Part shown: positions 1 to 64,000 of the stretch, piece by piece
How positions within the stretch are numbered: position 1 is the stretch's first letter
Layout: every line of letters starts with the position of its first letter
NCBI GenBank assembly: GCA_052168235.1
Contig: JBQLZK010000008.1
Location: 32,001 to 96,000, forward strand
Reading direction: 5' to 3'
Length of the DNA stretch: 64,000 nucleotides
DNA from: Thainema sp.
Lineage (GTDB): Bacteria > Cyanobacteriota > Cyanobacteriia > Phormidesmidales > Phormidesmidaceae
The notes under the pieces: model-generated
Databases searched by the model: none
Seen by the model: only the letters and a program-made list of their open reading frames with translations
What the model was told of the DNA's origin: nothing
Translations under genes and position numbers: made by a program

Positions 1-491
1 AGTTTATTCTAGGCAAGCATCTGGGCTTAACGGCTGTGATTGCGGTACTGCTGGCGTTGATGGCGGCGATTTACCTTGGCGGTCTGTACTGGCAAAACAT
101 CGCTTTTCCGCTGGAGAGTATTGCGATATCACTCTTGTTTCTGCTGCTGGAATTGTCGCTAATTATTGCCGTGGCGCTGCTGTTTGGCTCTACGATGAGT
201 TCACTATTGGCTTCGCTGCTGACGTTTGCCATTTATTTAGTGGGGCATTTTAGCCAAGACTTAGTCCGGCTTGGTCAGCTCAGCGAGCAAGCGGACATTC
301 AGCGCATCACCAACAGTATTTATCTGATACTGCCTGATTTATCGCGACTCGATTTAAAGAATTTGGCCGTTTACGGCATGGATGCGCTGCCTTCGACCGC
401 TAATCTATTGCTCAATGTCGCCTACGGCTTTCTTTACATGATTGTGCTGTTGTGTCTATCGACGCTGATCTTTCTGCGCCGGCAGTTTTGA
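1..491 (+). CDS. ABC-2 type transporter permease, C-terminal part (5' end lies outside the window)
   Basis: Hydrophobic multi-TM ORF open from the window edge; LPDLSRLDLKN and C-terminal FLRRQF are typical of ABC-2 permeases. Confidence 0.75.
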   Translation, partial: FILGKHLGLTAVIAVLLALMAAIYLGGLYWQNIAFPLESIAISLLFLLLELSLIIAVALLFGSTMSSLLASLLTFAIYLVGHFSQDLVRLGQLSEQADIQRITNSIYLILPDLSRLDLKNLAVYGMDALPSTANLLLNVAYGFLYMIVLLCLSTLIFLRRQF

Positions 492-2295
492 TTGTCGGAA
501 GATTCAAAATTGGATATTTAATATCGCCCCAGGTTTTGCCTGAGGTGATTTGTTTTTGCACAAATTGGTCTGCTGCTGTGGCGCTGATGATTACCTGTGC
601 CGGGGCAAGCTGGCCCAGCAGTCGTGCATGGTGATAGTGGGGGGATTGGCAAAGGGCGCGGTCGAGTGCCGCTGCGATCGCAGGTTCTGTATCCTTAGCC
701 TGATCGACTAGTAACTGATAAAACGGGGTTGCCGCTTCTCCCTCAACTGCTGGAACAACAGGCGTTAAGGTCTTAAATGTAGCGGTTTGCATCGGCAGCG
801 TCGCCAGCACCTCGCGCACAAAATCCTCTGTCAGCTTTTCGCCCACCAAGTCGCTAATTGCGCCGCTGCGACCTAAAAATTCTAGGCAAGGCGTTTTGTG
901 AAAGTAATGCGTGACTCGCACCCGATCGCCAATGCGGTAGCGGTACAGCCCGCCTTTCTGCGAAATGATAATGGTATACATTTGGCCAACTTCTAGCTCA
1001 TGCAGTTGATAGATCGCGTCTGTCTCATGCTCAAATTCAAAAAAGATCTGGTCTAAAACTGGCACAAAGCCCTGCGCTTGAATCAATGGAATCGTCATTG
1101 GTGCTTCCGTCGCTAGTAACCCTTTGCCCTGCACCAATACGCCCGTAAACTGCTGCCTCAGCCAGTTTGCCGAATCCGCAGAGCTGGCGCTGTCCCAGCA
1201 GGAAATCAGCTTCAGTTCCGGCCAAACCTTTGTCCAGGGAATGGGCGTTTGGTTGAGCAGTTTGAGTCGCTGAGGGGAAGTGCGATCGCACAATTCTTTT
1301 ACTAGCACATCTCGATGCGCCTGCATCCAGTCCAGATGAACTTTCAGAAAGCTCGGACTCCAAATTGAAATAATCTCTAACCGCTCCTCGGCGAGTAACG
1401 TCCGGCAAAGCTGGTGTTTGAACGTTTTCGCATCTTGAATCCGGTTGATTCCCTGCGGAGAAACTAGGAATGGCGACAGTATCCAGCGCAGCCATTGGTC
1501 TAGATATTCAGAATCGTCAGAAAGGCCCATTTGGGGCGGTTGGCCCTCATCCCCCAGCCCCTTCTCTCGCCGGGAGAAGGGGAGCCGAGCAATGGCTTCG
1601 GAACTTTTTTGCAAAAACCGACTCAAAGTCCCTCGACTCGTAGACTGCTTGCACACAAATTTCTTAGACTTCGTTTCGACATTGTGATCCCCCCTAGCCC
1701 CCCTTAACAAGGGGGGGACTGGCTCACAATTCCCCCTTGTTAAGGGGGATTTAGGGGGATCAGTTCGGGATTTAGAAGAATTATTCAAGATGTGTATAAG
1801 CGGCAGCTCTGGGGGAGAGGAATTTAGGGTGAGGGCCACCTCGTCCGTCTTACCCAACTGTGGCGACACGCAGAAGTAAATCTTCCCGGTGCGAAACCGA
1901 GGGCCATTGCAGATTAAATCCTGTGCCCAAACGCAGAACATGTGACTAAACGACTGGCGCAATGCCTGCGTATAGGGAATTAGCTTAGCTGCCCCGCGAC
2001 TACCAGAGGTTTTCTCGTAGAACAAAATTGGCTCAGGTGTCAGCCCGTTGTGCCGTTGATTCAACGTCGGCAAAATCCAATCGTGAAGATCGTCATAGTC
2101 CACAATCGGCAGCTTGTCCCAATCGTGAATGGATTGAATGCCCCAAGTTTGACCGTACGGACTATGGATGATGCGATCGCAGATCTCCTGCTGCACTCGT
2201 CGCTGTGCCTGTTGGGGATCATCCAGCGCTTGATAAAATGGCCGCGTCAGCCGTGAAAGTAACCATCCAAACAGTTGAATAATCAGTCGTTGCAT
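412..2295 (-). CDS. GH3 (auxin-responsive promoter) family acyl-adenylate-forming protein with a ~98-codon in-frame repeat insertion
   Basis: Motifs YEKTSGS, GLLATE, GGLYRYRIGD, FLGR and GEKL; residues encoded by ~1543-1836 come from nested repeats. Confidence 0.8.
   Translation of the reverse strand: MQRLIIQLFGWLLSRLTRPFYQALDDPQQAQRRVQQEICDRIIHSPYGQTWGIQSIHDWDKLPIVDYDDLHDWILPTLNQRHNGLTPEPILFYEKTSGSRGAAKLIPYTQALRQSFSHMFCVWAQDLICNGPRFRTGKIYFCVSPQLGKTDEVALTLNSSPPELPLIHILNNSSKSRTDPPKSPLTRGNCEPVPPLLRGARGDHNVETKSKKFVCKQSTSRGTLSRFLQKSSEAIARLPFSRREKGLGDEGQPPQMGLSDDSEYLDQWLRWILSPFLVSPQGINRIQDAKTFKHQLCRTLLAEERLEIISIWSPSFLKVHLDWMQAHRDVLVKELCDRTSPQRLKLLNQTPIPWTKVWPELKLISCWDSASSADSANWLRQQFTGVLVQGKGLLATEAPMTIPLIQAQGFVPVLDQIFFEFEHETDAIYQLHELEVGQMYTIIISQKGGLYRYRIGDRVRVTHYFHKTPCLEFLGRSGAISDLVGEKLTEDFVREVLATLPMQTATFKTLTPVVPAVEGEAATPFYQLLVDQAKDTEPAIAAALDRALCQSPHYHHARLLGQLAPAQVIISATAADQFVQKQITSGKTWGDIKYPILNLPTIKTAGAERSASIDTTAQSCKESRRRH
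1543..1836. mobile_element. Nested small repeat elements (three layers) inside the GH3 gene
   Basis: Outer GCCCTCATCCCCCAGCCCCTTCTC...GGAGAGGAATTTAGGGTGAGGGC matches the intact copy at 45263-45353; middle IR ~1645-1803; inner double hairpin 1685-1762. Confidence 0.8.
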
Positions 2296-2448
2296 AGCGT
2301 TAGGCAGGATCGATTGGAACCGTTCTGCTTCACAATGAAATTAACTTGTCGTTGATCGGCAGCAGATTGAGTTATCCCATCTACGCTAGCCTGGTTAACT
2401 CGATCAAATAGAGGTAAGCAGCCAGATTGACCAACTGCACATGTTTGA

Positions 2449-2553
2449 TAAGTACTTGGACATAATTAAAAAACAGATCTCAAATCCTGTGCCGTCCGCG
2501 CAGCGGGCGGCACAGGATTTGAGGTTTTATGTTTAACTATGCTCAGCTACTTA
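2449..2553. mobile_element. MITE-like element carrying a long palindrome
   Basis: Imperfect 22-bp terminal IRs (TAAGTACTTGGACATAATTAAA / TTTAACTATGCTCAGCTACTTA); 21-bp-arm hairpin 2479-2523 with a GCA loop. Confidence 0.75.
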
Positions 2554-2556
2554 ATT

Positions 2557-2663
2557 CTTAGGAACATGAATTTAATCAGGTGAAATCTTTGGGGTAGGGA
2601 CACGGCATTGCCGTGTCCCTACGGATGGAATGATTGACAGGCTATTTAATTCACGATCCTTAG
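2557..2663. mobile_element. MITE-like element carrying a GTAG-type REP palindrome
   Basis: Imperfect 20-bp terminal IRs; GTAGGGACACGGC-ATT-GCCGTGTCCCTAC at 2594-2622. Confidence 0.75.
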
Positions 2664-2750
2664 CGGTTTAATGATCTTTGTTGTGTGGCCAATTCATACA
2701 GCAAAAATCATGACCTGAAACCATTACCTTGAGGCACGATTTAGGCATTT

Positions 2751-4067
2751 ATGCAGCGCAAATTTCTAATTCCAGCAGTTGCGGTTAGCATTGTTGCCGC
2801 GCTCGGCTTTGCCGCTAAATTTGTGCATGATCAAAACCGCGTTTACGTGCTGGAAATTGCCACTGCTAGCCGCGATGGGGAATATTACGCCTTTAGTCAG
2901 GCACTGGCCGAAGTTGCCAATCTCTATCAGCCTCGGCTGCGGATTAAAGTGATTGAAACTGCAGGTTCCGTCGAAAACATGGAGCTGCTGCGTCGCCACC
3001 AGGTTGATCTGGCCATTGTGCAGAGCGATACGTCTGTCGCCCCTCAGGTGCGGGGCGTCGCGGGCCTATTCCCGGAAGTGTTTCACCTGATTGCGGCCTC
3101 TGATGCTGGCATTGAGCGGGTTGTTGATCTACGCGGCAAACGAGTGGCACTGATGCCAGAAGGCAGCGGTTCCTATGCGCTGTTTTGGGAAATTGCTCAT
3201 CACTATGGTTTAACTGAAGCTGATATTGACTACACCGCCATGTCGGCGGCAGAGGCCCAATCCGCCTTTGAGCAAGGACAAGTGGATGCCATTTCCCGCA
3301 TTATCGCTTTAGGGAATTCTTCAGTGCGATCGCTGTTGCAAACGACTGAGGCTCAGTTTGTGCCGCTCGATCAAGCCGAAGCTGTGCAAATCATGCTGCC
3401 CTATTTGGAACCGATGAGCATCCCGAAAGGTGCCTATGTTGGCGCACCTTCAATCCCAGCCCAAAATTTACCAACCGTTTCAGTGCGGGCCTTATTAGTC
3501 GCCCATGAAGACGTTGATCCGGTGCTGATTCGGCAGTTGACTAGCTTGCTGTATGACTATCGTAGTGAACTCATTGATCGAAATCCTCGCGCCGCATCCA
3601 TTAGCGTTCCAGACTCGATGCTCAACTTGGGATTACCGCTACATGAGGGAGCTAGAGATTACTTTACACAGGATGAACCCAACTTTGTCGTGCGCTATGC
3701 GGAGGCATTGGGTTTTCTGCTGTCGGTTTCGGTACTGTTAGGGTCAGGACTCTGGCAGTTGCGCTTTAGCCTCACTCAGCGCCAGAAAAATCGAGCCGAT
3801 ATGTACAATTTGGAAATTTTGGCCTTGATTGAGCAAGTGTATGAAACTGATGATCCCGACAAGCTGGAAGTCATCCGCCGACAGCTGTTTGATATTCTCC
3901 AGAAAGTCGTGGACGATCTTGACCTTGATCGCATCACTCCTGAATCGTTCCAGTCATTTACCTTTCCGTGGGATGTAGCGATTACGACCATCCGCCATCG
4001 AGAGACGCTACTCAATCAGAAGTCTTTAACCAGTTCAGAAGATGCACCTGCTAACCCCAAAGCTTGA
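2751..4067 (+). CDS. TAXI family TRAP solute-binding protein with a C-terminal TM helix and cytoplasmic tail
   Basis: Motifs GEYY, ETAGSVEN, DLAIVQSD, DLRGKRVA, GSGS and PLHEGARDYF; extra hydrophobic helix near residues 320-337. Confidence 0.85.
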   Translation: MQRKFLIPAVAVSIVAALGFAAKFVHDQNRVYVLEIATASRDGEYYAFSQALAEVANLYQPRLRIKVIETAGSVENMELLRRHQVDLAIVQSDTSVAPQVRGVAGLFPEVFHLIAASDAGIERVVDLRGKRVALMPEGSGSYALFWEIAHHYGLTEADIDYTAMSAAEAQSAFEQGQVDAISRIIALGNSSVRSLLQTTEAQFVPLDQAEAVQIMLPYLEPMSIPKGAYVGAPSIPAQNLPTVSVRALLVAHEDVDPVLIRQLTSLLYDYRSELIDRNPRAASISVPDSMLNLGLPLHEGARDYFTQDEPNFVVRYAEALGFLLSVSVLLGSGLWQLRFSLTQRQKNRADMYNLEILALIEQVYETDDPDKLEVIRRQLFDILQKVVDDLDLDRITPESFQSFTFPWDVAITTIRHRETLLNQKSLTSSEDAPANPKA

Positions 4068-4083
4068 GCTATATCTGAAACAG

Positions 4084-4111
4084 AAAAAGAGACGCCACAG
4101 CTGCGTCTCTT
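4084..4111. terminator. Probable bidirectional intrinsic terminator
   Basis: AAAAAGAGACGC...GCGTCTCTTT between convergent genes. Confidence 0.55.
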
Positions 4112-4155
4112 TGGCAAGGTTATGATTACAGGACAGCAGTCAAGTTGTTCTAGCT

Positions 4156-4395
4156 TTAGTAAAACCCACACCGAATCTGGTACCACTGACCGTTAGCATC
4201 TCGACAGTAATAGCAGCCATCCCACCAAACACAGGCATCGTAGCCAGCGACAAAGTTTTCGGAATTCATCAAGTCGGCTACGTCATCACGACGATCTTCG
4301 GCGGAAGGTTTACGTAGCTCTTGCTCAAGACGGCTCTTTAGCTCATCTGAAACAGGTTGCAGCGCTGAAAACATTTGAAAATCTGAACTCATCAA
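4156..4395 (-). CDS. Small protein with a Cys/Trp/Tyr-rich C-terminus
   Basis: 79-aa ORF: charged N-terminal half, then ACVWWDGCYYC...WYQIRCGFY; long AT-rich upstream region. Confidence 0.65.
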   Translation of the reverse strand: MMSSDFQMFSALQPVSDELKSRLEQELRKPSAEDRRDDVADLMNSENFVAGYDACVWWDGCYYCRDANGQWYQIRCGFY

Positions 4396-4718
4396 TTATG
4401 TTTAATTATGATTTGATTATTTCAGTTCAACGCCTCAATGTCGTTGTAAAGACTTTGTATCTGAAATAACTTTTAAAGAAAACCCCGATCCCATGAAAGT
4501 TTTGTGTAATTGCCGCCGCACAATCGTCCTGCGCAACGATCGCCTCAAGCTCTAGTAATTGGTCAACTTGAATCTGATGGGTTTTGGGTTGATAGGTCGC
4601 GTGGAGTGCGGTATGTCAACTAGCAAAACTAGAGTTGACACAGTACTAGATTGATGGTGATTTGGGGCATGCTAAGAGCAGCCAGATCACGTTACTCGTA
4701 GGCGGGTCAAAATTTTTT

Positions 4719-5450
4719 ATGAAATTGCCTCCGGCTTGGCAACTGCCTCCAGAAATCAAGAATCGTTTTGGGCAAAAAAGTTCCGGTAAACAGCGGGCGA
4801 TGGTTGCTCAGGGGCACTTGCTGCTCGTGCTGCATAAGGTGCCGCAGCCAGGGGAACAGCAGCGAATTGGTACCTTTTTTTGGCGTAAACCCGACGGTAG
4901 TTGGGAACACAGCGGCGGCGGTATTGGTGTTCAAACCCTGGTGAAGCACCTACGCGAGTATGAGCAGGTTGAAAATCAGCTCAGTCGTCTATATGAAGAG
5001 GCTGACAGCGCAGACGACTACTTTGAGCTGTTGGAAGCCATGTCCCCAGTGCGGCGATCGGCGCGCAATCTGCATTCCACCCTGCAATCGGCCCGCGAAG
5101 GCATCCCCTGCGATCGCGACATCATCGATTTGCGCGACTGGGCCTATGAGCTAGAGCGCACCTTGGATTTGCTCTATGAGAATACAAAAAACGCGCTGGA
5201 TTTTCGCATGGCTCAACGGGCGGAGGAACAAGCTTACCTGACGCTTCAGTCGGTTAATGCAAGTCATCGACTAAACGTTTTGGCCGCCATCTTTTTCCCC
5301 TTAACAGCAGTGTCCTGCGTGTTCGGTATGAATCTGACTAGTGGATTAGAAGACAACTCGATCCTGACATTTTGGATAACGTTGGCATTTGCTGTAGCGC
5401 TGGGTTTATGGGTTCGTCGCTGGGTTACAACAGGAAAATGGCTGTCATAA
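4719..5450 (+). CDS. CorA-like divalent cation transporter domain protein
   Basis: IFFPLT...FGMN signature followed by two TM helices; ATG at 4719 preferred. Confidence 0.75.
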   Translation: MKLPPAWQLPPEIKNRFGQKSSGKQRAMVAQGHLLLVLHKVPQPGEQQRIGTFFWRKPDGSWEHSGGGIGVQTLVKHLREYEQVENQLSRLYEEADSADDYFELLEAMSPVRRSARNLHSTLQSAREGIPCDRDIIDLRDWAYELERTLDLLYENTKNALDFRMAQRAEEQAYLTLQSVNASHRLNVLAAIFFPLTAVSCVFGMNLTSGLEDNSILTFWITLAFAVALGLWVRRWVTTGKWLS

Positions 5451-5561
5451 TTATGCTGTAATGCTGATACAGTCTGCGATATGGAATCTCACTAGAAAGC
5501 TGCCGAATGATGTTTGGAATCTGATTGGTGGATTTGCATGAGACGTGATTTCTGTATCTAT

Positions 5562-5651
5562 TAGACTTTATCGGAAATTGTTTTGTAGCGCGGCTTCGCC
5601 GCGCTACAAAACAATTTCCAACCCCAAAAACTTTATTTCCAATAAAGTCTA
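5562..5651. mobile_element. MITE-like element carrying a perfect palindrome
   Basis: 16/17 terminal IR TAGACTTTAT[C/T]GGAAAT; 22-bp perfect arms 5573-5619 with a TTC loop. Confidence 0.8.
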
Positions 5652-5754
5652 TTACTTGTAGCTAGCTATTGAATCCATCACTCGGCAGCCCAAGAAACGT
5701 ATTAGACGACCAAAACTCATTAGAATCGAGAGATCAACGTCATTTTTGCGGTGC

Positions 5755-6879
5755 ATGGCTCAGATTTTAGTCATTGATGAAGATCCTGCGATTTTATTAC
5801 TCGCTCAGCGATCGCTGTCGCATCAGGGATATGAGGTCGCATTGGCCAACAACGGGGAAGAGGGCGTACGTAAAGCGAAAAGCCTACGTCCAGCAGTGGT
5901 GCTGTGTGACCAGATTATGCAAGGACTTAGTGGGCTGGAGGTGTGCCAACAGATAAAGGCCGATCCGGCGCTTTCCACGACGTTCATTATTCTGCTGACG
6001 GCTCGTACGGATATTCAAGATCGAATTGAGGGGTTTGACAGCGGAGCGGATGATTTCCTGACCAAGCCCGTTGATGTGAATGAAATGAATGCTCGCATTC
6101 GAGCAGCCATGCGGCTTTACCGGCTGAATCAAGATTTAGTTGAGCAAAAGCGATTACTGGAAGCGGAGCTGCACGAAGCCTCTGACTATGTGCGATCGCT
6201 ATTGCCCAAGCCAGCTAATCATCCTATTAAGGTAGAGTGTCACTTTTTACCGTCGCTCCAGTTGGGGGGCGACTGTTTTGATTATTACTGGCTCGATCCG
6301 GACTATCTGCTGATCTTTTTGCTAGATGTGTCCGGTCACGGTTTGGGAGCCGCGCTACCCTCAGTGACGATTCTGAATTTGTTGAGATCGCAGATGCTGC
6401 CGGATGTAAACTTCTACCGTCCTGAAACCGTGCTGGCCACGCTAAACGAAAACTTTCAGATGACTGAACAGCATAATAAATATTTCACGATTTGGTATGG
6501 AGTGTATAACTGCCAAACTCGCCAGCTGCTCTATGCTAGTGCGGGGCATCCGCCGGCCATTTTGGTTTCGGATCAGGTGCCAGTCCATGTTCAGCGGCTT
6601 GATACGCCTAATCCGCCGATAGGTTTTTTCTCGGATGTCATGTTCGTTAGCGATCGCTGTACGATTCCAGAACAGAGCTTACTCTATATTTTTAGCGATG
6701 GCATTTACGATGGCGTCAATCTCAGCAATGCGAAGGATTGGGGTTTAGATCGGTTTGTTGAACTCATTTCACAGCAGCCCTCTGAGTCTCTAGAAAGCTT
6801 GCTCGATCAGGTCAAAACGATTAATCAAACCCAAACCTTTCCAGATGATTTGTCGCTGCTTCGCTTCAGTTTGCCGTAG
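5755..6879 (+). CDS. Response regulator fused to a PP2C/SpoIIE (RsbU-like) phosphatase
   Basis: N-terminal receiver (GADDFLTKP); PP2C motifs GGD, DVSGHG, SAGHPP, SDGI and DDLS. Confidence 0.9.
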   Translation: MAQILVIDEDPAILLLAQRSLSHQGYEVALANNGEEGVRKAKSLRPAVVLCDQIMQGLSGLEVCQQIKADPALSTTFIILLTARTDIQDRIEGFDSGADDFLTKPVDVNEMNARIRAAMRLYRLNQDLVEQKRLLEAELHEASDYVRSLLPKPANHPIKVECHFLPSLQLGGDCFDYYWLDPDYLLIFLLDVSGHGLGAALPSVTILNLLRSQMLPDVNFYRPETVLATLNENFQMTEQHNKYFTIWYGVYNCQTRQLLYASAGHPPAILVSDQVPVHVQRLDTPNPPIGFFSDVMFVSDRCTIPEQSLLYIFSDGIYDGVNLSNAKDWGLDRFVELISQQPSESLESLLDQVKTINQTQTFPDDLSLLRFSLP

Positions 6880-6917
6880 CGGGTCAGTTTCATAAGTCTT
6901 TAAGGCGACCGTCCCTT

Positions 6918-7012
6918 CTACAGCCATCTTAAATTGATTATGAACAGGCCGCCCCGATGGGGCGGCCTGTTCATAATCAATTTAGTTCATCAGCTATTTG
7001 AGAGCGCTGTAG
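6918..7012. mobile_element. MITE-like element carrying a perfect palindrome
   Basis: 14/17 terminal IR CTACAGC...AAAT; 26-bp perfect arms 6930-6984 with a GAT loop. Confidence 0.8.
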
Positions 7013-7143
7013 ATCTTTCGCCAGACCTGAATATGACACACTAGACTGAGTACGTGTGGTTAATTTGAATCTGACGGACTAAACCTGACAACGTTAACCA
7101 ATTTCGACTAACTTCAATATTCTGGAAGCCTATCTCACCATTT

Positions 7144-7581
7144 ATGTCCGTGGAACCGTTATTTACACCGCACCAAATCGTTCGATTACACTGCGATCGC
7201 GCCTATCTATATGCTGAAGTGATTCAGCTCATCGAAAGTAAAAACTTGTGCTGGGCACGACCGCTGCTGCTTTGGTGTTGCGATCGCGGCCATAGCGAAT
7301 CACTCACTGCCTACTTTCAGCAGCCTGATACTTATCCAGGTTGTCGGCTGTATGATTTACGCCAGTTGGCTGATTTACTCTGGCCGACCCATTTATTTCA
7401 GCCTGTTCTCGATACTGAAGCGATTCCCTTACTGACCCATCTTTATCATCAAGATCATCAAGGTCAAGATCATCAAACGGCGAGTAGCTCTAATCCGATT
7501 CAGCTGGCCTCTGCAAAACAATTACGTCAATTCGTTGATCAAGTTTGGCAGTCTAATATGGAACAGTTCAAAAAAATGTAG
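7144..7581 (+). CDS. Hypothetical protein (cyanobacterial type)
   Basis: 145-aa ORF with LYAEVIQ...CWARPL and DLLWP..LF segments. Confidence 0.7.
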   Translation: MSVEPLFTPHQIVRLHCDRAYLYAEVIQLIESKNLCWARPLLLWCCDRGHSESLTAYFQQPDTYPGCRLYDLRQLADLLWPTHLFQPVLDTEAIPLLTHLYHQDHQGQDHQTASSSNPIQLASAKQLRQFVDQVWQSNMEQFKKM

Positions 7582-7829
7582 CGATGCATAGGAGTCTTCG
7601 TAGACTCATCAAACCCCTGATTATGTCGGTTCTATTAAATTAGATTGAGAACTGCTTAAGCTGAGAACTGTACAAAGATTTGGAATTTATACCCTGGTAA
7701 CTGAGACGTACTGAGGTGTATAAAGACGTTTGCATAGAGACGCTGCAATATAAAAGCGGAACTCACCCTGATTGCTTCCCAACCGCTTTTACTAAACCAT
7801 CTGTGATGAATAAATAAATTGATCGCTCA

Positions 7830-8024
7830 CTAGAAACTGGGCACTAACCGAATGCGGCCAGCATCCATCTCGGACATTAAAAGCTCCAGTGCTTCATAAT
7901 CCACATCCGAAACGTACCCTAACCGAGTTAGCTCATAGTTGATCTCATTTTCAATGTCAGGCGTTAACTGGCGAATATAGAGGGCTTTTTCCACCAGGCG
8001 ACGAATCACAAACTTAGGTTCCAT
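7830..8024 (-). CDS. Small conserved hypothetical protein
   Basis: 64-aa helical ORF with an ATG start, convergent with the previous gene. Confidence 0.65.
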   Translation of the reverse strand: MEPKFVIRRLVEKALYIRQLTPDIENEINYELTRLGYVSDVDYEALELLMSEMDAGRIRLVPSF

Positions 8025-8474
8025 GGGACTGAACTCTTTTTAAAATCTGTGTACCATAGCTCCAATTATTAACGACGCGCTTCTTTCCCTTTGTGATTTA
8101 ACACGCTAGTCTTTAGTGACCTGTATCACAGCCTGTTGTTTCCCGGTTAGCCACGCTAAAAGAATGTTTGTCTAAACGGGTGCGATGCCAAAAATCTGAT
8201 CAAGGTCTCTTCTACAGGAGATCTCATGATAGTGTTTGATTGGTCTGTGCAGCATTGGGACGACTTCGATCGCAATGTTTTGTATTCTGGCGCACTGTCT
8301 CAGTATAAACACTTACCCTAATCTTTAATGAACAAGCGCGCCTTGATAAAGATTCGGCAAAGCCGCTAGTAAAATCTGGCAAGTTCTAATCTAGTCCGAT
8401 TAACGTCGAAACATTAATACCGAGGTCTCGGCTTCGGTGGATTTTTATTTTTGTGGTTTTAAGGGAAGTAAGCA

Positions 8475-8807
8475 ATGCGGAACCTAACGATGAACTATTC
8501 AATGGCTGTTATTCAACCATCTGGCTCCCTTAGCTCAGCCAATGCTAGCCAGTTTAACCAGGAGCTATCGGCAGCTATCGCCTCAAAAAACTGCAAGTCA
8601 CTCTTGGTTGACATGGCGCAGGTTGAATCGATCGACAGTGCAGGTTTGATGGCACTGGTGTCGGCTTGTCACCTAGCTCAAAAGCACGGAAAGCAAGTCA
8701 GCGTTTGTGCTGTTTCTCCTTCAGTGCGAATCATGATGGAGCTAACGAAGCTAGATCGAGTCCTAGACATCTTAGTGCATCCTCCTGTATTAGAGGTTGC
8801 TGCTTAA
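8475..8807 (+). CDS. STAS domain anti-sigma factor antagonist
   Basis: LLVDMAQVESIDSAGL phospho-Ser motif; ELTKLDRV. Confidence 0.9.
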   Translation: MRNLTMNYSMAVIQPSGSLSSANASQFNQELSAAIASKNCKSLLVDMAQVESIDSAGLMALVSACHLAQKHGKQVSVCAVSPSVRIMMELTKLDRVLDILVHPPVLEVAA

Positions 8808-8927
8808 ACAGTCGCAATATAATTTAGCCAATACTCCCATCTACTGTTGATTAATCTTCATATTGCTGTTCATAGTTACCCGATGTAGTTTTGGCTCTCC
8901 TAGCTCCCCCTTAGCTCTTGAAACGGC

Positions 8928-8965
8928 AAAATAGCCCCAGCCTGGAAAGGCTGGGGCTATTTTTT
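8928..8965. terminator. Bidirectional intrinsic terminator
   Basis: AAAATAGCCCCAGCCT-GGAA-AGGCTGGGGCTATTTTTT. Confidence 0.7.
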
Positions 8966-9027
8966 ACCTTGCTGGTTGATGAAAGCCCCGCTTAACAAGC
9001 CATTCATAGCCTGACGTAATCAGGTTA

Positions 9028-9101
9028 AGGCAGATAGTTTTTGAGAACAGATAGTTTTTGAGAAGCTGCGCTTAGCGCAGCTTCTCAAAAACTATCTGCC
9101 T
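9028..9101. repeat. Long palindrome with a 17-bp tandem duplication in its left arm
   Basis: CAGATAGTTTTTGAGAA x2 (9031-9064), then GCTGCGC-TTA-GCGCAGC and the complementary arm. Confidence 0.85.
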
Positions 9102-9144
9102 GGTTCTAAGCGCATAGCGCTACATCACCATCACTTTGTCAGAT

Positions 9145-10884
9145 TTAGCTAGATGCTGTCTCAGCCTTGAGCAGCAACCAGCAGGGTAGGAAATAGCGAG
9201 CTAGACTGTCATCTACATCCCAGAACTCGGTGTAGCAGTCGCTAGAGCAGTAACTGCTGATAAACACCGTGAGTAAATCTTGAAAAGGCAGGTCGGGATG
9301 CTGGGCTGAGGTGAAGTCTGTGTAGAGGGTGTTGACGGCATTTTGCAAATACAGCAAATTGCTGGCAATTTCAGCGAATACGCTGCCGCTGCCGGCCAGA
9401 GTTGGCAAATAGTCGGCGCTATACTCGCTGAGAAAAATGTGATAGAGCTGTGAGATCGCACATTTGAGGCTGGTGCGACAGGTCAGCGATTCGACATTGT
9501 GCCCCTGCGCATCCCAAGCGGTCAGCAGTTCGGCTTCGAGCGGCGAGAAATGTAGAGCGGACAGCTCCATTTCCAATAAGGGTTTGAGCACCCGCAAAAA
9601 CAAAAAATCTAAATCGGCCAGGCTTAAATCCAGCTTCATCGGCAGGGTTTTGAACAGCGACGAGCTGAGTAACTGATCGGCAGCCTGGGGATAGTCCCAG
9701 ACAAACTTAAACTCGGCGGCATCAGCTACCATTTCCCCCAACAGGTGCGTGAACAGAAGACCCAAGCGCTGACGCACTTCACCGTGAAAGAATAGCCGCG
9801 CCCGCTGCACATCTAGCGTGACCGTCTGATCCGTCAGCTTAAACAACTCCTGGCAGGTGAGCGGCCCGTTCGGGGTATAGGCTGTTTCCCCAGCTCGTAG
9901 CGGTTCATCACAATCGGCCAGAATGGCATAGTCGCTTTCAAATTGGGTCAGCATGAGCTGCCAATGATGTCCCCAGATATCATGCAGCAGAAAGGCCTCT
10001 GCTTTATGTAAGGGGATTACACCCACTGCCCGCGACAGCGATCGCAACAGAGCGACCACCTCAACTCTCACTGTTGCTGCCACCTGCTCCACCCACTCCC
10101 GATCAATCTGCATCGGGTCGCAGGGGCCAAAGGTCGGAAATCGCTGAAACTGGCTATAGCTAAAGCTACCTGCCGCCATCAGCAATTGCTTCAGCTTTGC
10201 CAACGCAATCGCATCTAAACCATCCGCCGTCTTACCTTCCCCTCCCTCAAGTTCCTCTACAGCCTTTACATCCACACAAAAATAAACCTGCAGTGGCGTA
10301 TAAACCAGCTGCACAAGGCCCACTGGCACGTCGATCGTAAACAGATAGCGAAATAGTCGAGCGGCACTGCTCAGATGGGGCTGCTCGGTATCGGGTGTGA
10401 TCTCTACACTGGCTAGCACCGCTTGCATAATGCGGTGCTGTTGCTCAATTTGGTGATCCACCTGAGCCAAGAGCGTCTTTAACCCGGCTTGATGATCCGT
10501 GGACAGCTCATACTGCTGGCAGAGAGTTGCGATCGCAGTTTCTGTATCCCAGCTGGCTGGAATCGGATCGGGCTGATATTGGCTGAGCGTCGGCGATGGC
10601 ATGGTGCCGCGCCACTGCATCCCGCCCACACGGTGGTAGCGCGTCACGAGTAAAACTGACTCGACAAATGCCTGCCGAACCTTGAGCGGAATTTGGGCGG
10701 GAGAACTGCGATCGCAACAGACCGGATGGGCGTAGGTCTGCAACGTAGCCTGAATCTCCCGTAGCCGCTCCTGACGACGCTGCACCCGTGGTTCTGAACT
10801 GTCGTTACCCACGAGGAAACGCGACAGTTGTAGGGCTTCTGCTAACAGTTGACGACGAACCGAATCGGGAGCCGGAGCGGGCAT
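9145..10884 (-). CDS. Hypothetical protein, possibly metal-binding
   Basis: 579-aa ORF; LLHDIWGHHWQ and HLLGEMVAD segments. Confidence 0.7.
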   Translation of the reverse strand: MPAPAPDSVRRQLLAEALQLSRFLVGNDSSEPRVQRRQERLREIQATLQTYAHPVCCDRSSPAQIPLKVRQAFVESVLLVTRYHRVGGMQWRGTMPSPTLSQYQPDPIPASWDTETAIATLCQQYELSTDHQAGLKTLLAQVDHQIEQQHRIMQAVLASVEITPDTEQPHLSSAARLFRYLFTIDVPVGLVQLVYTPLQVYFCVDVKAVEELEGGEGKTADGLDAIALAKLKQLLMAAGSFSYSQFQRFPTFGPCDPMQIDREWVEQVAATVRVEVVALLRSLSRAVGVIPLHKAEAFLLHDIWGHHWQLMLTQFESDYAILADCDEPLRAGETAYTPNGPLTCQELFKLTDQTVTLDVQRARLFFHGEVRQRLGLLFTHLLGEMVADAAEFKFVWDYPQAADQLLSSSLFKTLPMKLDLSLADLDFLFLRVLKPLLEMELSALHFSPLEAELLTAWDAQGHNVESLTCRTSLKCAISQLYHIFLSEYSADYLPTLAGSGSVFAEIASNLLYLQNAVNTLYTDFTSAQHPDLPFQDLLTVFISSYCSSDCYTEFWDVDDSLARYFLPCWLLLKAETASS

Positions 10885-10925
10885 GGCAATGGTGAGGGAA
10901 ATCGATATCCCAAATTATGGCCAAT

Positions 10926-11993
10926 TTAATGCGCTGGCGTCATCTCCGTGCGCGTTGTCGCCTGGGCCAAACGGCGTAGCATTTCGGCAGTGGTGTCAAA
11001 ATCTACACAGGCATCGGTGATGCTCTGACCATAGCGGAGCTGGCTCAAATCCTTGGGAATGGACTGATTGCCTGCCACCAAATGACTTTCAATCATGACG
11101 CCCAGTAGGTGCTGAGAACCGTTGGCCACCTGCTGAGCGACTTCGTCCAGCACGACGGTTTGACGATTGTGATCTTTATTGGCGTTGGCATGGCTGCAAT
11201 CGACCAGAACCCGCGCGTTAATGCCTTGCTTACTCAATTCCTGAGCTGCTGCTTCCACATGTTCTACGTCAAAATTGGGGCCGTGCTTGCCGCCTCGCAG
11301 TACCAGGTGGCAATCGGGATTGCCTGTCGTAGCCACGATGCTGGCTAGACCGTGACTGTTGATGCCCAGAAAATGGTGGGGCCGAATCGCGGCCAAAATC
11401 GCGTTGACGGCGGTTTGTACCGAACCGTCAGTGCTGTTTTTGAAGCCAATCGGCATGGACAGACCGGAGGCCATTTCGCGGTGGGTTTGGCTCTCGGTGG
11501 TGCGTGCCCCAATGGCTGACCAGGAAATCACATCAGCGATGTACTGCGGGGTAATCGGATCGAGCAGTTCAGTCGCGGCAGGCAGGCCAATTTCAGCGAG
11601 ATCCAACAGCAGCTTGCGGGCGATCCGCAGGCCGTTATTGATGTCGTAGCTGCCGTCCAGGTGAGGATCATTAATTAAACCTTTCCAGCCGATATTGGTG
11701 CGCGGCTTCTCAAAGTAAACCCGCATGACGATTTCGAGCTGATCCTGATACTTTTCGCGCAGTTTGACCAGTTTATGACCATATTCCATTGCCGCGTCCA
11801 CGTCGTGAACGGAGCAGGGGCCAACGATTACGAGCAGCCGCTGATCTTCATTGCGTAGGATATTACGAATGCGATCGCGGGTTTCAGCGACCAACTCGGA
11901 AGCTTGCTCGGTAATGGGCAGCTCGTGGTGGATCATCGCTGGGCTGATGAGTGGCCGAGTATCAACAACGTGTAGATCGCTGGTCTTATGCAT
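10926..11993 (-). CDS. aroF: 3-deoxy-7-phosphoheptulonate (DAHP) synthase, class I
   Basis: Motifs GPCSVHD, MRVYFEKPRT, IGARTTESQTHR, DCSHAN and SITDAC; aroF/G/H subtype and exact start are uncertain. Confidence 0.92.
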   Translation of the reverse strand: MHKTSDLHVVDTRPLISPAMIHHELPITEQASELVAETRDRIRNILRNEDQRLLVIVGPCSVHDVDAAMEYGHKLVKLREKYQDQLEIVMRVYFEKPRTNIGWKGLINDPHLDGSYDINNGLRIARKLLLDLAEIGLPAATELLDPITPQYIADVISWSAIGARTTESQTHREMASGLSMPIGFKNSTDGSVQTAVNAILAAIRPHHFLGINSHGLASIVATTGNPDCHLVLRGGKHGPNFDVEHVEAAAQELSKQGINARVLVDCSHANANKDHNRQTVVLDEVAQQVANGSQHLLGVMIESHLVAGNQSIPKDLSQLRYGQSITDACVDFDTTAEMLRRLAQATTRTEMTPAH

Positions 11994-12327
11994 GGGAAGT
12001 TCTAGGAGCATCGGCAAGGATACGATTCTTCAAATTGTAGTCAGTTTTACTCTTTTCTATTGTGTGAGGTTTTGGGGCTTCATCCAACCCAGTTTTAAAT
12101 TAAATCTTGACTTAAATCGTGAGACTTTGGCCCAAACGCCACGTTTGTCACTTTAACAAGTTACTTCAACTCCTGTGGTGGCATCTGCCAAAATGCTTAT
12201 TGGTTCGCAACTTTAGCGGATTGCCGTTCGCTGAAGATTACGGTAGACACGTAGTCAGCCTAAATACCTGCGTCATGGATACTTGACGCAGCAACTAACC
12301 GTCTGAGCTGGAAGAATTACCGAAAAT

Positions 12328-12765
12328 CTATAGCACCTGGGCAACTGCCTGAGCATAAGCCGTCAGCTTAGCCTGAGCCGCGTCATCGTACAAGCTACCA
12401 TCCTGCCGATTGAGCATCATGAATGTACCAAGTACTTGTCCATCACGGATGATCGGTACGGCTAGCGCTGTCGTTATGCTCAGTTTTTCAACCCAGTCCT
12501 GTCGCACGCGTGAGTCACCTTGAGGCTGGCACACTAACTCCGCTTGTTTTGACCTGAACGTAACACCGCAAAGCCCAGATGTTGCACTCGCCGCTCGCTT
12601 TCCTTTGATGATCGCCGCATCTTTGCCAACGGCGGCAGCATGAAAGACGGTTTCACCACCTGCTTCCGATAGGCTCAAAACAGATGTTTCGGCTCCAACC
12701 AGTGTTTGCGCGTGTTGAGCAATAGCGGTCAATTGATCGGCGGCGGATGAGGTGGACTGATACAT
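12328..12765 (-). CDS. Stand-alone GAF domain protein
   Basis: GLCG...D.R...ALAVPII.DGQVLG...NRQDG pattern. Confidence 0.8.
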   Translation of the reverse strand: MYQSTSSAADQLTAIAQHAQTLVGAETSVLSLSEAGGETVFHAAAVGKDAAIIKGKRAASATSGLCGVTFRSKQAELVCQPQGDSRVRQDWVEKLSITTALAVPIIRDGQVLGTFMMLNRQDGSLYDDAAQAKLTAYAQAVAQVL

Positions 12766-12896
12766 AGAGTTTAGGTCGCGACGAATTATTCTCTATCGTC
12801 CCATACCTGTTTCAGCTCCACCCCGTCCTGGTTTGGACTGAGATCGCACTTCAACTTCCAGTTTCTGCAAATTCTCCAGACAGTCCTGGAAGGCAA

Positions 12897-13886
12897 TTAT
12901 TCAAGGAGCGTGCCGTCGGGCATTGTCGCTTCTGAGAAGATGGCTTCGGCTGACAAGAGTGTATCCAATGCGGCACCGCGCAGACTCGCTTTACTAAAAT
13001 TGGCTCGCTGGAGATTCGTTCCAATCAGCTTTGCTCCCCAGAGGTAGGCACCACGCAGACTGGCCTCAGTGAGATTGGCCGCTGTCAGGTTGGCCAAATT
13101 TAATTTAGCTCCTGTCAGATCTGCGATCGCAAGATTGGCGTTGGTCAAATCAGCTTTATTCAGTGTTGCTTCGCTCAGATCGGCTCGGCGCAGATCAGCC
13201 TCGGTTAAATTGGCGGATTGAAGTTGCGATCGCATTAAGTTAGCGACTCGCAGTTGCGTATGGCTCAGATTAGCTGCTGAGAGATTGGCATTGCTGAAGT
13301 TTGTCCCCGACAGCCGCGCCTCGCTCAGGTTCACACCATCAAGGTCAAAGCCGCTGAAGTTGACTCCATTCAGCCAGGCTTCACTGAGACGGGTTCCGTT
13401 CAACACCGCATTTTCCAGGCAGGCTCCACTCAAGCGGGCTCCACTCAGATTCGTCCAGTTGAGGTTGGCTGAGCGGAGATTGCAGCCCCGCAAATTAATC
13501 CCCTGTAAATTGGCACCACAGAGATTGACCCGCTCTAGGTTCGCTCCTCGCAGATTAACTGCCTTCAGGATTGCACCACTCAGTTTGGCATCCGTAACAT
13601 TGGCTCGAATTAACGAAGCTCCCTGGAGGTTGGCTTTGGTCAAATCGGCATTGGTTAAATTGCAGTGGTCAAGTTTGGCATAACTTAAATTTGCCCCATA
13701 GAGAAAGGCATCTTTTAAGTTTGCGCCCCGTAGCGATACATGGCTGAGGTTGGCCGAGCCGAGATAGGTGCCCGTCAAATCTGCCCCAGCTAACTTCACG
13801 CCGTTGAAATTTGCACCCATAAAGTTGAGATCGCGAAATGACCGTTCTCCCGCTTCGTAGCGCTTCACTAATTCCGACACATCCAT
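12897..13886 (-). CDS. Pentapeptide repeat protein
   Basis: Continuous A(N/D)Lxx repeats; YEAGERSF N-terminus and ATMPDG C-terminus; GAGG RBS before ATG 13886. Confidence 0.95.
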   Translation of the reverse strand: MDVSELVKRYEAGERSFRDLNFMGANFNGVKLAGADLTGTYLGSANLSHVSLRGANLKDAFLYGANLSYAKLDHCNLTNADLTKANLQGASLIRANVTDAKLSGAILKAVNLRGANLERVNLCGANLQGINLRGCNLRSANLNWTNLSGARLSGACLENAVLNGTRLSEAWLNGVNFSGFDLDGVNLSEARLSGTNFSNANLSAANLSHTQLRVANLMRSQLQSANLTEADLRRADLSEATLNKADLTNANLAIADLTGAKLNLANLTAANLTEASLRGAYLWGAKLIGTNLQRANFSKASLRGAALDTLLSAEAIFSEATMPDGTLLE

Positions 13887-13977
13887 AAGGTAGTACCTCG
13901 CTAATCTGTCCTCAAATTCAGCTCCAGCTTTTACCGCCCTTATCACCTGCAGTCCCTTGCAGGTTGCAAAGTGATAC

Positions 13978-14071
13978 GAAGTCGGGTTAGAACCCAATGG
14001 ATTATTTGTGTCAAGTTAGCGAAGCCAGCCTTTCACAAACAATTCATTGGGTTCTCATACCCGAACTTGAT
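13978..14071. mobile_element. Degenerate palindrome-carrying MITE, sibling of the 15955-16050 element in opposite orientation
   Basis: 32-bp imperfect arms 13989-14055 with a GAA loop; its end matches TCAAGTCCGTGTATCAGAACCCAAT at 15955. Confidence 0.65.
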
Positions 14072-14337
14072 AGTAAATGTGTGAGCAGTAAGCCCCTTTG
14101 TGCTGAATAGGAGCAACGCAAACCAAAATTGAGAACATAGAACCCTGATCCTCGTGTCGTTAGCGTGCCCGTTTACACGCCCCAGTCATGGAAATCTCGA
14201 TAAAGTGTGAGAATTAGCAACACAGCGATACGTTTGTTCACGGTGATGCCCAGTTTGCTCCTGAAAGTCAGATTATGATTTGGCTGTGGAAACCTTGTTT
14301 AGCGAAGCTTTCACAGAGTTGGGGGATGAAGGGAAGA

Positions 14338-14925
14338 CTAAGCTTGCCGACCGCTTTCGCCTGTGATCACGGCGGCACCGATTAAATGGGCGAGTCGCAG
14401 CGCTTCCGGCACGTGGCCGCGATCGCTAATTCGCTGAAGGACTTGAGCAATCACCACGGGATCGGCATCGCCACAGACTTGAAAATAAAACGGCGGAAAC
14501 TCGTGTATGGTTCCCGCCTGCTGCATGATAGCGTATCGTTTTTCAAATTCGGGCAGTCGCTGCATGGCTTGCTGAATTCTGGCCAAGCGAGGCAAACGGC
14601 GCATAACGGCCACACAAGGACGCTCCAGCCGCTGCGCCAGTTGGGGTAAATTAATCACGTTAAATCCGCCCATGCAGATGCCGTCCAGCAGGACAAGATG
14701 AAGCTGGGGCAAAAACTTACCGTCGATCAGCAACTTGCAGACTGTATCCGTCGCGTCCCAGCCATCGGCCTCAATCTCGCCCCAGACCATGCCCTCGAAC
14801 CGAGTGCCGCCACACACCACACCTGCGATCGCAACTGGCTCGCTCTGCCCTCGTTGAAAGGGTGCATCGTCAAATCCAATCACGCGAATGGTGCGATCGC
14901 GCCGCAGGAGTTCGCTCAGTTCCAT
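14338..14925 (-). CDS. DUF99 family (endonuclease V-like) protein
   Basis: Motifs VIGFDDAPF, DGWDAT, LLDGI..GGFNV and PEALRLAHLI. Confidence 0.85.
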   Translation of the reverse strand: MELSELLRRDRTIRVIGFDDAPFQRGQSEPVAIAGVVCGGTRFEGMVWGEIEADGWDATDTVCKLLIDGKFLPQLHLVLLDGICMGGFNVINLPQLAQRLERPCVAVMRRLPRLARIQQAMQRLPEFEKRYAIMQQAGTIHEFPPFYFQVCGDADPVVIAQVLQRISDRGHVPEALRLAHLIGAAVITGESGRQA

Positions 14926-14940
14926 TGCTGATTGACCAGA

Positions 14941-15552
14941 CTAGTCATCTCGTAAGTAGCCTGCTGCAATGGAGTCCTCGATGATCGCTTCCACCAGTGG
15001 CCAGAGGGCAGGAGCGCCCTGCTGAACGGGAGCCATCCGTTTGAGTACCTGACTGCGGCAAATATCATGAATCTTCCAAGTGCCGCCTTCGGTGTAGTAG
15101 TTGTGCAGAATCGGCTGGATGCGGTCTAGAGACGCGGCAAAGCGAGCATCGACGGTGGCTTGAGTTTCGAATTCATCCCACAGCGATCGCAACTCGGCCT
15201 GCTGAGCATCTGGCAGTAGACCAAAGAGCCGATCAGCGGCTTTCTGTTCCCGTCTAGCCTTGTCTACGTGGCCCTGGGTGTCGTAGCAGAAGGTGTCGCC
15301 GGCATCGATTTCCACAATGTCGTGGATCAGCACCATTTGAATCACCCGCAGCACGTTAATCGGTTCTGGGGCATATTCCTCTAGCAAAACGGCCATCAGC
15401 GCGAGGTGCCAGGAATGCTCGGCGCTATTTTCTCGGCGCGAGCTGTCGGTCAATAAGGTCTGACGCAGAACTCGCTTCAGCTTGTCGATTTCCATGACAA
15501 ACTGCAACTGCTGGGCTAAACGGGCCGATTGATTTGCGATCGCTTGCATCAT
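14941..15552 (-). CDS. HD domain hydrolase
   Basis: Motifs IDKLK..LRQT, ENSAEHSWH, HDIVEIDAGD and DRIQP. Confidence 0.9.
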   Translation of the reverse strand: MMQAIANQSARLAQQLQFVMEIDKLKRVLRQTLLTDSSRRENSAEHSWHLALMAVLLEEYAPEPINVLRVIQMVLIHDIVEIDAGDTFCYDTQGHVDKARREQKAADRLFGLLPDAQQAELRSLWDEFETQATVDARFAASLDRIQPILHNYYTEGGTWKIHDICRSQVLKRMAPVQQGAPALWPLVEAIIEDSIAAGYLRDD

Positions 15553-15556
15553 TGAG

Positions 15557-15922
15557 TTACTCCGCAGCGTGCTGTTTTAGCTCGCTCATGGAGACATATT
15601 CCAGCGTTGAGGCGTGGGTGGCCGATAGCACAACTTTGGGAGCCATGCCTGCATCTAGTGCTTCTTTCCAGCGGGAGGCACAGAGGCACCAGCGATCGCC
15701 GGGTTTGAGTCCCGGAAAATCATACTCTGGGCGGGGCGTAATCAAGTCATTGCCCTGGGCTTTGGAGAAGGCCAGAAAGTCTTCAGTCACCTCAGCGCAA
15801 ACCGTGTGAGCCCCCAAATCACCTGCGCCTGTGTTGCAGCAGCCATCGCGATAGAATCCGGTCATGGGTGCGGTGCTACAGGTCGCTAGCTCGGTTCCAA
15901 TTACATTTGTCGCTTTAGACAT
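15557..15922 (-). CDS. DUF2237 family protein
   Basis: Motifs TGFYRDGCC, GNDLITP and PGDRWCLCASRW. Confidence 0.9.
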   Translation of the reverse strand: MSKATNVIGTELATCSTAPMTGFYRDGCCNTGAGDLGAHTVCAEVTEDFLAFSKAQGNDLITPRPEYDFPGLKPGDRWCLCASRWKEALDAGMAPKVVLSATHASTLEYVSMSELKQHAAE

Positions 15923-15954
15923 CGTTTCTCCTAATCGTCACGTCTAGATGTCGT

Positions 15955-16050
15955 TCAAGTCCGTGTATCAGAACCCAATTTATTTTTTGTGAACGCTTGG
16001 CTTAACCAAGCGTTCACAAAAAATAAATCGTCAGGTTTAACCGGACTTTG
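15955..16050. mobile_element. MITE-like element carrying a long palindrome
   Basis: 23-bp perfect arms 15978-16028; outer AAGTCCG/CGGACTT inverted repeat. Confidence 0.75.
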
Positions 16051-16118
16051 CATCAGGCATTCAATGCTGAGTTTATTCTGACGCACATCTAGCTAGGTGT
16101 TTTGTTCAGTCATGGTTT

Positions 16119-16151
16119 GATGCGCTACGGCTCAAGCCTCACACATCCTAC
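16119..16151 (-). repeat. GTAG-type REP-like hairpin
   Basis: GATGCGCTACGGCTCAAGCCTCACACATCCTAC; near-copy at 61608-61640. Confidence 0.6.
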
Positions 16152-16182
16152 GCAAGCTAGCGGGGTATCTGCAAGGGCGTTG

Positions 16183-17088
16183 TCAAACTGTCGCGCATAG
16201 TTCTGCGGGTAAGGGCTGAAAGTAGCCGTCTTGCTCTAGGACGGCTACTAGACTGTGTGTTTGAGGAGACTGCATGAGATGGTGCAGCGTTTTGAGGCGG
16301 GTGCCACTGTGGGTGAGGGTATCCAGCTCGGTGAGAATTTGAATTTTCTGGGGCTGAGACAAGTGACCTTTCACCTGCGCGATCGCACTTAGGACTCGCT
16401 GTGGCCCCACCTGAATCATCTGCAAAAACTGCCGCAGAATGTTTTGGATCAGGTTTTGTTGGGATGGGGACAGGTGCGATCGCAAAAATAGGGTCAAGCC
16501 TGCCCCATGATGGCGCGATTCGGCGTCGATGAAGCCTTTTAAGCACTGCTGCAAGATGGGCTGCTGGCAGTCGCTGGCTAGGGAACGGTAGTGGCTCAGT
16601 CCCCAGCCTTCTAGGACGACCTGCAAGACAAATAGCATGACGGCGCGGTCGTCGCTTTCCACTAGTTCGGCCAGCAGTTGCAAAAACGGGTCGCGGGTGG
16701 CCTGGGGTGCATCGGGTAAAAACTGGCGAATTTGGGCTAAATGCTGGGTTTCATCGGCTGCAAATAGTCCATACAGCATCCGCTCTTCCTGGGTTTCGGC
16801 CATCAGCACCATTTTGGCCATGTAGCCAACGCCTGCCTGCTCAATAAAGTAGGCTTCTTCGAGTAAGGCTCGATTTGCGATCGCAACGATCTGCTGCTGC
16901 TCCTCGTCAGTTGCCTTCTGGAAGATTTGCACCCGATCAAGGTTGAAATGCTGGGCGTTCCAAGCAGGAGCGGTAAGGTTGATAGTTACCTGCGATGAAC
17001 TCGGCAAAGCGGCGCTGAGAATCCGGTGCAGCTTGTCATTGGCTGCAGCATGGGGAAGATGAAAACCAGCAGTGGGATAGGGATGCAT
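16183..17088 (-). CDS. Ferritin-like (diiron) domain protein
   Basis: Two E...ExxH pairs: IEQAG...DETQH and VLEGW...AESRHH. Confidence 0.8.
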   Translation of the reverse strand: MHPYPTAGFHLPHAAANDKLHRILSAALPSSSQVTINLTAPAWNAQHFNLDRVQIFQKATDEEQQQIVAIANRALLEEAYFIEQAGVGYMAKMVLMAETQEERMLYGLFAADETQHLAQIRQFLPDAPQATRDPFLQLLAELVESDDRAVMLFVLQVVLEGWGLSHYRSLASDCQQPILQQCLKGFIDAESRHHGAGLTLFLRSHLSPSQQNLIQNILRQFLQMIQVGPQRVLSAIAQVKGHLSQPQKIQILTELDTLTHSGTRLKTLHHLMQSPQTHSLVAVLEQDGYFQPLPAELCATV

Positions 17089-17262
17089 GGATGATGAGGC
17101 TGTAGAGGCTGTAGAGGCTGTAAAGGGGAAGAATATTAGAGGACGGTTTTATGATTTCAGCCTAGCTAAATTCTGGTTGGGATTTTGCCGATTGAGTCCA
17201 GTTATTGTTTTGGCGCAGTAAAGTAACGTGCGATCGCGTTCTAAATCTCATCAAATTTCACT

Positions 17263-17562
17263 ATGACTACTGAAGAACAGCTAGAAAATTGGTTAGAGCC
17301 TTTCAGACAAGATCCCCAAACAATCGTAGATAACTGTTGGCAGCACGCCGAACTTTACTCTTCCTCTAACCCGATTCCTCACTCAAGTATATGCACATAC
17401 ATCGTCAACTATGATTTCAAGGGATGGAGATTTCTAAATGCTTTATCAAAAGGGGATTCGCATGTGTGGAAAAACCTTTTGCCAATCTTACTGTTATTTA
17501 TAGTTCTTCTTGTTGCTATTGTGCTAATTGAAAGCACACTTCAATCAAAGAACAAGAAATAG
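17263..17562 (+). CDS. Hypothetical AT-rich membrane-anchored protein (possibly a chimeric remnant)
   Basis: 99-aa ORF with a C-terminal TM segment, inside an AT-rich island. Confidence 0.4.
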   Translation: MTTEEQLENWLEPFRQDPQTIVDNCWQHAELYSSSNPIPHSSICTYIVNYDFKGWRFLNALSKGDSHVWKNLLPILLLFIVLLVAIVLIESTLQSKNKK

Positions 17563-17631
17563 AATTTCTATATAATGCTTTGATGGAGCTTGAAACAGAC
17601 TCAAAATAATTAATTTTTCTACAAGCAAATC

Positions 17632-18330
17632 ATGACAAAAATACATGAATTATTTGAACATGAGCCACCTGATCTAGGAATTCAAAACTTCATGGAGATG
17701 ATTGACAATAACTATCCAGAATGGTGTGTAGTAATTGTTGAAGCTCCAATTGAAATTTTGGCAAACACTTTTGTTAGTCTATTTCATACAACAAGCTGGA
17801 AGAGAAACATTTCAATCTATATCACTGAACTAGATGGGGGAGATTTAGCAGGCTGGAAAGCTATTGTACAAGTTAAGAAAAGTAAATGGTCAGTCATTTA
17901 CAAAGATATTTTTGAGTTTAATGGTTCTGTCATAGACTGGAGTATAAAAGTATCTAAGAATTTAAATTCTAGTCCAATTGTATTTTCAGGCGAAGAAACT
18001 GGTAGTGATATTAGTTACCAATTAATTCAAGCTGGAGAAATAACAGAGGAGTATTTGTACTCTGGGAGCAGTCGATTTGATTTCTACTCAAAACTTCGCT
18101 CTAAACCAAAACTAGATTTGCTTGATGAGAAAGAAAATGAGAAGACTTATGCTGACGGATATACCCATAATTTGAGGCAGCATCTTGCATTTATCAACAA
18201 AACATTTTCAGATCAAGGGATTTATATTCCAGCCTGTTATCCTCAAAAGCATCAGGGCAACTTTCGATTAGCTGTTTCGGAATCTTCTTCTTCTAAAATC
18301 AGCAGAGCAGATTTAGTAAATATCGATTAG
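17632..18330 (+). CDS. Hypothetical protein, AT-rich
   Basis: 232-aa ORF with an ATG start and atypical codon composition. Confidence 0.7.
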   Translation: MTKIHELFEHEPPDLGIQNFMEMIDNNYPEWCVVIVEAPIEILANTFVSLFHTTSWKRNISIYITELDGGDLAGWKAIVQVKKSKWSVIYKDIFEFNGSVIDWSIKVSKNLNSSPIVFSGEETGSDISYQLIQAGEITEEYLYSGSSRFDFYSKLRSKPKLDLLDEKENEKTYADGYTHNLRQHLAFINKTFSDQGIYIPACYPQKHQGNFRLAVSESSSSKISRADLVNID

Positions 18331-18438
18331 TGCAATCGCATTACTTTGTTTGACTCAAATCTCTCATCGAATAGCATATACTTCGTATGACTGGCTTCGA
18401 AGGTATGAAGTCCTCGTGCCCAAAGCAAGGGATTGGTT

Positions 18439-18681
18439 ATGATCACAACCATTTCTAAATGGGGAAACAGCCTTGCTGTTCGTATCCCCCAGAACTTAGC
18501 CAAAGAAATCAACTTAACAGAAGGTTCTGAAGTAGAACTGGTTTTAGAAGATGGCAAGCTGATCATCAAGCCTAAAATTCAGTGTCAGTACTCACTAGAA
18601 GAATTAGTTGAAGCCATCACGCCAGAAAATCGGCAGGGTGAAATTAATAGTGGAATTGCTATAGGCAACGAAATTTGGTAG
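18439..18681 (+). CDS. mazE: AbrB/MazE family antitoxin; cognate mazF missing
   Basis: ISKWGNSLAVRIP, YSLEELV..ITPEN and GNEIW. Confidence 0.9.
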   Translation: MITTISKWGNSLAVRIPQNLAKEINLTEGSEVELVLEDGKLIIKPKIQCQYSLEELVEAITPENRQGEINSGIAIGNEIW

Positions 18682-18812
18682 GTCAATTAGAACCCGTCGA
18701 AGAAGCTCAAGCCAAAATTCAGCCGCTGGATTTTCTGATTTATTTTGAGGTAAGAATCGCGATCGCATTCCTTATTCCTCTCTCCTCACGCCTCACTCCT
18801 TCAGCGCAAAAT

Positions 18813-18986
18813 GCGATCGCAACGATCGAAGGGAGCCATTCGGATTCGGGGCTGCTGGGTCTCTGTCGAGGCCTTACGCCTCGATGATGGTCAGTTGCTC
18901 ATTGTGATTGCTCCTCCGAGTACAGTTGGACGGATTGTACTCGGAATGGCTTCCGGCACTCTCTCTATTTTTTGTCCTGTACTTAG
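18813..18986 (+). mobile_element. IS4-like transposase remnant with a probable right end
   Basis: Peptide fragment WVSVEALRLDDGQLLIVIAP and terminus TTTTTGTCCTGTACTTAG resemble cyanobacterial IS4 elements (from recall); begins at a HIP1 site. Confidence 0.5.
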
Positions 18987-19020
18987 ACCTAGATGAAGCA
19001 AAACCTGTCATTGGGCTTGA

Positions 19021-20517
19021 TTAGAAATCAAAATAGATGTAGGGAATGGCTTCGCTGGGAGACAGAATCCAGGCGATGAAGAAACAGAGCGGTACGAGTA
19101 GCAGCTTGACGGGCCAGTTGAGCTGTAGCTTGAGGGTGCGCTGGAAGCCGTAAAGCAGCGCCATCAAAGCCATGATTAAACTCAACAAAATCGCCAACTG
19201 GGGCCGACTAAAGCCGAGGGTTTCTACATAAACCTTTTGAGCAAACTGTACGTCTGCCTCATAGCCCCAGAGCCGCTGCAAAGCCAAGCTGAAATCACTC
19301 CAGGCAGGTAGTCGGAAAAAGAGCCAGCTGCCAAAGACCATAAACTGGGTAATCAGCCATGCGATCGCAACTCCTGGTACGCTGCTCCAAAATGCAGTTA
19401 AGGCAGGTCGCTGTTCAGATGCTTTCGCCACTAGGCGATGCACCGCTAGCGCCACCCCGTGCAGGCCACCCCAGATGATGAATCCCCAGGCTGCTCCGTG
19501 CCACAGACCGCCCAGCAGCATGACAATAATGAAGTTCAAGCAGGTGCGCTTCAGTCCTTGACGAGAACCACCCAGGGGAAAGTAGAGATAGTTGCGCAGC
19601 CAGTCGCCCAGGGTAATATGCCAGCGTCGCCAAAAGTCGGCAATGCTGGTAGACATGTAGGGAAAGTTGAAGTTAATCGGCAGCTTCAGCCCCAGCAGCA
19701 TGGCGCTACCGCGAGCGATGTCTACATAGCCGCTAAAGTCGAAATAGAGCTGTAGCCCATAGGCAAACGTGGTGAGCCAAATGTCGGCGCTGCCAGCCCT
19801 GGCCAAGTTATCAAAACTGAGATTGACGTAAAGCGCAATGCGATCGGCAATCAGCAGCTTTTTGACGGAACCCATCGCGATCAGCCAGAGTCCTTCGGTG
19901 GTGGACTCTAGATTGGGGAACTTGAGCGTTTCAAATTGAGCTGAAATGTCGTGGTAGCGGGTAATCGGGCCAGAGGTGATTTTGGGAAAGAACAGCTTGT
20001 AGGCGGCGAACTCAATAAAGCTGTTGCTCGGTGGCGCACCGCGATACACGTCTACCAGATAGGCAATGCTCTCAAAGCAAAAGTAGCTGATGCCTAAAGG
20101 AATGAGTAGACTGTCGCTGACCCACTGCGCCTGAGTTTGCAGCAGCGAAATGCCCAGCAGTCCACCAATCGTATTCAGGAAGAACGGAATGTACTTAAAG
20201 CCAAACAGCAGCAGCAGATTGAGGCCGATGCCGAACCACAGCAGCGATAGCTGCTTGCGCGACCAGTCCTGCTGTGCCGATTCCCACTCCTCATTCGCAA
20301 TCCGCCAGTCTAGCGGCACGGTGAGCGCATTTCCTAACCAGAAGTTGGCTAGCGTCAGCGCCACGATAAAGGGTAAATACAGAACTTGCAGCGAGGCAAA
20401 GAAAATAACGCTCGCTACTAGCAGAATCCACAGCCGCGCCTTCCGCTGCGGGAATGCCCAGTAGATGCCAATCAGGCTGAGCAGGAAGAGGCCGTAGATG
20501 AAGGAGGGGAAGTTCAT
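19021..20517 (-). CDS. MBOAT family O-acyltransferase (AlgI/DltB-like)
   Basis: Motifs PLGISYF, GPITR, QLYFDFSGY, FWRRWHITL, YLYFPLGG and GLWHGA. Confidence 0.93.
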   Translation of the reverse strand: MNFPSFIYGLFLLSLIGIYWAFPQRKARLWILLVASVIFFASLQVLYLPFIVALTLANFWLGNALTVPLDWRIANEEWESAQQDWSRKQLSLLWFGIGLNLLLLFGFKYIPFFLNTIGGLLGISLLQTQAQWVSDSLLIPLGISYFCFESIAYLVDVYRGAPPSNSFIEFAAYKLFFPKITSGPITRYHDISAQFETLKFPNLESTTEGLWLIAMGSVKKLLIADRIALYVNLSFDNLARAGSADIWLTTFAYGLQLYFDFSGYVDIARGSAMLLGLKLPINFNFPYMSTSIADFWRRWHITLGDWLRNYLYFPLGGSRQGLKRTCLNFIIVMLLGGLWHGAAWGFIIWGGLHGVALAVHRLVAKASEQRPALTAFWSSVPGVAIAWLITQFMVFGSWLFFRLPAWSDFSLALQRLWGYEADVQFAQKVYVETLGFSRPQLAILLSLIMALMALLYGFQRTLKLQLNWPVKLLLVPLCFFIAWILSPSEAIPYIYFDF

Positions 20518-20518
20518 G

Positions 20519-20579
20519 GGCGGCGGGATGGGTGGGAGGGTGAATGAGTGGATGGGTAGGCGGGTGGATGGGTGGGAGC
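20519..20579. repeat. Degenerate 8-mer tandem repeat (GGGTGGAT-like)
   Basis: About seven imperfect G-rich octamer units between the two genes. Confidence 0.6.
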
Positions 20580-20647
20580 GTAGGGGCGGGTTTAGGTGAG
20601 TGGTGAGTGGGTCAATGGACTAAATGAATGGCAAAACCCGCCCTTAC
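20580..20647. repeat. GTAG-type REP-like inverted repeat with spacer
   Basis: GTAGGGGCGGGTTT ... AAACCCGCCCTTAC. Confidence 0.7.
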
Positions 20648-20667
20648 AGGTATTGGGACAACCCGAA

Positions 20668-23600
20668 TTAATCAGAAGCGTCTGGGTCGGATTGGGTGGC
20701 GGCGCTCCAGGGGATCATGGGGTCTTGGGCGATGCGCTGGGAGACTTGGTAGGCTCCGTAGCGGTTCAGGTGGCTGGGGTCGGAGAAGTAGACGTATTGC
20801 TGGGGCCACATTTCGCTCAGGTCGCGGAAGATGAAGTCGTCGTGGGAGGCCGATTGTTGCAGCATCCAACGAACGAATTCCTGCTCATGTTCAGACCGCG
20901 CGGCATCCATATATTCATCGGTGGTTGGCGTATTGATGAATACGACTGGAATGCCTTGAGCAGCGGTGAAGTCCAATAGGGCATTGAGGGCTTCAGCCTG
21001 CTTGCCGTCTAAGCTGAAGTCTTTATAGTCGCCATCGTAAAGACCGGAAACGCGTGCGTACTGCTGGTAGTAAGTGGCGGGATTGAACTGGGTGGAGATG
21101 GGCAAGAAGCCGTCCACGTCAATCATTGACTCTCCTTCATCAGCCAGCAGGACATCCGGGTCTTGCTGGCCGACTGGGGCATTCACAGCCAGCGGTTCCG
21201 GTGTGGCGAAGGGTAGCCAAGCGGAGAAACGATCTTGCAGGAAGCCTTTAATACGATCGCGTTCGGAATGCAGGGCCGACCAGTTTGAAACCGTCTCCTC
21301 CAACTTTTCATCCACGGTTTGATAGCTGCTGAACAGCGACGTATTGTTCGCTTCCGCCGCTAGTTCTGCCGCTGCCTGCTGAGCCGCTGCCGCCGCCTCG
21401 GCGTCTAGAGCTGCCGCTTCAGCAGCAAGCTGTTCGGCTCGTGCCGCCATCAGATCCTGATAGCCCTCGGAGGCGACAATGCCGTTGTAGGTGACATCAA
21501 GCCGTCCGCTGTTAAAGGCGCGGGCACCATCGGCCCAGATAATCAGCTTGGGGAGCTGATCTTGGCTGAGGAAGCGGCGCAGGATTAAATCGGCCACCTG
21601 AGCCGTTGCGCCGTTGATGCCAAAGTTGAAAATGCTGACATCCTCGTAGCCCTGAGCGGCTAAGTCCTCCTTCAGTTTGGCCGGATCAACGCCCCGCAGC
21701 GATCGCGAACTACCAAAGACCAGCACGTCCGGCACCCCAAACTGATCCACCTGTCGCTGGTAGAGCGCCATCTTGATATCCATTTGACGACTGTTAAACG
21801 TGCCGTAGGAGTAATCCAGGGTCGACAGACGATCTTGAAATGGTGACGCTTCGAGATCAACCTGTAGCGGATTCAGTTGCGGAGTTATCTCATCCTGATT
21901 GGGATCAATTACGGTCGGATCGCTGTCGTCGGTGAACCCTTCCTGCGCAAAACCGTCGTCACCTTCGTCTTCCTCACCGTCTTCACCGGGCAGGCTAAAC
22001 GAAATATTGGCTTCTTCCCAAAACGGTGACTCCGTATCCAGCGGTGGGTCAGATGAAGCCAGCGCAGACTCATCGATTCGCATGGTGGATTCGTCAGCCA
22101 CCTCCTGCTGGGCAGACTGCGCCGTCTTCAGAACTTGACCACCAATCCAATCGGCCTGAAACACGACGAGCATCCCTACCGCACCCCATACAGCCGCGAC
22201 GGGTAGCAGAGAGCGTCGTTGGTTGGGAGTTTCGGTTGACGCGGACGGTGTATCCTGCGTCGTCTTCAAATCTTGAACAGACGATTGCGGGACGAAGAGT
22301 TGCGATCGCAACAGCAGTCCCTGCAAATGTTCACGGTTCTGCTGCCACAGTTCCGCTAGCCGATTTCGGACGGTTTCAGAGGTAATCTCTTCCCGGATCA
22401 CCACATCTTCTTCGGAGCGGGAAATCAGATCGCCGACGTAGGCTTCCGATGCAGCAAACTCCGGCGTGGCTTCCGGTACAATCTGGCGCGGACGGGGCTG
22501 GAGGTCAATGCCAAAGCTCCACAGCGGGCGCTTTTGTCCGGCGCGCCGCCCGTAGACCCGCACGCCTTTGATACCCGGCACTTTCAGCCGCCGCATTTCT
22601 TTGGCCAGGATTTTGCCGACCTGACGACGGCTGGGGCACATCGGCGCATCGGCCATGATGTGCAGCACATCACCCCGCTGGGCAAGCTGGATGCGAATGC
22701 CACCCGTTGCCAGCTGATGCGGCAAGTCTGGATTCAGCGATCGCATCAGCCAGTAAGCCAACGCCGGACGATCGCCTTGGCTGGCTAGTTCTTGTGTCCG
22801 AGTCGCCAGCGCCTCATGCTCAGTGGCAGGTAAATTCAGCCAGTGCATCCACACGGGGGAGGTCTGCGGGGCACCCTGACCGTATAGCACAGCGGCGTGA
22901 ATGCCCTGAGGCGCGAGAGATTGTAGCAGCGGTTCCAATACTGCCTGTACCGTCGCCTGATCCGGCAGTGAGGGCGAATTTGGGGTTGAGTCTGAATTAG
23001 AATCAGTACCGGAACCGGAGTCTGGAGCATTACGCTTCTGGGAGCGTTGGCGACAGAAGAGGTAGAGCGTTGGAGATTTGAGTTCCGGCGTGACGTGAAT
23101 ATCGGGCGGTAGGGCATCATTGGCCAGAGCTGCGATCGCATCTAGATCACCCCAGCGGGCCCATTCTTTCAGCAACTCAGTCTTGGGCGTCAGATCAACC
23201 CGCAGGAACCATTCTGCCCGAGGTTCGCCCTGCACCTGAATCAGAATCACTGCGTCCCGAAAGCCCTCCAGCTCCAGATCGCGCAGCCGTTGAGCCGTGG
23301 GTTCCGCCACCACGCGCGGATCGGGACTGTAGGGAGCCTCGCAGAGAATCCACATCCGCTTAGAGGTAAGCGCCACACCGTCCTCTCGCAGCGGTAGCGT
23401 TTTGACTTTGACCTGAACGCTAATGCCCAGAATGTTCAAAATCTCGCTCAGATAGCAGGCAATCCCCGACGGAGTGCCCTGCTTGGCTAGACTGCGGGTT
23501 GGTAGGACGAGAGCTGAGCTGGTTTGGGCAACTGAATGCGTGAACTGCGGCTGATCTGAGTTGGGTGGAGTCGTGACCGATGACTCTCCTGACTCTGAAG

Positions 23601-24093
23601 AGTTGAGCCGCCCATTGACCGATACTGTAGCGGTTGCAGGTGTACTTAATTTAGAGGCTGAGTAGGATTCCGGCTGCTGTGTTTCGGGCTGAGCAATTTC
23701 CGTCAGATGAGGCGCATGTGCCGTCATGCCCTCTGCCATTTGCTGCACATCTGCCGCTTGCAGTTCAGCCAAATGCTGCGGCAACTGATTTAAGTAAATC
23801 GGCATTGTCCAGGCCGGACGGGTTTCATCCTGCTTGCGCCCGTAGAGCATGACCTGGTAGAGCGACGGCTGATTACCAGGGATGAGCGTATTGATATTGA
23901 GGATTTGGAGCGCCTTGACCAGCGCTTTTGCGATCGCAGACTGGCGCGGCACAGATGGGGCTTCGAGTAACACATGCAACACATTGCCCCGCAAGCGCAC
24001 ACGGACGTGCAGATTGGGCTGATAACAAACCTGCCCGATCCACTGGCTCAGCGGAAATAGGGGATGGCGCTCATGAATCACGTTTGACATCAT
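20668..24093 (-). CDS. Large membrane protein with a C-terminal SGNH/DUF1574-like domain
   Basis: Single TM near residue 640; FGSSRS, NFGINGAT and DPSHLN motifs; repeated N-terminal domains. Confidence 0.75.
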   Translation of the reverse strand: MMSNVIHERHPLFPLSQWIGQVCYQPNLHVRVRLRGNVLHVLLEAPSVPRQSAIAKALVKALQILNINTLIPGNQPSLYQVMLYGRKQDETRPAWTMPIYLNQLPQHLAELQAADVQQMAEGMTAHAPHLTEIAQPETQQPESYSASKLSTPATATVSVNGRLNSSESGESSVTTPPNSDQPQFTHSVAQTSSALVLPTRSLAKQGTPSGIACYLSEILNILGISVQVKVKTLPLREDGVALTSKRMWILCEAPYSPDPRVVAEPTAQRLRDLELEGFRDAVILIQVQGEPRAEWFLRVDLTPKTELLKEWARWGDLDAIAALANDALPPDIHVTPELKSPTLYLFCRQRSQKRNAPDSGSGTDSNSDSTPNSPSLPDQATVQAVLEPLLQSLAPQGIHAAVLYGQGAPQTSPVWMHWLNLPATEHEALATRTQELASQGDRPALAYWLMRSLNPDLPHQLATGGIRIQLAQRGDVLHIMADAPMCPSRRQVGKILAKEMRRLKVPGIKGVRVYGRRAGQKRPLWSFGIDLQPRPRQIVPEATPEFAASEAYVGDLISRSEEDVVIREEITSETVRNRLAELWQQNREHLQGLLLRSQLFVPQSSVQDLKTTQDTPSASTETPNQRRSLLPVAAVWGAVGMLVVFQADWIGGQVLKTAQSAQQEVADESTMRIDESALASSDPPLDTESPFWEEANISFSLPGEDGEEDEGDDGFAQEGFTDDSDPTVIDPNQDEITPQLNPLQVDLEASPFQDRLSTLDYSYGTFNSRQMDIKMALYQRQVDQFGVPDVLVFGSSRSLRGVDPAKLKEDLAAQGYEDVSIFNFGINGATAQVADLILRRFLSQDQLPKLIIWADGARAFNSGRLDVTYNGIVASEGYQDLMAARAEQLAAEAAALDAEAAAAAQQAAAELAAEANNTSLFSSYQTVDEKLEETVSNWSALHSERDRIKGFLQDRFSAWLPFATPEPLAVNAPVGQQDPDVLLADEGESMIDVDGFLPISTQFNPATYYQQYARVSGLYDGDYKDFSLDGKQAEALNALLDFTAAQGIPVVFINTPTTDEYMDAARSEHEQEFVRWMLQQSASHDDFIFRDLSEMWPQQYVYFSDPSHLNRYGAYQVSQRIAQDPMIPWSAATQSDPDASD

Positions 24094-24514
24094 CTCAACT
24101 CAGTTTGCCAGAGGCGCTTTACAGAATACGTCACAAACACGTCACAAATTAAACGGTGGAAAAGGCAGTCAGCATCTCATCAACTAAGTCTGTATGAGAA
24201 CCTGTTACTTCTAGTGTGAAAATCATGGTGAAAAGCTTGTGCTGCAAGCCTTTCGCAGGAATGATAGCGACAGGTTTTCAATCCGACTTGATATTAGCGA
24301 ATAAACCGGAGAAAGTGCCTACAGACTAGCGCCAGATTGTTCAACGCTAGCGAATTTGCAAAAAACTTTACGCAGGGCAATGGACACGGGCTGAACAAGA
24401 CGATTCATCGGTTTGGGCTACCAGTTTGTGATGATGGCGACCCAAAAGTTAGCTGATTATGGCAACCTAAAAGCAAATGCCTAGTTAATGCGCTAGTCAA
24501 AACAAGCCAACATC

Positions 24515-24769
24515 ATGTTTAACTGTCCTATGCAATCCTCCTCTAGCCGCGATCGCACTCCTCAGTCCTTCGACTTACCGGGAAATCCAACCCTATGGCT
24601 GAGTCTAGCAACAATTCCTCTACTCCTGTTTTTGCTCAGCACCAAAGCGCTGTTCGACCTGATGCAGCAGTTCGGTTTAGCCAGTGAAGAGCTGTTCCGG
24701 GGCGACCGTCTGCCGGTGATCAACCTATTTGATCCCTTTGGCTCCGAAACCAACAATTCAGATCAGTAA
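24515..24769 (+). CDS. Small conserved cyanobacterial membrane protein
   Basis: Hydrophobic stretch followed by GLASEELFRGDRLP. Confidence 0.6.
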   Translation: MFNCPMQSSSSRDRTPQSFDLPGNPTLWLSLATIPLLLFLLSTKALFDLMQQFGLASEELFRGDRLPVINLFDPFGSETNNSDQ

Positions 24770-25047
24770 TAGTCTTCAACGGTCTTCAGCGATTGCGATC
24801 GCACATTGCGGCCTCTAATCGTGGCTAACTCAGACGGTATCGCTTTGGTTTACAGATGCGACAGATACGGCGGATAGAAGTGGGCACTGCTTACCTATCA
24901 TTAGATGAAATAAATTGCGATCGCTGATGCCGTCACGAAACGCTGACAAATTAATCGTAAACTCTGAGGATAAGGCGAAGAACTATACCTTCTCTACCAA
25001 AACCTCCTAAAATTGCTGAGTATCCTAGCTAGGCTAGCGCAAGCTTT

Positions 25048-28000
25048 ATGAGTTCAACCGTTCATTCCTCTGGTGATGCATTTAGCTCCAACGCAACAGG
25101 TGTCCAAGTGTTGACAGAACCCGTGTCTCCATCCAAAACATCCGAATCAGATCTTCTACTCCGCCGCCGTATCCGAATGATGGAGGGGATTTGGGAGTCT
25201 GTCCTACAGCAAGAATGCGGCCAGGAACTCCTCGATTTGCTGCGACAGCTTCGCTCCATGTCGTCCCCAGAAGGGCAGGCTCCGCTGACGCCAAACATTG
25301 AGCCGCTAGAGATCATTGAAGAGCTAGAGCTGGATGATGCCATCCGAGCAGCGCGTGCGTTTGCGCTCTACTTTCAGCTCATTAACATTGTGGAGCAACA
25401 CTATGAGCAGCGAGGGCAGCAGGCTCAATATCGCGCTGGACAAGATGCCAATGTAACAGACGCCAATAATAGATCAACGTCTGCCCAGGTCGTTGCTGAG
25501 TCAGAATCCAGCAGTGTTGCAGCGCCAATGGAAACCGACGACAGCGCTCGGGGATTGCAAGCTGAGATTTTAGAGAAAAGCTGGCAAGATAGCGATCGCA
25601 CATCGCAGCGTAAGATGGGCAACTTTCATTCCCTCTTTCCGCAGCTGCATCGACTCAACGTGCCACCGCAGCACATCCAAAGGCTGATTGATCAGCTTGA
25701 TATTCGGCTAGTCTTCACCGCACACCCGACCGAAATTGTCCGGCACACCATTCGCGACAAACAGCGCCGCATTGCCGGGATTCTGCGTAAACTCGACCGG
25801 GTTGAAGACGGCAACACCATATCGGCTTGGGAAGCGGATCGGCTGCGGCAGCAGCTCACGGAAGAAGTGCGGCTCTGGTGGCGCACTGACGAGCTGCATC
25901 AGTTCAAGCCCTCTGTTTTGGATGAAGTAGACTTCACGCTGCACTACTTTGACGAGGTGCTGTTTGAGGCAATTCCGCTGCTGTACGAGCGGTTCGCCCA
26001 CGCCCTGAAAAATGTTTATCCCCACATGCGTCCGCCCCAGCATGATTTCTGTAAATTTGGCTCTTGGGTGGGAGCCGACCGGGATGGCAACCCCTCGGTC
26101 ACGCCTGCCATCACCTGGAAAACTGCCTGCTACCAGCGTAACTTGGTCCTCGTCAAGTACATTCACTCTGTGCGCAAGCTGACTCAACTGCTGAGTCTCT
26201 CGCTGCACTGGAGTGACGTGCTGCCCAATCTGCTGGAATCCCTAGAGCAGGATCAGATGCAGATGCCGGATGTCTACGATTCGCTGGCGATTCGCTATCG
26301 TCAAGAACCCTATCGGCTGAAGCTAGCCTACATTTGCCGCCGCTTAGAAAATACCCGCAATCGCAGTCTCCAGCTGTACAATGGCGACCATCTCCAGACG
26401 GAACCAGAGGTCAATCCAGCCACGATGTATCGCTCAGGGGAAGAATTTCTGGCCGAACTGCGGCTGATTCAGCACAATCTTAAGGAGACAGGTTTGTCCT
26501 GTACCGAACTAGATACGCTGATTTGCCAGGTCGAAATCTATGGGTTTAGCTTGGCGCGACTCGATATTCGCCAGGAAAGCTCACGCCATTCCGACACGAT
26601 CAACGAAATCACCGAATACCTCCAGCTTCTGGATAAGCCCTACAGCGAACTGTCGGAGCCAGAGCGTACAGAGTGGTTGGTCAAAGAGCTTCAAACGCGC
26701 CGTCCGCTGATTCCCAATGAGCTGCCCTTCTCGGACAAGGCCAACGAAACGATTGAAACCCTGCGCATGGTGAGACGGCTGCACCAAGAGTTTGGTGAGA
26801 GCATCTGCCGCAGCTATGTGATCAGCATGAGCCACCACGTCAGCGACCTGCTGGAGGTGCTGCTGCTGGCCAAAGAAGCAGGGCTTTACGATCCGGCGTC
26901 GGGCATTAGCAGCCTGCGAGTCGTGCCGCTATTTGAGACGGTGGAAGACCTGAAGCGGGCACCAACCGTTATGTATGAGCTATTTGAGCTACCGCTGTAT
27001 CGGAATATGCTCTACGGTGGTGATCCAGATGCAAAGCTGGCATCCAGCCAAAACCTGACACCGCCTGACTCAGTGCCGCTGCAAGAGGTAATGCTGGGCT
27101 ATTCCGACAGCAATAAGGATTCTGGCTTTCTCAGCAGCAATTGGGAAATTCACAAGGCGCAGCAGGCTCTGCAAGCAACGGCGGAACCCTATGGGGTAGC
27201 GCTCCAGATCTTCCACGGTCGCGGCGGCTCAGTCGGTCGTGGTGGTGGCCCCGCTTATGAGGCAATCCTGGCTCAGCCCGGTAAGAGCATCAGCGGTCGG
27301 ATTAAAATCACCGAACAGGGCGAGGTGCTGGCCTCGAAGTACAATCTGCAAGAGCTGGCGCTATACAACTTGGAAACGGTGGCAACAGCCGTGATCGAGG
27401 CCAGTCTACTCAGTACCAGCTTTGATGAGATTACGCCCTGGAACGAAATCATGGAGGAGCTGGCCTCTAAATCGCGATCGCACTATCGCGCCCTGATTTA
27501 TGAACAGCCGGATCTGGTTGAGTTCTTCCATCAGGTGACGCCGATTGAAGAAATCAGTCAGCTGCAAATTAGCTCCCGCCCAGCACGGCGGGGTGGCAAG
27601 AAGGATTTATCCAGCCTACGGGCCATTCCCTGGGTGTTTAGCTGGACGCAAACTCGCTTCCTGCTGCCTTCTTGGTACGGCGTAGGCACGGCACTGCAAG
27701 ATTTCCTAGAGAAAGAGCCGGAAGAGCATCTGAAGCTGCTGCGCTATTTCTACTACAAGTGGCCGTTCTTCCGGATGGCAGTTTCCAAGGTGGAAATGAC
27801 GCTATCGAAGGTGGATCTGCAAATTGCTCGCTACTACGTCGATGAGCTGACGCAGCCGGAAAATAAAGAGCGGTTTGATGACATGTTTGAGCAGATTGCT
27901 CAAGAATACCGACTCACCTCTGACCTCGTCCTGAAAATTACGGGGCACGAGCGTCTACTGGATGGCGACCCGGAACTTCAGCGCTCGGTGCAGTTACGTA

Positions 28001-28176
28001 ACGGCACCATTGTGCCTCTCGGCTTCCTGCAGGTGTCGCTGCTGAAGCGCCTGCGCCAGCACAAGTCCCAGGCCGGAGCGGGCATTATTCGTTCTCGCTA
28101 CAGTCGCGGTGAACTGCTGCGCGGGGCACTGCTGACGATTAATGGCATTGCTGCCGGAATGCGAAATACGGGCTAA
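25048..28176 (+). CDS. ppc: Phosphoenolpyruvate carboxylase
   Basis: Motifs [53 protein letters not shown] and C-terminal GMRNTG. Confidence 0.98.
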
Positions 28177-28325
28177 TTGCTTCAACCTGCGATCGCACTT
28201 TCCCAGTGTCTGAAAGTGCGATCGCTCAGCTCATCACGGATCATTTTCTTTTCTTTGTTCTTCTAATTCTCGAATCGTCTGCCACCAGTAGTAATTTTCA
28301 GATTTTCCTTTTGCACTTTGCAAAC

Positions 28326-28390
28326 CAAAACCTAGAAGGGGATATTGTGCCGCCGCAGTGCGGCGGCACAATATCCCCTTCTAGGTTTTG
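28326..28390. repeat. Perfect 31-bp-arm palindrome
   Basis: CAAAACCTAGAAGGGGATATTGTGCCGCCGC-AGT-complement, between convergent ppc and RND genes. Confidence 0.9.
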
Positions 28391-28409
28391 ATTACAGATA
28401 TGAAATGAC

Positions 28410-31400
28410 CTAAAAATGTTCTTCCGAGTAGGATGGGTCGCCGCTGGAACTCGATGAGCCATCTGGTGATTGACCATCAGCGTTATCATATCCATTCCCA
28501 GATGGGCCATCATAAGCATAGTCAGAATGGTGTCCTCGGTGAGGACTGAGCCGATTTGTAATTTGCTTAATCACAATGTAGAGAATCGGCACCACAAACA
28601 AGCTCAAGAAGGTTGAAATAAACATGCCGCCAAACACTGCCGTTCCCAGAGACTGACGGCTTGCTGCTCCAGCACCCGTTGCAATGACCAAAGGGAAAAT
28701 ACCGCTCAGTGTCGAAATTGCCGTCATCAAAATTGGGCGAAGCCGTTGCTGAGCCGCTTCTAAAGCGGCTTTCGTAATAGACAAACCCTGCTCACGCAGT
28801 TGGTTGGCAAACTCCACAATCAGAATCGAGTTTTTGCTGGCCAGTCCAATCAGCATCACCAGACCAATCTGGCAATACACATCATTTGAGAACCCGCGTA
28901 GGCTTTGAGCGATCAGCGCTCCCAAAACCGCCAGCGGCACGGCAAACATAATGATTGTCGGGTCAACGTAGCTCTCATACTGCGCCGCTAGAACTAGAAA
29001 TACCAGCACCAAGCCCAGACCGAAAATAATCGGTGCTTGACCGCCGGATTCAATTTCCTCTAGCGAAGTGCCCGACCATTCATAGCCTAAACTCGGTGGT
29101 AATACCTGCGCCGCCACCTGCTCCATTGCTTGAATTGCGGTTCCAGAACTGGCCCCCGGTGCTGCTTGGCCATTAATTTCAATCGAGCGGAAAAGATTGT
29201 AGTGGTTGATTGTCTGTGCGCCCGTGGTTGATGTCACCGTGACCAAGTTGGCCATCGGAATCATCTGTCCCTCGCTAGACCGCACATAGAGCTGATTGAT
29301 GTCGTCAGGATTGGAGCGGAATGGCTCGTCAGCCTGCACGTAAACACGATAGGTGCGTCGGCCCAGGTTGAAGTTGTTGACAAACTGAGATCCCAAATAG
29401 ATTTGCAGCGTTGAGAAAATGTCGTCTACATTTACGCCCAAGCTCTTGGCGCGATCGCGGTTTACCTCCACCAATAACTGAGGCGTATTGGCCGCATAGG
29501 TACTAAACACGTTTTGCAAATTGGGGTTCTGATTGGCAGCCCCCAGCAGCGCACCCATGTTTTGCACGAGGGTTTGGATATCTACGCCGCGCCGATCCTG
29601 GAGCTGGAACTGGAAGCCACCAAAGCTGCCTAAACCCTGGATGGAGGGTGGATTGACGGGCAGAACCCTAGCATCCGTCAGTCCCATCAGCGGGCCACGA
29701 ACGCGATTAATGATAGCCTGAGCTGATTGATCTGGATCTTTCCGTTCTGACCAGGGCGTCAGCGTGGTAAACACAATGCCACTGTTGGCCGTGCCGCCAC
29801 CAAAGCTGAAACCACCCACCGCAAAGGTGGCTCGCACTTCATCCAGCGGCAGCAAAATTTGCTCAATCTGCTCCATCACGTCGCGGGTATAGTTGAGCGA
29901 TACCCCCTCTGGCCCTTGCACAATCGTAATGAAATAGCCCTGGTCTTCATCCGGTAAAAAGGCCGACGGCACGCTGGTATATATCCAGAACGTACAGAGC
30001 AACAGCAGGGCAAAGACGCCTATCACCACCGATTTGATCCGCACCAGCAGTTCAAGTATCCGACCATAGCCGTTGCGAACGGCATCCAAAAAGTGGTTAA
30101 AGGCATCAAAAATCCGACCAACCCAGCCATGTCGGGGCGGATTGCGCCGCAGTAAGAGGCCGGATAGTGTCGGCGTTAGGGTAAGAGCGTTAAAGGTGGA
30201 AACTGCGATCGCAAATGCAATCGTCAGCGCAAACTGGCGATACAGCGCTCCCGTAGTGCCTGGGAAAAAGGCCACGGGAATAAACACCGCCATCAGGACG
30301 AGGGATGTAGCAATGACCGCTCCGGTTAGCTCCCGCATCGCCACAATTGCCGCCTTACGAGGGTGCATACCCTGCTCAATCTTGGCCGCCACGTTTTCCA
30401 CGACAACAATGGCATCGTCCACCACCATGCCGGTCGCCAACGTCAAGCCAAACAGAGTCAAGCTGTTAATCGAAAAACCAAAGATCCGCACAAAGAAGAA
30501 CGTGCCGATTAGGGAAATCGGGATGGTGACTGCCGGAATGACGGTCGTGCGCCAGTCCTGCAAAAAGATGAAGATGACCGCAACAACCAAACCAACAGCT
30601 GCCAGCAGTGTCCAAACCACCTCAGACAGCGACTGCTCAACGTAGTCCGTGGTGTCAAAACCAATGTCATACTGCATGCCAGGCGGAAAGTCTGCCGCCA
30701 ATTCTGCCATTCGCGCTCTAACGCCCCGCGCTACGTCGAGGGCATTACTGCCTGGAATCTGATTGATACCCAGTCCAACGGCCTCATTGCCGCGAAAGCG
30801 CAAAAAGCTGCTGTAATCTTCTGCCCCTAGCTCTACCCGGCCCACATCTTTTAGCTGAGTCAGCGCTCCACTCTCGCTGGTGGCAATAATGATATCTTCA
30901 AATTCCTCAACACTCTCTAGCCGACTTTCGGCCCGCACATCAATCTGAAACGGTTGATCAGACGGCTGTTGACCAATTCGGCCTGCACCAATTTGGATAT
31001 TTTGTTCCCGCAGCGCATTGGTAACATCCTGCGCGGTTAAATTCCGAGCCGCGAGTCGATTCGGGTCAAGCCACAGCCGCATGGCGTATCGGCGTTCACC
31101 AAAAATCTGCACGTTACCGACGCCGTTCACCCGCTTTAGCTCATCAACGATATATAAATCGGCATAATTGCTCAAAAAGGTGCTGTCATACTCACCATCA
31201 TCTGAAAACAGGCCAAAACCCATTAACAGGCTGCTGGACTGCTTACTGACGCTGATACCTGTCCGGGTAACCGCTTCAGGCAACTGGGCCTCGGCTACAG
31301 ATACCCGATTCTGTACGTCAACCGCAGCAATATCCTGGTCACGAGTGGCATCGAATGTGACGGTAATATTGCTGACGCCGCTGTTAGTACTGTTAGACGT

Positions 31401-31637
31401 GATGTAGCGCAGTCCCTCAACCCCGTTGATTTCCCGCTCCAGGATATTAGTCACGGCTTCTTCAACCGTCTGGGCATCAGCACCAATATAGTTGGCCGTG
31501 ACGGAAACCTGTTTGGGGCTGATATCGGGATACTGGGCAACTGGTAGCGTCGGAATGCTAACCACTCCAATCAGCAGCACAATCAAGGCGCAAACGGTGG
31601 TGAAAACTGGGCGTTTGATGAAGTAGTCAACAAACAT
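28410..31637 (-). CDS. RND efflux permease (HAE1/AcrB family)
   Basis: Motifs FIKRPVF, VAQYPDI, GMVVDDAIVVVENV, KNSILIVEFA and RLRPILMT. Confidence 0.96.
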   Translation of the reverse strand: MFVDYFIKRPVFTTVCALIVLLIGVVSIPTLPVAQYPDISPKQVSVTANYIGADAQTVEEAVTNILEREINGVEGLRYITSNSTNSGVSNITVTFDATRDQDIAAVDVQNRVSVAEAQLPEAVTRTGISVSKQSSSLLMGFGLFSDDGEYDSTFLSNYADLYIVDELKRVNGVGNVQIFGERRYAMRLWLDPNRLAARNLTAQDVTNALREQNIQIGAGRIGQQPSDQPFQIDVRAESRLESVEEFEDIIIATSESGALTQLKDVGRVELGAEDYSSFLRFRGNEAVGLGINQIPGSNALDVARGVRARMAELAADFPPGMQYDIGFDTTDYVEQSLSEVVWTLLAAVGLVVAVIFIFLQDWRTTVIPAVTIPISLIGTFFFVRIFGFSINSLTLFGLTLATGMVVDDAIVVVENVAAKIEQGMHPRKAAIVAMRELTGAVIATSLVLMAVFIPVAFFPGTTGALYRQFALTIAFAIAVSTFNALTLTPTLSGLLLRRNPPRHGWVGRIFDAFNHFLDAVRNGYGRILELLVRIKSVVIGVFALLLLCTFWIYTSVPSAFLPDEDQGYFITIVQGPEGVSLNYTRDVMEQIEQILLPLDEVRATFAVGGFSFGGGTANSGIVFTTLTPWSERKDPDQSAQAIINRVRGPLMGLTDARVLPVNPPSIQGLGSFGGFQFQLQDRRGVDIQTLVQNMGALLGAANQNPNLQNVFSTYAANTPQLLVEVNRDRAKSLGVNVDDIFSTLQIYLGSQFVNNFNLGRRTYRVYVQADEPFRSNPDDINQLYVRSSEGQMIPMANLVTVTSTTGAQTINHYNLFRSIEINGQAAPGASSGTAIQAMEQVAAQVLPPSLGYEWSGTSLEEIESGGQAPIIFGLGLVLVFLVLAAQYESYVDPTIIMFAVPLAVLGALIAQSLRGFSNDVYCQIGLVMLIGLASKNSILIVEFANQLREQGLSITKAALEAAQQRLRPILMTAISTLSGIFPLVIATGAGAASRQSLGTAVFGGMFISTFLSLFVVPILYIVIKQITNRLSPHRGHHSDYAYDGPSGNGYDNADGQSPDGSSSSSGDPSYSEEHF

Positions 31638-31744
31638 AGAACTTATGAATAAAACGTAGATACAGTGGAATCGAAACTATCGAAATGCAGGGACTGCCCG
31701 ATTCATTATTCCTCTATGGAAGTCCGGTACATCACGGCGAAAGC

Positions 31745-33154
31745 TTAGGGAGAGGGCGGTTGTCCCGGCGGTGGAGCTGCACCAGCGGGTTGAATGGGTG
31801 CGCCATCGGTCAGATTGAGAATACCAGACACCACAATGGTTTCACCGGGTTCTAAGCCGCTGATAATTTGATAGTTATCGCCTTGGATATCACCGAGTTC
31901 AACCGCTCGCTGCTGGGCCACAAGCTGAGGCGCTTCACCTGCCGGATTCGCTGCTGCACCACCACCTGTGCCTGCGCCGCCTAACTCAGCATTACTCTCT
32001 GGGCTACTTTCTGGGGACTGAGCCACAAAGACAAATGCCTGATTGCCCAGACGGGAAACTGCCGTCACCGGAACTAAAACTCCTGGTTGCTCACGCCAAA
32101 TCACAGTTGCTTCTACCCGCTGATCGTCCTGGAGCAATCCTCCAGCGTTACTAAACTGGGCTTTTGCCAAGATCGACTGAGTGGTTGCATCAACCTGGGG
32201 TGATACAAACCGAATCTGGCCAGTGGCCAGCGGTGTCGTTTCACCTGGTCGCCGAATCTGCACTTCTAATCCAGGCCGTAATCGCTCCCGTTCCTCGACT
32301 GGAATCGACAGATTCAGTTCTAAAGTTTGGTTTTGGGTAATCGTCGTTAGCGGATCACCCGTTTGCACAAATTCCCCTAGCTTGACGGGAATGTCGCCAA
32401 TCATGCCTTCAATGGGGGCTACGATGCGCGTATCTTGAAGATCTTCCTGGGCAGCACTCGCTTGTGCTTGGGCGCGACTGAAGGCAGCCTCGGCTTCAGC
32501 AACAGCGGACTGGGCGGCTGCAACCTGCCGTTCGGCAGCGGTATAAGTGGCTTGAGCCGTATCGCGATCGCGGCGGGCAATATCCAACTGCTGGGCTGAC
32601 TGCGCACCTTCAGACGTGAGATAGGCCGTCCGCTGATAGTCCTGCTGCTGTAGCTCTAAATCCGCTAGAGCACGGGCCTGTTCAGCTTGAGCTGACTGAA
32701 GCTGTGCCTGCGCTGTATTGTATGCCGCACGAGCAGCGCTGACGCTTGCTTCGGCGGCACTGTATTCGGCCTGACTGCGATCAGGGCTCAGTTCCACAAT
32801 CGGATCGCCAGCGGCAACCTCATCACCTGGGACAACAAAGATCTGAGTGACACGACCATCCACTTCAGGTCGCAGCACCACGCCCTGCTGGGCATCGAGA
32901 ACACCCAAAAAGTCAGAGCTGTCCTCAATCGTGCCAGATTGGATCTCTTCCAACTCAACTGGAATGGCCTGTCCCTGCATCATTTGCTGCTGCGGTGGCC
33001 CACCCCGACGTAGAGCAAACAGAGCAATCCCACCGCCACCCAGCAGTAAGACCAGGGCACCTAGCAACCACGGCCATCCCTTTCGCCCAAGCGACTGGAG
33101 CGTGCGCTGGGAGGAATCGCTGGTGGTGGTGGGGTAGGATTGTGAAGACTTCAT
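31745..33154 (-). CDS. RND efflux periplasmic adaptor (AcrA-like)
   Basis: N-terminal TM, lipoyl-like halves (LRPEVDGRV, IVAPIEG) and a long coiled coil; lies upstream of the permease. Confidence 0.93.
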   Translation of the reverse strand: MKSSQSYPTTTSDSSQRTLQSLGRKGWPWLLGALVLLLGGGGIALFALRRGGPPQQQMMQGQAIPVELEEIQSGTIEDSSDFLGVLDAQQGVVLRPEVDGRVTQIFVVPGDEVAAGDPIVELSPDRSQAEYSAAEASVSAARAAYNTAQAQLQSAQAEQARALADLELQQQDYQRTAYLTSEGAQSAQQLDIARRDRDTAQATYTAAERQVAAAQSAVAEAEAAFSRAQAQASAAQEDLQDTRIVAPIEGMIGDIPVKLGEFVQTGDPLTTITQNQTLELNLSIPVEERERLRPGLEVQIRRPGETTPLATGQIRFVSPQVDATTQSILAKAQFSNAGGLLQDDQRVEATVIWREQPGVLVPVTAVSRLGNQAFVFVAQSPESSPESNAELGGAGTGGGAAANPAGEAPQLVAQQRAVELGDIQGDNYQIISGLEPGETIVVSGILNLTDGAPIQPAGAAPPPGQPPSP

Positions 33155-33696
33155 AGCGCAATTCCAATTGAGATAGCGGTTTGTAGATACAAAGTGAACC
33201 AACTAGCAGCAGAGAATATTAATTAACTAACTAGATAGTTATATTAGGTTACTAGCCAAAGGTAGGAAAATACAGTCCGAAACAACCTATATACCCTGGG
33301 ACAACCCATGCCGCTGCCCTTTCGCGAAATAAACTTCTGAAGTCTTAGCCAGTCTTGTATGTCCTGTATTTACAAGCGCTAGATCATCAACAAAACTAAC
33401 GTTTGAAGATTCAGAACGAAAAATGCCTTTGGCCACAATAAGACTTTAAGTATAAGAATTAAGTGTATGGGTGTTTGCCTACTAATACAAGCGAACTACA
33501 ATGTAAAGCCTAACAATTACATAGCTGTTGAGAACGTTATCGAAACTCAAGATTGCCACAATGAAAAGGCTGGCTTGAATCGAAAACTTTTGTTAAGTAT
33601 TGCCTGATTTTAACAGAATCCTCTAAGAGATCACGTAGCGCTGATCTCTTCCTTTAGACAGACTTACGTCAACTCAGCGGCAAGATCTCAAAATTT

Positions 33697-34437
33697 TCAT
33701 TTCGACTTACCGCGCAACAAGCGAGCTACTAGCCCCGGACTGAACCGATGCAGCCACTCCTGCATGTGCATCATACCGACAGGGATATGCTCATGATTGT
33801 GCTTCATAGCATGCAAAAGCGCCTCAGCCACCTCATCGGGATGGATTTTCCAGCCGCCCCGCCCTTGTGTCATTGCCGTATCGACTAGCGGTGGAATCAG
33901 TTCAAATACCTGAATGGGAGAGTTTTCGAGCTGATAGCGGAGTGCATGGGTGAAGTTCTTGAGGGCGGCTTTGGTGGCAGAGTAAACGGGGGCAGACTGC
34001 TTCGGACTTTGAGCCACCGCTGACGTGACATTAATAATGGCCGCCGCCGATTGCAGGCGTAACAGCGGAATGAACTGGTGACAGAGCTGAAGCGGCGCGA
34101 GAAAGTTCACTAGAATTTCTTCCCGCATACGATTCATCGTGGTGGTTTCCGTCCCGAACTGGCACTGGAACTGAACGGCGGCGTTATTCACCAGCACATT
34201 CAGATTGGGATAGGAATCGGCTACGGTCGCGACCATTTTTTGCACCGCATCTGCATGGCCTAAATCGCAACAAAATGGGATTAATTCTGGATAGTCTTGG
34301 CTTGTAGCCTGCAACTGGGTTGGATCTCTGTCAACAATGATTACCTTGTTGTCGTGCTGCAAAAACGCAAGTGCGATCGCACGGCCAATGCCAGCCGCTC
34401 CTCCGGTAATTAGAACTGTGTTGCCTTTGATTTGCAC
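33697..34437 (-). CDS. Short-chain dehydrogenase/reductase (DltE-like)
   Basis: Motifs ITGGAAGIG, VNNA, YSATKAA and PPLVDT. Confidence 0.9.
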   Translation of the reverse strand: MQIKGNTVLITGGAAGIGRAIALAFLQHDNKVIIVDRDPTQLQATSQDYPELIPFCCDLGHADAVQKMVATVADSYPNLNVLVNNAAVQFQCQFGTETTTMNRMREEILVNFLAPLQLCHQFIPLLRLQSAAAIINVTSAVAQSPKQSAPVYSATKAALKNFTHALRYQLENSPIQVFELIPPLVDTAMTQGRGGWKIHPDEVAEALLHAMKHNHEHIPVGMMHMQEWLHRFSPGLVARLLRGKSK

Positions 34438-34545
34438 AATAGTTGGTCACTCGCTTCAGAAAATGGGTTGATGGTGGGTTGAGTTATCTCGGTAGCAGGA
34501 CGGGATTGGTAGAGTTGATGGTCGTATCGGACGAACAACCTCCCT

Positions 34546-36018
34546 TCAAGTCCGTCCCACGGCTTGGTTATAGATGCGCTCATTGGCTTTAACGGACTGC
34601 TGTAAGTTCACGACCGGATTGGGATAATCCACTCCCAGCGTTACGCCATAGCGTTTTTGCTCTTCGCGGCTCAGCGTCCAGGGTTCATGCACCTTGTTGG
34701 CCGGAACCTCAGTCAACTCCGGTAGCCAATGTTTCACGTATATGCCCTTGGCATCGTACTTGCTGGCCTGCACCGGAATGTTGAAATAGCGAAATCCCCG
34801 CGCATCGTTGCCGACTCCCGCAGTGTAGTTCCAGTTTCCATAGTTACTACAAACGTCGTAATCGATCAGTAATGATTCGAACCACTCGGCCCCCATGCGC
34901 CAGTCAATCCCCAGATTTTTGGTCAGGAAGCTGGCGACGTTTTGCCGTCCGCGATTCGACATAAAGCCCGAAACCTTCAGCTCTCGCATATTGGCATCCA
35001 CCAGCGGAATACCCGTTGTGCCGTTCTGCCAGCGCTCGAATCGCTCCCAGTCCTGCTGCCAAGGAATTGAGATGCCTTGCAGCCCCGATGGATAAAAAAT
35101 GCGATCGCGGTGTTTGGCGCAAATAAACCGAAAATAGTCCCGCCATAACAATTCGAACACCAGCCAGTACGTAGACTGATTGCGGGTTCGTTGCTCCTCA
35201 TACTCCTGCACCTGGTCGTGAATATAGCGGGGCGACAAGCAGCCCATTGCCAGCCAAGGTGAGAACTTGGACGAATAGTCGGCTCCCAACATGCCGTTGC
35301 GGGTTTCCTTATACCGCTTCAGGTGATCGCCCTGCCAAAAGTAGTCGTGCAGACGCCGCATACCAGCGGTTTCACCACCCTCGAAGACCATCACCGATCG
35401 CGGATCGGGTTCGGCAGGTTCTAAACCCAAATCAGCGAGCGTCGGAATCTCACCGACAGTTAAATCTTCAGGTAACGGGGGCAACTGCTCAGGCGTCGGC
35501 AGCGCCACGTTAATCGTCGCATCCTTTTCCACTGCCTTGCGAAACTGAGTAAACACTTCCGGGATGCGAGGAATCGGAAACGGCAAATCATCTGGATGAT
35601 AGAGTGTTGCGCCCCAGTAGCCGACCAGCTTAGTGACCAGCGGCTCCAGCGCGTCTTTTAGCCCATGCTCAACTGCCAGTTCTTCCGCCGTTACCTCTCG
35701 GTGATAGTAAACGGCATCAACTTGATGAGCTTTAACCAGTTTGGGAATGACTGTTTCCGGCTGACCCTGCTGCACAATCAGGTTGCTACCCCGTGACTGG
35801 AGCGACTGCCTTAAATTCGTCAAGCTCTCGATTAAAAAACGCGCTCGGTGAGCACCCGTCTTGGGAAAGCCAAAGGAAGTCTGCTCAAAATGGCGGGGGT
35901 CAACGCAATATAGTGGCAGAACCTGCGCCCTTGAATCTACGGCATCATATAGCGGCTCGTGATCATGCAGTCTTAGATCATTACGAAACCAAATTAGAAC
36001 TGTTTTCCCCACGGTCAA
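34546..36018 (-). CDS. cry: DASH family cryptochrome
   Basis: Motifs WFRNDLRLHD, YKETRNGM, SSKFSPWLA, ELLWRDYF, MSNRGRQNVASF and GVGNDAR. Confidence 0.93.
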   Translation of the reverse strand: MTVGKTVLIWFRNDLRLHDHEPLYDAVDSRAQVLPLYCVDPRHFEQTSFGFPKTGAHRARFLIESLTNLRQSLQSRGSNLIVQQGQPETVIPKLVKAHQVDAVYYHREVTAEELAVEHGLKDALEPLVTKLVGYWGATLYHPDDLPFPIPRIPEVFTQFRKAVEKDATINVALPTPEQLPPLPEDLTVGEIPTLADLGLEPAEPDPRSVMVFEGGETAGMRRLHDYFWQGDHLKRYKETRNGMLGADYSSKFSPWLAMGCLSPRYIHDQVQEYEEQRTRNQSTYWLVFELLWRDYFRFICAKHRDRIFYPSGLQGISIPWQQDWERFERWQNGTTGIPLVDANMRELKVSGFMSNRGRQNVASFLTKNLGIDWRMGAEWFESLLIDYDVCSNYGNWNYTAGVGNDARGFRYFNIPVQASKYDAKGIYVKHWLPELTEVPANKVHEPWTLSREEQKRYGVTLGVDYPNPVVNLQQSVKANERIYNQAVGRT

Positions 36019-36335
36019 TTTCTATTGCGACAACTCCATCCGCTAAGCACAAGCAATAGCTAATTATTAAGATATGATACATTTCTTGATTTTTCATCAC
36101 ATCAGTCGCGAGGTGCATAATTAATCAGTTTGCTGTGACAGCCGCAAAATTGGAGCTTAAACGAGCGTATCCGCAGACTGATAAATTGGATGTAAATACT
36201 ATCTACCAGGGAGTTCAGCACACAGACGCAGCGGTTTAGTTGTGTCGCTTTGGCTTCCTGTCTATAGCGCTGCTTTGGTTCCGGATGCCGTTGCTAGAGT
36301 CAGAGTAGATAATTATTGATTTCCCTTGGTCTCCC

Positions 36336-36995
36336 ATGAAAGCTCAACCGATTTTGCTGGGTGTTGCGATCGCAGGTATAGCGGTCTCAGTTGGATATTT
36401 GTCTTTGAGCAAACAAGCTCCCTCTTCATTGGATAGTCCGGGGCCAACTGCGATCGCAACGGATGCTGCACCCGCATCAAGCTCAGCTGCTGATGTGGCG
36501 GTGGCTGACGAGGCCAGCGCATCGCCAGCATCTTCGCAACCGTCTAAGACACCATCTACTACCCAATCCGACAGAACGTCAGACAGCGCATCAGACAGTG
36601 CAAGCTCACAAGCTGGGACACAGGCTGGCGCAATCGAACCAAAATTCGATGCTTCTACGGGGGACAACGACGTTGCAGCTCTGCCATCTTGTAGTGACGC
36701 TGTCACGCAGACCGACATGAATATCTGTGCCCATCAATCCTATGAAGCGGTTGATGTTGAACTGAATCAGACTTATCAGGCACTCACACAAGAACTCAAT
36801 GCTCCTGAACAGGAACTGCTGACGGATGCAGAACTGGCCTGGATTGAATATCGTGATAATACCTGTGAACTCGAAGCTGCACCCTATGAAGGTGGCACGA
36901 TTCAGCCGCTGATTTACTCGCAGTGTCTGACCCGGATGACCGAAAACCGGACGGCGGAACTGCAGGCCCATCTAGATGAAATCAATTCCCGCTAA
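36336..36995 (+). CDS. LprI/DUF1311 lysozyme-inhibitor-like protein
   Basis: C...TQTDMNICA...ELNQTY...AWIEYRD..C...CL..MT..R pattern; Ser/Ala-rich linker. Confidence 0.85.
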   Translation: MKAQPILLGVAIAGIAVSVGYLSLSKQAPSSLDSPGPTAIATDAAPASSSAADVAVADEASASPASSQPSKTPSTTQSDRTSDSASDSASSQAGTQAGAIEPKFDASTGDNDVAALPSCSDAVTQTDMNICAHQSYEAVDVELNQTYQALTQELNAPEQELLTDAELAWIEYRDNTCELEAAPYEGGTIQPLIYSQCLTRMTENRTAELQAHLDEINSR

Positions 36996-37071
36996 ATTGT
37001 CAGCTCATTCGCTGATCAATAAAGTCCCCATTACTCAACACCTAGTTCGTTTTCCTGGAGATTGATCAACT

Positions 37072-37998
37072 ATGTCTCGCCATTCTGTGAAATTCATGAG
37101 TCTAATTGCGGCGGCGCTGATGACTGGGGTTGTGGGTTGCAATGCTCCGTCGTCGGATTCCGCGTCTACCGACACATCGAATACGACTGAAACCGAGCAG
37201 GTGGATGCGGTGAATGCCACAGATGAAACAGATGAGACGGATGAGACAGGTGCGATCGCATCTTCTGCTGAATCATCTCAATCAGGAACCGACGCAGCGT
37301 CCAGCCAAACCGCCAATGCATCAAATTCACTCAAAGCTGGCCAATACTGCTACGAAGCCGAGACAGATGATGTATCCGGAGTTGTACGCTTGACGGTAAA
37401 TTCGGATCGAACCGTAAGTGGTGATAGTCAGGCTAGCATCCACAATGAAGAAGCAGGCTATTACAGCTCCTATCGGCAAGATTTTGCGGGAACGCTAGAC
37501 GGCAATCAGCTTGATTTGGATGTGACGACCTGGATTGAGTATGACGTGCAGAATGAACAGCAAACCTGGACAGCCTCGGCCCAGCAGCTTGACGATACCA
37601 GCAACGTTTATAGTCCGGTAGACTGTGAGCTGGTGCAAAATCTATTTGTCAATGCCGATGGTCTAGAGGCCGAAGACCTGACGGCTTATGCAACTGCAGT
37701 ACATGAGCATCGAGTTCAGTTCCCGACTGGCAGTACGTCCACAACTGTGGAACGTGGCGTTGTTCGGGCTGAGCGGGATGTGCTACTGCTCGGTGCTCAG
37801 GGCGGTCAGGAGATGACGCTGGATATCTCGTCTCTAGAAGACAATGCCGCGTTTGATGTTGTTTCGCCCAGTGGCCAAATTATGGTGACAGAAAGCACTA
37901 GCGAGCAATTATTCCTACCGGAAACCGGTGATTACAAAGTCATCGTCGGTTCAACGCGCGGCAATACCAGCTATCAGCTCTACATCGAGATTGATTAG
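37072..37998 (+). CDS. Putative lipoprotein with a C-terminal PPC-like domain
   Basis: Lipobox VVGC; acidic linker with TDE x3; A..GQ.M...LP.TGDY.V.V pattern. Confidence 0.7.
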   Translation: MSRHSVKFMSLIAAALMTGVVGCNAPSSDSASTDTSNTTETEQVDAVNATDETDETDETGAIASSAESSQSGTDAASSQTANASNSLKAGQYCYEAETDDVSGVVRLTVNSDRTVSGDSQASIHNEEAGYYSSYRQDFAGTLDGNQLDLDVTTWIEYDVQNEQQTWTASAQQLDDTSNVYSPVDCELVQNLFVNADGLEAEDLTAYATAVHEHRVQFPTGSTSTTVERGVVRAERDVLLLGAQGGQEMTLDISSLEDNAAFDVVSPSGQIMVTESTSEQLFLPETGDYKVIVGSTRGNTSYQLYIEID

Positions 37999-38152
37999 CA
38001 GTATTAATTAGCAGTTCAACTGAGACGTAATTGAGGCGTGATTGAGATATCATCCACATTGCCTGATCAGCGCCACCTGCAAACTGTCTCCTGCGAATTC
38101 TATTGGCCAAGCGCTAGAGCTATAGTAATGGACGAGTGCTCTAGCCAGAACC

Positions 38153-39280
38153 ATGAACTTTCAGATCCAGCCCGTCACCACCCCCGAAGACATTGAGCAA
38201 TTTCTCGACGTGCCTGCTCGTGTCTATGCCAACGATCCCAACTGGATCGCCCCCATTCGCAGCAGCGAGGCCAAAAAGCTCGCGCCGGATAACCCGTTTT
38301 TGTCCTATGGCAAACTGCAAGCCTTTATGGCGCTGGCAGACGGAGAACCCATTGGCCGAGTTGTAGCGGCTGTCAATCAGCGGCTAATTGAAGTGGAGAA
38401 AAAGCCATTGGGCTTGTTTGGCTTTTTCGAGTGCATCAATCAGTTCGAAGTGGCACAAGCCTTATTGAATGCCGCGACTGACTGGCTGCGAGAACAGGGT
38501 ATGGCGGAAGTCCGTGGCCCGATTGATCTATCGACACACAACGACTGCTTATTTTTGGTAGACGGATTTGATACGCCGCCGCTGGTGATGATGCCCTATA
38601 ATCCGCCCTATTATCCAGAATTTATGGAAAAAATGGGCTGGCACAAGGCAAAAGATGCCTATGCCTATGATTTCCCGCTGGATGAGGGCCTGCCGTCAAA
38701 ATTTGAGAAAGCCTATCGTATTGCCAAACAGTCAGGTGTTACGTTCCGGCCACTCAATATCAAGGGCAAAGCCTTTGAGCAAGATGCGCGGTCGCTCTAT
38801 CGGCTGTTTACGGAAGCCTTTGCCAACAACTGGAGTTCCACACCACGCACCGAAGAAGAGTTTTTAGAGGAAGCAAAAGACCTCCAGCAGCTTGTCGATC
38901 CCGATTTGTTCCCGATCGCAGAAGTGAATGGCAAAATGGTGGGCTTTTTTATGGGCTTGCCGGACTACAACATTGCCCTGAAGCGGCTCAACGGCAAGTT
39001 CAACTGGTGGGGCATCCTCAAGTTCCTCTGGTATCGTCGCCAAATTGATCAAGGACGCGTGATTGCGATTTGTTCACTGCCGGAATATCGGCGGAAAATG
39101 GTGCCGCTAGCGCTGATTTATTTGGGTATGCAGGGCGGCATCAAGAAAGGCAAACCCTATAAACGGGCCGAACTCTCCTGGGTTTGGGAAGACAACATGC
39201 CCTCGCGCCGCTTAATCGAGGCATCCGGCGGAAAGTGGTACAAGACCTATCGAATCTACGAAAAATCGCTGTCAGAATAG
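38153..39280 (+). CDS. GNAT-fold N-acyltransferase, YghO/bCerS-like
   Basis: Motifs VY..DPNWIAP, FGFFEC, MPYNPPYY, LPDYN, ELSWVWEDN and YKTYRIYEK. Confidence 0.75.
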   Translation: MNFQIQPVTTPEDIEQFLDVPARVYANDPNWIAPIRSSEAKKLAPDNPFLSYGKLQAFMALADGEPIGRVVAAVNQRLIEVEKKPLGLFGFFECINQFEVAQALLNAATDWLREQGMAEVRGPIDLSTHNDCLFLVDGFDTPPLVMMPYNPPYYPEFMEKMGWHKAKDAYAYDFPLDEGLPSKFEKAYRIAKQSGVTFRPLNIKGKAFEQDARSLYRLFTEAFANNWSSTPRTEEEFLEEAKDLQQLVDPDLFPIAEVNGKMVGFFMGLPDYNIALKRLNGKFNWWGILKFLWYRRQIDQGRVIAICSLPEYRRKMVPLALIYLGMQGGIKKGKPYKRAELSWVWEDNMPSRRLIEASGGKWYKTYRIYEKSLSE

Positions 39281-39282
39281 AA

Positions 39283-39329
39283 GTTCTGTTTGTGAAAGCT
39301 TGGCTCAGCCAAGCTTTCACAAACAGAAC
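39283..39329. repeat. Perfect 22-bp-arm palindrome
   Basis: GTTCTGTTTGTGAAAGCTTGGC-TCA-GCCAAGCTTTCACAAACAGAAC between co-oriented genes. Confidence 0.9.
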
Positions 39330-39364
39330 GGGTTAGTTTTATGAACGGCAATAGGACGGTAGCA

Positions 39365-40354
39365 ATGAAAGCATTAGTCACGGGTGCCAATGGATTCACC
39401 GGATCTCATCTGGTCGAAGCGCTGAATCAGCGGGGCGATCAGGTGGTGGGACTGGTGCGTCAAACCAGTGATTTGTCGCGCTTGCAAGATGCCGAGATTG
39501 AACTGGTCTATGGCGATATCTGCGATCGCGATTCTCTCTTAAAAGCAATGACCGATGTGGACGTGGTGTTTCACATTGCCGCCTATGTGGAATTGGGACT
39601 GGTCAACGAAGCCTATATGGAGCGGGTCAACGTGGAGGGTACTCGTAATGTGCTGGAAGTGGCGCAGTCTCTGCAGATGGAACTAGGCAAACCGACGAAG
39701 CTGGTCTATTGCAGCACAATCGGCATCTATGGCGACACCCAGGGGCAAACGATTGACGAAACCTTTCAGCGCACCCAGACGACCTATTCCTCGGCCTACG
39801 ATCGCACGAAGCTCCAGGCGCAGCAGCTAGTAGATCAGGCGGCACGCAATGGTTTGCCGATTGTCAGCCTGATGCCCGCTGGCATTCTCGGCTCGGATGA
39901 TCCGCACTTTGGGCCAGCGGTGCAGCTTTTCCTCAAGGGTTGGATGAAGTTCTGGCCCGGTGGCGACCGGGTGACGGGCGTGGTGCATGTGGACGATTTG
40001 GTCAGCGCCATGCTGCTGGCGGCGGATAAGGCCCCAGCGGGTGAACACTACATCATCTCGGCGGGTGATTTGACGACGCGAGAAATGTTCCAGTTACTGA
40101 GCCGAGAAACGGGCATTCCCGCACCTAAAGATCCACCAGAAGCTGTCGTGCGCTTCGTAGGCAATGTGCTTGACCCAATTGGCCGCGTTTTCAAGTGGAA
40201 TCCGCCCATCGGTCGCGAACGAGTTCACTATATTTATGATCGCTGCGTGCGCGTAGACGCAAGTAAGGCACGGCGGGAGCTAGACTGGCAACCGCGATCG
40301 GTGGAGGCGTTATTGCAGCAAATTGTCAAAGAAATGCAGGTGGCTAAAAGGTAG
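39365..40354 (+). CDS. NAD-dependent epimerase/dehydratase (extended SDR)
   Basis: Motifs LVTGANGFTG, VFHIAA, YDRTK and VHVDD. Confidence 0.9.
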   Translation: MKALVTGANGFTGSHLVEALNQRGDQVVGLVRQTSDLSRLQDAEIELVYGDICDRDSLLKAMTDVDVVFHIAAYVELGLVNEAYMERVNVEGTRNVLEVAQSLQMELGKPTKLVYCSTIGIYGDTQGQTIDETFQRTQTTYSSAYDRTKLQAQQLVDQAARNGLPIVSLMPAGILGSDDPHFGPAVQLFLKGWMKFWPGGDRVTGVVHVDDLVSAMLLAADKAPAGEHYIISAGDLTTREMFQLLSRETGIPAPKDPPEAVVRFVGNVLDPIGRVFKWNPPIGRERVHYIYDRCVRVDASKARRELDWQPRSVEALLQQIVKEMQVAKR

Positions 40355-40443
40355 GTTGGGTAGAGCAACGCGAAACCCAACAAAAACTCTGTCAACACCC
40401 AAAAACTTGTAAATGTTGGGTTTCATTCTTCAACCCAACCTAC
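40351..40443. repeat. Paired GTAG-type REP (REPIN-like doublet)
   Basis: GTAGGTTGGGTAGAG...AAACCCAACA-spacer-TGTTGGGTTT...AACCCAACCTAC. Confidence 0.8.
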
Positions 40444-40505
40444 AGGATTTGCGATCGCACTGAGACATAGCATCAAAAGCAGCTTCTTCGTCTGCCAGAT
40501 GAGCA

Positions 40506-41088
40506 TCACAAATCATTTACATCAACTACGCTGCCGTATTCTTCGGAATAAACAAACTGCCCCGACGCCAAGCCCTCGGCATATTATTGCTTCAGCCAAT
40601 CCCGAAAGCTGGGCGCAATAAGCTTGCGCTCGTCGTCATCGTGCCACATTGTGATGATTTGTCCGACTTTTCCACCATCAGCCGGGTTCAAATCTAGACA
40701 GTCATGATTTCCTGCACCGTCATGGGTTAGCGGTATCCACTTGTCGCTCCACCAAACGTGGCGAATGCCAGGGTCGGGGTTACTTTCCTGAGTTGGATCA
40801 TGAATTTGGAATTCACCGCTATCTAGCAATTCTTTCCAAACTTGCCATTCATTCCGAATCCGTTCCAGCGACAGAAATTCTCGCCCATTGATCAACCCAT
40901 ATCTATAGGTTGATTGGCCGTTATGAACGTGATAGGAAGCTTTAACATCTTCGGGAAATTGAATAGAGAGAAGATTTTCCAACTCCAGCAATCTGAGCAT
41001 CGGATGCTCCAGGTTGTAGCGTGTCTAATACCTGTGGCGCATTTGCCTGCATCCATTTTTCGATTTGGCTCCAAATGTCTTGCATCAT
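40506..41088 (-). pseudogene. SMI1/KNR4 family protein pseudogene
   Basis: IWSQIEKW...LQPGAS in one frame and ELEN...HNGQ...WIPLTHDGAGNHDCLDL.P...GQII in another (frameshift near 40986); in-frame TAA at 40584-40586 followed by a plausible C-terminus YAEGLASGQFVYSEE. Confidence 0.8.
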
Positions 41089-41347
41089 TGTTTTATGGTC
41101 AGTGTGCAGCTCATTTGACATCACTCTGCCTCCTGCGATCGCAGCTTCACGTTGCAGCTTTATTTCATTGTATGAATCTTGATCCGGCTCCGTATCAGCA
41201 CAGCCAGTTCTCACCCAAACCTGTTAAGCGGGACTAAGGATCTATTGTTAATCCCTCATTTTTTGGCGACACTAATAGATCCAGGGGTGCGATCGCAGGT
41301 TGATGCCTTCGATTGCCGATCCTGTGCCGTCATTCAATAGAAGCTCT

Positions 41348-42676
41348 ATGCCCCCAATCCCTACCTCTACTCAGTCAACCGTTGAACAACTGCTGGAACT
41401 GGCTCAGCCACGGGTTGATGCCGCCGAAGTGTACTACGTCGCCAGCCAGGACACGCCGATTAGCTTTGAGAATAATCGGCTGAAGTCGCTGGAAACGAAA
41501 GCGCTGCGGGGCGTAGCGCTGCGGGTGATTCACAATGGCCGCTTGGGCTTTGCCAGTTCAACGGATCTGACTCGGCTGAATGACTTGGTAGATGCGGCCA
41601 TCGATACGGCTAAGATTGGCAGTCCGGCAGAATTTGAGTTTGCCTCCAACTTCCACGACAACCAGCCCGCCAGCGACTACACGCCGCCCAGTTCCGAGGT
41701 GCTGGTGGAAACGGGACAGCGCCTGATTCAGCAGGTGCATGAGTATAACCCAGACATTCTGGTAGACGTGAGTTTTCACGTTCGTTCCGGTCAGGTGCAA
41801 ATGGCGACCACGCAAGATGTCTATGCCGAGCGCTCCAGCCAGTCGATCAGCGGCGTGATCGGCGGCAATCTGGTGCGGGGCGAAGACTTTCTGCAAATTT
41901 ACACCTACGGCGTAGAGTGCGATCGCACTCCGGATTTCGATCAATTGCTGAAGACGCTGCTGCAAAAGTACGAATGGGCCGACCGCAGCCAAGCCAAAAT
42001 CACCAGCGGCAGCTTTCCGGTGATCTTCACGCCTCGCGCAGCAGCTCAGGTTTTGGGCGGACTGTTCGACACCATTCTGTCCGGACAAACGGTGATTCAA
42101 AACGCTTCGCCCCTGTCCGACAAAGTGGGCGAGAAGGTGTTTGACGAACGCCTGACCCTGTTTGAAGATCCCAGCATTGGCCCTTCGGCCTGCACGTTTG
42201 ACGATGAGGGCACACCAACCAGCTACACCAAGTACATCGATCAGGGCACGGTGCAAGGGTTCTACTGGGATCGCCGCTGGGGCGCACGAGCCAATCGGGC
42301 ATCTACCGGGAACGGTTTCCGGGGCGGGTTATCGCGTCCTAGTCCATCAATGGCGAATCTCTGTTTGGCACCGGGACAAACCTCAATGGCTGACCTGATT
42401 GCGGGCATGAAAGAAGGGCTGATTGTCGATCAGGTACTTGGTGCTGGACAGTCGAACCAGCTAGCAGGCGAATTCTCAGTCAATCTCGACCTAGGCTACA
42501 AGGTGGAAAACGGCGAAATTGTCGGTCGCGTCAAGGACACGATGGTGGCGGGCAGCATTTTCGAGGCGTTCCAGCAGCTTGAAGACATGGGCAGTGAATC
42601 CGAATGGGTCGGCGGCAGCATGTACCTACCCTGCGTCGCGTTCAAACAGCTCGGCGTATCGGCACGGCAGGCATAG
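41348..42676 (+). CDS. TldD/PmbA family protein
   Basis: Motifs GVALRVIHNGRLGFASST, FDDEGTP, STGNGFR and GEFS..LDLGYKVENGEI. Confidence 0.92.
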   Translation: MPPIPTSTQSTVEQLLELAQPRVDAAEVYYVASQDTPISFENNRLKSLETKALRGVALRVIHNGRLGFASSTDLTRLNDLVDAAIDTAKIGSPAEFEFASNFHDNQPASDYTPPSSEVLVETGQRLIQQVHEYNPDILVDVSFHVRSGQVQMATTQDVYAERSSQSISGVIGGNLVRGEDFLQIYTYGVECDRTPDFDQLLKTLLQKYEWADRSQAKITSGSFPVIFTPRAAAQVLGGLFDTILSGQTVIQNASPLSDKVGEKVFDERLTLFEDPSIGPSACTFDDEGTPTSYTKYIDQGTVQGFYWDRRWGARANRASTGNGFRGGLSRPSPSMANLCLAPGQTSMADLIAGMKEGLIVDQVLGAGQSNQLAGEFSVNLDLGYKVENGEIVGRVKDTMVAGSIFEAFQQLEDMGSESEWVGGSMYLPCVAFKQLGVSARQA

Positions 42677-42683
42677 CGACATC

Positions 42684-43160
42684 GTGTCAACCCTCACCAT
42701 CCGAGATGCAGCGCCACCTGATGTGGCGCTGATTTTGAACTTTATTCAGAAAAAAGCCGATTTTGATCGAGCACTGGGTGGCTTTTCCGGTGAGCTACAG
42801 ACGACAGAAGAGAAGATGCAACGGGCGATATTTAGCGAAATTCCCTTTGCCTATGTGCTGCTGGCGGAGCTTGACGCAGGACCCGTTGGCTTTGCGCTGT
42901 ATGGCTTGCACTTTTCCTCGTTTGCTGGACAGCCGAACCTCTGGCTAGATGATTTGTACGTGGAACCAGCGGCGCGGAATCAGGGAGTTGGCTCGGCGCT
43001 GATGGCGCGTTTGGCTGAAATTGCCCGCGCTAATGACTGCACACACCTGGGCTGGAATGCGGATGCACGAAATGCTGAAGGGTTGAGGTTCTATCAGCGA
43101 TTGGGCGCAGAAATAATTACCTTGCCAGAAAATCGGCGGTTCTTGCGTTGGGAAGGATAG
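42684..43160 (+). CDS. GNAT acetyltransferase (SSAT-like)
   Basis: LWLDDLYV...RNQGVGSALM and N..G..FY.RLG; GTG start at 42684. Confidence 0.88.
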   Translation: MSTLTIRDAAPPDVALILNFIQKKADFDRALGGFSGELQTTEEKMQRAIFSEIPFAYVLLAELDAGPVGFALYGLHFSSFAGQPNLWLDDLYVEPAARNQGVGSALMARLAEIARANDCTHLGWNADARNAEGLRFYQRLGAEIITLPENRRFLRWEG

Positions 43161-43239
43161 GAAAAGCTGCGATCGCATCCCCCCTCAACCCAAACCATCA
43201 ACACAAAACCAACTACCTTCAACCCACCTTCGACGAGGT

Positions 43240-43297
43240 CCAGGACGGTCGTTCGTCCTGGTCGAGGGGGACTGGGGGCAATCGAAATGCCCCCAGT
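43240..43297. repeat. Double hairpin repeat
   Basis: CCAGGACG/CGTCCTGG and ACTGGGGGCA/TGCCCCCAGT stems. Confidence 0.6.
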
Positions 43298-43341
43298 AGC
43301 CAGGTTCTACAACCCCTCAACCCTTGCTAAGCAGTAACCCC

Positions 43342-43575
43342 CTACCCCATCGTCCGCTTACGACTCATCACGCTGATGTACTCCCCACTGCGACCCGTGG
43401 GCAGCGGCTTACTCCAGGCAACGCGATCGCAATAGCCCAGCGTATCCAGACGGTGAATCGCATCGGCCAGGGCAGAGTAGTCGCCCAGCAGAATGTGGCG
43501 AACGGTTTCTTGATTGAAGGTTGGCAAGCTGAAGGCGGGAGAGACAGTGGCCTCTCCGGTGGGTGATTGAAACAT
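43342..43575 (-). CDS. Small cyanobacterial hypothetical protein
   Basis: 77 aa; VRHILLG...IHRL..LGY....WSKPLPTG..GEY; GGAGA RBS before ATG 43575. Confidence 0.7.
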   Translation of the reverse strand: MFQSPTGEATVSPAFSLPTFNQETVRHILLGDYSALADAIHRLDTLGYCDRVAWSKPLPTGRSGEYISVMSRKRTMG

Positions 43576-43917
43576 ACGGGTGTCTCCGTTTTCGACTAAA
43601 GGAAAACGGGGAACTATCCAGATCCCTATTTGATGCGGTAAAGGCAAGATAGCAGGACTAAAATGATCCCAGTCATCTCGACTTACCTAGGTTAAGTTGG
43701 GATGATCAGGAGATTTGGGAGGTGGCACCCTCTCAGATCTCCGCCTAGAATCATTCCCCGCAAGACTAAAAGTATCAAGAAGCAGCTAGGCAGTTCAACC
43801 GTATTTATCTGTTTGTAAGGATTAGGTTTGGAACTGCTGACGTGAAGTGCGATCGCACATTTCTCTGAACGCATAAACCCCAAAACTGCGATCGCACTGG
43901 ATTATTGCGAACATCCC

Positions 43918-43945
43918 GTAGGGGCGAATGGCCATTCGCCCCTAC
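43918..43945. repeat. GTAG REP, perfect 28-bp palindrome upstream of the RAYT gene
   Basis: GTAGGGGCGAATGGCCATTCGCCCCTAC. Confidence 0.9.
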
Positions 43946-44009
43946 AGCAAGGTGTATATAATTACCAACATGGGCACCCTAAAACATCGGTGTATTAAAC
44001 CCATCGCAC

Positions 44010-44606
44010 ATGAAATACAATCCTGATAAACATCATCGTCGTTCCATTCGCCTCAAAGGATACGATTATTCATCACCGGGCGCGTATTTCATCACCATTT
44101 GCACCCATCAACGCGAATGTTTATTCGGCAATATTGTTGACGGCGAAATGCAATTGAATCCGTTCGGTGAAATTGTTGCCGAAGAATGGTTGCGATCGCA
44201 GAATATCCGTCAAGAAATCAATTTGGATGCCTGGGTGGTCATGCCCAATCATATTCACGGCATCGTATTTATTCAGGGCAAAACATCACAACAGGTATCG
44301 GATAATTCATCCCAGGTGTCTGATCAGCCGCGAAATCCCGTAGGGGCGAATGGCCATTCGCCCCTACAACGTATGGCATCTCGTTCGTTATCGTCATTCA
44401 TAACGGGATTTAAATCCACGGCAACCAAACGCATCAACATACTGCGAGATATGCCCAGAACACCCGTTTGGCAACGCAATTATTACGAACACATTATTCG
44501 CAGCGAAGAATCCCTGGAGCATATTCGACGCTACATTCAGACAAATTCTGCTAACTGGAATAACGATCAGCTTCATCCAGAAAATTGGGCTGAGACACAA
44601 TCATGA
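44010..44606 (+). CDS. REP-associated tyrosine transposase (RAYT, HUH/Y1 family)
   Basis: RRSIRLKGYDY, YFITICT, MPNHIHG (HUH), WQRNYYEHIIR and YIQTN; REP immediately upstream. Confidence 0.9.
   Translation: MKYNPDKHHRRSIRLKGYDYSSPGAYFITICTHQRECLFGNIVDGEMQLNPFGEIVAEEWLRSQNIRQEINLDAWVVMPNHIHGIVFIQGKTSQQVSDNSSQVSDQPRNPVGANGHSPLQRMASRSLSSFITGFKSTATKRINILRDMPRTPVWQRNYYEHIIRSEESLEHIRRYIQTNSANWNNDQLHPENWAETQS
44340..44367. repeat. Identical REP copy inside the RAYT coding sequence
   Basis: Same 28-bp palindrome, translated in frame as VGANGHSPL(Q). Confidence 0.9.
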
Positions 44607-44618
44607 TTCAAAAAACCA

Positions 44619-45110
44619 ATGACAGCATCGATCACTACCTATTACCTTGAAATGCTTTCACCCGAAGCGCTCCAGGCCAAACCAGTCGTGCCAGAGCTGA
44701 GCATCGTTGAATGTCAAATCAAGCAGTTTCAGTTCAATCGATTTCTCTATCAGTTCATCGGTGAAGCGTGGCAGTGGACAGACAAGCTCAGTTGGACAGA
44801 TGAGCAGTGGCGGCAGCTCGTGGAAGCCGATAATCATCAGACGTGGGTGGCCTATTGCCAAGGTGAGATCGCAGGTTACTACGAACTTCATCGCCCCGAT
44901 GGTCAGAATGCCGAAATCCTCTACTTTGGCCTCGCACCGCAGTTCATCGGTCAAGGATTGGGCGGTTATCTGCTGACCCACGCGATTCAGTCGGCCTGGG
45001 ACTGGGCAGGCACCAAGCGGGTTTGGGTGCATACCTGTAGCAACGACCATCCCAGCGCCCTACGGAACTATCAGGCGCGCGGGATGCAAATTTATCGGGT
45101 CGAGAATTAG
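44619..45110 (+). CDS. GNAT acetyltransferase
   Basis: YFGLAPQFIGQGLGG and VWVHTCSNDHPSAL.NY..RG. Confidence 0.9.
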   Translation: MTASITTYYLEMLSPEALQAKPVVPELSIVECQIKQFQFNRFLYQFIGEAWQWTDKLSWTDEQWRQLVEADNHQTWVAYCQGEIAGYYELHRPDGQNAEILYFGLAPQFIGQGLGGYLLTHAIQSAWDWAGTKRVWVHTCSNDHPSALRNYQARGMQIYRVEN

Positions 45111-45123
45111 CTTTATTTCTGTT

Positions 45124-45164
45124 GTGTTGTTGGCAGAGATGCATTGCATCTCTCCCAACAACAC
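45124..45164. repeat. 19-bp-arm palindrome
   Basis: GTGTTGTTGGCAGAGATGC-ATT-GCATCTCTCCCAACAACAC (one mismatch). Confidence 0.8.
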
Positions 45165-45256
45165 CTTTAGAACAGTGTCCGAGAATTGAAACCAGTGACT
45201 ATTATGGATCTACGGCAGCGGAGCAGTTCGTTAGGCAGCTTTAGAGTATCGCAGGA

Positions 45257-45359
45257 CGTGTAGCCCTCATTCCCCAGCCCCTTCTCCCACAGGAGAAGAG
45301 GAGCCAAATATTCAAAGTCCCTCTCCTGCGGGAGAGGGATTTAGGGTGAGGGCCACACG
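45257..45359. mobile_element. Small dispersed double-hairpin repeat, intact copy
   Basis: GCCCTCATTCCCCAGCCCCTTCTCC...AAAGTCCCTCTCC..GGAGAGGGATTTAGGGTGAGGGC with a terminal IR. Confidence 0.8.
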
Positions 45360-45446
45360 GCCAAGAGTACTCATATAGCGCTAACGACTGCGATATTCGT
45401 GTTTGTAACCCCTGCCGATTGGCGTTCGTAAGAGACCTGAACCAGC

Positions 45447-48400
45447 ATGGCGATTTTACACGGTGGGTGGCTGCCTCAATCTCAACAGTTATTTATTTGG
45501 GGCGAAACCTGGCGATCCGCTGAACCCGCCCCCATTGACGACATCAGCACCGTGCCCGATCACCTGTTTGCCACGACGCCGGACGAGTTAATTGCCTTTC
45601 TTCAGGCCGAGCAGGAGCCAGCCGGTGATGATGTGCCTGCCTCGTTTCGTCTGCCCCTCAATGACGTGCAGCTTGGCCTAGCGGCGTCCGGCAAAACGTC
45701 AGCCACCAAAACGAAAACTCGCAAATCTGCCGCCCTTAATACCGATGCCAAACAGACCCGCTGGCGATCGCAACTGCTGAGCTTACCGACTCAAATCTTA
45801 GACAGTACGCTGATGCCATGCTTGTCGGGACAGGTGCAAAGCGAGGCCGAGGTGGATCAGAAAACTGCGATCGCACTTTATCCTTGGCGAGTGCAGGGTC
45901 TCTGGCTGGCACCAACGGAAGCGGTGCAGTTTTTGAACAGTTTGCCCTTGGGGTTAATCACCGAAGAAGATTCGACGATTGGGGCAGATCTGCGCTTTTG
46001 GTCGCATCTGCTGCGCTGGGCGCTGGATCTGATGGCCCGGTCGAAATATCTACCTGCGATCGCAGTTGAAGCCAAGCAGAAAGCGATACCGGAAGCTCAC
46101 TGGCAGGTGCTGCTGGATAGTGCCTTGGATCAGGCTCGGCTGGAGCAGTTTTCTCGCCAGATGCCGAGCGTGTGCCGCCTGTACGATGGGCAGCAGGAGT
46201 GGAACGGTAACGAGAAGAATGGCGCAAGTGCAGATGCGATCGCGCAAACGCCAATGCCCGCCAATCCGCGCCAGCTAATTCTCAGTTTCCTCAGCGCCGT
46301 GGTGGACGTGCAGGTGCGGGCGATTGCCCAGTCGCAGACGGTTCCGGCCACACAGCTCTCCCGTGAACTGCCCGTACGGGAGTGGATTCAGGCGCTCGGA
46401 ACGTCACCCGTGGTGGAGGCCGATGTGGAGCAGGTGGAGCGCTTACAGGGCGCGTTATCAACCTGGACAGCGCCGCTACAAAACCGTTTACGAGATGGAA
46501 TCGCCAATTTTCGCACCTGTTTCCGGCTGAAATCGCCGCCCCAGGGCAAGCTGGACTGGACGCTGGAATACGGCCTGCAAGCGGCAGACGACGAGTCAAT
46601 CTTTGTCGATGCGGACACCATCTGGCAGAATCCCGTCGCTAATCTGAGCTACGAGAACCGCACCGTCTACAATCCCCAGGAAACGCTGTTGGGTGGCTTG
46701 GGACTCGCCGCTCGCCTCTATCCAGTCCTGGAGCCGACGCTGGAAGAGCAGCAGCCCCAGTCCTGCACGCTCGATCCGGTGCAGGCGTATGACTTCCTCA
46801 AATCCCTTGCCTGGCGACTGCGGGATAGCGGTTTCGGTGTGTTGCTGCCGCCCAGTTTGCAGGAAAAAGGTGGCTGGGCCAGTCGCTTAGGCTTGAACAT
46901 CACCGCTAAAGCCTCGCGATCGCGCAAGCAGCAGCGCATGGGCTTGCAGAGTCTGCTCAACTACGAGTGGCAGCTCTCCATCGGCGGCCAAACCATTTCC
47001 AAGGAAGAGTTTGATCGGCTGGTGGCGCTGAATACGCCGCTGGTGGAAATCAATGGCGAGTGGGTTGAACTGCGACCTCAAGACATCAAAGCCGCCCAAA
47101 ACTTTTTTGAAACTCGCAAAAACAAGCTGTCCCTTTCAGTTGAGGATGCTTTGCGGATCAGCACGGGCGACTCACCAATGCTGGAAAAGCTGCCGGTCGT
47201 TAACTTTGAGGCATCCGGCTCGCTAAATAAGTTGATCACGACGCTGACCACGGGCAATCAAACGCTGGAAGAAATCAGCGAACCTGCCGGATTCCACGGT
47301 GAACTGCGACCGTATCAAGCCAAGGGCGTATCCTGGTTGGCCTTTCTGGAACAGTGGGGACTCGGCGCTTGTCTGGCGGACGACATGGGCTTGGGCAAAA
47401 CGATCCAGCTAATCGCTTTCCTGCTCCATCTACGCGAACAGGATGCGCTGGAAGCGCCAATTTTGCTAGTCTGCCCCACCTCTGTCCTGGGCAACTGGGA
47501 ACGGGAAGTGAAGCGATTTGCGCCGGATTTGAAAACCCTGGTACATCACGGTAGCGATCGCGCCAAGAGTCCCGGCTTCAAAAAGGCCGCCACGGGCGTC
47601 AATTTGGTGATCACCAGCTATGCGCTTGTATTCCGCGATGCCAAAGTGCTGAAGTCCGTCTCCTGGCAGGGCATTGTCCTGGACGAAGCGCAGAACATCA
47701 AAAATCCTGATGCCAAACAGTCCCGCGCCGTGCGCGATCTGGAAGCCCAGTTCAAGATTGCCCTTACGGGTACACCCGTCGAGAACCGTCTGTCGGAACT
47801 CTGGTCAATCATGGATTTCCTCAATCCTGGCTACCTGGGGCCACGTAACTTTTTCCAAAAGCGGTTTGCTGTACCGATTGAGCGCTATGGCGATGGCGAT
47901 TCGCTGCAAACATTGCGATCGCTCGTTCAACCTTTTATCCTACGCCGCCTCAAAACCGATAAGGATATCATTCAAGATCTGCCCGAAAAGCAGGAAATGA
48001 CGGTGTTCTGCGGCTTATCGGCTGAACAAGCGACACTCTATCAAAAGCTGGTGGATGAATCCCTGGCTCAAATTGACGATGCCGACGGTGTCCAGCGACG
48101 CGGCATGATTCTGGCCCTGCTGACTAAGCTGAAGCAGGTCTGCAACCATCCGGCTCAGTTCCTCGACGAAAACAAGCTGGGTAACTCGCCGCAGCGCTCC
48201 GGTAAGCTGCTGCGCCTAGTGGAAATGCTGGAGGAAGTCGTCTCCGAAGGCGACCGTGCCCTGATCTTTACCCAATTCGCGGAGTGGGGCAAACTGCTGC
48301 AAGCTTATCTAGAGCAGCACATGGGGCAGGAAACGCTCTTCCTCTACGGCAGCACGACCAAGAATAAGCGGGAAGAAATGGTCAACCGCTTCCAGCATGA

Positions 48401-48752
48401 CCCGCGTGCGCCCAAAGTGTTTATTCTGTCGCTGAAAGCGGGCGGTGTGGGATTGAACTTGACTCGCGCCAATCACGTTTTCCACTTTGACCGCTGGTGG
48501 AATCCGGCAGTCGAGAATCAGGCCACCGACCGAGTATTCCGCATCGGCCAAACCCGCAATGTCCAGGTGCATAAGTTTGTTTGCACGGGCACGCTGGAGG
48601 AGCGGATTCACGAGCTAATCGAAAGCAAGAAAGCGCTGTCTGAACAGGTCGTCGGCACAGGCGAGCAGTGGCTCACGGAACTGGATGCGAATCAGCTACG
48701 GGATCTGCTGTTACTAGATCGCGATGCAATTATTGACGAAGACAGCGATTAA
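45447..48752 (+). CDS. SNF2-family helicase/ATPase
   Basis: Motifs LRPYQ, LADDMGLGKT, LDEAQNIKN, LTGTPVEN, LKQVCNHP and QATDRVFRIGQ. Confidence 0.96.
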   Translation: MAILHGGWLPQSQQLFIWGETWRSAEPAPIDDISTVPDHLFATTPDELIAFLQAEQEPAGDDVPASFRLPLNDVQLGLAASGKTSATKTKTRKSAALNTDAKQTRWRSQLLSLPTQILDSTLMPCLSGQVQSEAEVDQKTAIALYPWRVQGLWLAPTEAVQFLNSLPLGLITEEDSTIGADLRFWSHLLRWALDLMARSKYLPAIAVEAKQKAIPEAHWQVLLDSALDQARLEQFSRQMPSVCRLYDGQQEWNGNEKNGASADAIAQTPMPANPRQLILSFLSAVVDVQVRAIAQSQTVPATQLSRELPVREWIQALGTSPVVEADVEQVERLQGALSTWTAPLQNRLRDGIANFRTCFRLKSPPQGKLDWTLEYGLQAADDESIFVDADTIWQNPVANLSYENRTVYNPQETLLGGLGLAARLYPVLEPTLEEQQPQSCTLDPVQAYDFLKSLAWRLRDSGFGVLLPPSLQEKGGWASRLGLNITAKASRSRKQQRMGLQSLLNYEWQLSIGGQTISKEEFDRLVALNTPLVEINGEWVELRPQDIKAAQNFFETRKNKLSLSVEDALRISTGDSPMLEKLPVVNFEASGSLNKLITTLTTGNQTLEEISEPAGFHGELRPYQAKGVSWLAFLEQWGLGACLADDMGLGKTIQLIAFLLHLREQDALEAPILLVCPTSVLGNWEREVKRFAPDLKTLVHHGSDRAKSPGFKKAATGVNLVITSYALVFRDAKVLKSVSWQGIVLDEAQNIKNPDAKQSRAVRDLEAQFKIALTGTPVENRLSELWSIMDFLNPGYLGPRNFFQKRFAVPIERYGDGDSLQTLRSLVQPFILRRLKTDKDIIQDLPEKQEMTVFCGLSAEQATLYQKLVDESLAQIDDADGVQRRGMILALLTKLKQVCNHPAQFLDENKLGNSPQRSGKLLRLVEMLEEVVSEGDRALIFTQFAEWGKLLQAYLEQHMGQETLFLYGSTTKNKREEMVNRFQHDPRAPKVFILSLKAGGVGLNLTRANHVFHFDRWWNPAVENQATDRVFRIGQTRNVQVHKFVCTGTLEERIHELIESKKALSEQVVGTGEQWLTELDANQLRDLLLLDRDAIIDEDSD

Positions 48753-48930
48753 TCGTACAAACCGCCAAAATAAAAAGCACCGCACTGTGCGATGCGGCGC
48801 TTCAAATGCTGAGAGCATGATTAACGTTGTTGATTGGTATGCTCACATCATCACCGAGATCAACGGGCAGCACCACCGACGTTTACGGAGATAAGCAGAA
48901 GTTAAGAGTTTAGGAAGAGGTTTAATCAAC

Positions 48931-49290
48931 ATGAGCATTGAATCAGAACAATATGTCGTAGATGCTAACGGTGCTAAAACGGCTGTAATTTTACCGATTG
49001 CCCAGTATGAGCAGCTTCTAGAAGATCTGCATGATTTAGCTGTCGTGGCTGAGCGCCGCTCAGAACAGCCGATCGGTATGGCAGAAATGAGAAGCAGGCT
49101 AAAGCATAATGGAACCGTATGGTCAGGAAGTATCTGTCAATCCAGCGAGAGTTTGACGAAGGTGTTACAACTTGGACAGTGCGATCGCAAATCTTATAAC
49201 AACCGCAGATCTAGTAATAATCGCCAATCTTTGCCAGCAATGTATCCTGCGGAAAGGTGCGATGGTGCTAGCTGTTGTTATTCACGTTAA
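48931..49290 (+). CDS. Type II antitoxin-like protein with read-through C-terminus; toxin missing
   Basis: QYVVDANG.KTAVILPI..YEQLLEDL.DL...ERR; the native part appears to end near 49120. Confidence 0.6.
   Translation: MSIESEQYVVDANGAKTAVILPIAQYEQLLEDLHDLAVVAERRSEQPIGMAEMRSRLKHNGTVWSGSICQSSESLTKVLQLGQCDRKSYNNRRSSNNRQSLPAMYPAERCDGASCCYSR
49181..49263 (+). repeat. HIP1-initiated direct repeat, copy 1
   Basis: GCGATCGCA.ATCTTATAACAA...AATCTTTGCCAGCAATGTATCCTGCG. Confidence 0.85.
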
Positions 49291-49819
49291 ACATATCACT
49301 ATGCTTAAAGCGCTCATCTAAGTGAATTTTGTCCAAAATGGCTTTTGAAAGATCGATATCTTCTACATTGCTCGGGCCAAATCTCAACTCGGTCAAATTA
49401 GCTTCACTCAGATTTACTCTTTTCAATTTTCCTCCTGCTATTCCTGACCTCGTTAGGTTTGCCTTGCTTAAATTTACGTCTATTAATTCTGATTCAAGCA
49501 AAAGCATTTCTGTGAGATTAGCTTCTTCCATATTAGATTGAACAATAAATATTTCCGTCAAACTTGCTTTGCTTAAATTTATATTTTTCAAGTCAGACAT
49601 ATAAAAGCTGACTTGATCTAAAGACGCAGATTGGAGATTTGCATGAGTAAGGTCTATTTCACTAAAATCAACTTGCCGAATCACTGCTCCGCTTAAGTTT
49701 GACCTACTGAGATTAATTCCACGTATCATAAGATGATTAAGCTTGAGGTTAGCTAAATCAATATTAGAAAAATCGATTATGCCTGAGTTATATCTTTCTT
49801 CAAACTCATTAGCGTCCAT
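49268..49819 (-). CDS. Pentapeptide repeat protein, AT-rich
   Basis: MDANEF..RY..G..DF N-terminus followed by xNLxx repeats. Confidence 0.88.
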   Translation of the reverse strand: MDANEFEERYNSGIIDFSNIDLANLKLNHLMIRGINLSRSNLSGAVIRQVDFSEIDLTHANLQSASLDQVSFYMSDLKNINLSKASLTEIFIVQSNMEEANLTEMLLLESELIDVNLSKANLTRSGIAGGKLKRVNLSEANLTELRFGPSNVEDIDLSKAILDKIHLDERFKHSDMFNVNNNS

Positions 49820-49849
49820 AAGCAAACCTTCAAACTAAGTCTGTATAGC

Positions 49850-49918
49850 GCGATCGCAGATCTTATAACAATCGCAAATCTTTGCCAGCAATGTATCCTG
49901 CGTGAAAAGCGCGATCGC
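49850..49918 (+). repeat. HIP1-bounded direct repeat, copy 2
   Basis: Same sequence as 49181 with one fewer ~18-bp subunit; HIP1 at both ends. Confidence 0.85.
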
Positions 49919-49984
49919 ACTTAAGGCTTTTAACGCAAGTGCTACACTCTGGATATCCTCAGTGTTTGCAGGGAGAGAGATACC

Positions 49985-50236
49985 GTGAGCTACTCTAATC
50001 AGCTTGATACCGAATCTCTCAAGGCTTTACTGAAAGAGAGCATTCGGGAAGTCCTGCCAGAAGTGCTGGGCGAAATTCTCAAAGCAGAGCGCTTAAAGCT
50101 CTGCAAGTTGCTGATTCCAGTCGTTAGCGATGTAGAGCAGCAAGAGATCGATCAAGAAGTCGGTTTACCTGCTGACTTTGACGAAGCCGAATTTGTTGAC
50201 CTAACCGACTGGACTGAAAATGCAGGTCAGCTATAG
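49985..50236 (+). CDS. Putative antitoxin; the downstream RelE-like toxin is truncated
   Basis: LKALLKESIREVL...LIP.VSD.EQ.EI; overlapping ATG 50220 gives MQVSYRKSFE and then an early stop. Confidence 0.6.
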   Translation: MSYSNQLDTESLKALLKESIREVLPEVLGEILKAERLKLCKLLIPVVSDVEQQEIDQEVGLPADFDEAEFVDLTDWTENAGQL

Positions 50237-50316
50237 GAAGAGCTTTGAAATAAATCATATCTCTCGCGTTGCTGACCAATAAACGCGAGAGGTGTGATCC
50301 CATTTTTTTATAATTA

Positions 50317-50580
50317 TTATTTGTTGTGTAATCCTTCAATTAGCTCGCAGAAACGTTCAGTCTGATCTTTGGATAAAGAATTTCTTCCTCTTCTTGTTCG
50401 TTCTTCTAACTCAGCAATCAAAAAAAGCATTGAATCCATTATTTCGTTTTCGTTCCTCGAATTATTTGATGGATATTTTTCATTTTCTTTTATCATTTCT
50501 ATTAAATCCAACTTGAGATCTTCTACAGACTTTGAATTCTCGATTTTACTGAAAATTGTATTAAATGTGTTGTTATTCAT
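50317..50580 (-). CDS. Hypothetical protein, AT-rich
   Basis: 87-aa ORF with an ATG start, co-oriented with the next gene. Confidence 0.5.
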   Translation of the reverse strand: MNNNTFNTIFSKIENSKSVEDLKLDLIEMIKENEKYPSNNSRNENEIMDSMLFLIAELEERTRRGRNSLSKDQTERFCELIEGLHNK

Positions 50581-50600
50581 GCAAATTAAGGATTTATACC

Positions 50601-51125
50601 CTATGAATCAGTGTTGTAAATTAAAGGGATGATTATACAATCACCAGATTTTTTGTGATTGTCTGTTGACTTATATTCTTCTTCTAATTTTTTTCTATAG
50701 CCGCGGGCTGGCCAGATTTCTCCCACAACGCGTATTTCGCCGTTTTCTCCAATGATAGTTAATTTGACTTCTTTATATGTTACGCCAATTTCTTTCTCTC
50801 TTTCACCCTCATATAGAATTCTAGACTCATCATAAAAGTTTTTAACCTCATACTTTTCTGTTACGGTTGCTTCCTTTTCTTCTATGGAATCTGTTTCTAT
50901 TTGTTTGATTCCTTCTATTAAAGATATTTCTCTTGAAATATCCGAGAGGTCTTCTTCCTGATTACACATTGAAGATTGAGCTTTTTTGATATCGGATCTT
51001 TCTATAAATTCAAGAACCTTAACTATTGGAGCTGCTGGCCCTTTGTAAAAGAAGAGTGAATATGGAATTGCAAGGAGCAACATAAAGAATGACCATGTTA
51101 AGAGACATCCACATCCTTTATTCAT
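50601..51125 (-). CDS. Hypothetical membrane-anchored protein, AT-rich
   Basis: N-terminal TM after GCGC; GGGAG RBS. Confidence 0.65.
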   Translation of the reverse strand: MNKGCGCLLTWSFFMLLLAIPYSLFFYKGPAAPIVKVLEFIERSDIKKAQSSMCNQEEDLSDISREISLIEGIKQIETDSIEEKEATVTEKYEVKNFYDESRILYEGEREKEIGVTYKEVKLTIIGENGEIRVVGEIWPARGYRKKLEEEYKSTDNHKKSGDCIIIPLIYNTDS

Positions 51126-51308
51126 ATAAAAACTCCCGTTCGCTGGTCATGGTCAATATAGAAGTAGTGATGATATATAGACTTACAAATTAAATCTGCT
51201 ATATCTGGAAAAAACTCTACAGGGATTCCAAAGAAGCATGATGCTAAAGATGCTCAAAGGTCTTGCAAGCAGTAGATTCTAGCGATCGCAAATTTCGTAG
51301 TATCTAAT

Positions 51309-53876
51309 TCAACCTTGGTTTTGCAGAGTACCGCGTGTAACACCCAATTGGCTCGTAAGCCGCAAATCTCGCCAAAGCTGGCGACCGTCAATTTCTCCGC
51401 GCAAAAGCTGCTGATAGCGTCCAATCGTTTCCGCAACCTGATCGGGTGATTCGCGCAGGAATTCTAAGCGGAAGTGGCGACCACCGTGCTGGATTAAATG
51501 CTGAACATATTCCGCTGCGGTTTGAGCCGTGCCGTTGAAAACCGTGTTGCGACAGCCCGCATCGGCTTGCAGAATGTGTTCCGTGCCAACGCGATCGCGC
51601 AATTTGACCTCCTGACTTTCACAGGGACGACCGCAGTTGGTGTAGTCCGTCCCCTCCGACAGAAAAGCGCAGAAAACGCAGTGCTCCATGTGGAACATCG
51701 GCATGTGCTGATGGATGGTGATTTCCAGCCAGTTGGACGGCACCGTTGCCAGTAGGTCAGACAGTTGCGCCACGTTCAGGTCATAGGACGCCGTCAAGCG
51801 CTCCAGACCGTAGGTTGACTTGAAGTAATCCGCTGTAATCGGGTTGGCAACATTCAGGGAAAAATCGCCAATCTTGCGCTCCTGTTGAAACCACTGGAGC
51901 TGATCGTAGTTCCGCACCAGATAGCCGTCGGCCTCGGAGCGCTGCACCTGCTGAAGAATGTAAGTTTCCAGCGGTTTCGTGATCCGAGGTGGTGCCACCC
52001 AAATGGTTTGCTGGTCAGACTGCTGCTGCCGGAACCAGCGCACCGCCTCCCGATAGGCGGCAGGATTTTCAAACTCGCAGTACAGCGTTTGAATGTTGCG
52101 ATCGCAAGCGGCTTCCAACTGCGCCCGATTTCGTACCAGCACGATTAGCCCCGGCGTTACCGATGAATCCGGTGAGGATACGACAGGTAATAAATCCCGA
52201 TAGGAAACTTGAGCGTGTAGCGTCCAGGGTTTCGGCTGGCTGCGCTGTTCCTCAAGCTGGGTGACAAGCTCGCGCCGCATTCGGTTCAGCTCACTCACAG
52301 GCAGCATCACGTGATCGGTCAGGTGATTATCTAAGCTGCCGAGCTTAAACGGCGTGTTACCCAAACGGCCAAACTGAGAGACGAGCCGATCAGTAGTCAA
52401 CGGTTTGCTATGCGCTTCCACCAGCGGCATGGCCGAGTCCACTTGGGCAATATGACCTTGAGCATCACGTGCGATCGCACTTAGGACTTTGCCAACTGCG
52501 CCATCAATTGCGATCGCAATTTCGCGCTGAAAGGGCGACGCATTCTCAGCGAACGTCTGCTGAAGCTCCCGATCCAGTTCTGGGTCGCTGGTTTTCCAAA
52601 GCTTGTTGCCGACCTGAATCCGCTTCAGGTTAATCGCGCCATCGCCAAAGGTTAGCGTAGCGATTTCGGTTTTGCCTTGGCGCTTGAGTTCGACGGTATA
52701 GACCCGTCCGCCTTCTTCCCTCGCTTCGGGATGACCGTTATCGAATACGACACCATCACCGGGTTTAATCGGCGCTTGCAGGTTAATCATGACTGTCGGG
52801 TAGCGCCCAGCATGAATTTGCGTCACTTCACCCAGATATACCCCCCGTTTTTTGCCGAAGCGGGCATGAACGAGGGCTTGATTGTCGATTCCTTCAAACC
52901 AGCCCGTATGCAGTCCCCGCGAAAACGCCATCTCCAGGTTGTAGCGATCTTCGGGTTGACTTGGATCGGCAGCGGGATTAGCCGAGGTTTGGCCTTGCGC
53001 CATTAGCCGATCCAATGCTTGCCGATAGGTGCGGGTGACATTAGCGACATATTCCGGCGACTTGAGCCGACCTTCAATTTTGAGACTGGTCACGCCGGAT
53101 CTGACTAAATCCGCTAAGACAGGCAAGCCGGATAGATCTTGAGGGCTGAGTAGATAACTGCGATCGCGCAAGTCCACCTGTTCACCATCGGCAATTAGGT
53201 CATACTGCATCCGGCAGGCTTGGGCACATTCGCCCCGATTGGCGGATCGTCCGCCCAGCGCTTCACTGGTCAAACATTGGCCAGAGTAGGCAACGCAGAG
53301 CGCCCCATGCACAAAGACTTCTAGCGGTAGAGCAATCTGCTGCGACTCTCGCTGAGCCTGAATTCTGTTGATTTCCTTCAGCGAGCATTCCCGCGCCAGG
53401 ACGACAAGCTGGCAGCCAAGAGATTGGGCAAACTCGACGCCTGCTGCACTGGTAACTGTCATCTGCGTTGAGGCGTGAATCGGAAAATCAGGTGACAGGT
53501 GGCGAATCAGCCGACAAATGCCCACGTCTTGCACAATCACAGCATCTACCCCAGCCGCGATCATCGTCCGCAGATACTGCTCAGCTTCAGCTAGTTCTCT
53601 GGGAAACACCAGCGTGTTCAGCGTCACGTAGCCCTTGACGCCGCGCCGATGCAGATAGGCCATCAGCTCTGGCAAGTCGGCTTCAGTGAAATTCTCGGCA
53701 CGCATCCGGGCGTTGAACCGATCCAAACCAAAATAAATGGCATCGGCTCCGTTTTCCACGGCAGCTTTAGCGCAGTCCCATTGTCCAGCGGGCGCTAGCA
53801 ATTCAGGCCGCTGATAGACCAGGCGTTCAGGTGAATCACTAGCTTGAGAAAACGAGGCGCTCGGGGATGAGGTCAT
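51309..53876 (-). CDS. U32 peptidase family protein (RlhA-like, long form)
   Basis: Motifs PELLAPAG, GADAIYFG, HASTQM, HGALCVAYSGQC, SANRGECAQACR and LKIEGR; start uncertain. Confidence 0.9.
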   Translation of the reverse strand: MTSSPSASFSQASDSPERLVYQRPELLAPAGQWDCAKAAVENGADAIYFGLDRFNARMRAENFTEADLPELMAYLHRRGVKGYVTLNTLVFPRELAEAEQYLRTMIAAGVDAVIVQDVGICRLIRHLSPDFPIHASTQMTVTSAAGVEFAQSLGCQLVVLARECSLKEINRIQAQRESQQIALPLEVFVHGALCVAYSGQCLTSEALGGRSANRGECAQACRMQYDLIADGEQVDLRDRSYLLSPQDLSGLPVLADLVRSGVTSLKIEGRLKSPEYVANVTRTYRQALDRLMAQGQTSANPAADPSQPEDRYNLEMAFSRGLHTGWFEGIDNQALVHARFGKKRGVYLGEVTQIHAGRYPTVMINLQAPIKPGDGVVFDNGHPEAREEGGRVYTVELKRQGKTEIATLTFGDGAINLKRIQVGNKLWKTSDPELDRELQQTFAENASPFQREIAIAIDGAVGKVLSAIARDAQGHIAQVDSAMPLVEAHSKPLTTDRLVSQFGRLGNTPFKLGSLDNHLTDHVMLPVSELNRMRRELVTQLEEQRSQPKPWTLHAQVSYRDLLPVVSSPDSSVTPGLIVLVRNRAQLEAACDRNIQTLYCEFENPAAYREAVRWFRQQQSDQQTIWVAPPRITKPLETYILQQVQRSEADGYLVRNYDQLQWFQQERKIGDFSLNVANPITADYFKSTYGLERLTASYDLNVAQLSDLLATVPSNWLEITIHQHMPMFHMEHCVFCAFLSEGTDYTNCGRPCESQEVKLRDRVGTEHILQADAGCRNTVFNGTAQTAAEYVQHLIQHGGRHFRLEFLRESPDQVAETIGRYQQLLRGEIDGRQLWRDLRLTSQLGVTRGTLQNQG

Positions 53877-54007
53877 GGGAGAGAAAGATGCGAAACCACC
53901 AAATTCCATACTAATTGGCTGGCTTGGAATTGGGAGATCGTATAAATCAGCGGCTTCTGGCTCGGTGCGATAAAATCGGGCCAAAGGCTCCTAAATCCGG
54001 AAATTCT

Positions 54008-54556
54008 ATGCTGTTCAGGCTTGTGACTGCACGTTGGCGATCGAGATTAAGATTGCAGTACTTTACGAGACGGCAACGCCAAACGCTGTGTTTATCGTAT
54101 CTTCTCAGTTTGTTCCTAGTTGGATTGCTGCTACTGCCAGCTCCTGCCTTTGCTCAGGCAATTGACTCTGCTTCGCCACCATCGGTCACACCCGAATCTG
54201 AGCTAATTCAACCTAAACAGCGGCCTGATATTCAGCCTTTACCCAAAACATCTGATACTTTCCTGAAATCTTCAGAGCCTGTTAAGACCTACTTTTTATC
54301 GGTGCCGCCAGGTGGTGTAAAACATCAAATCGCCATCAGTCCAGCGGCAACTCAGCTACAGGTCACGTCCGAATCTGGCAGCACGGCAACTCCCTGTGGT
54401 GATGCGGTGCAGATGTATAGCTGTACGGCGGGTAAACCTGTCAAAATTCAGCGGAGTGCGGAAGATGCGATCGCAACTTTCATGGCCCGCAATTCCAGCG
54501 AACAGCCCGTTCGTCTTCGTTTAGATGTGTATGAAACTGTTACAGACCAGCCATAG
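54008..54556 (+). CDS. Hypothetical exported protein
   Basis: Signal-like segment ending in AFA; ATG 54008. Confidence 0.6.
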   Translation: MLFRLVTARWRSRLRLQYFTRRQRQTLCLSYLLSLFLVGLLLLPAPAFAQAIDSASPPSVTPESELIQPKQRPDIQPLPKTSDTFLKSSEPVKTYFLSVPPGGVKHQIAISPAATQLQVTSESGSTATPCGDAVQMYSCTAGKPVKIQRSAEDAIATFMARNSSEQPVRLRLDVYETVTDQP

Positions 54557-54709
54557 ATAGTTCATAGATAATCGACAGACACCTTTAATTCTCAGTAGAA
54601 TGGCACTGGACTTAGACTGATGCGATCTCCTCTCGCTATTAGATAGTAGGGTTTCTAGCCATTTGCAAACTCCAACTTTAGCGATATCTATTCTCAATAA
54701 ACCTTTCTT

Positions 54710-55036
54710 ATGTTTGCGGCACTTGTGATTTTGGCCATTGGGCTTATGCCTCCGCTTGTATCCCTGTGGATTCTGCGCCGATCCGACGAGCGTAACCGAC
54801 AGCATTTAGCGCTGGCTCTCGAATCCTACGCGACTCGCGGCTTGCCTCTGATCCGCCGAGATTCAGATCATCACTACATTGACGGCTTGGGCTATATCGT
54901 GGGCGACATCACCTGCCAATTCAATGCCCGCTCACCCTACATCCGCTGCGCCATCAATCCCTCCGGCCCCTGCGAGCAGTGTCGCCACTACGATCCAAAG
55001 TTTTATGGCAGTACACTGCTGAGGACTGAGGACTGA
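54710..55036 (+). CDS. DUF6464-like Cys-motif protein
   Basis: VGDITCQFNARSPYIRCAINPSGPCEQCRHY. Confidence 0.75.
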   Translation: MFAALVILAIGLMPPLVSLWILRRSDERNRQHLALALESYATRGLPLIRRDSDHHYIDGLGYIVGDITCQFNARSPYIRCAINPSGPCEQCRHYDPKFYGSTLLRTED

Positions 55037-55088
55037 GGACTGAGTGGCAGGAATACGCCTTACTCCTCACGCCTCTCGCCTCACTCAT
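55018..55088. repeat. Short tandem heptamer repeats (STRR-like)
   Basis: CTGAGGA x3-4 followed by CCTCACG-like units between convergent genes. Confidence 0.7.
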
Positions 55089-56564
55089 CTAATCCGTCAG
55101 CGGTAGCCAGATCTCAAATTCTGTACCGGGTGATTCGTCTTCTGTAACCCGAGAACGGGGCGATCGCACATTCAGATTGCCGCCGTGTTTGGCCGTCACG
55201 ATGTGGTAGCTCAAGCCTAAGCTGGTTTCTTTCGCCATTCGTTTCTTGGTCGAAAACGTTTCTAGCAGGGCTTGGTATTGAGTAGCCGACAGTCCAGGGC
55301 CGTTATCCGCAATTTGGATGACGACCCAGCGAGGAGCTTGAGTTGCAGGAGCCGCTCCGCCAGTTGAGGCAGAAGATAGCGGGCGGATTTGGGTTGTAAT
55401 CTCAATTTTGGGACGTGGATTAGTGGGTTCCAGGGAGCGACAGCGCCTATTTTCACCAAATTCTTCGTCGAGGCAACCAATAACAGCGGGTTCCAGTAGC
55501 GCTTCTACGGCATTCATCAGGATATTCATAAATACCTGACTCAGTTGGCCAATGAAACAGTTGACGGGCGGTAAGGAAGCATAATTGCGCACCACCTGAA
55601 TTTCGCCGGACAGCCGCTCTTTCAGCAGGATCAAAATGCTGTCAATGCAGTCATGTAGATCGGCAGGCTTGGGATAGACTTCATCAATGTGGCAAAAGGT
55701 TTGCAGGCTGCTGGCCAGGGTTTTGAGCCGAGTTGCTCCGCCACGAATACTTGCGATCGCTTTTGGTAAATCCGCCTTCACATAGTCTAGTTCCATGTCC
55801 TCCTGTAGCTCTAGCACCTGATCGGAGGGATTGGGACAGCAGGCTTGATAGGCGTCCAGTAAGGTCAGTAACTGTTGGCTGTACGTCGAAACGTGGGCGA
55901 GGTTTCCCCAGATAAACCCGACCGGGTCTAAAATTTCGTGCGCCACTCCATCGACCAAGCGGCCTAAACTCGCCATTTTTTCGCTTTGGATCATTTGGGC
56001 TTGGGCGCGTTCATAGTGAACTTGCGTCTCCAGTCCTCGCACTTGCCAGTAGGCGGTATTTAGCTCATGACTGCTCAATAGGTAATACTGATTGCCTTCG
56101 GCTTGAACCACAATCGGTTCAGTCTGAAATTCCGGCGGGCGACGCAGCGCTCGCCGGGCAGCGCTGGTGATTTTGGTAGTCCCTGCCATCAGCAGTGGCG
56201 TCGTTCGGGCATAGCTGTGTAGAACTTGAATCGGCTGCTGAAGAAACAGCTTGATGCCTTGAGGCCGCAGCAGGTATTCCAACAACCGCTGCCGAGAAAT
56301 CATGCCTAGGAACTGGTCTTGTTCGGTAATGATGACTCCGGGTAGCAGGGGTTCCCGCTCAAACATTTGGGCAACAGCTAATCCGGAAACAGTTCCATCA
56401 ACGTTAAATTGACACCAGGTTAGATCCTGAACGGTTGATTCAAACGTCAATCCTAAACCGCTGCCCTCTGTCCATGTCGGCAGGTTCATACCACCCGGTG
56501 CCGCCGATGGTCGGCAGCGGGGATCAGAGCTGGAAGAGTGTGAACGCTTGCGTGATGACACCAC
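55089..56564 (-). CDS. Sensor histidine kinase, atypical
   Basis: QSEKMASLG...AHEI H-box, QVFMNILMNA N-box and DNGPG; degenerate G2 box. Confidence 0.85.
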   Translation of the reverse strand: MVSSRKRSHSSSSDPRCRPSAAPGGMNLPTWTEGSGLGLTFESTVQDLTWCQFNVDGTVSGLAVAQMFEREPLLPGVIITEQDQFLGMISRQRLLEYLLRPQGIKLFLQQPIQVLHSYARTTPLLMAGTTKITSAARRALRRPPEFQTEPIVVQAEGNQYYLLSSHELNTAYWQVRGLETQVHYERAQAQMIQSEKMASLGRLVDGVAHEILDPVGFIWGNLAHVSTYSQQLLTLLDAYQACCPNPSDQVLELQEDMELDYVKADLPKAIASIRGGATRLKTLASSLQTFCHIDEVYPKPADLHDCIDSILILLKERLSGEIQVVRNYASLPPVNCFIGQLSQVFMNILMNAVEALLEPAVIGCLDEEFGENRRCRSLEPTNPRPKIEITTQIRPLSSASTGGAAPATQAPRWVVIQIADNGPGLSATQYQALLETFSTKKRMAKETSLGLSYHIVTAKHGGNLNVRSPRSRVTEDESPGTEFEIWLPLTD

Positions 56565-56643
56565 AGTAGAAACGAGACAATAGGAACAAGAGTCGAGGTC
56601 TTGTTCTCAGAATGCCCGACTTCAGAGAAAATTAAGCATTGGC

Positions 56644-56967
56644 TCAAGCGGTTTCCGATTCTTCAGTTATCAGTCGTTCCATAAATGCTTTGATCCGCAT
56701 CCGGTTAATGTAGGGCCAGCCGCCGCTCAGCTCAATGTCTTTGAGCAGTCCATAAAGCGCTTGGCGGTTGTCTGGTAGCGCATCTTGGAATAGCGTTTCG
56801 CGAATGTCGCGGTGGAGATCTTCAAGTACACGCAGCAGTTGCAGTAGCTCCAGCACATCTGCCTGACGGGCTTGAGCGGCTGCTTGGACTTGAGTTGCGA
56901 TCGCGCTTAAATCTTCAGGTAAATCTTGAGACAGAGAATCGAGTTGAGACATGGCGGGTTGAGACAT
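56644..56967 (-). CDS. Conserved cyanobacterial hypothetical protein
   Basis: LLR.LE.LHR.IR...FQ..LP..RQ.LY.LL.DIE..GGWPYI. Confidence 0.75.
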   Translation of the reverse strand: MSQPAMSQLDSLSQDLPEDLSAIATQVQAAAQARQADVLELLQLLRVLEDLHRDIRETLFQDALPDNRQALYGLLKDIELSGGWPYINRMRIKAFMERLITEESETA

Positions 56968-57417
56968 CGGTTTATAACAAAAGGCTGAATGAACTATACA
57001 ATTCGCAACAATTAATTCATTAAAGTCGATCAGAAAAATAGAGGTCAAACTGGCAGTCTGACAACACCATTAATCTCCCGTCTGAGGCTGGCGATTTGCG
57101 CTAAACACACGTCATCTTCTATATCTGACTGATTTCGCTGCATATTACTCCACTCCACACTAATTTGCGATCGCGCATCCATTTTTGGCTGCTAGCCGCC
57201 ACTTAGACTGAATTCAGCGATACGGAACGTAATAAACGCCACATAGCCATGTAAAATGCTGTAGTGAAAGTTGTTCAACCGTTTCGGCAATTATAGAGTT
57301 TAAAATCGACCCCTCTTTTGAGTGTGTCGAACATCTTACGTGGCTAGTGCTAAAGCCCCTTAATATTCATCTGCAGGAAACATCGCTTTCATCCGAATTG
57401 ATAAATCGAGGTTGACC

Positions 57418-58251
57418 ATGAGGTACCGTACGTTAGTTGTTACGCTATTGGCTTTGTGCTTCGGTTTCATTACCGCTTGTAGCGAAGCCCCATCCGCTAA
57501 AGACTTAGGCTCGTTGTCTTACGATCAGATCGTCAATACGGGGTTAGCAAACTCCTGTTTGCAGCTTGACGAAACTGCTCGTGGTTCTATTCCAATCCAG
57601 TCTGGCCAATCCTACAAAATCACCGATCTCTGCTTAGAGCCGACCACTTTCTTCGTCAAGGAAGAACCGCTGAACCAGCGTCAAGCAGCAGAATTCGTTC
57701 CGGGTAAAAGCCTGACTCGTTACACATCCTCATTGGATCAGGTCAGTGGGAAGCTGTTACTACAAGGTGACGGTAGCCTGGTGTTTGAAGAGCAAGATGG
57801 TATGGACTTCCAAGCCATTACCGTACAGCTACCCGGTGGTGAACAGGTACCCTTCCTCTTTACCGTTAAAGGTCTCGTTGCTCAGTCTCAGGCTGGTTTG
57901 AACGCAATTACCACCTCCACTGACTTTGAAGGTGATGTGCGCGTTCCGTCTTACCGGACATCCAACTTCCTCGATCCCAAAGGTCGCGGTTTGACCAGTG
58001 GCTATGACAACGCTGTTGCACTACCTGCACGAGCTGATGCAGCAGAAATTCTAGAAGAGAACATCAAGCAGTTCAAGGTGGGCTACGGCCACATCTCACT
58101 GCAAATTTCTAAGGTTGACAGTGCGACTGGCGAAATTGCCGGTACGTTTGAGACGGTTCAGCCCTCTGACACCGACATGGGTGCTAAAGCGGCAGTAGAC
58201 GTGAAGGTTCGCGGTCTATTCTATGGCCGAGTTGAAACCGCTTCTGCATAA
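57418..58251 (+). CDS. psbO: Photosystem II manganese-stabilizing protein
   Basis: Motifs TGLANSC, CLEPT.F.VKEE, DGMDFQAITVQLPGGE, FLDPKGRG and QPSDTDMG. Confidence 0.98.
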   Translation: MRYRTLVVTLLALCFGFITACSEAPSAKDLGSLSYDQIVNTGLANSCLQLDETARGSIPIQSGQSYKITDLCLEPTTFFVKEEPLNQRQAAEFVPGKSLTRYTSSLDQVSGKLLLQGDGSLVFEEQDGMDFQAITVQLPGGEQVPFLFTVKGLVAQSQAGLNAITTSTDFEGDVRVPSYRTSNFLDPKGRGLTSGYDNAVALPARADAAEILEENIKQFKVGYGHISLQISKVDSATGEIAGTFETVQPSDTDMGAKAAVDVKVRGLFYGRVETASA

Positions 58252-58327
58252 GCTGCATTCATCGGTGGTTCCATCTAGAACCAACAGTTCAATTTCAATT
58301 CAGTTTCAATTCAGTATTGATAACGAG

Positions 58328-58357
58328 GAGGGAGCGTTTTAGGACGTTCCCTTTTTT
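58328..58357 (+). terminator. psbO intrinsic terminator
   Basis: AGGGAGCGT...ACGTTCCCT followed by a T-run. Confidence 0.65.
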
Positions 58358-58611
58358 GTTGGGTAAGAGGCGAATTGCTGCGAGCGGGGTACTGGGTGTT
58401 AGGTTTTGGGTACTAGGTTTTGCGGTGTTCCGGTTTGGTTGAGACATTCACATGATTTGAGGTTGGAACGTCAGAACGTTGGAATGTTTCAGAGTTGCCG
58501 TGGGATATGAATCAATGGGCAGTTTAATACCGAGGGGCATCTCCAAAAGTGCAAAGATTTGTTACACAGTAGAGTGGGAGCGTAACTGCACAAGATTTAG
58601 GAGTGTGAGTT

Positions 58612-59883
58612 TTGAAGGTTTTAACGCAGCTTGAGCCGTCAACCCGTCGGAACCTGATTATTTTGTTCAGCACTGGTCTGATGTTTTGGTCGGGACTGGC
58701 ATTACTCCTACCAGCGCTGCCGCTCTACATTGAGCATCTGGGCGGTTCAGGCTGGCAGATTGGGGTGACGATGGGCTCTTTTGCGATCGGACTCTTGGTA
58801 TCCAAGGCTTGGCTGTCAAAGCTGGCCGACGATCGGGGGCGCAAGCTGGTGTTGATTATTGGCGTGGTTGCGATCGCACTTGCTCCCATTGGTTACTTAT
58901 TAGCAGGCTCTATTCCAGTTTTGATAGTGGTGCGGGCACTCCACGGCATCAGCATTTCAGCGTTTGCCACGGCCTATAGCGCTCTAGTTGTCGATGCCTC
59001 ACCTCCCGGTAATCGCGGTGAGTTGGTCGGCTACATGAGCTTGGTCAACCCGCTAGGACTGGCACTGGGGCCAGCAATGGGCGGTTTTTTATATGAATGG
59101 TTTGGCTTCACGCCGTTTTTTCTGGCCTCTGCGCTGCTGGGATTTGGCGGGTTGTTCTGCTCCTTTAAGGTGCAGGAATCCAAGAGTTTTCTGGCCGCAA
59201 AGCAGGCGGTGCAGTCGGTTTCGCCGCAGCAACAAGCGGAGGACAGCCGATTTTGGAGTTTGTTGCTGACCGATCGGGTTCGCATTCCGGCGACGATTTT
59301 AATGCTGGTGGGACTAGCGTTTGGCACGATTACGACGTTTGTGCCGCTGCTGATTCAAGAAGCCAATTTAACGCTCAACTCAGGATTGTTTTACACGACA
59401 GCTGCGATCGCAAGTTTCTCGGTTCGTCTGATCACAGGTCGCGCTTCGGATCGCTATGGTCGGGGCCGTTTCATTACCGTTAGCCTCGTGTTCTACAGCT
59501 TGGCCATGCTGGCGCTGTGGCGAGTACAGACCGACTTGGGCTTGATTGCGGCTGGCCTCTTGCAAGGAGCGGGAGCTGGCACGCTGATTCCGATGATTGC
59601 AGTGCTAATGGCCGATCGGTCGCGCCCCAACGAGCGAGGCCGCATGTTTGGTCTCTGCATGATTGGCTTTGACTTAGGCATAGCCCTTGCTGGCCCAGTA
59701 CTGGGACTCTTCGCCACCTGGATCGGCTATCGTACCGTCTTTGGCATCTCGTCGGGACTGCTCATGCTAGGTATTTTGATTTTCCTGTGCTTATCGAGTA
59801 AAGACTTGCCCCATTCACTTCGATTCGCGCTCTCCGGCGGTCGAGATGTTTATGCGATCAAAGCCTCAGACGATATGGCATAA
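58612..59883 (+). CDS. MFS transporter
   Basis: About 12 TM segments; LADDRGRK and GRASDRYGR motifs. Confidence 0.92.
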   Translation: MKVLTQLEPSTRRNLIILFSTGLMFWSGLALLLPALPLYIEHLGGSGWQIGVTMGSFAIGLLVSKAWLSKLADDRGRKLVLIIGVVAIALAPIGYLLAGSIPVLIVVRALHGISISAFATAYSALVVDASPPGNRGELVGYMSLVNPLGLALGPAMGGFLYEWFGFTPFFLASALLGFGGLFCSFKVQESKSFLAAKQAVQSVSPQQQAEDSRFWSLLLTDRVRIPATILMLVGLAFGTITTFVPLLIQEANLTLNSGLFYTTAAIASFSVRLITGRASDRYGRGRFITVSLVFYSLAMLALWRVQTDLGLIAAGLLQGAGAGTLIPMIAVLMADRSRPNERGRMFGLCMIGFDLGIALAGPVLGLFATWIGYRTVFGISSGLLMLGILIFLCLSSKDLPHSLRFALSGGRDVYAIKASDDMA

Positions 59884-59915
59884 CTACAGCAATAGTTCAG
59901 AATTGCGATCGCACA

Positions 59916-60338
59916 ATGGACAATCAAGATGCCCAAAATCTACCCTTTTGGGAAGCATGGATTCCGTACATCATGGCAGGGATCATCTTATTTTTTATAT
60001 TCACCTTAGCTTGGGGACAGGCATTCGGATATGGGCATACAGAATTGACCTGTACTCGTTCATCAACAGGTTCACTTGAATGTAACTTGATTCGAGGCAC
60101 AATGAGTCCGATTCAAATTGTCGATCCGATTGCAGTAGATGTCATTAAACGTGATCCACGAAAGAAGTTCACTTCCTACAGCGCAGAGATTCGAGCCGAA
60201 CACGTTTCATACACATTGACGATTATGTCAAGCTTCAACTCTGACATTACTTATGACGTTGCGAACAAAATAAACGACTTTCTGCTGAGATCAGATGAAT
60301 CTGAATTCTATATGAGATATCCAGAAGATGGTGGATAG
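59916..60338 (+). CDS. Hypothetical membrane protein
   Basis: TM followed by LTC.R.....C.L; starts 3 bp after a HIP1 site; more AT-rich than its neighbours. Confidence 0.65.
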   Translation: MDNQDAQNLPFWEAWIPYIMAGIILFFIFTLAWGQAFGYGHTELTCTRSSTGSLECNLIRGTMSPIQIVDPIAVDVIKRDPRKKFTSYSAEIRAEHVSYTLTIMSSFNSDITYDVANKINDFLLRSDESEFYMRYPEDGG

Positions 60339-60417
60339 AGGAAATACAAAATTTCATCCAATCATTAGGAAGAAAGCGATAGTACAGGTATCCTGTGATC
60401 AGAGTTAGGTAAACGGC

Positions 60418-61596
60418 ATGGCTATTATTTCGTCGCAGCAACCGTCGCCAGAGCCAAGAAAAACGCGATCGCAGGTGCGTGCGGCTTCGCCATTGTGCGG
60501 AGAATCCCCGTCCGTTGCTCCCGCACCAGAGCCACTGTTCCAGCATCAGCCCGATCAGACTGGCGATCAGCGCCATTCGGCGCTGTTAGAAGCGGATTCC
60601 CAACCTGATGAGTTTGGCAAGTCGGAAGAGGGTATTCGCCCCACTCGACTGTCAGAATACATCGGGCAAAAGGCGCTGAAAGAAGTGCTCGAAATTGCCA
60701 TCAAAGCCGCTCAGTCTCGGGGTGAAACGCTGGATCACCTGTTGCTGTATGGCCCACCCGGACTGGGAAAAACTACCATGTCGCTTATCCTGGCCGAAGA
60801 AATGAAGGTGAGCTGCAAGATCACCACTGCGCCAGCGCTGGAGCGACCAAGAGATATTGTAGGTCTGCTAGTCAACTTGAATCCGGGCGACATCTTGTTT
60901 ATTGACGAAATTCATCGGCTGCCGCGCATGACCGAGGAAATTCTGTATCCCGCGATGGAAGACCACCGGATCGACATCACCATCGGCAAAGGTCAAAGCG
61001 CCCGCACCCGTAGCCTGCCGCTGCCGCCGTTTACCCTGGTTGGTGCGACGACGCGAGTGGGAGCCTTAACGTCTCCATTGCGCGATCGCTTTGGTTTAAT
61101 CCAGCGACTACGGTTTTATGAACTGGATGAACTGACTGAAATCGTGCTGCGGACGGCTCAGGTACTCAGTACCGCCATTGAGCGCGAAGGGGCGACGGAA
61201 ATTGCCCGCCGCGCCAGGGGTACACCGCGTATTGCCAATCGTCTGCTGAAGCGGGTACGAGATTTTGTGGAAGTGAAGGCCGCCGGTATGGCCATTAATT
61301 CTGCGATCGCAGCCGAGGCGCTGGAACTTTTCAACGTTGATCCTTGCGGTTTGGACTGGACGGATCGACGGCTGCTGACGGTAATGATCGAAAACTTCAA
61401 CGGTGGCCCCGTTGGTCTCGACACAATGGCGGCAGCAACGGGCGAAGATGCCCAAACGATTGAAGAAGTGTACGAACCGTACCTCCTGCAAATTGGCTAC
61501 TTGCAGCGCACCCCGCGCGGACGTATCGCCACGGCAGCAGCCTGGGAACATCTCGGCTACCGCCCCCCCGAAAGTCAACTGCGATTGCTAAGCTAG
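60418..61596 (+). CDS. ruvB: Holliday junction branch migration helicase RuvB
   Basis: Motifs [41 protein letters not shown] and RTPRGR. Confidence 0.98.
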
Positions 61597-61607
61597 CCTA
61601 CGCTGTT

Positions 61608-61640
61608 GATGCGTTACGGCTAGCGCCTAACACATCCTAC
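61608..61640 (-). repeat. GTAG-type REP-like hairpin
   Basis: GATGCGTTACGGCTAGCGCCTAACACATCCTAC; sibling of 16119-16151. Confidence 0.6.
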
Positions 61641-61660
61641 GAAACTACAAAGCTGATTTT

Positions 61661-62353
61661 TTAAGCTTCCGAAAGCTGCTGTATAAATTCGCTATGTTCG
61701 CTAGTTGCCAATCCAGCTTGTAAAATCGTCAATACCTGAGCCATATTGCCAGCTAGCAGCTCGTTCACCGCGAGCCACAGTCCCGGAAACCTCGCGCTGC
61801 GAATCACACCGCTCTCATCAGTGGGTAGCTGTACGTATTCACCGTTCTGCAACGCAAACCAGTCGAGCCGTTGATCAAAAACTTGCCAGACAATGTATTC
61901 CTGCACGCCGTTGCGTCGATAGGCACGTTTTTTGTCGCCCAAGTCAATCGTTGCGCTACTGGCGGCAATTTCGACGACTAATTCTGGCGCTCCTTCAATA
62001 TAATCATCCTCACTGAGCCGAGTTTGGCCACCGCACTGCGGTTCAATCAGCAAGACCGCATCGGGTTGGGGGGCATTGTCTAGGTCTAGGCGAACCGTAG
62101 GAGTATCTCCAAGTTCTACGCCAGGCGTTGCTACTTTGTATGTCCAGAGCCAGCCCATAATATTACCGTGGGGTTGACCATGACTCCGAAAGCGCAACGC
62201 CGCTGGCATATAGACCACTCCCTCAATTAGTTCTGCTTTCTTTAACTTTGGCATCGCCGCAGAGCGTCGCTCAAACTCATAGCGATTGAGCCGATCGCCA
62301 TTTTCCAGCGGCGGAACTTTAAACGGCAAGGATGAAAGCTGGAATTGAGCCAT
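61661..62353 (-). CDS. Uma2 family endonuclease
   Basis: Motifs PLENGDRL, AELIEG, PQPD, GAPELVVEIAASS and YRRNGVQEY. Confidence 0.92.
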   Translation of the reverse strand: MAQFQLSSLPFKVPPLENGDRLNRYEFERRSAAMPKLKKAELIEGVVYMPAALRFRSHGQPHGNIMGWLWTYKVATPGVELGDTPTVRLDLDNAPQPDAVLLIEPQCGGQTRLSEDDYIEGAPELVVEIAASSATIDLGDKKRAYRRNGVQEYIVWQVFDQRLDWFALQNGEYVQLPTDESGVIRSARFPGLWLAVNELLAGNMAQVLTILQAGLATSEHSEFIQQLSEA

Positions 62354-62528
62354 GATTTTCTCTACCAGTCGCGTTCTAGCTACATACAGTCTACCGATTG
62401 GGCCAATTTGTGCTGCTATATTCTCCCCTGCTTTCCTGCCCCTTTGCCCTCCTATCCACTACCGCTAGCAGCCACTACCCTACAATGAACAGGTAAGTAA
62501 TTATGCTGTCACTACGCGATCGCAACTC

Positions 62529-63344
62529 ATGAAAATGCTGCGCTGTTTATTGGTTCTCTGCTTAATTGGATTGCTCAATCTGATTGCTGTACCCATGCCC
62601 TCGGCTTGGGCTGACGATGCTCCGCAGTGGAGTGAAGCCGAAATTGAGCAGTTGGAAGCGCTGGATCAGCAGGCATTTGCCGCCGCTCGGCAGGGAGATT
62701 TTGCCCAGGCGGAGCAGGCTTGGACAGAAATGCTGGAAATTATGCCAGATAACGCCGCCATCTGGAGCAATCGCGGCAATGTGCGGGTGAGTCAAAACAA
62801 AATTGAGGATGCGATCGCAGATTACAACCAGGCCATTGAGCTAGCACCGGATGCCGCCGATCCCTACTTGAACCGAGGTACAGCCTGGGAAGCCCAGGAG
62901 AAATGGCAGGCTGCGATTGATGATTACAATCGCGTATTAGACATTAATCCTGAGGACGCGGCGGCCTACAACAATCGAGGCAATGCGGAAGCGGGATTAG
63001 GACAGTGGGAAAATGCGATCGCAGACTATAAAAAAGCCTTTGAACTGAATTCAAATTTTGCGTTTGCCCGCGTCAACTATGCCCTCGCTCTGTACCAAGA
63101 TCAGCAAACCGATTTGGCAATTAAAACGCTGCGAGATTTAACCCGGAAGTATCCGAATTTTGCCGATGCACGGGCTGGACTGACGGCAGCGCTCTGGGCA
63201 GAGGGCAAACCGGGAGAAGCCGAAAGCAACTGGGTTGCCGTGACGGGGCTGGATTCTCGCTACAGAAATATTGACTGGGTGCGGAACGTGCGCCGCTGGC
63301 CGCCTGCAATGGTCGAAGCGCTGGCGACATTTTTGAGCCTCTAA
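62529..63344 (+). CDS. Exported TPR protein
   Basis: Signal peptide plus tandem TPRs (NRG...AIADY..A). Confidence 0.9.
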   Translation: MKMLRCLLVLCLIGLLNLIAVPMPSAWADDAPQWSEAEIEQLEALDQQAFAAARQGDFAQAEQAWTEMLEIMPDNAAIWSNRGNVRVSQNKIEDAIADYNQAIELAPDAADPYLNRGTAWEAQEKWQAAIDDYNRVLDINPEDAAAYNNRGNAEAGLGQWENAIADYKKAFELNSNFAFARVNYALALYQDQQTDLAIKTLRDLTRKYPNFADARAGLTAALWAEGKPGEAESNWVAVTGLDSRYRNIDWVRNVRRWPPAMVEALATFLSL

Positions 63345-63359
63345 CCCTTAATCCACAAA

Positions 63360-63401
63360 GCAGATGGCCGCCGCTGATGCGGCGGCCATCTGCTCTTTTT
63401 T
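63360..63401. terminator. Hairpin, probable terminator
   Basis: GCAGATGGCCGCCGC-TGAT-GCGGCGGCCATCTGC followed by a T-run, between convergent genes. Confidence 0.65.
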
Positions 63402-63404
63402 GTC

Positions 63405-63983
63405 TTATAGCCCAATCGATGCACAGGGGACTAAGCGAATATTCTGCCCAAATCCTCCTGGGCCTGTTTCTGAAATCCAGCCGCGAATGCCGAATCGCTC
63501 AATCGGTGTCCAAATTCGTCCCCGCTCAATGGGTGGCACTGTTTGGGTGACGCGCGTTCCGGTAATGCGGAAGCCCTGTCCAGGCGATACACCCCCAATC
63601 GTAAAGGCTTGCGTATTGGGCTGGGTGTTAATGGCTAGATTGGCTTGGGCAATGCCGCAGCCGATCACTGGCCCGGTTGGCGGAGAGGGGGGCGGTACAG
63701 GTGGAGGGGCCGGAGTGGAAAAGCAGGGCACCAAGAAGGCCGTCAAAATAAAGCCAGTGACAGGTTGGCTAATCCGAATCCAGCCAAAGTCGGGCTGATT
63801 GACTGGGCCAGCCAGCGTCAACCGAGTCCCCGTAGGCACATCTCGTAAGCGAGCAGCGGCCAAGTCCGCACTACTGTAGATCCGTTCGAGACGGCGAGTT
63901 TGACGGCACTGTCCTGCCAAATTTTGGGCCAGTAGCTCAGATTCTGCCGCGTCGAGAAGACTGGAATTTGGGTCGTCCGGCAT
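63405..63983 (-). CDS. SH3-like domain protein with a Pro-rich linker (N-terminus may lie beyond the window)
   Basis: Two modules ending GWIRI...GFI and WT.I......GWIS, separated by PPPVPPP. Confidence 0.65.
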   Translation of the reverse strand: MPDDPNSSLLDAAESELLAQNLAGQCRQTRRLERIYSSADLAAARLRDVPTGTRLTLAGPVNQPDFGWIRISQPVTGFILTAFLVPCFSTPAPPPVPPPSPPTGPVIGCGIAQANLAINTQPNTQAFTIGGVSPGQGFRITGTRVTQTVPPIERGRIWTPIERFGIRGWISETGPGGFGQNIRLVPCASIGL

Positions 63984-64000
63984 TGGGGTTGAAATCAGCG

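What the first reader, a model, noticed from the sequence alone, without database searches (positions are those of the whole stretch)
2449..45164. Family of long palindromes with different sequences but one architecture, several riding inside unrelated MITE ends
Seen: hairpins at 2479-2523, 5573-5619, 6930-6984, 9048-9098, 13989-14055, 15978-16028, 28326-28390, 39283-39329 and 45124-45164. Arms are 19-32 bp and mostly perfect, AT-rich outside and GC-rich inside, and usually close a 3-nt loop as GC-NNN-GC (GCA, TTC, TTA, GAA, AGT, TCA, ATT; one is CC-GAT-GG). Most share no primary sequence. At least four sit inside different terminal IR pairs (TAAGTA..., TAGACT..., CTACAG..., AAGTCC...). At 5562 and 6918 the left arm overlaps the left terminal repeat, so the right arm re-creates part of it. 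Inference: these are not copies of one transposon. They may be made in place, by a short GC hairpin core plus fold-back copying of adjacent DNA, possibly started by an HUH nuclease such as the RAYT at 44010. That would be a structure-defined palindrome-generating system. They are much longer than terminators need to be, and some lie between co-oriented or divergent genes.
Basis: partly seen in the sequence, partly recalled or inferred. Interest (0 to 1): 0.8.

Follow-up and report, generated by a model that had tools for sequence, protein, structure and literature searches.

The report
Mini-transposons with self-flipping hairpin cores
The long DNA hairpins are real: most are the cores of at least 14 unrelated families of tiny jumping elements in this cyanobacterium, the rest look like gene-end stop signals, and copying errors keep the two arms matched and flip the three-base loop, an unusual convergence built from known mechanisms.

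Summary
Observation confirmed and larger than reported: the genome holds about 860 odd-centred long palindromes (516 with arms ≥18 bp and a 3-nt loop, 380 of them GC-NNN-GC; none in a shuffle). About two thirds are fixed interiors of ≥14 MITE families (75-111 bp) with different terminal repeats and target duplications, mobilised by DDE transposases. The two cognate full-length ISs found carry the same ends but no hairpin. Most of the rest are unique and sit at gene ends like bidirectional terminators. The arms are rewritten in place: paired substitutions dominate the outer arm, the loop occurs in both orientations in 14 of 14 families, and orthologous copies in a sister species are flipped, homogenised or extended. 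This is the signature of polymerase template switching. The RAYT link is not supported as the generator: its own REPs share the GC-NNN-GC tip but are not extended, though a few cores may be REP-derived. A second, distant genus has the same architecture and shares one family. Earlier scan notes saw single such elements elsewhere and one in this genome. Verdict: new variant of a known kind.

The parts
2449..2553 (.). MITE (105 bp), TAAGTA-type terminal repeats, palindrome core 2479-2523 (loop GCA); between divergent genes
   Evidence: 6 loci in G000 and 8 in 340 kb of G022; absent at the orthologous site of G001
5562..5651 (.). MITE family 1 (90 bp), core 5573-5619 (loop TTC); ends match a DDE_Tnp_4/HTH_Tnp_4 transposase element over 18-19 bp only
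   Evidence: 103 loci in the census; parent ends; Pfam
6919..7011 (.). MITE family 10 (93 bp, TA-flanked), core 6930-6984 (loop GAT)
   Evidence: 31 loci; a contig of run X3 spanning it has one other letter, and X3's best-placed difference is the middle loop base 6957
9007..9124 (.). TA-type MITE with core 9048-9098 (loop TTA) and a recent 17-bp direct duplication of the outer left arm (9031-9047); between convergent genes
   Evidence: 9 loci; a contig of run X1 has a 17-base gap here
13972..14075 (.). Decayed MITE family 0 copy, core 13989-14055 (loop GAA, inner stem broken)
   Evidence: absent in G001 and skipped (13921-14095) by contigs of runs X2 and X4, one study
15955..16050 (.). MITE family 0 copy, core 15978-16028 (loop TTA, closing pair broken)
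   Evidence: 178 loci in the family; absent in G001
28310..28410 (.). Decayed MITE family 3 copy; core 28326-28390 extended to 31 bp (loop AGT); between convergent ppc and an AcrB-family gene
   Evidence: family 3 ends match a DDE_Tnp_1/DDE_5 transposase element that has no hairpin
39283..39329 (.). Orphan core of family 0 type (loop TCA) that has lost its terminal repeats; old insertion between two co-oriented genes
   Evidence: G001 has a shorter, concertedly diverged palindrome here; in G005 the two genes abut with no insert
45124..45164 (+). Unique palindrome (loop ATT) 14 nt after the stop of a GNAT gene; terminator-like
   Evidence: no other copy; conserved in place in G001 with a different loop
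44010..44606 (+). RAYT (Y1 HUH) gene with an in-frame double-foot REP at 44340-44367 and another at 43918-43945; not part of the palindrome families, kept as control
   Evidence: PF01797 E 8e-7; the in-frame REP fits subclass 2.4 of PMC6006769

Best explanation
Two known processes stacked. (1) Spread: at least 14 MITE families, each made of the two terminal repeats of a different DDE insertion sequence around a foreign 40-60-bp perfect palindrome with a GC-closed 3-nt loop, are moved in trans by those transposases (shown: families, target duplications, empty sites, cognate ISs; inferred: which transposase moves which family). (2) Upkeep: during replication or gap repair the polymerase switches template between the arms. 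Fold-back on the nascent strand copies one arm over the other and can run on into the flank; a switch to the sister strand also inverts the loop. Exposed loops mutate faster than the flanks in 13 of 14 families (shown: the mutation pattern and in-place flips; inferred: the enzyme and the hairpin intermediate). Concerted drift and loss of terminal repeats leave orphan hairpins that look unrelated. The same upkeep acts on native terminators, and hairpins at gene 3' ends are preferentially kept because they can stop or stabilise transcripts in both directions (inferred). How each family first captured its palindrome is not shown; pre-existing short GC-tipped hairpins (terminators, REPs) are the likeliest seeds.
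For: 561 of 859 odd-centred hairpins fall in 14 families; 316 loci have both own ends, 95 one own end, 45 core only, 6 one foreign end only, 3 two ends with a foreign one, of which 2 are nested insertions. Parents carry the ends but no hairpin. 42 of 49 family sites syntenic with G001 have no orthologous hairpin, 25 of them shorter by >50 bp. In 512 full copies, distinct one-sided/two-sided events are 49/4 at positions 1-2 from the loop, 121/48 at 3-7 and 118/153 at 8-22 (Fisher p 1e-13); private events 22/4, 66/25, 94/82 (p 2e-4); 551 two-sided changes against at most 142 expected. The modal loop occurs in both orientations in 14 of 14 families, 169 against 101; family 1 copies within one change of consensus carry TCC 12, GGA 5, TTC 9, GAA 8. 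Among 23 orthologous hairpin pairs: 3 exact flips, 2 same, 6 nearer the flipped loop, 4 nearer unflipped, 8 ties; 49 two-sided against 40 one-sided differences. Arm extensions go both ways (family 1: 9 and 11). Loop changes on the TCC strand are 62 of 106 C>T and 25 of 106 C>A at the third base. 117 of 218 placeable unique hairpins lie between convergent genes against 15-18% background. Arm homogenisation plus spacer inversion is the described outcome of template switching (PMC8604942 passages; PMC5941160 abstract).
Against: It does not explain why so many unrelated terminal-repeat families hold a palindrome, nor the patchy spread (two genera high, 14 other genomes sampled near zero). Perfect arm lengths outside the families are bimodal (7-8, then 18-30, trough at 9-17 apart from the 13-bp REP), more like one jump than gradual creep. 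Flipped copies are not longer than unflipped ones (7 families, all n.s.), so flips and extensions are not shown to be one event. Parents were found for only 2 of 14 families. 349 of 861 census loci were dropped for low coverage or arm indels. Two of the 23 orthologous pairs (C4:138333, C26:73287) may be independent insertions. No RNA data test the terminator role.
Confidence: 0.68

Rival explanations
1. REP-seeded fold-back: a RAYT or other HUH nuclease nicks 3' of a short GC-NNN-GC hairpin; the freed end primes copying of 10-20 nt of upstream DNA in one step, making the long palindromes, some of which were later captured by IS ends.
For: Both REP types of this genome with a 3-nt loop have the same GC-NNN-GC tip and loops (ATC, ACT, AGT, ATT, AAT, ACC) that also dominate unique hairpins and families 3, 10, 11, 12. 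Families 1, 6 and 9 have a GTAG/GTGG foot 6 or 9 bp from the loop, and family 12 shares its 6-bp tip with a REP. Break in composition and in one-/two-sided changes at 7-8 bp; bimodal arm length.
Against: GTRG within 20 nt of the loop: 4 of 14 families (3.2 expected), 25 of 295 non-family hairpins (52 expected), 20 of 111 in G022 (15 expected, 40 of 500 shuffles reach it). REPs themselves are not extended or homogenised. Of 5 RAYT hits in G000 only the window's has a long palindrome within 1.5 kb; 0 of 13 Y1 loci of genus g22 have 3-nt-loop palindromes on both sides, 4 have none. RAYT neighbourhoods of 80 other genomes hold 5 such hairpins in 658 kb.
Confidence: 0.17
2. Cruciform processing: the GC-closed short loop lets the palindrome extrude; a junction resolvase or hairpin nuclease cuts it, and repair through hairpin-capped ends flips the loop and equalises the arms.
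For: Loop mutation spectrum typical of exposed single strands; flips near equilibrium in very young copies; mismatches persist only near the loop.
Against: Gives the same sequence outcome as template switching and cannot be told apart here; sbcD is present in high- and low-density genomes alike (5 of 5); 7-bp REP stems, too short to extrude, also show both loop orientations.
Confidence: 0.1
3. Selection on RNA only: the hairpins are bidirectional terminators kept paired by compensatory mutation.
For: 259 of 835 convergent intergenic regions hold one against 105 of 956 divergent; relatives' tRNA-Met terminators are also long and perfect, 3 of 18 with GC-NNN-GC.
Against: Cannot invert a loop; cannot give two-sided private changes in young selfish copies; most family cores lack a U-tract (mean best T count 2-5 of 8); the 39283 copy sits inside a gene pair that abuts in G005.
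Confidence: 0.04
4. Flips and perfect arms are library or assembly artefacts.
For: Several contigs end at these hairpins and one G001 contig has a poly-G run there.
Against: Flips are common in families whose palindrome is 37-47 bp, shorter than the ~55-base contig overlaps seen; paired substitutions differ between two independently sequenced genomes at the same site; genus g22 shows the architecture in 19 genomes.
Confidence: 0.01

Closest known systems
Bacterial MITEs (Correia/NEMIS, RUP, ERIC, Nezha, QMITE; review PMC10969869, passages read)
   Same: Short, non-coding, terminal inverted repeats, target duplications, many intergenic copies, nested insertions, mobilised in trans; stem-loop transcripts and possible terminators are described.
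   Different: Here the interior is not a remnant of the parent IS but a foreign perfect palindrome, and ≥14 families with at least three kinds of target duplication and transposase share one architecture, a flipping 3-nt loop and concerted arms. Not found described in 7 literature searches.
TATAG-ended hairpin MITE of Ca. Thiomargarita nelsonii (PMC4853749, passages and MITE section read)
   Same: IS630-like ends around one long (51 bp) hairpin; the hairpin alone is also scattered through intergenic regions.
   Different: One family; loop flipping, arm conversion and convergence of unrelated families are not reported in what I read; sequences not compared.
Quasi-palindrome template switching (PMC8604942 passages; PMC5941160 abstract)
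   Same: Arm homogenisation, arm extension and reversible spacer inversion, favoured by short spacers and long arms.
   Different: There a rare mutational event; here close to equilibrium across hundreds of loci within very young repeat copies.
REP/RAYT systems, subclass 2.4 with double-foot REPs (PMC6006769 passages and section 13; PMC3733652 passages)
   Same: The genome has such a RAYT and REPs with the same GC-NNN-GC tip; families 1, 6 and 9 contain a REP-like footed core.
   Different: The long palindromes mostly lack the GTRG guide, sit inside DDE-type ends with target duplications, and do not flank RAYT genes.
Intrinsic (bidirectional) terminators of cyanobacteria (PMC12642595 abstract)
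   Same: Unique hairpins lie about 40 nt after stop codons, A-tract before and T-tract after.
   Different: Arms of 16-30 bp and a 3-nt loop; bacteria overall prefer 4-nt spacers (PMC13155455 passages).

Membership tests
MITE | Terminal inverted repeats around a short non-coding interior | tested here: met
   14 consensus elements of 75-111 bp (family 4 consensus trimmed on one side)
MITE | Target site duplication | tested here: met
   TA ends in families 1, 2, 6, 7, 10; 8-bp direct repeats at some copies of families 11 and 12; clean insertion at CTAG for a family 4 copy
MITE | Multi-copy, with empty orthologous sites | tested here: met
   14-178 loci per family; empty sites
MITE | Autonomous IS with the same ends | tested here: inconclusive
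   Found for family 1 and family 3 (in relatives only); a DDE_3 element has ends resembling families 2 and 7; not found for the others (plasmid searches for families 0, 3, 8 empty)
MITE | Interior is an internal-deletion remnant of the parent IS | tested here: not met
   Similarity stops after 16-19 bp in both families with a parent
REP/RAYT | GTAG/GTGG guide at the foot of the hairpin | tested here: not met
   Not enriched overall; present inside the arm of families 1, 6, 9
REP/RAYT | Copies flank the RAYT gene | tested here: not met
REP/RAYT | Cleavage by TnpA-REP on single-stranded DNA | not testable with these tools
   needs purified enzyme
Template-switch hotspot | Two-sided arm changes, arm extension and spacer inversion | tested here: met
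Template-switch hotspot | Dependence on replication direction and on exonuclease/repair genotype | not testable with these tools
   draft genome in 205 contigs; no mutants
Intrinsic terminator | Hairpin plus U-tract just after a gene | tested here: inconclusive
   Position met for unique hairpins (median 43 nt from stop to loop); T-tract moderate (118 of 295 with ≥5 T in 8); weak for most family cores
Intrinsic terminator | Transcript 3' ends at the hairpin | not testable with these tools
   no RNA holder listed

The most novel reading that the evidence does not exclude
Two distant cyanobacterial genera share a dedicated palindrome-writing activity: a nuclease or primase-polymerase that recognises a GC-NNN-GC hairpin tip, copies 10-20 nt of flanking DNA onto the other side in one step and flips the loop. 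It would turn REPs and short terminators into 50-bp palindromes, and MITEs of many transposase families would have captured these because the rewriting or the two-way terminator helps them spread. Not excluded: bimodal arm lengths, the sharp 7-bp boundary, 433 of 456 family cores with an unchanged centre length, three sites where G001 has an even-centred hairpin and G000 a 3-nt loop, and the two-genus distribution. No candidate gene was found.
Probability: 0.15. Interest if true: 0.85.

Novelty: new variant of a known kind. Interest (0 to 1): 0.5.

Why it matters
Unrelated transposase families converging on the same internal palindrome suggests that the cargo, not only the ends, decides which MITEs spread, possibly by supplying two-way terminators in a phylum that lacks Rho and whose transcript ends are poorly explained. 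The hundreds of copies with asymmetric flanks are a ready-made assay for template switching in a natural bacterial genome: each flip and each paired change can be read and dated against the flanks, and young copies are already near 50:50. It also warns that perfect covariation in such hairpins is not evidence of a conserved RNA structure.

Tried and rejected
The first count of 533 of 556 hairpins without mismatch is biased by an 8-bp perfect seed and was replaced by the homology census. Loss of SbcCD as cause: rejected, sbcD present in G000, G001, G022, G005, G003 (sbcC not checked). Frequent swapping of cores between families: rejected, though families 1 and 6 share 13 of 16 core bases across different transposase types. 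GNA-triloop stability as the rule: fits family founders (GGA, GAA) and G022 (59 of 111) but not unique G000 hairpins (GAA 6, GGA 3, GCA 4, GTA 1 of 295). Hairpin-less minis of families 3 and 12 in G000 read best as deletions between short direct repeats, not ancestors; direction not proven. Link between flips and extensions: none. The family 1/6 core pattern is absent or at control level in 250 other genomes of the phylum (genus g22 not in that sample). The pattern was uninformative (rare in G000 itself). Plasmid searches for three families gave nothing useful. Rfam: no match in the window. No RNA holder listed. The contigs laid are short and of low depth, so only bridged places are used. Elhai et al. 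2008 on small cyanobacterial repeats is not held and could bear on novelty; no supplements were read. Density in further genomes beyond the 17 sampled was not measured directly.
Full report
Setting. The window is G000:C8:32001-96000 of a 7.54-Mb draft genome in 205 contigs with 8,963 copies of the HIP1 octamer, so a cyanobacterium. The flanking genes are ordinary. Rfam finds nothing in the window.

1. The observation. All nine hairpins are present as described; five are perfect, three have one mismatch, one (13989) is decayed. Genome-wide there are 581 hairpins with arms ≥14 bp and a 3-nt loop, 422 closed GC-NNN-GC, against 2 in a block shuffle; at ≥18 bp 516 and 380 against 0; the 4-nt class is five to eight times rarer. 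A mismatch-tolerant scan gives 859 odd-centred hairpins. Arms have a GC-rich inner 7 bp and a C-poor outer left arm, with a sharp change at position 8.

2. What they are. Clustering with flanks gave 14 larger families, each a 75-111-bp element: imperfect terminal repeats around one perfect palindrome. 561 of the 859 hairpins belong to them; 60 of the 295 others (3 REP-like left out) have further copies, and 235 are unique. Target duplications differ: TA, CTAG-type, and 8 bp. The family 1 ends belong to a DDE_Tnp_4/HTH_Tnp_4 transposase element present in G000 and full-length in relatives; similarity ends after 18-19 bp and the parent has no hairpin. The family 3 ends belong to a DDE_Tnp_1/DDE_5 element in relatives, again without a hairpin. 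A DDE_3 element has ends like families 2 and 7. The IS family names that go with these (ISL2-like, IS701-like, IS630, IS1-like) are recalled, not from a call. Cores stay with their own ends: 316 loci both own, 95 one own, 45 core only, 6 one foreign only, 3 with a foreign end of which 2 are nested insertions. In 1.07 Mb of the sister species G001, 42 of 49 syntenic family sites lack the hairpin and 25 are shorter by more than 50 bp. In the window, 2479, 13989 and 15978 are empty in G001, contigs of two runs of one study skip 13921-14095, and the genes around 39283 abut in G005. Eight of the nine window hairpins have homologues.

3. In-place rewriting. Of 861 loci found by homology, 512 with full coverage and no arm indel were scored. 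Distinct one-sided/two-sided events: 49/4 at 1-2 bp from the loop, 121/48 at 3-7, 118/153 at 8-22 (p 1e-13); for changes seen in one copy only 22/4, 66/25, 94/82 (p 2e-4); 551 two-sided changes against at most 142 if arms mutated independently. Because the ends are asymmetric, loop orientation can be read: the modal loop occurs both ways in 14 of 14 families, 169 against 101, and near-identical family 1 copies carry two loop alleles each in both orientations. At 23 orthologous sites of G000 and G001: 3 exact flips, 2 same, 6 nearer flipped, 4 nearer unflipped, 8 ties, with 49 two-sided and 40 one-sided differences; two pairs may be independent insertions. Clear cases: C1:105390 (flip, one paired change, restored arm), C13:80916 (flip), C14:70901 (a decayed family 3 copy extended from 14 to 31 bp). 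Extensions overwrite left or right about equally in families 1 and 3, and are not tied to flips. Loops diverge faster than flanks in 13 of 14 families, mostly by C>T and G>T. Homogenised arms with an inverted spacer are the described products of intra- and intermolecular template switching (PMC8604942, passages; PMC5941160, abstract).

4. The unique hairpins. 117 of 218 placeable ones lie between convergent genes (15% for random intergenic positions, 18% of regions), and the non-family set has a median of 43 nt from stop codon to loop (genes called by a simple ORF rule). 259 of 835 convergent regions hold a hairpin against 348 of 2,588 tandem and 105 of 956 divergent. Downstream of the same tRNA gene, relatives also have long perfect terminators, 3 of the 18 shown with GC-NNN-GC. 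So the set mixes native terminators with MITE remnants, both under the same rewriting.

5. Distribution. Long 3-nt-loop palindromes per Mb: G000 89, G001 86, G022 180 (another family); 4 in 683 kb of ten other genomes and 0 in 139 kb of four more. With a looser cut G022 has 111 in 340 kb against 114 per Mb in G000. A G022 module pattern occurs in 19 of 20 genomes of its genus (2-89 copies) and in none of 281 others, G000 included; it sits inside several TA-type ends, one resembling family 6. The family of window 2449-2553 has 6 loci in G000 and 8 in the G022 sample, and the family 1/6 core occurs in G022 with other arms. Horizontal exchange of MITEs between the two genera is the simplest reading (inference).

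6. The RAYT question. The gene at 44010 is a RAYT with an in-frame double-foot REP, as in subclass 2.4 (PMC6006769 section 13). For a link: two REP types here have the GC-NNN-GC tip and the same loop set as many unique hairpins, and families 1, 6, 9 and 12 contain REP-like cores; non-family arm lengths are bimodal. Against: the guide is not enriched; 70 copies of the 13-bp REP show 58 one-sided and 7 two-sided changes and 62 have no extension; RAYT loci are not bracketed by the palindromes in G000 or genus g22. REP origin of a few cores is plausible; RAYT as a general palindrome writer is not shown.

7. Comparison and novelty. They meet the MITE tests except that the interior is not a parent remnant. 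The nearest published case I saw is a hairpin MITE of Thiomargarita (PMC4853749). Seven searches of the open library found no description of this convergence or of the second genus's module; most subscription papers, among them Elhai et al. 2008, were not searchable, and no supplements were read. Earlier scan notes describe single MITEs with self-renewing palindromes in other genomes and one hairpin element in this genome; I did not test them, and my reading was recorded before seeing them.

Verdict. Real, genome-wide and well supported as MITE cargo plus template switching (0.68); a dedicated writing enzyme remains possible (0.15). New variant of a known kind; interest 0.5.

Noticed in passing
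window 43918-44606: RAYT gene with one REP upstream and an identical 28-bp REP inside the reading frame; conserved in G001.
   Followed up: partly
window 2594-2622 and about 2650-2720: A 29-bp double-foot REP with a GC-NNN-GC tip, followed by a weak match to family 12; four repeat types crowd this one intergenic region.
   Followed up: partly
G000:C2:256629-258749 and L344 (G585): A Y1/RAYT-like domain lies in frame in the middle of a 706-aa protein whose flanking parts look like a restriction-modification subunit (resemblance recalled, not tested); a similar fusion occurs in genus g22.
   Followed up: no
L312:1860-1990, L306:1510-1640, L309:14040-14170 (G022): TA-type elements holding two adjacent palindromes that share an arm (X, core, inverted X, core, X), as two successive fold-backs would give.
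   Followed up: no
G000:C8:147740-147846: A copy of the 2449 family carries both loop orientations side by side, a possible frozen flip intermediate.
   Followed up: no
G000 C62:34646, C5:18501, C7:55985 against G001: G001 has an even-centred hairpin where G000 has a 3-nt loop; direction unknown.
   Followed up: no
L182:2027, 7516, 8357 and L141:4250: Two Chloroflexota records show the same long GC-NNN-GC palindromes, so the architecture is not confined to cyanobacteria.
   Followed up: no
window 8928-8963, 28189-28225, 63359-63394: Three further 14-16-bp hairpins with 4- or 9-nt loops, terminator-like, outside the family.
   Followed up: no
G001:C3:1-96 (L299) and ends of G000 C25, C70, C99, C160: Contigs break, once with a poly-G run, at these hairpins; they probably stall short-read sequencing, so copy numbers are lower bounds.
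   Followed up: no
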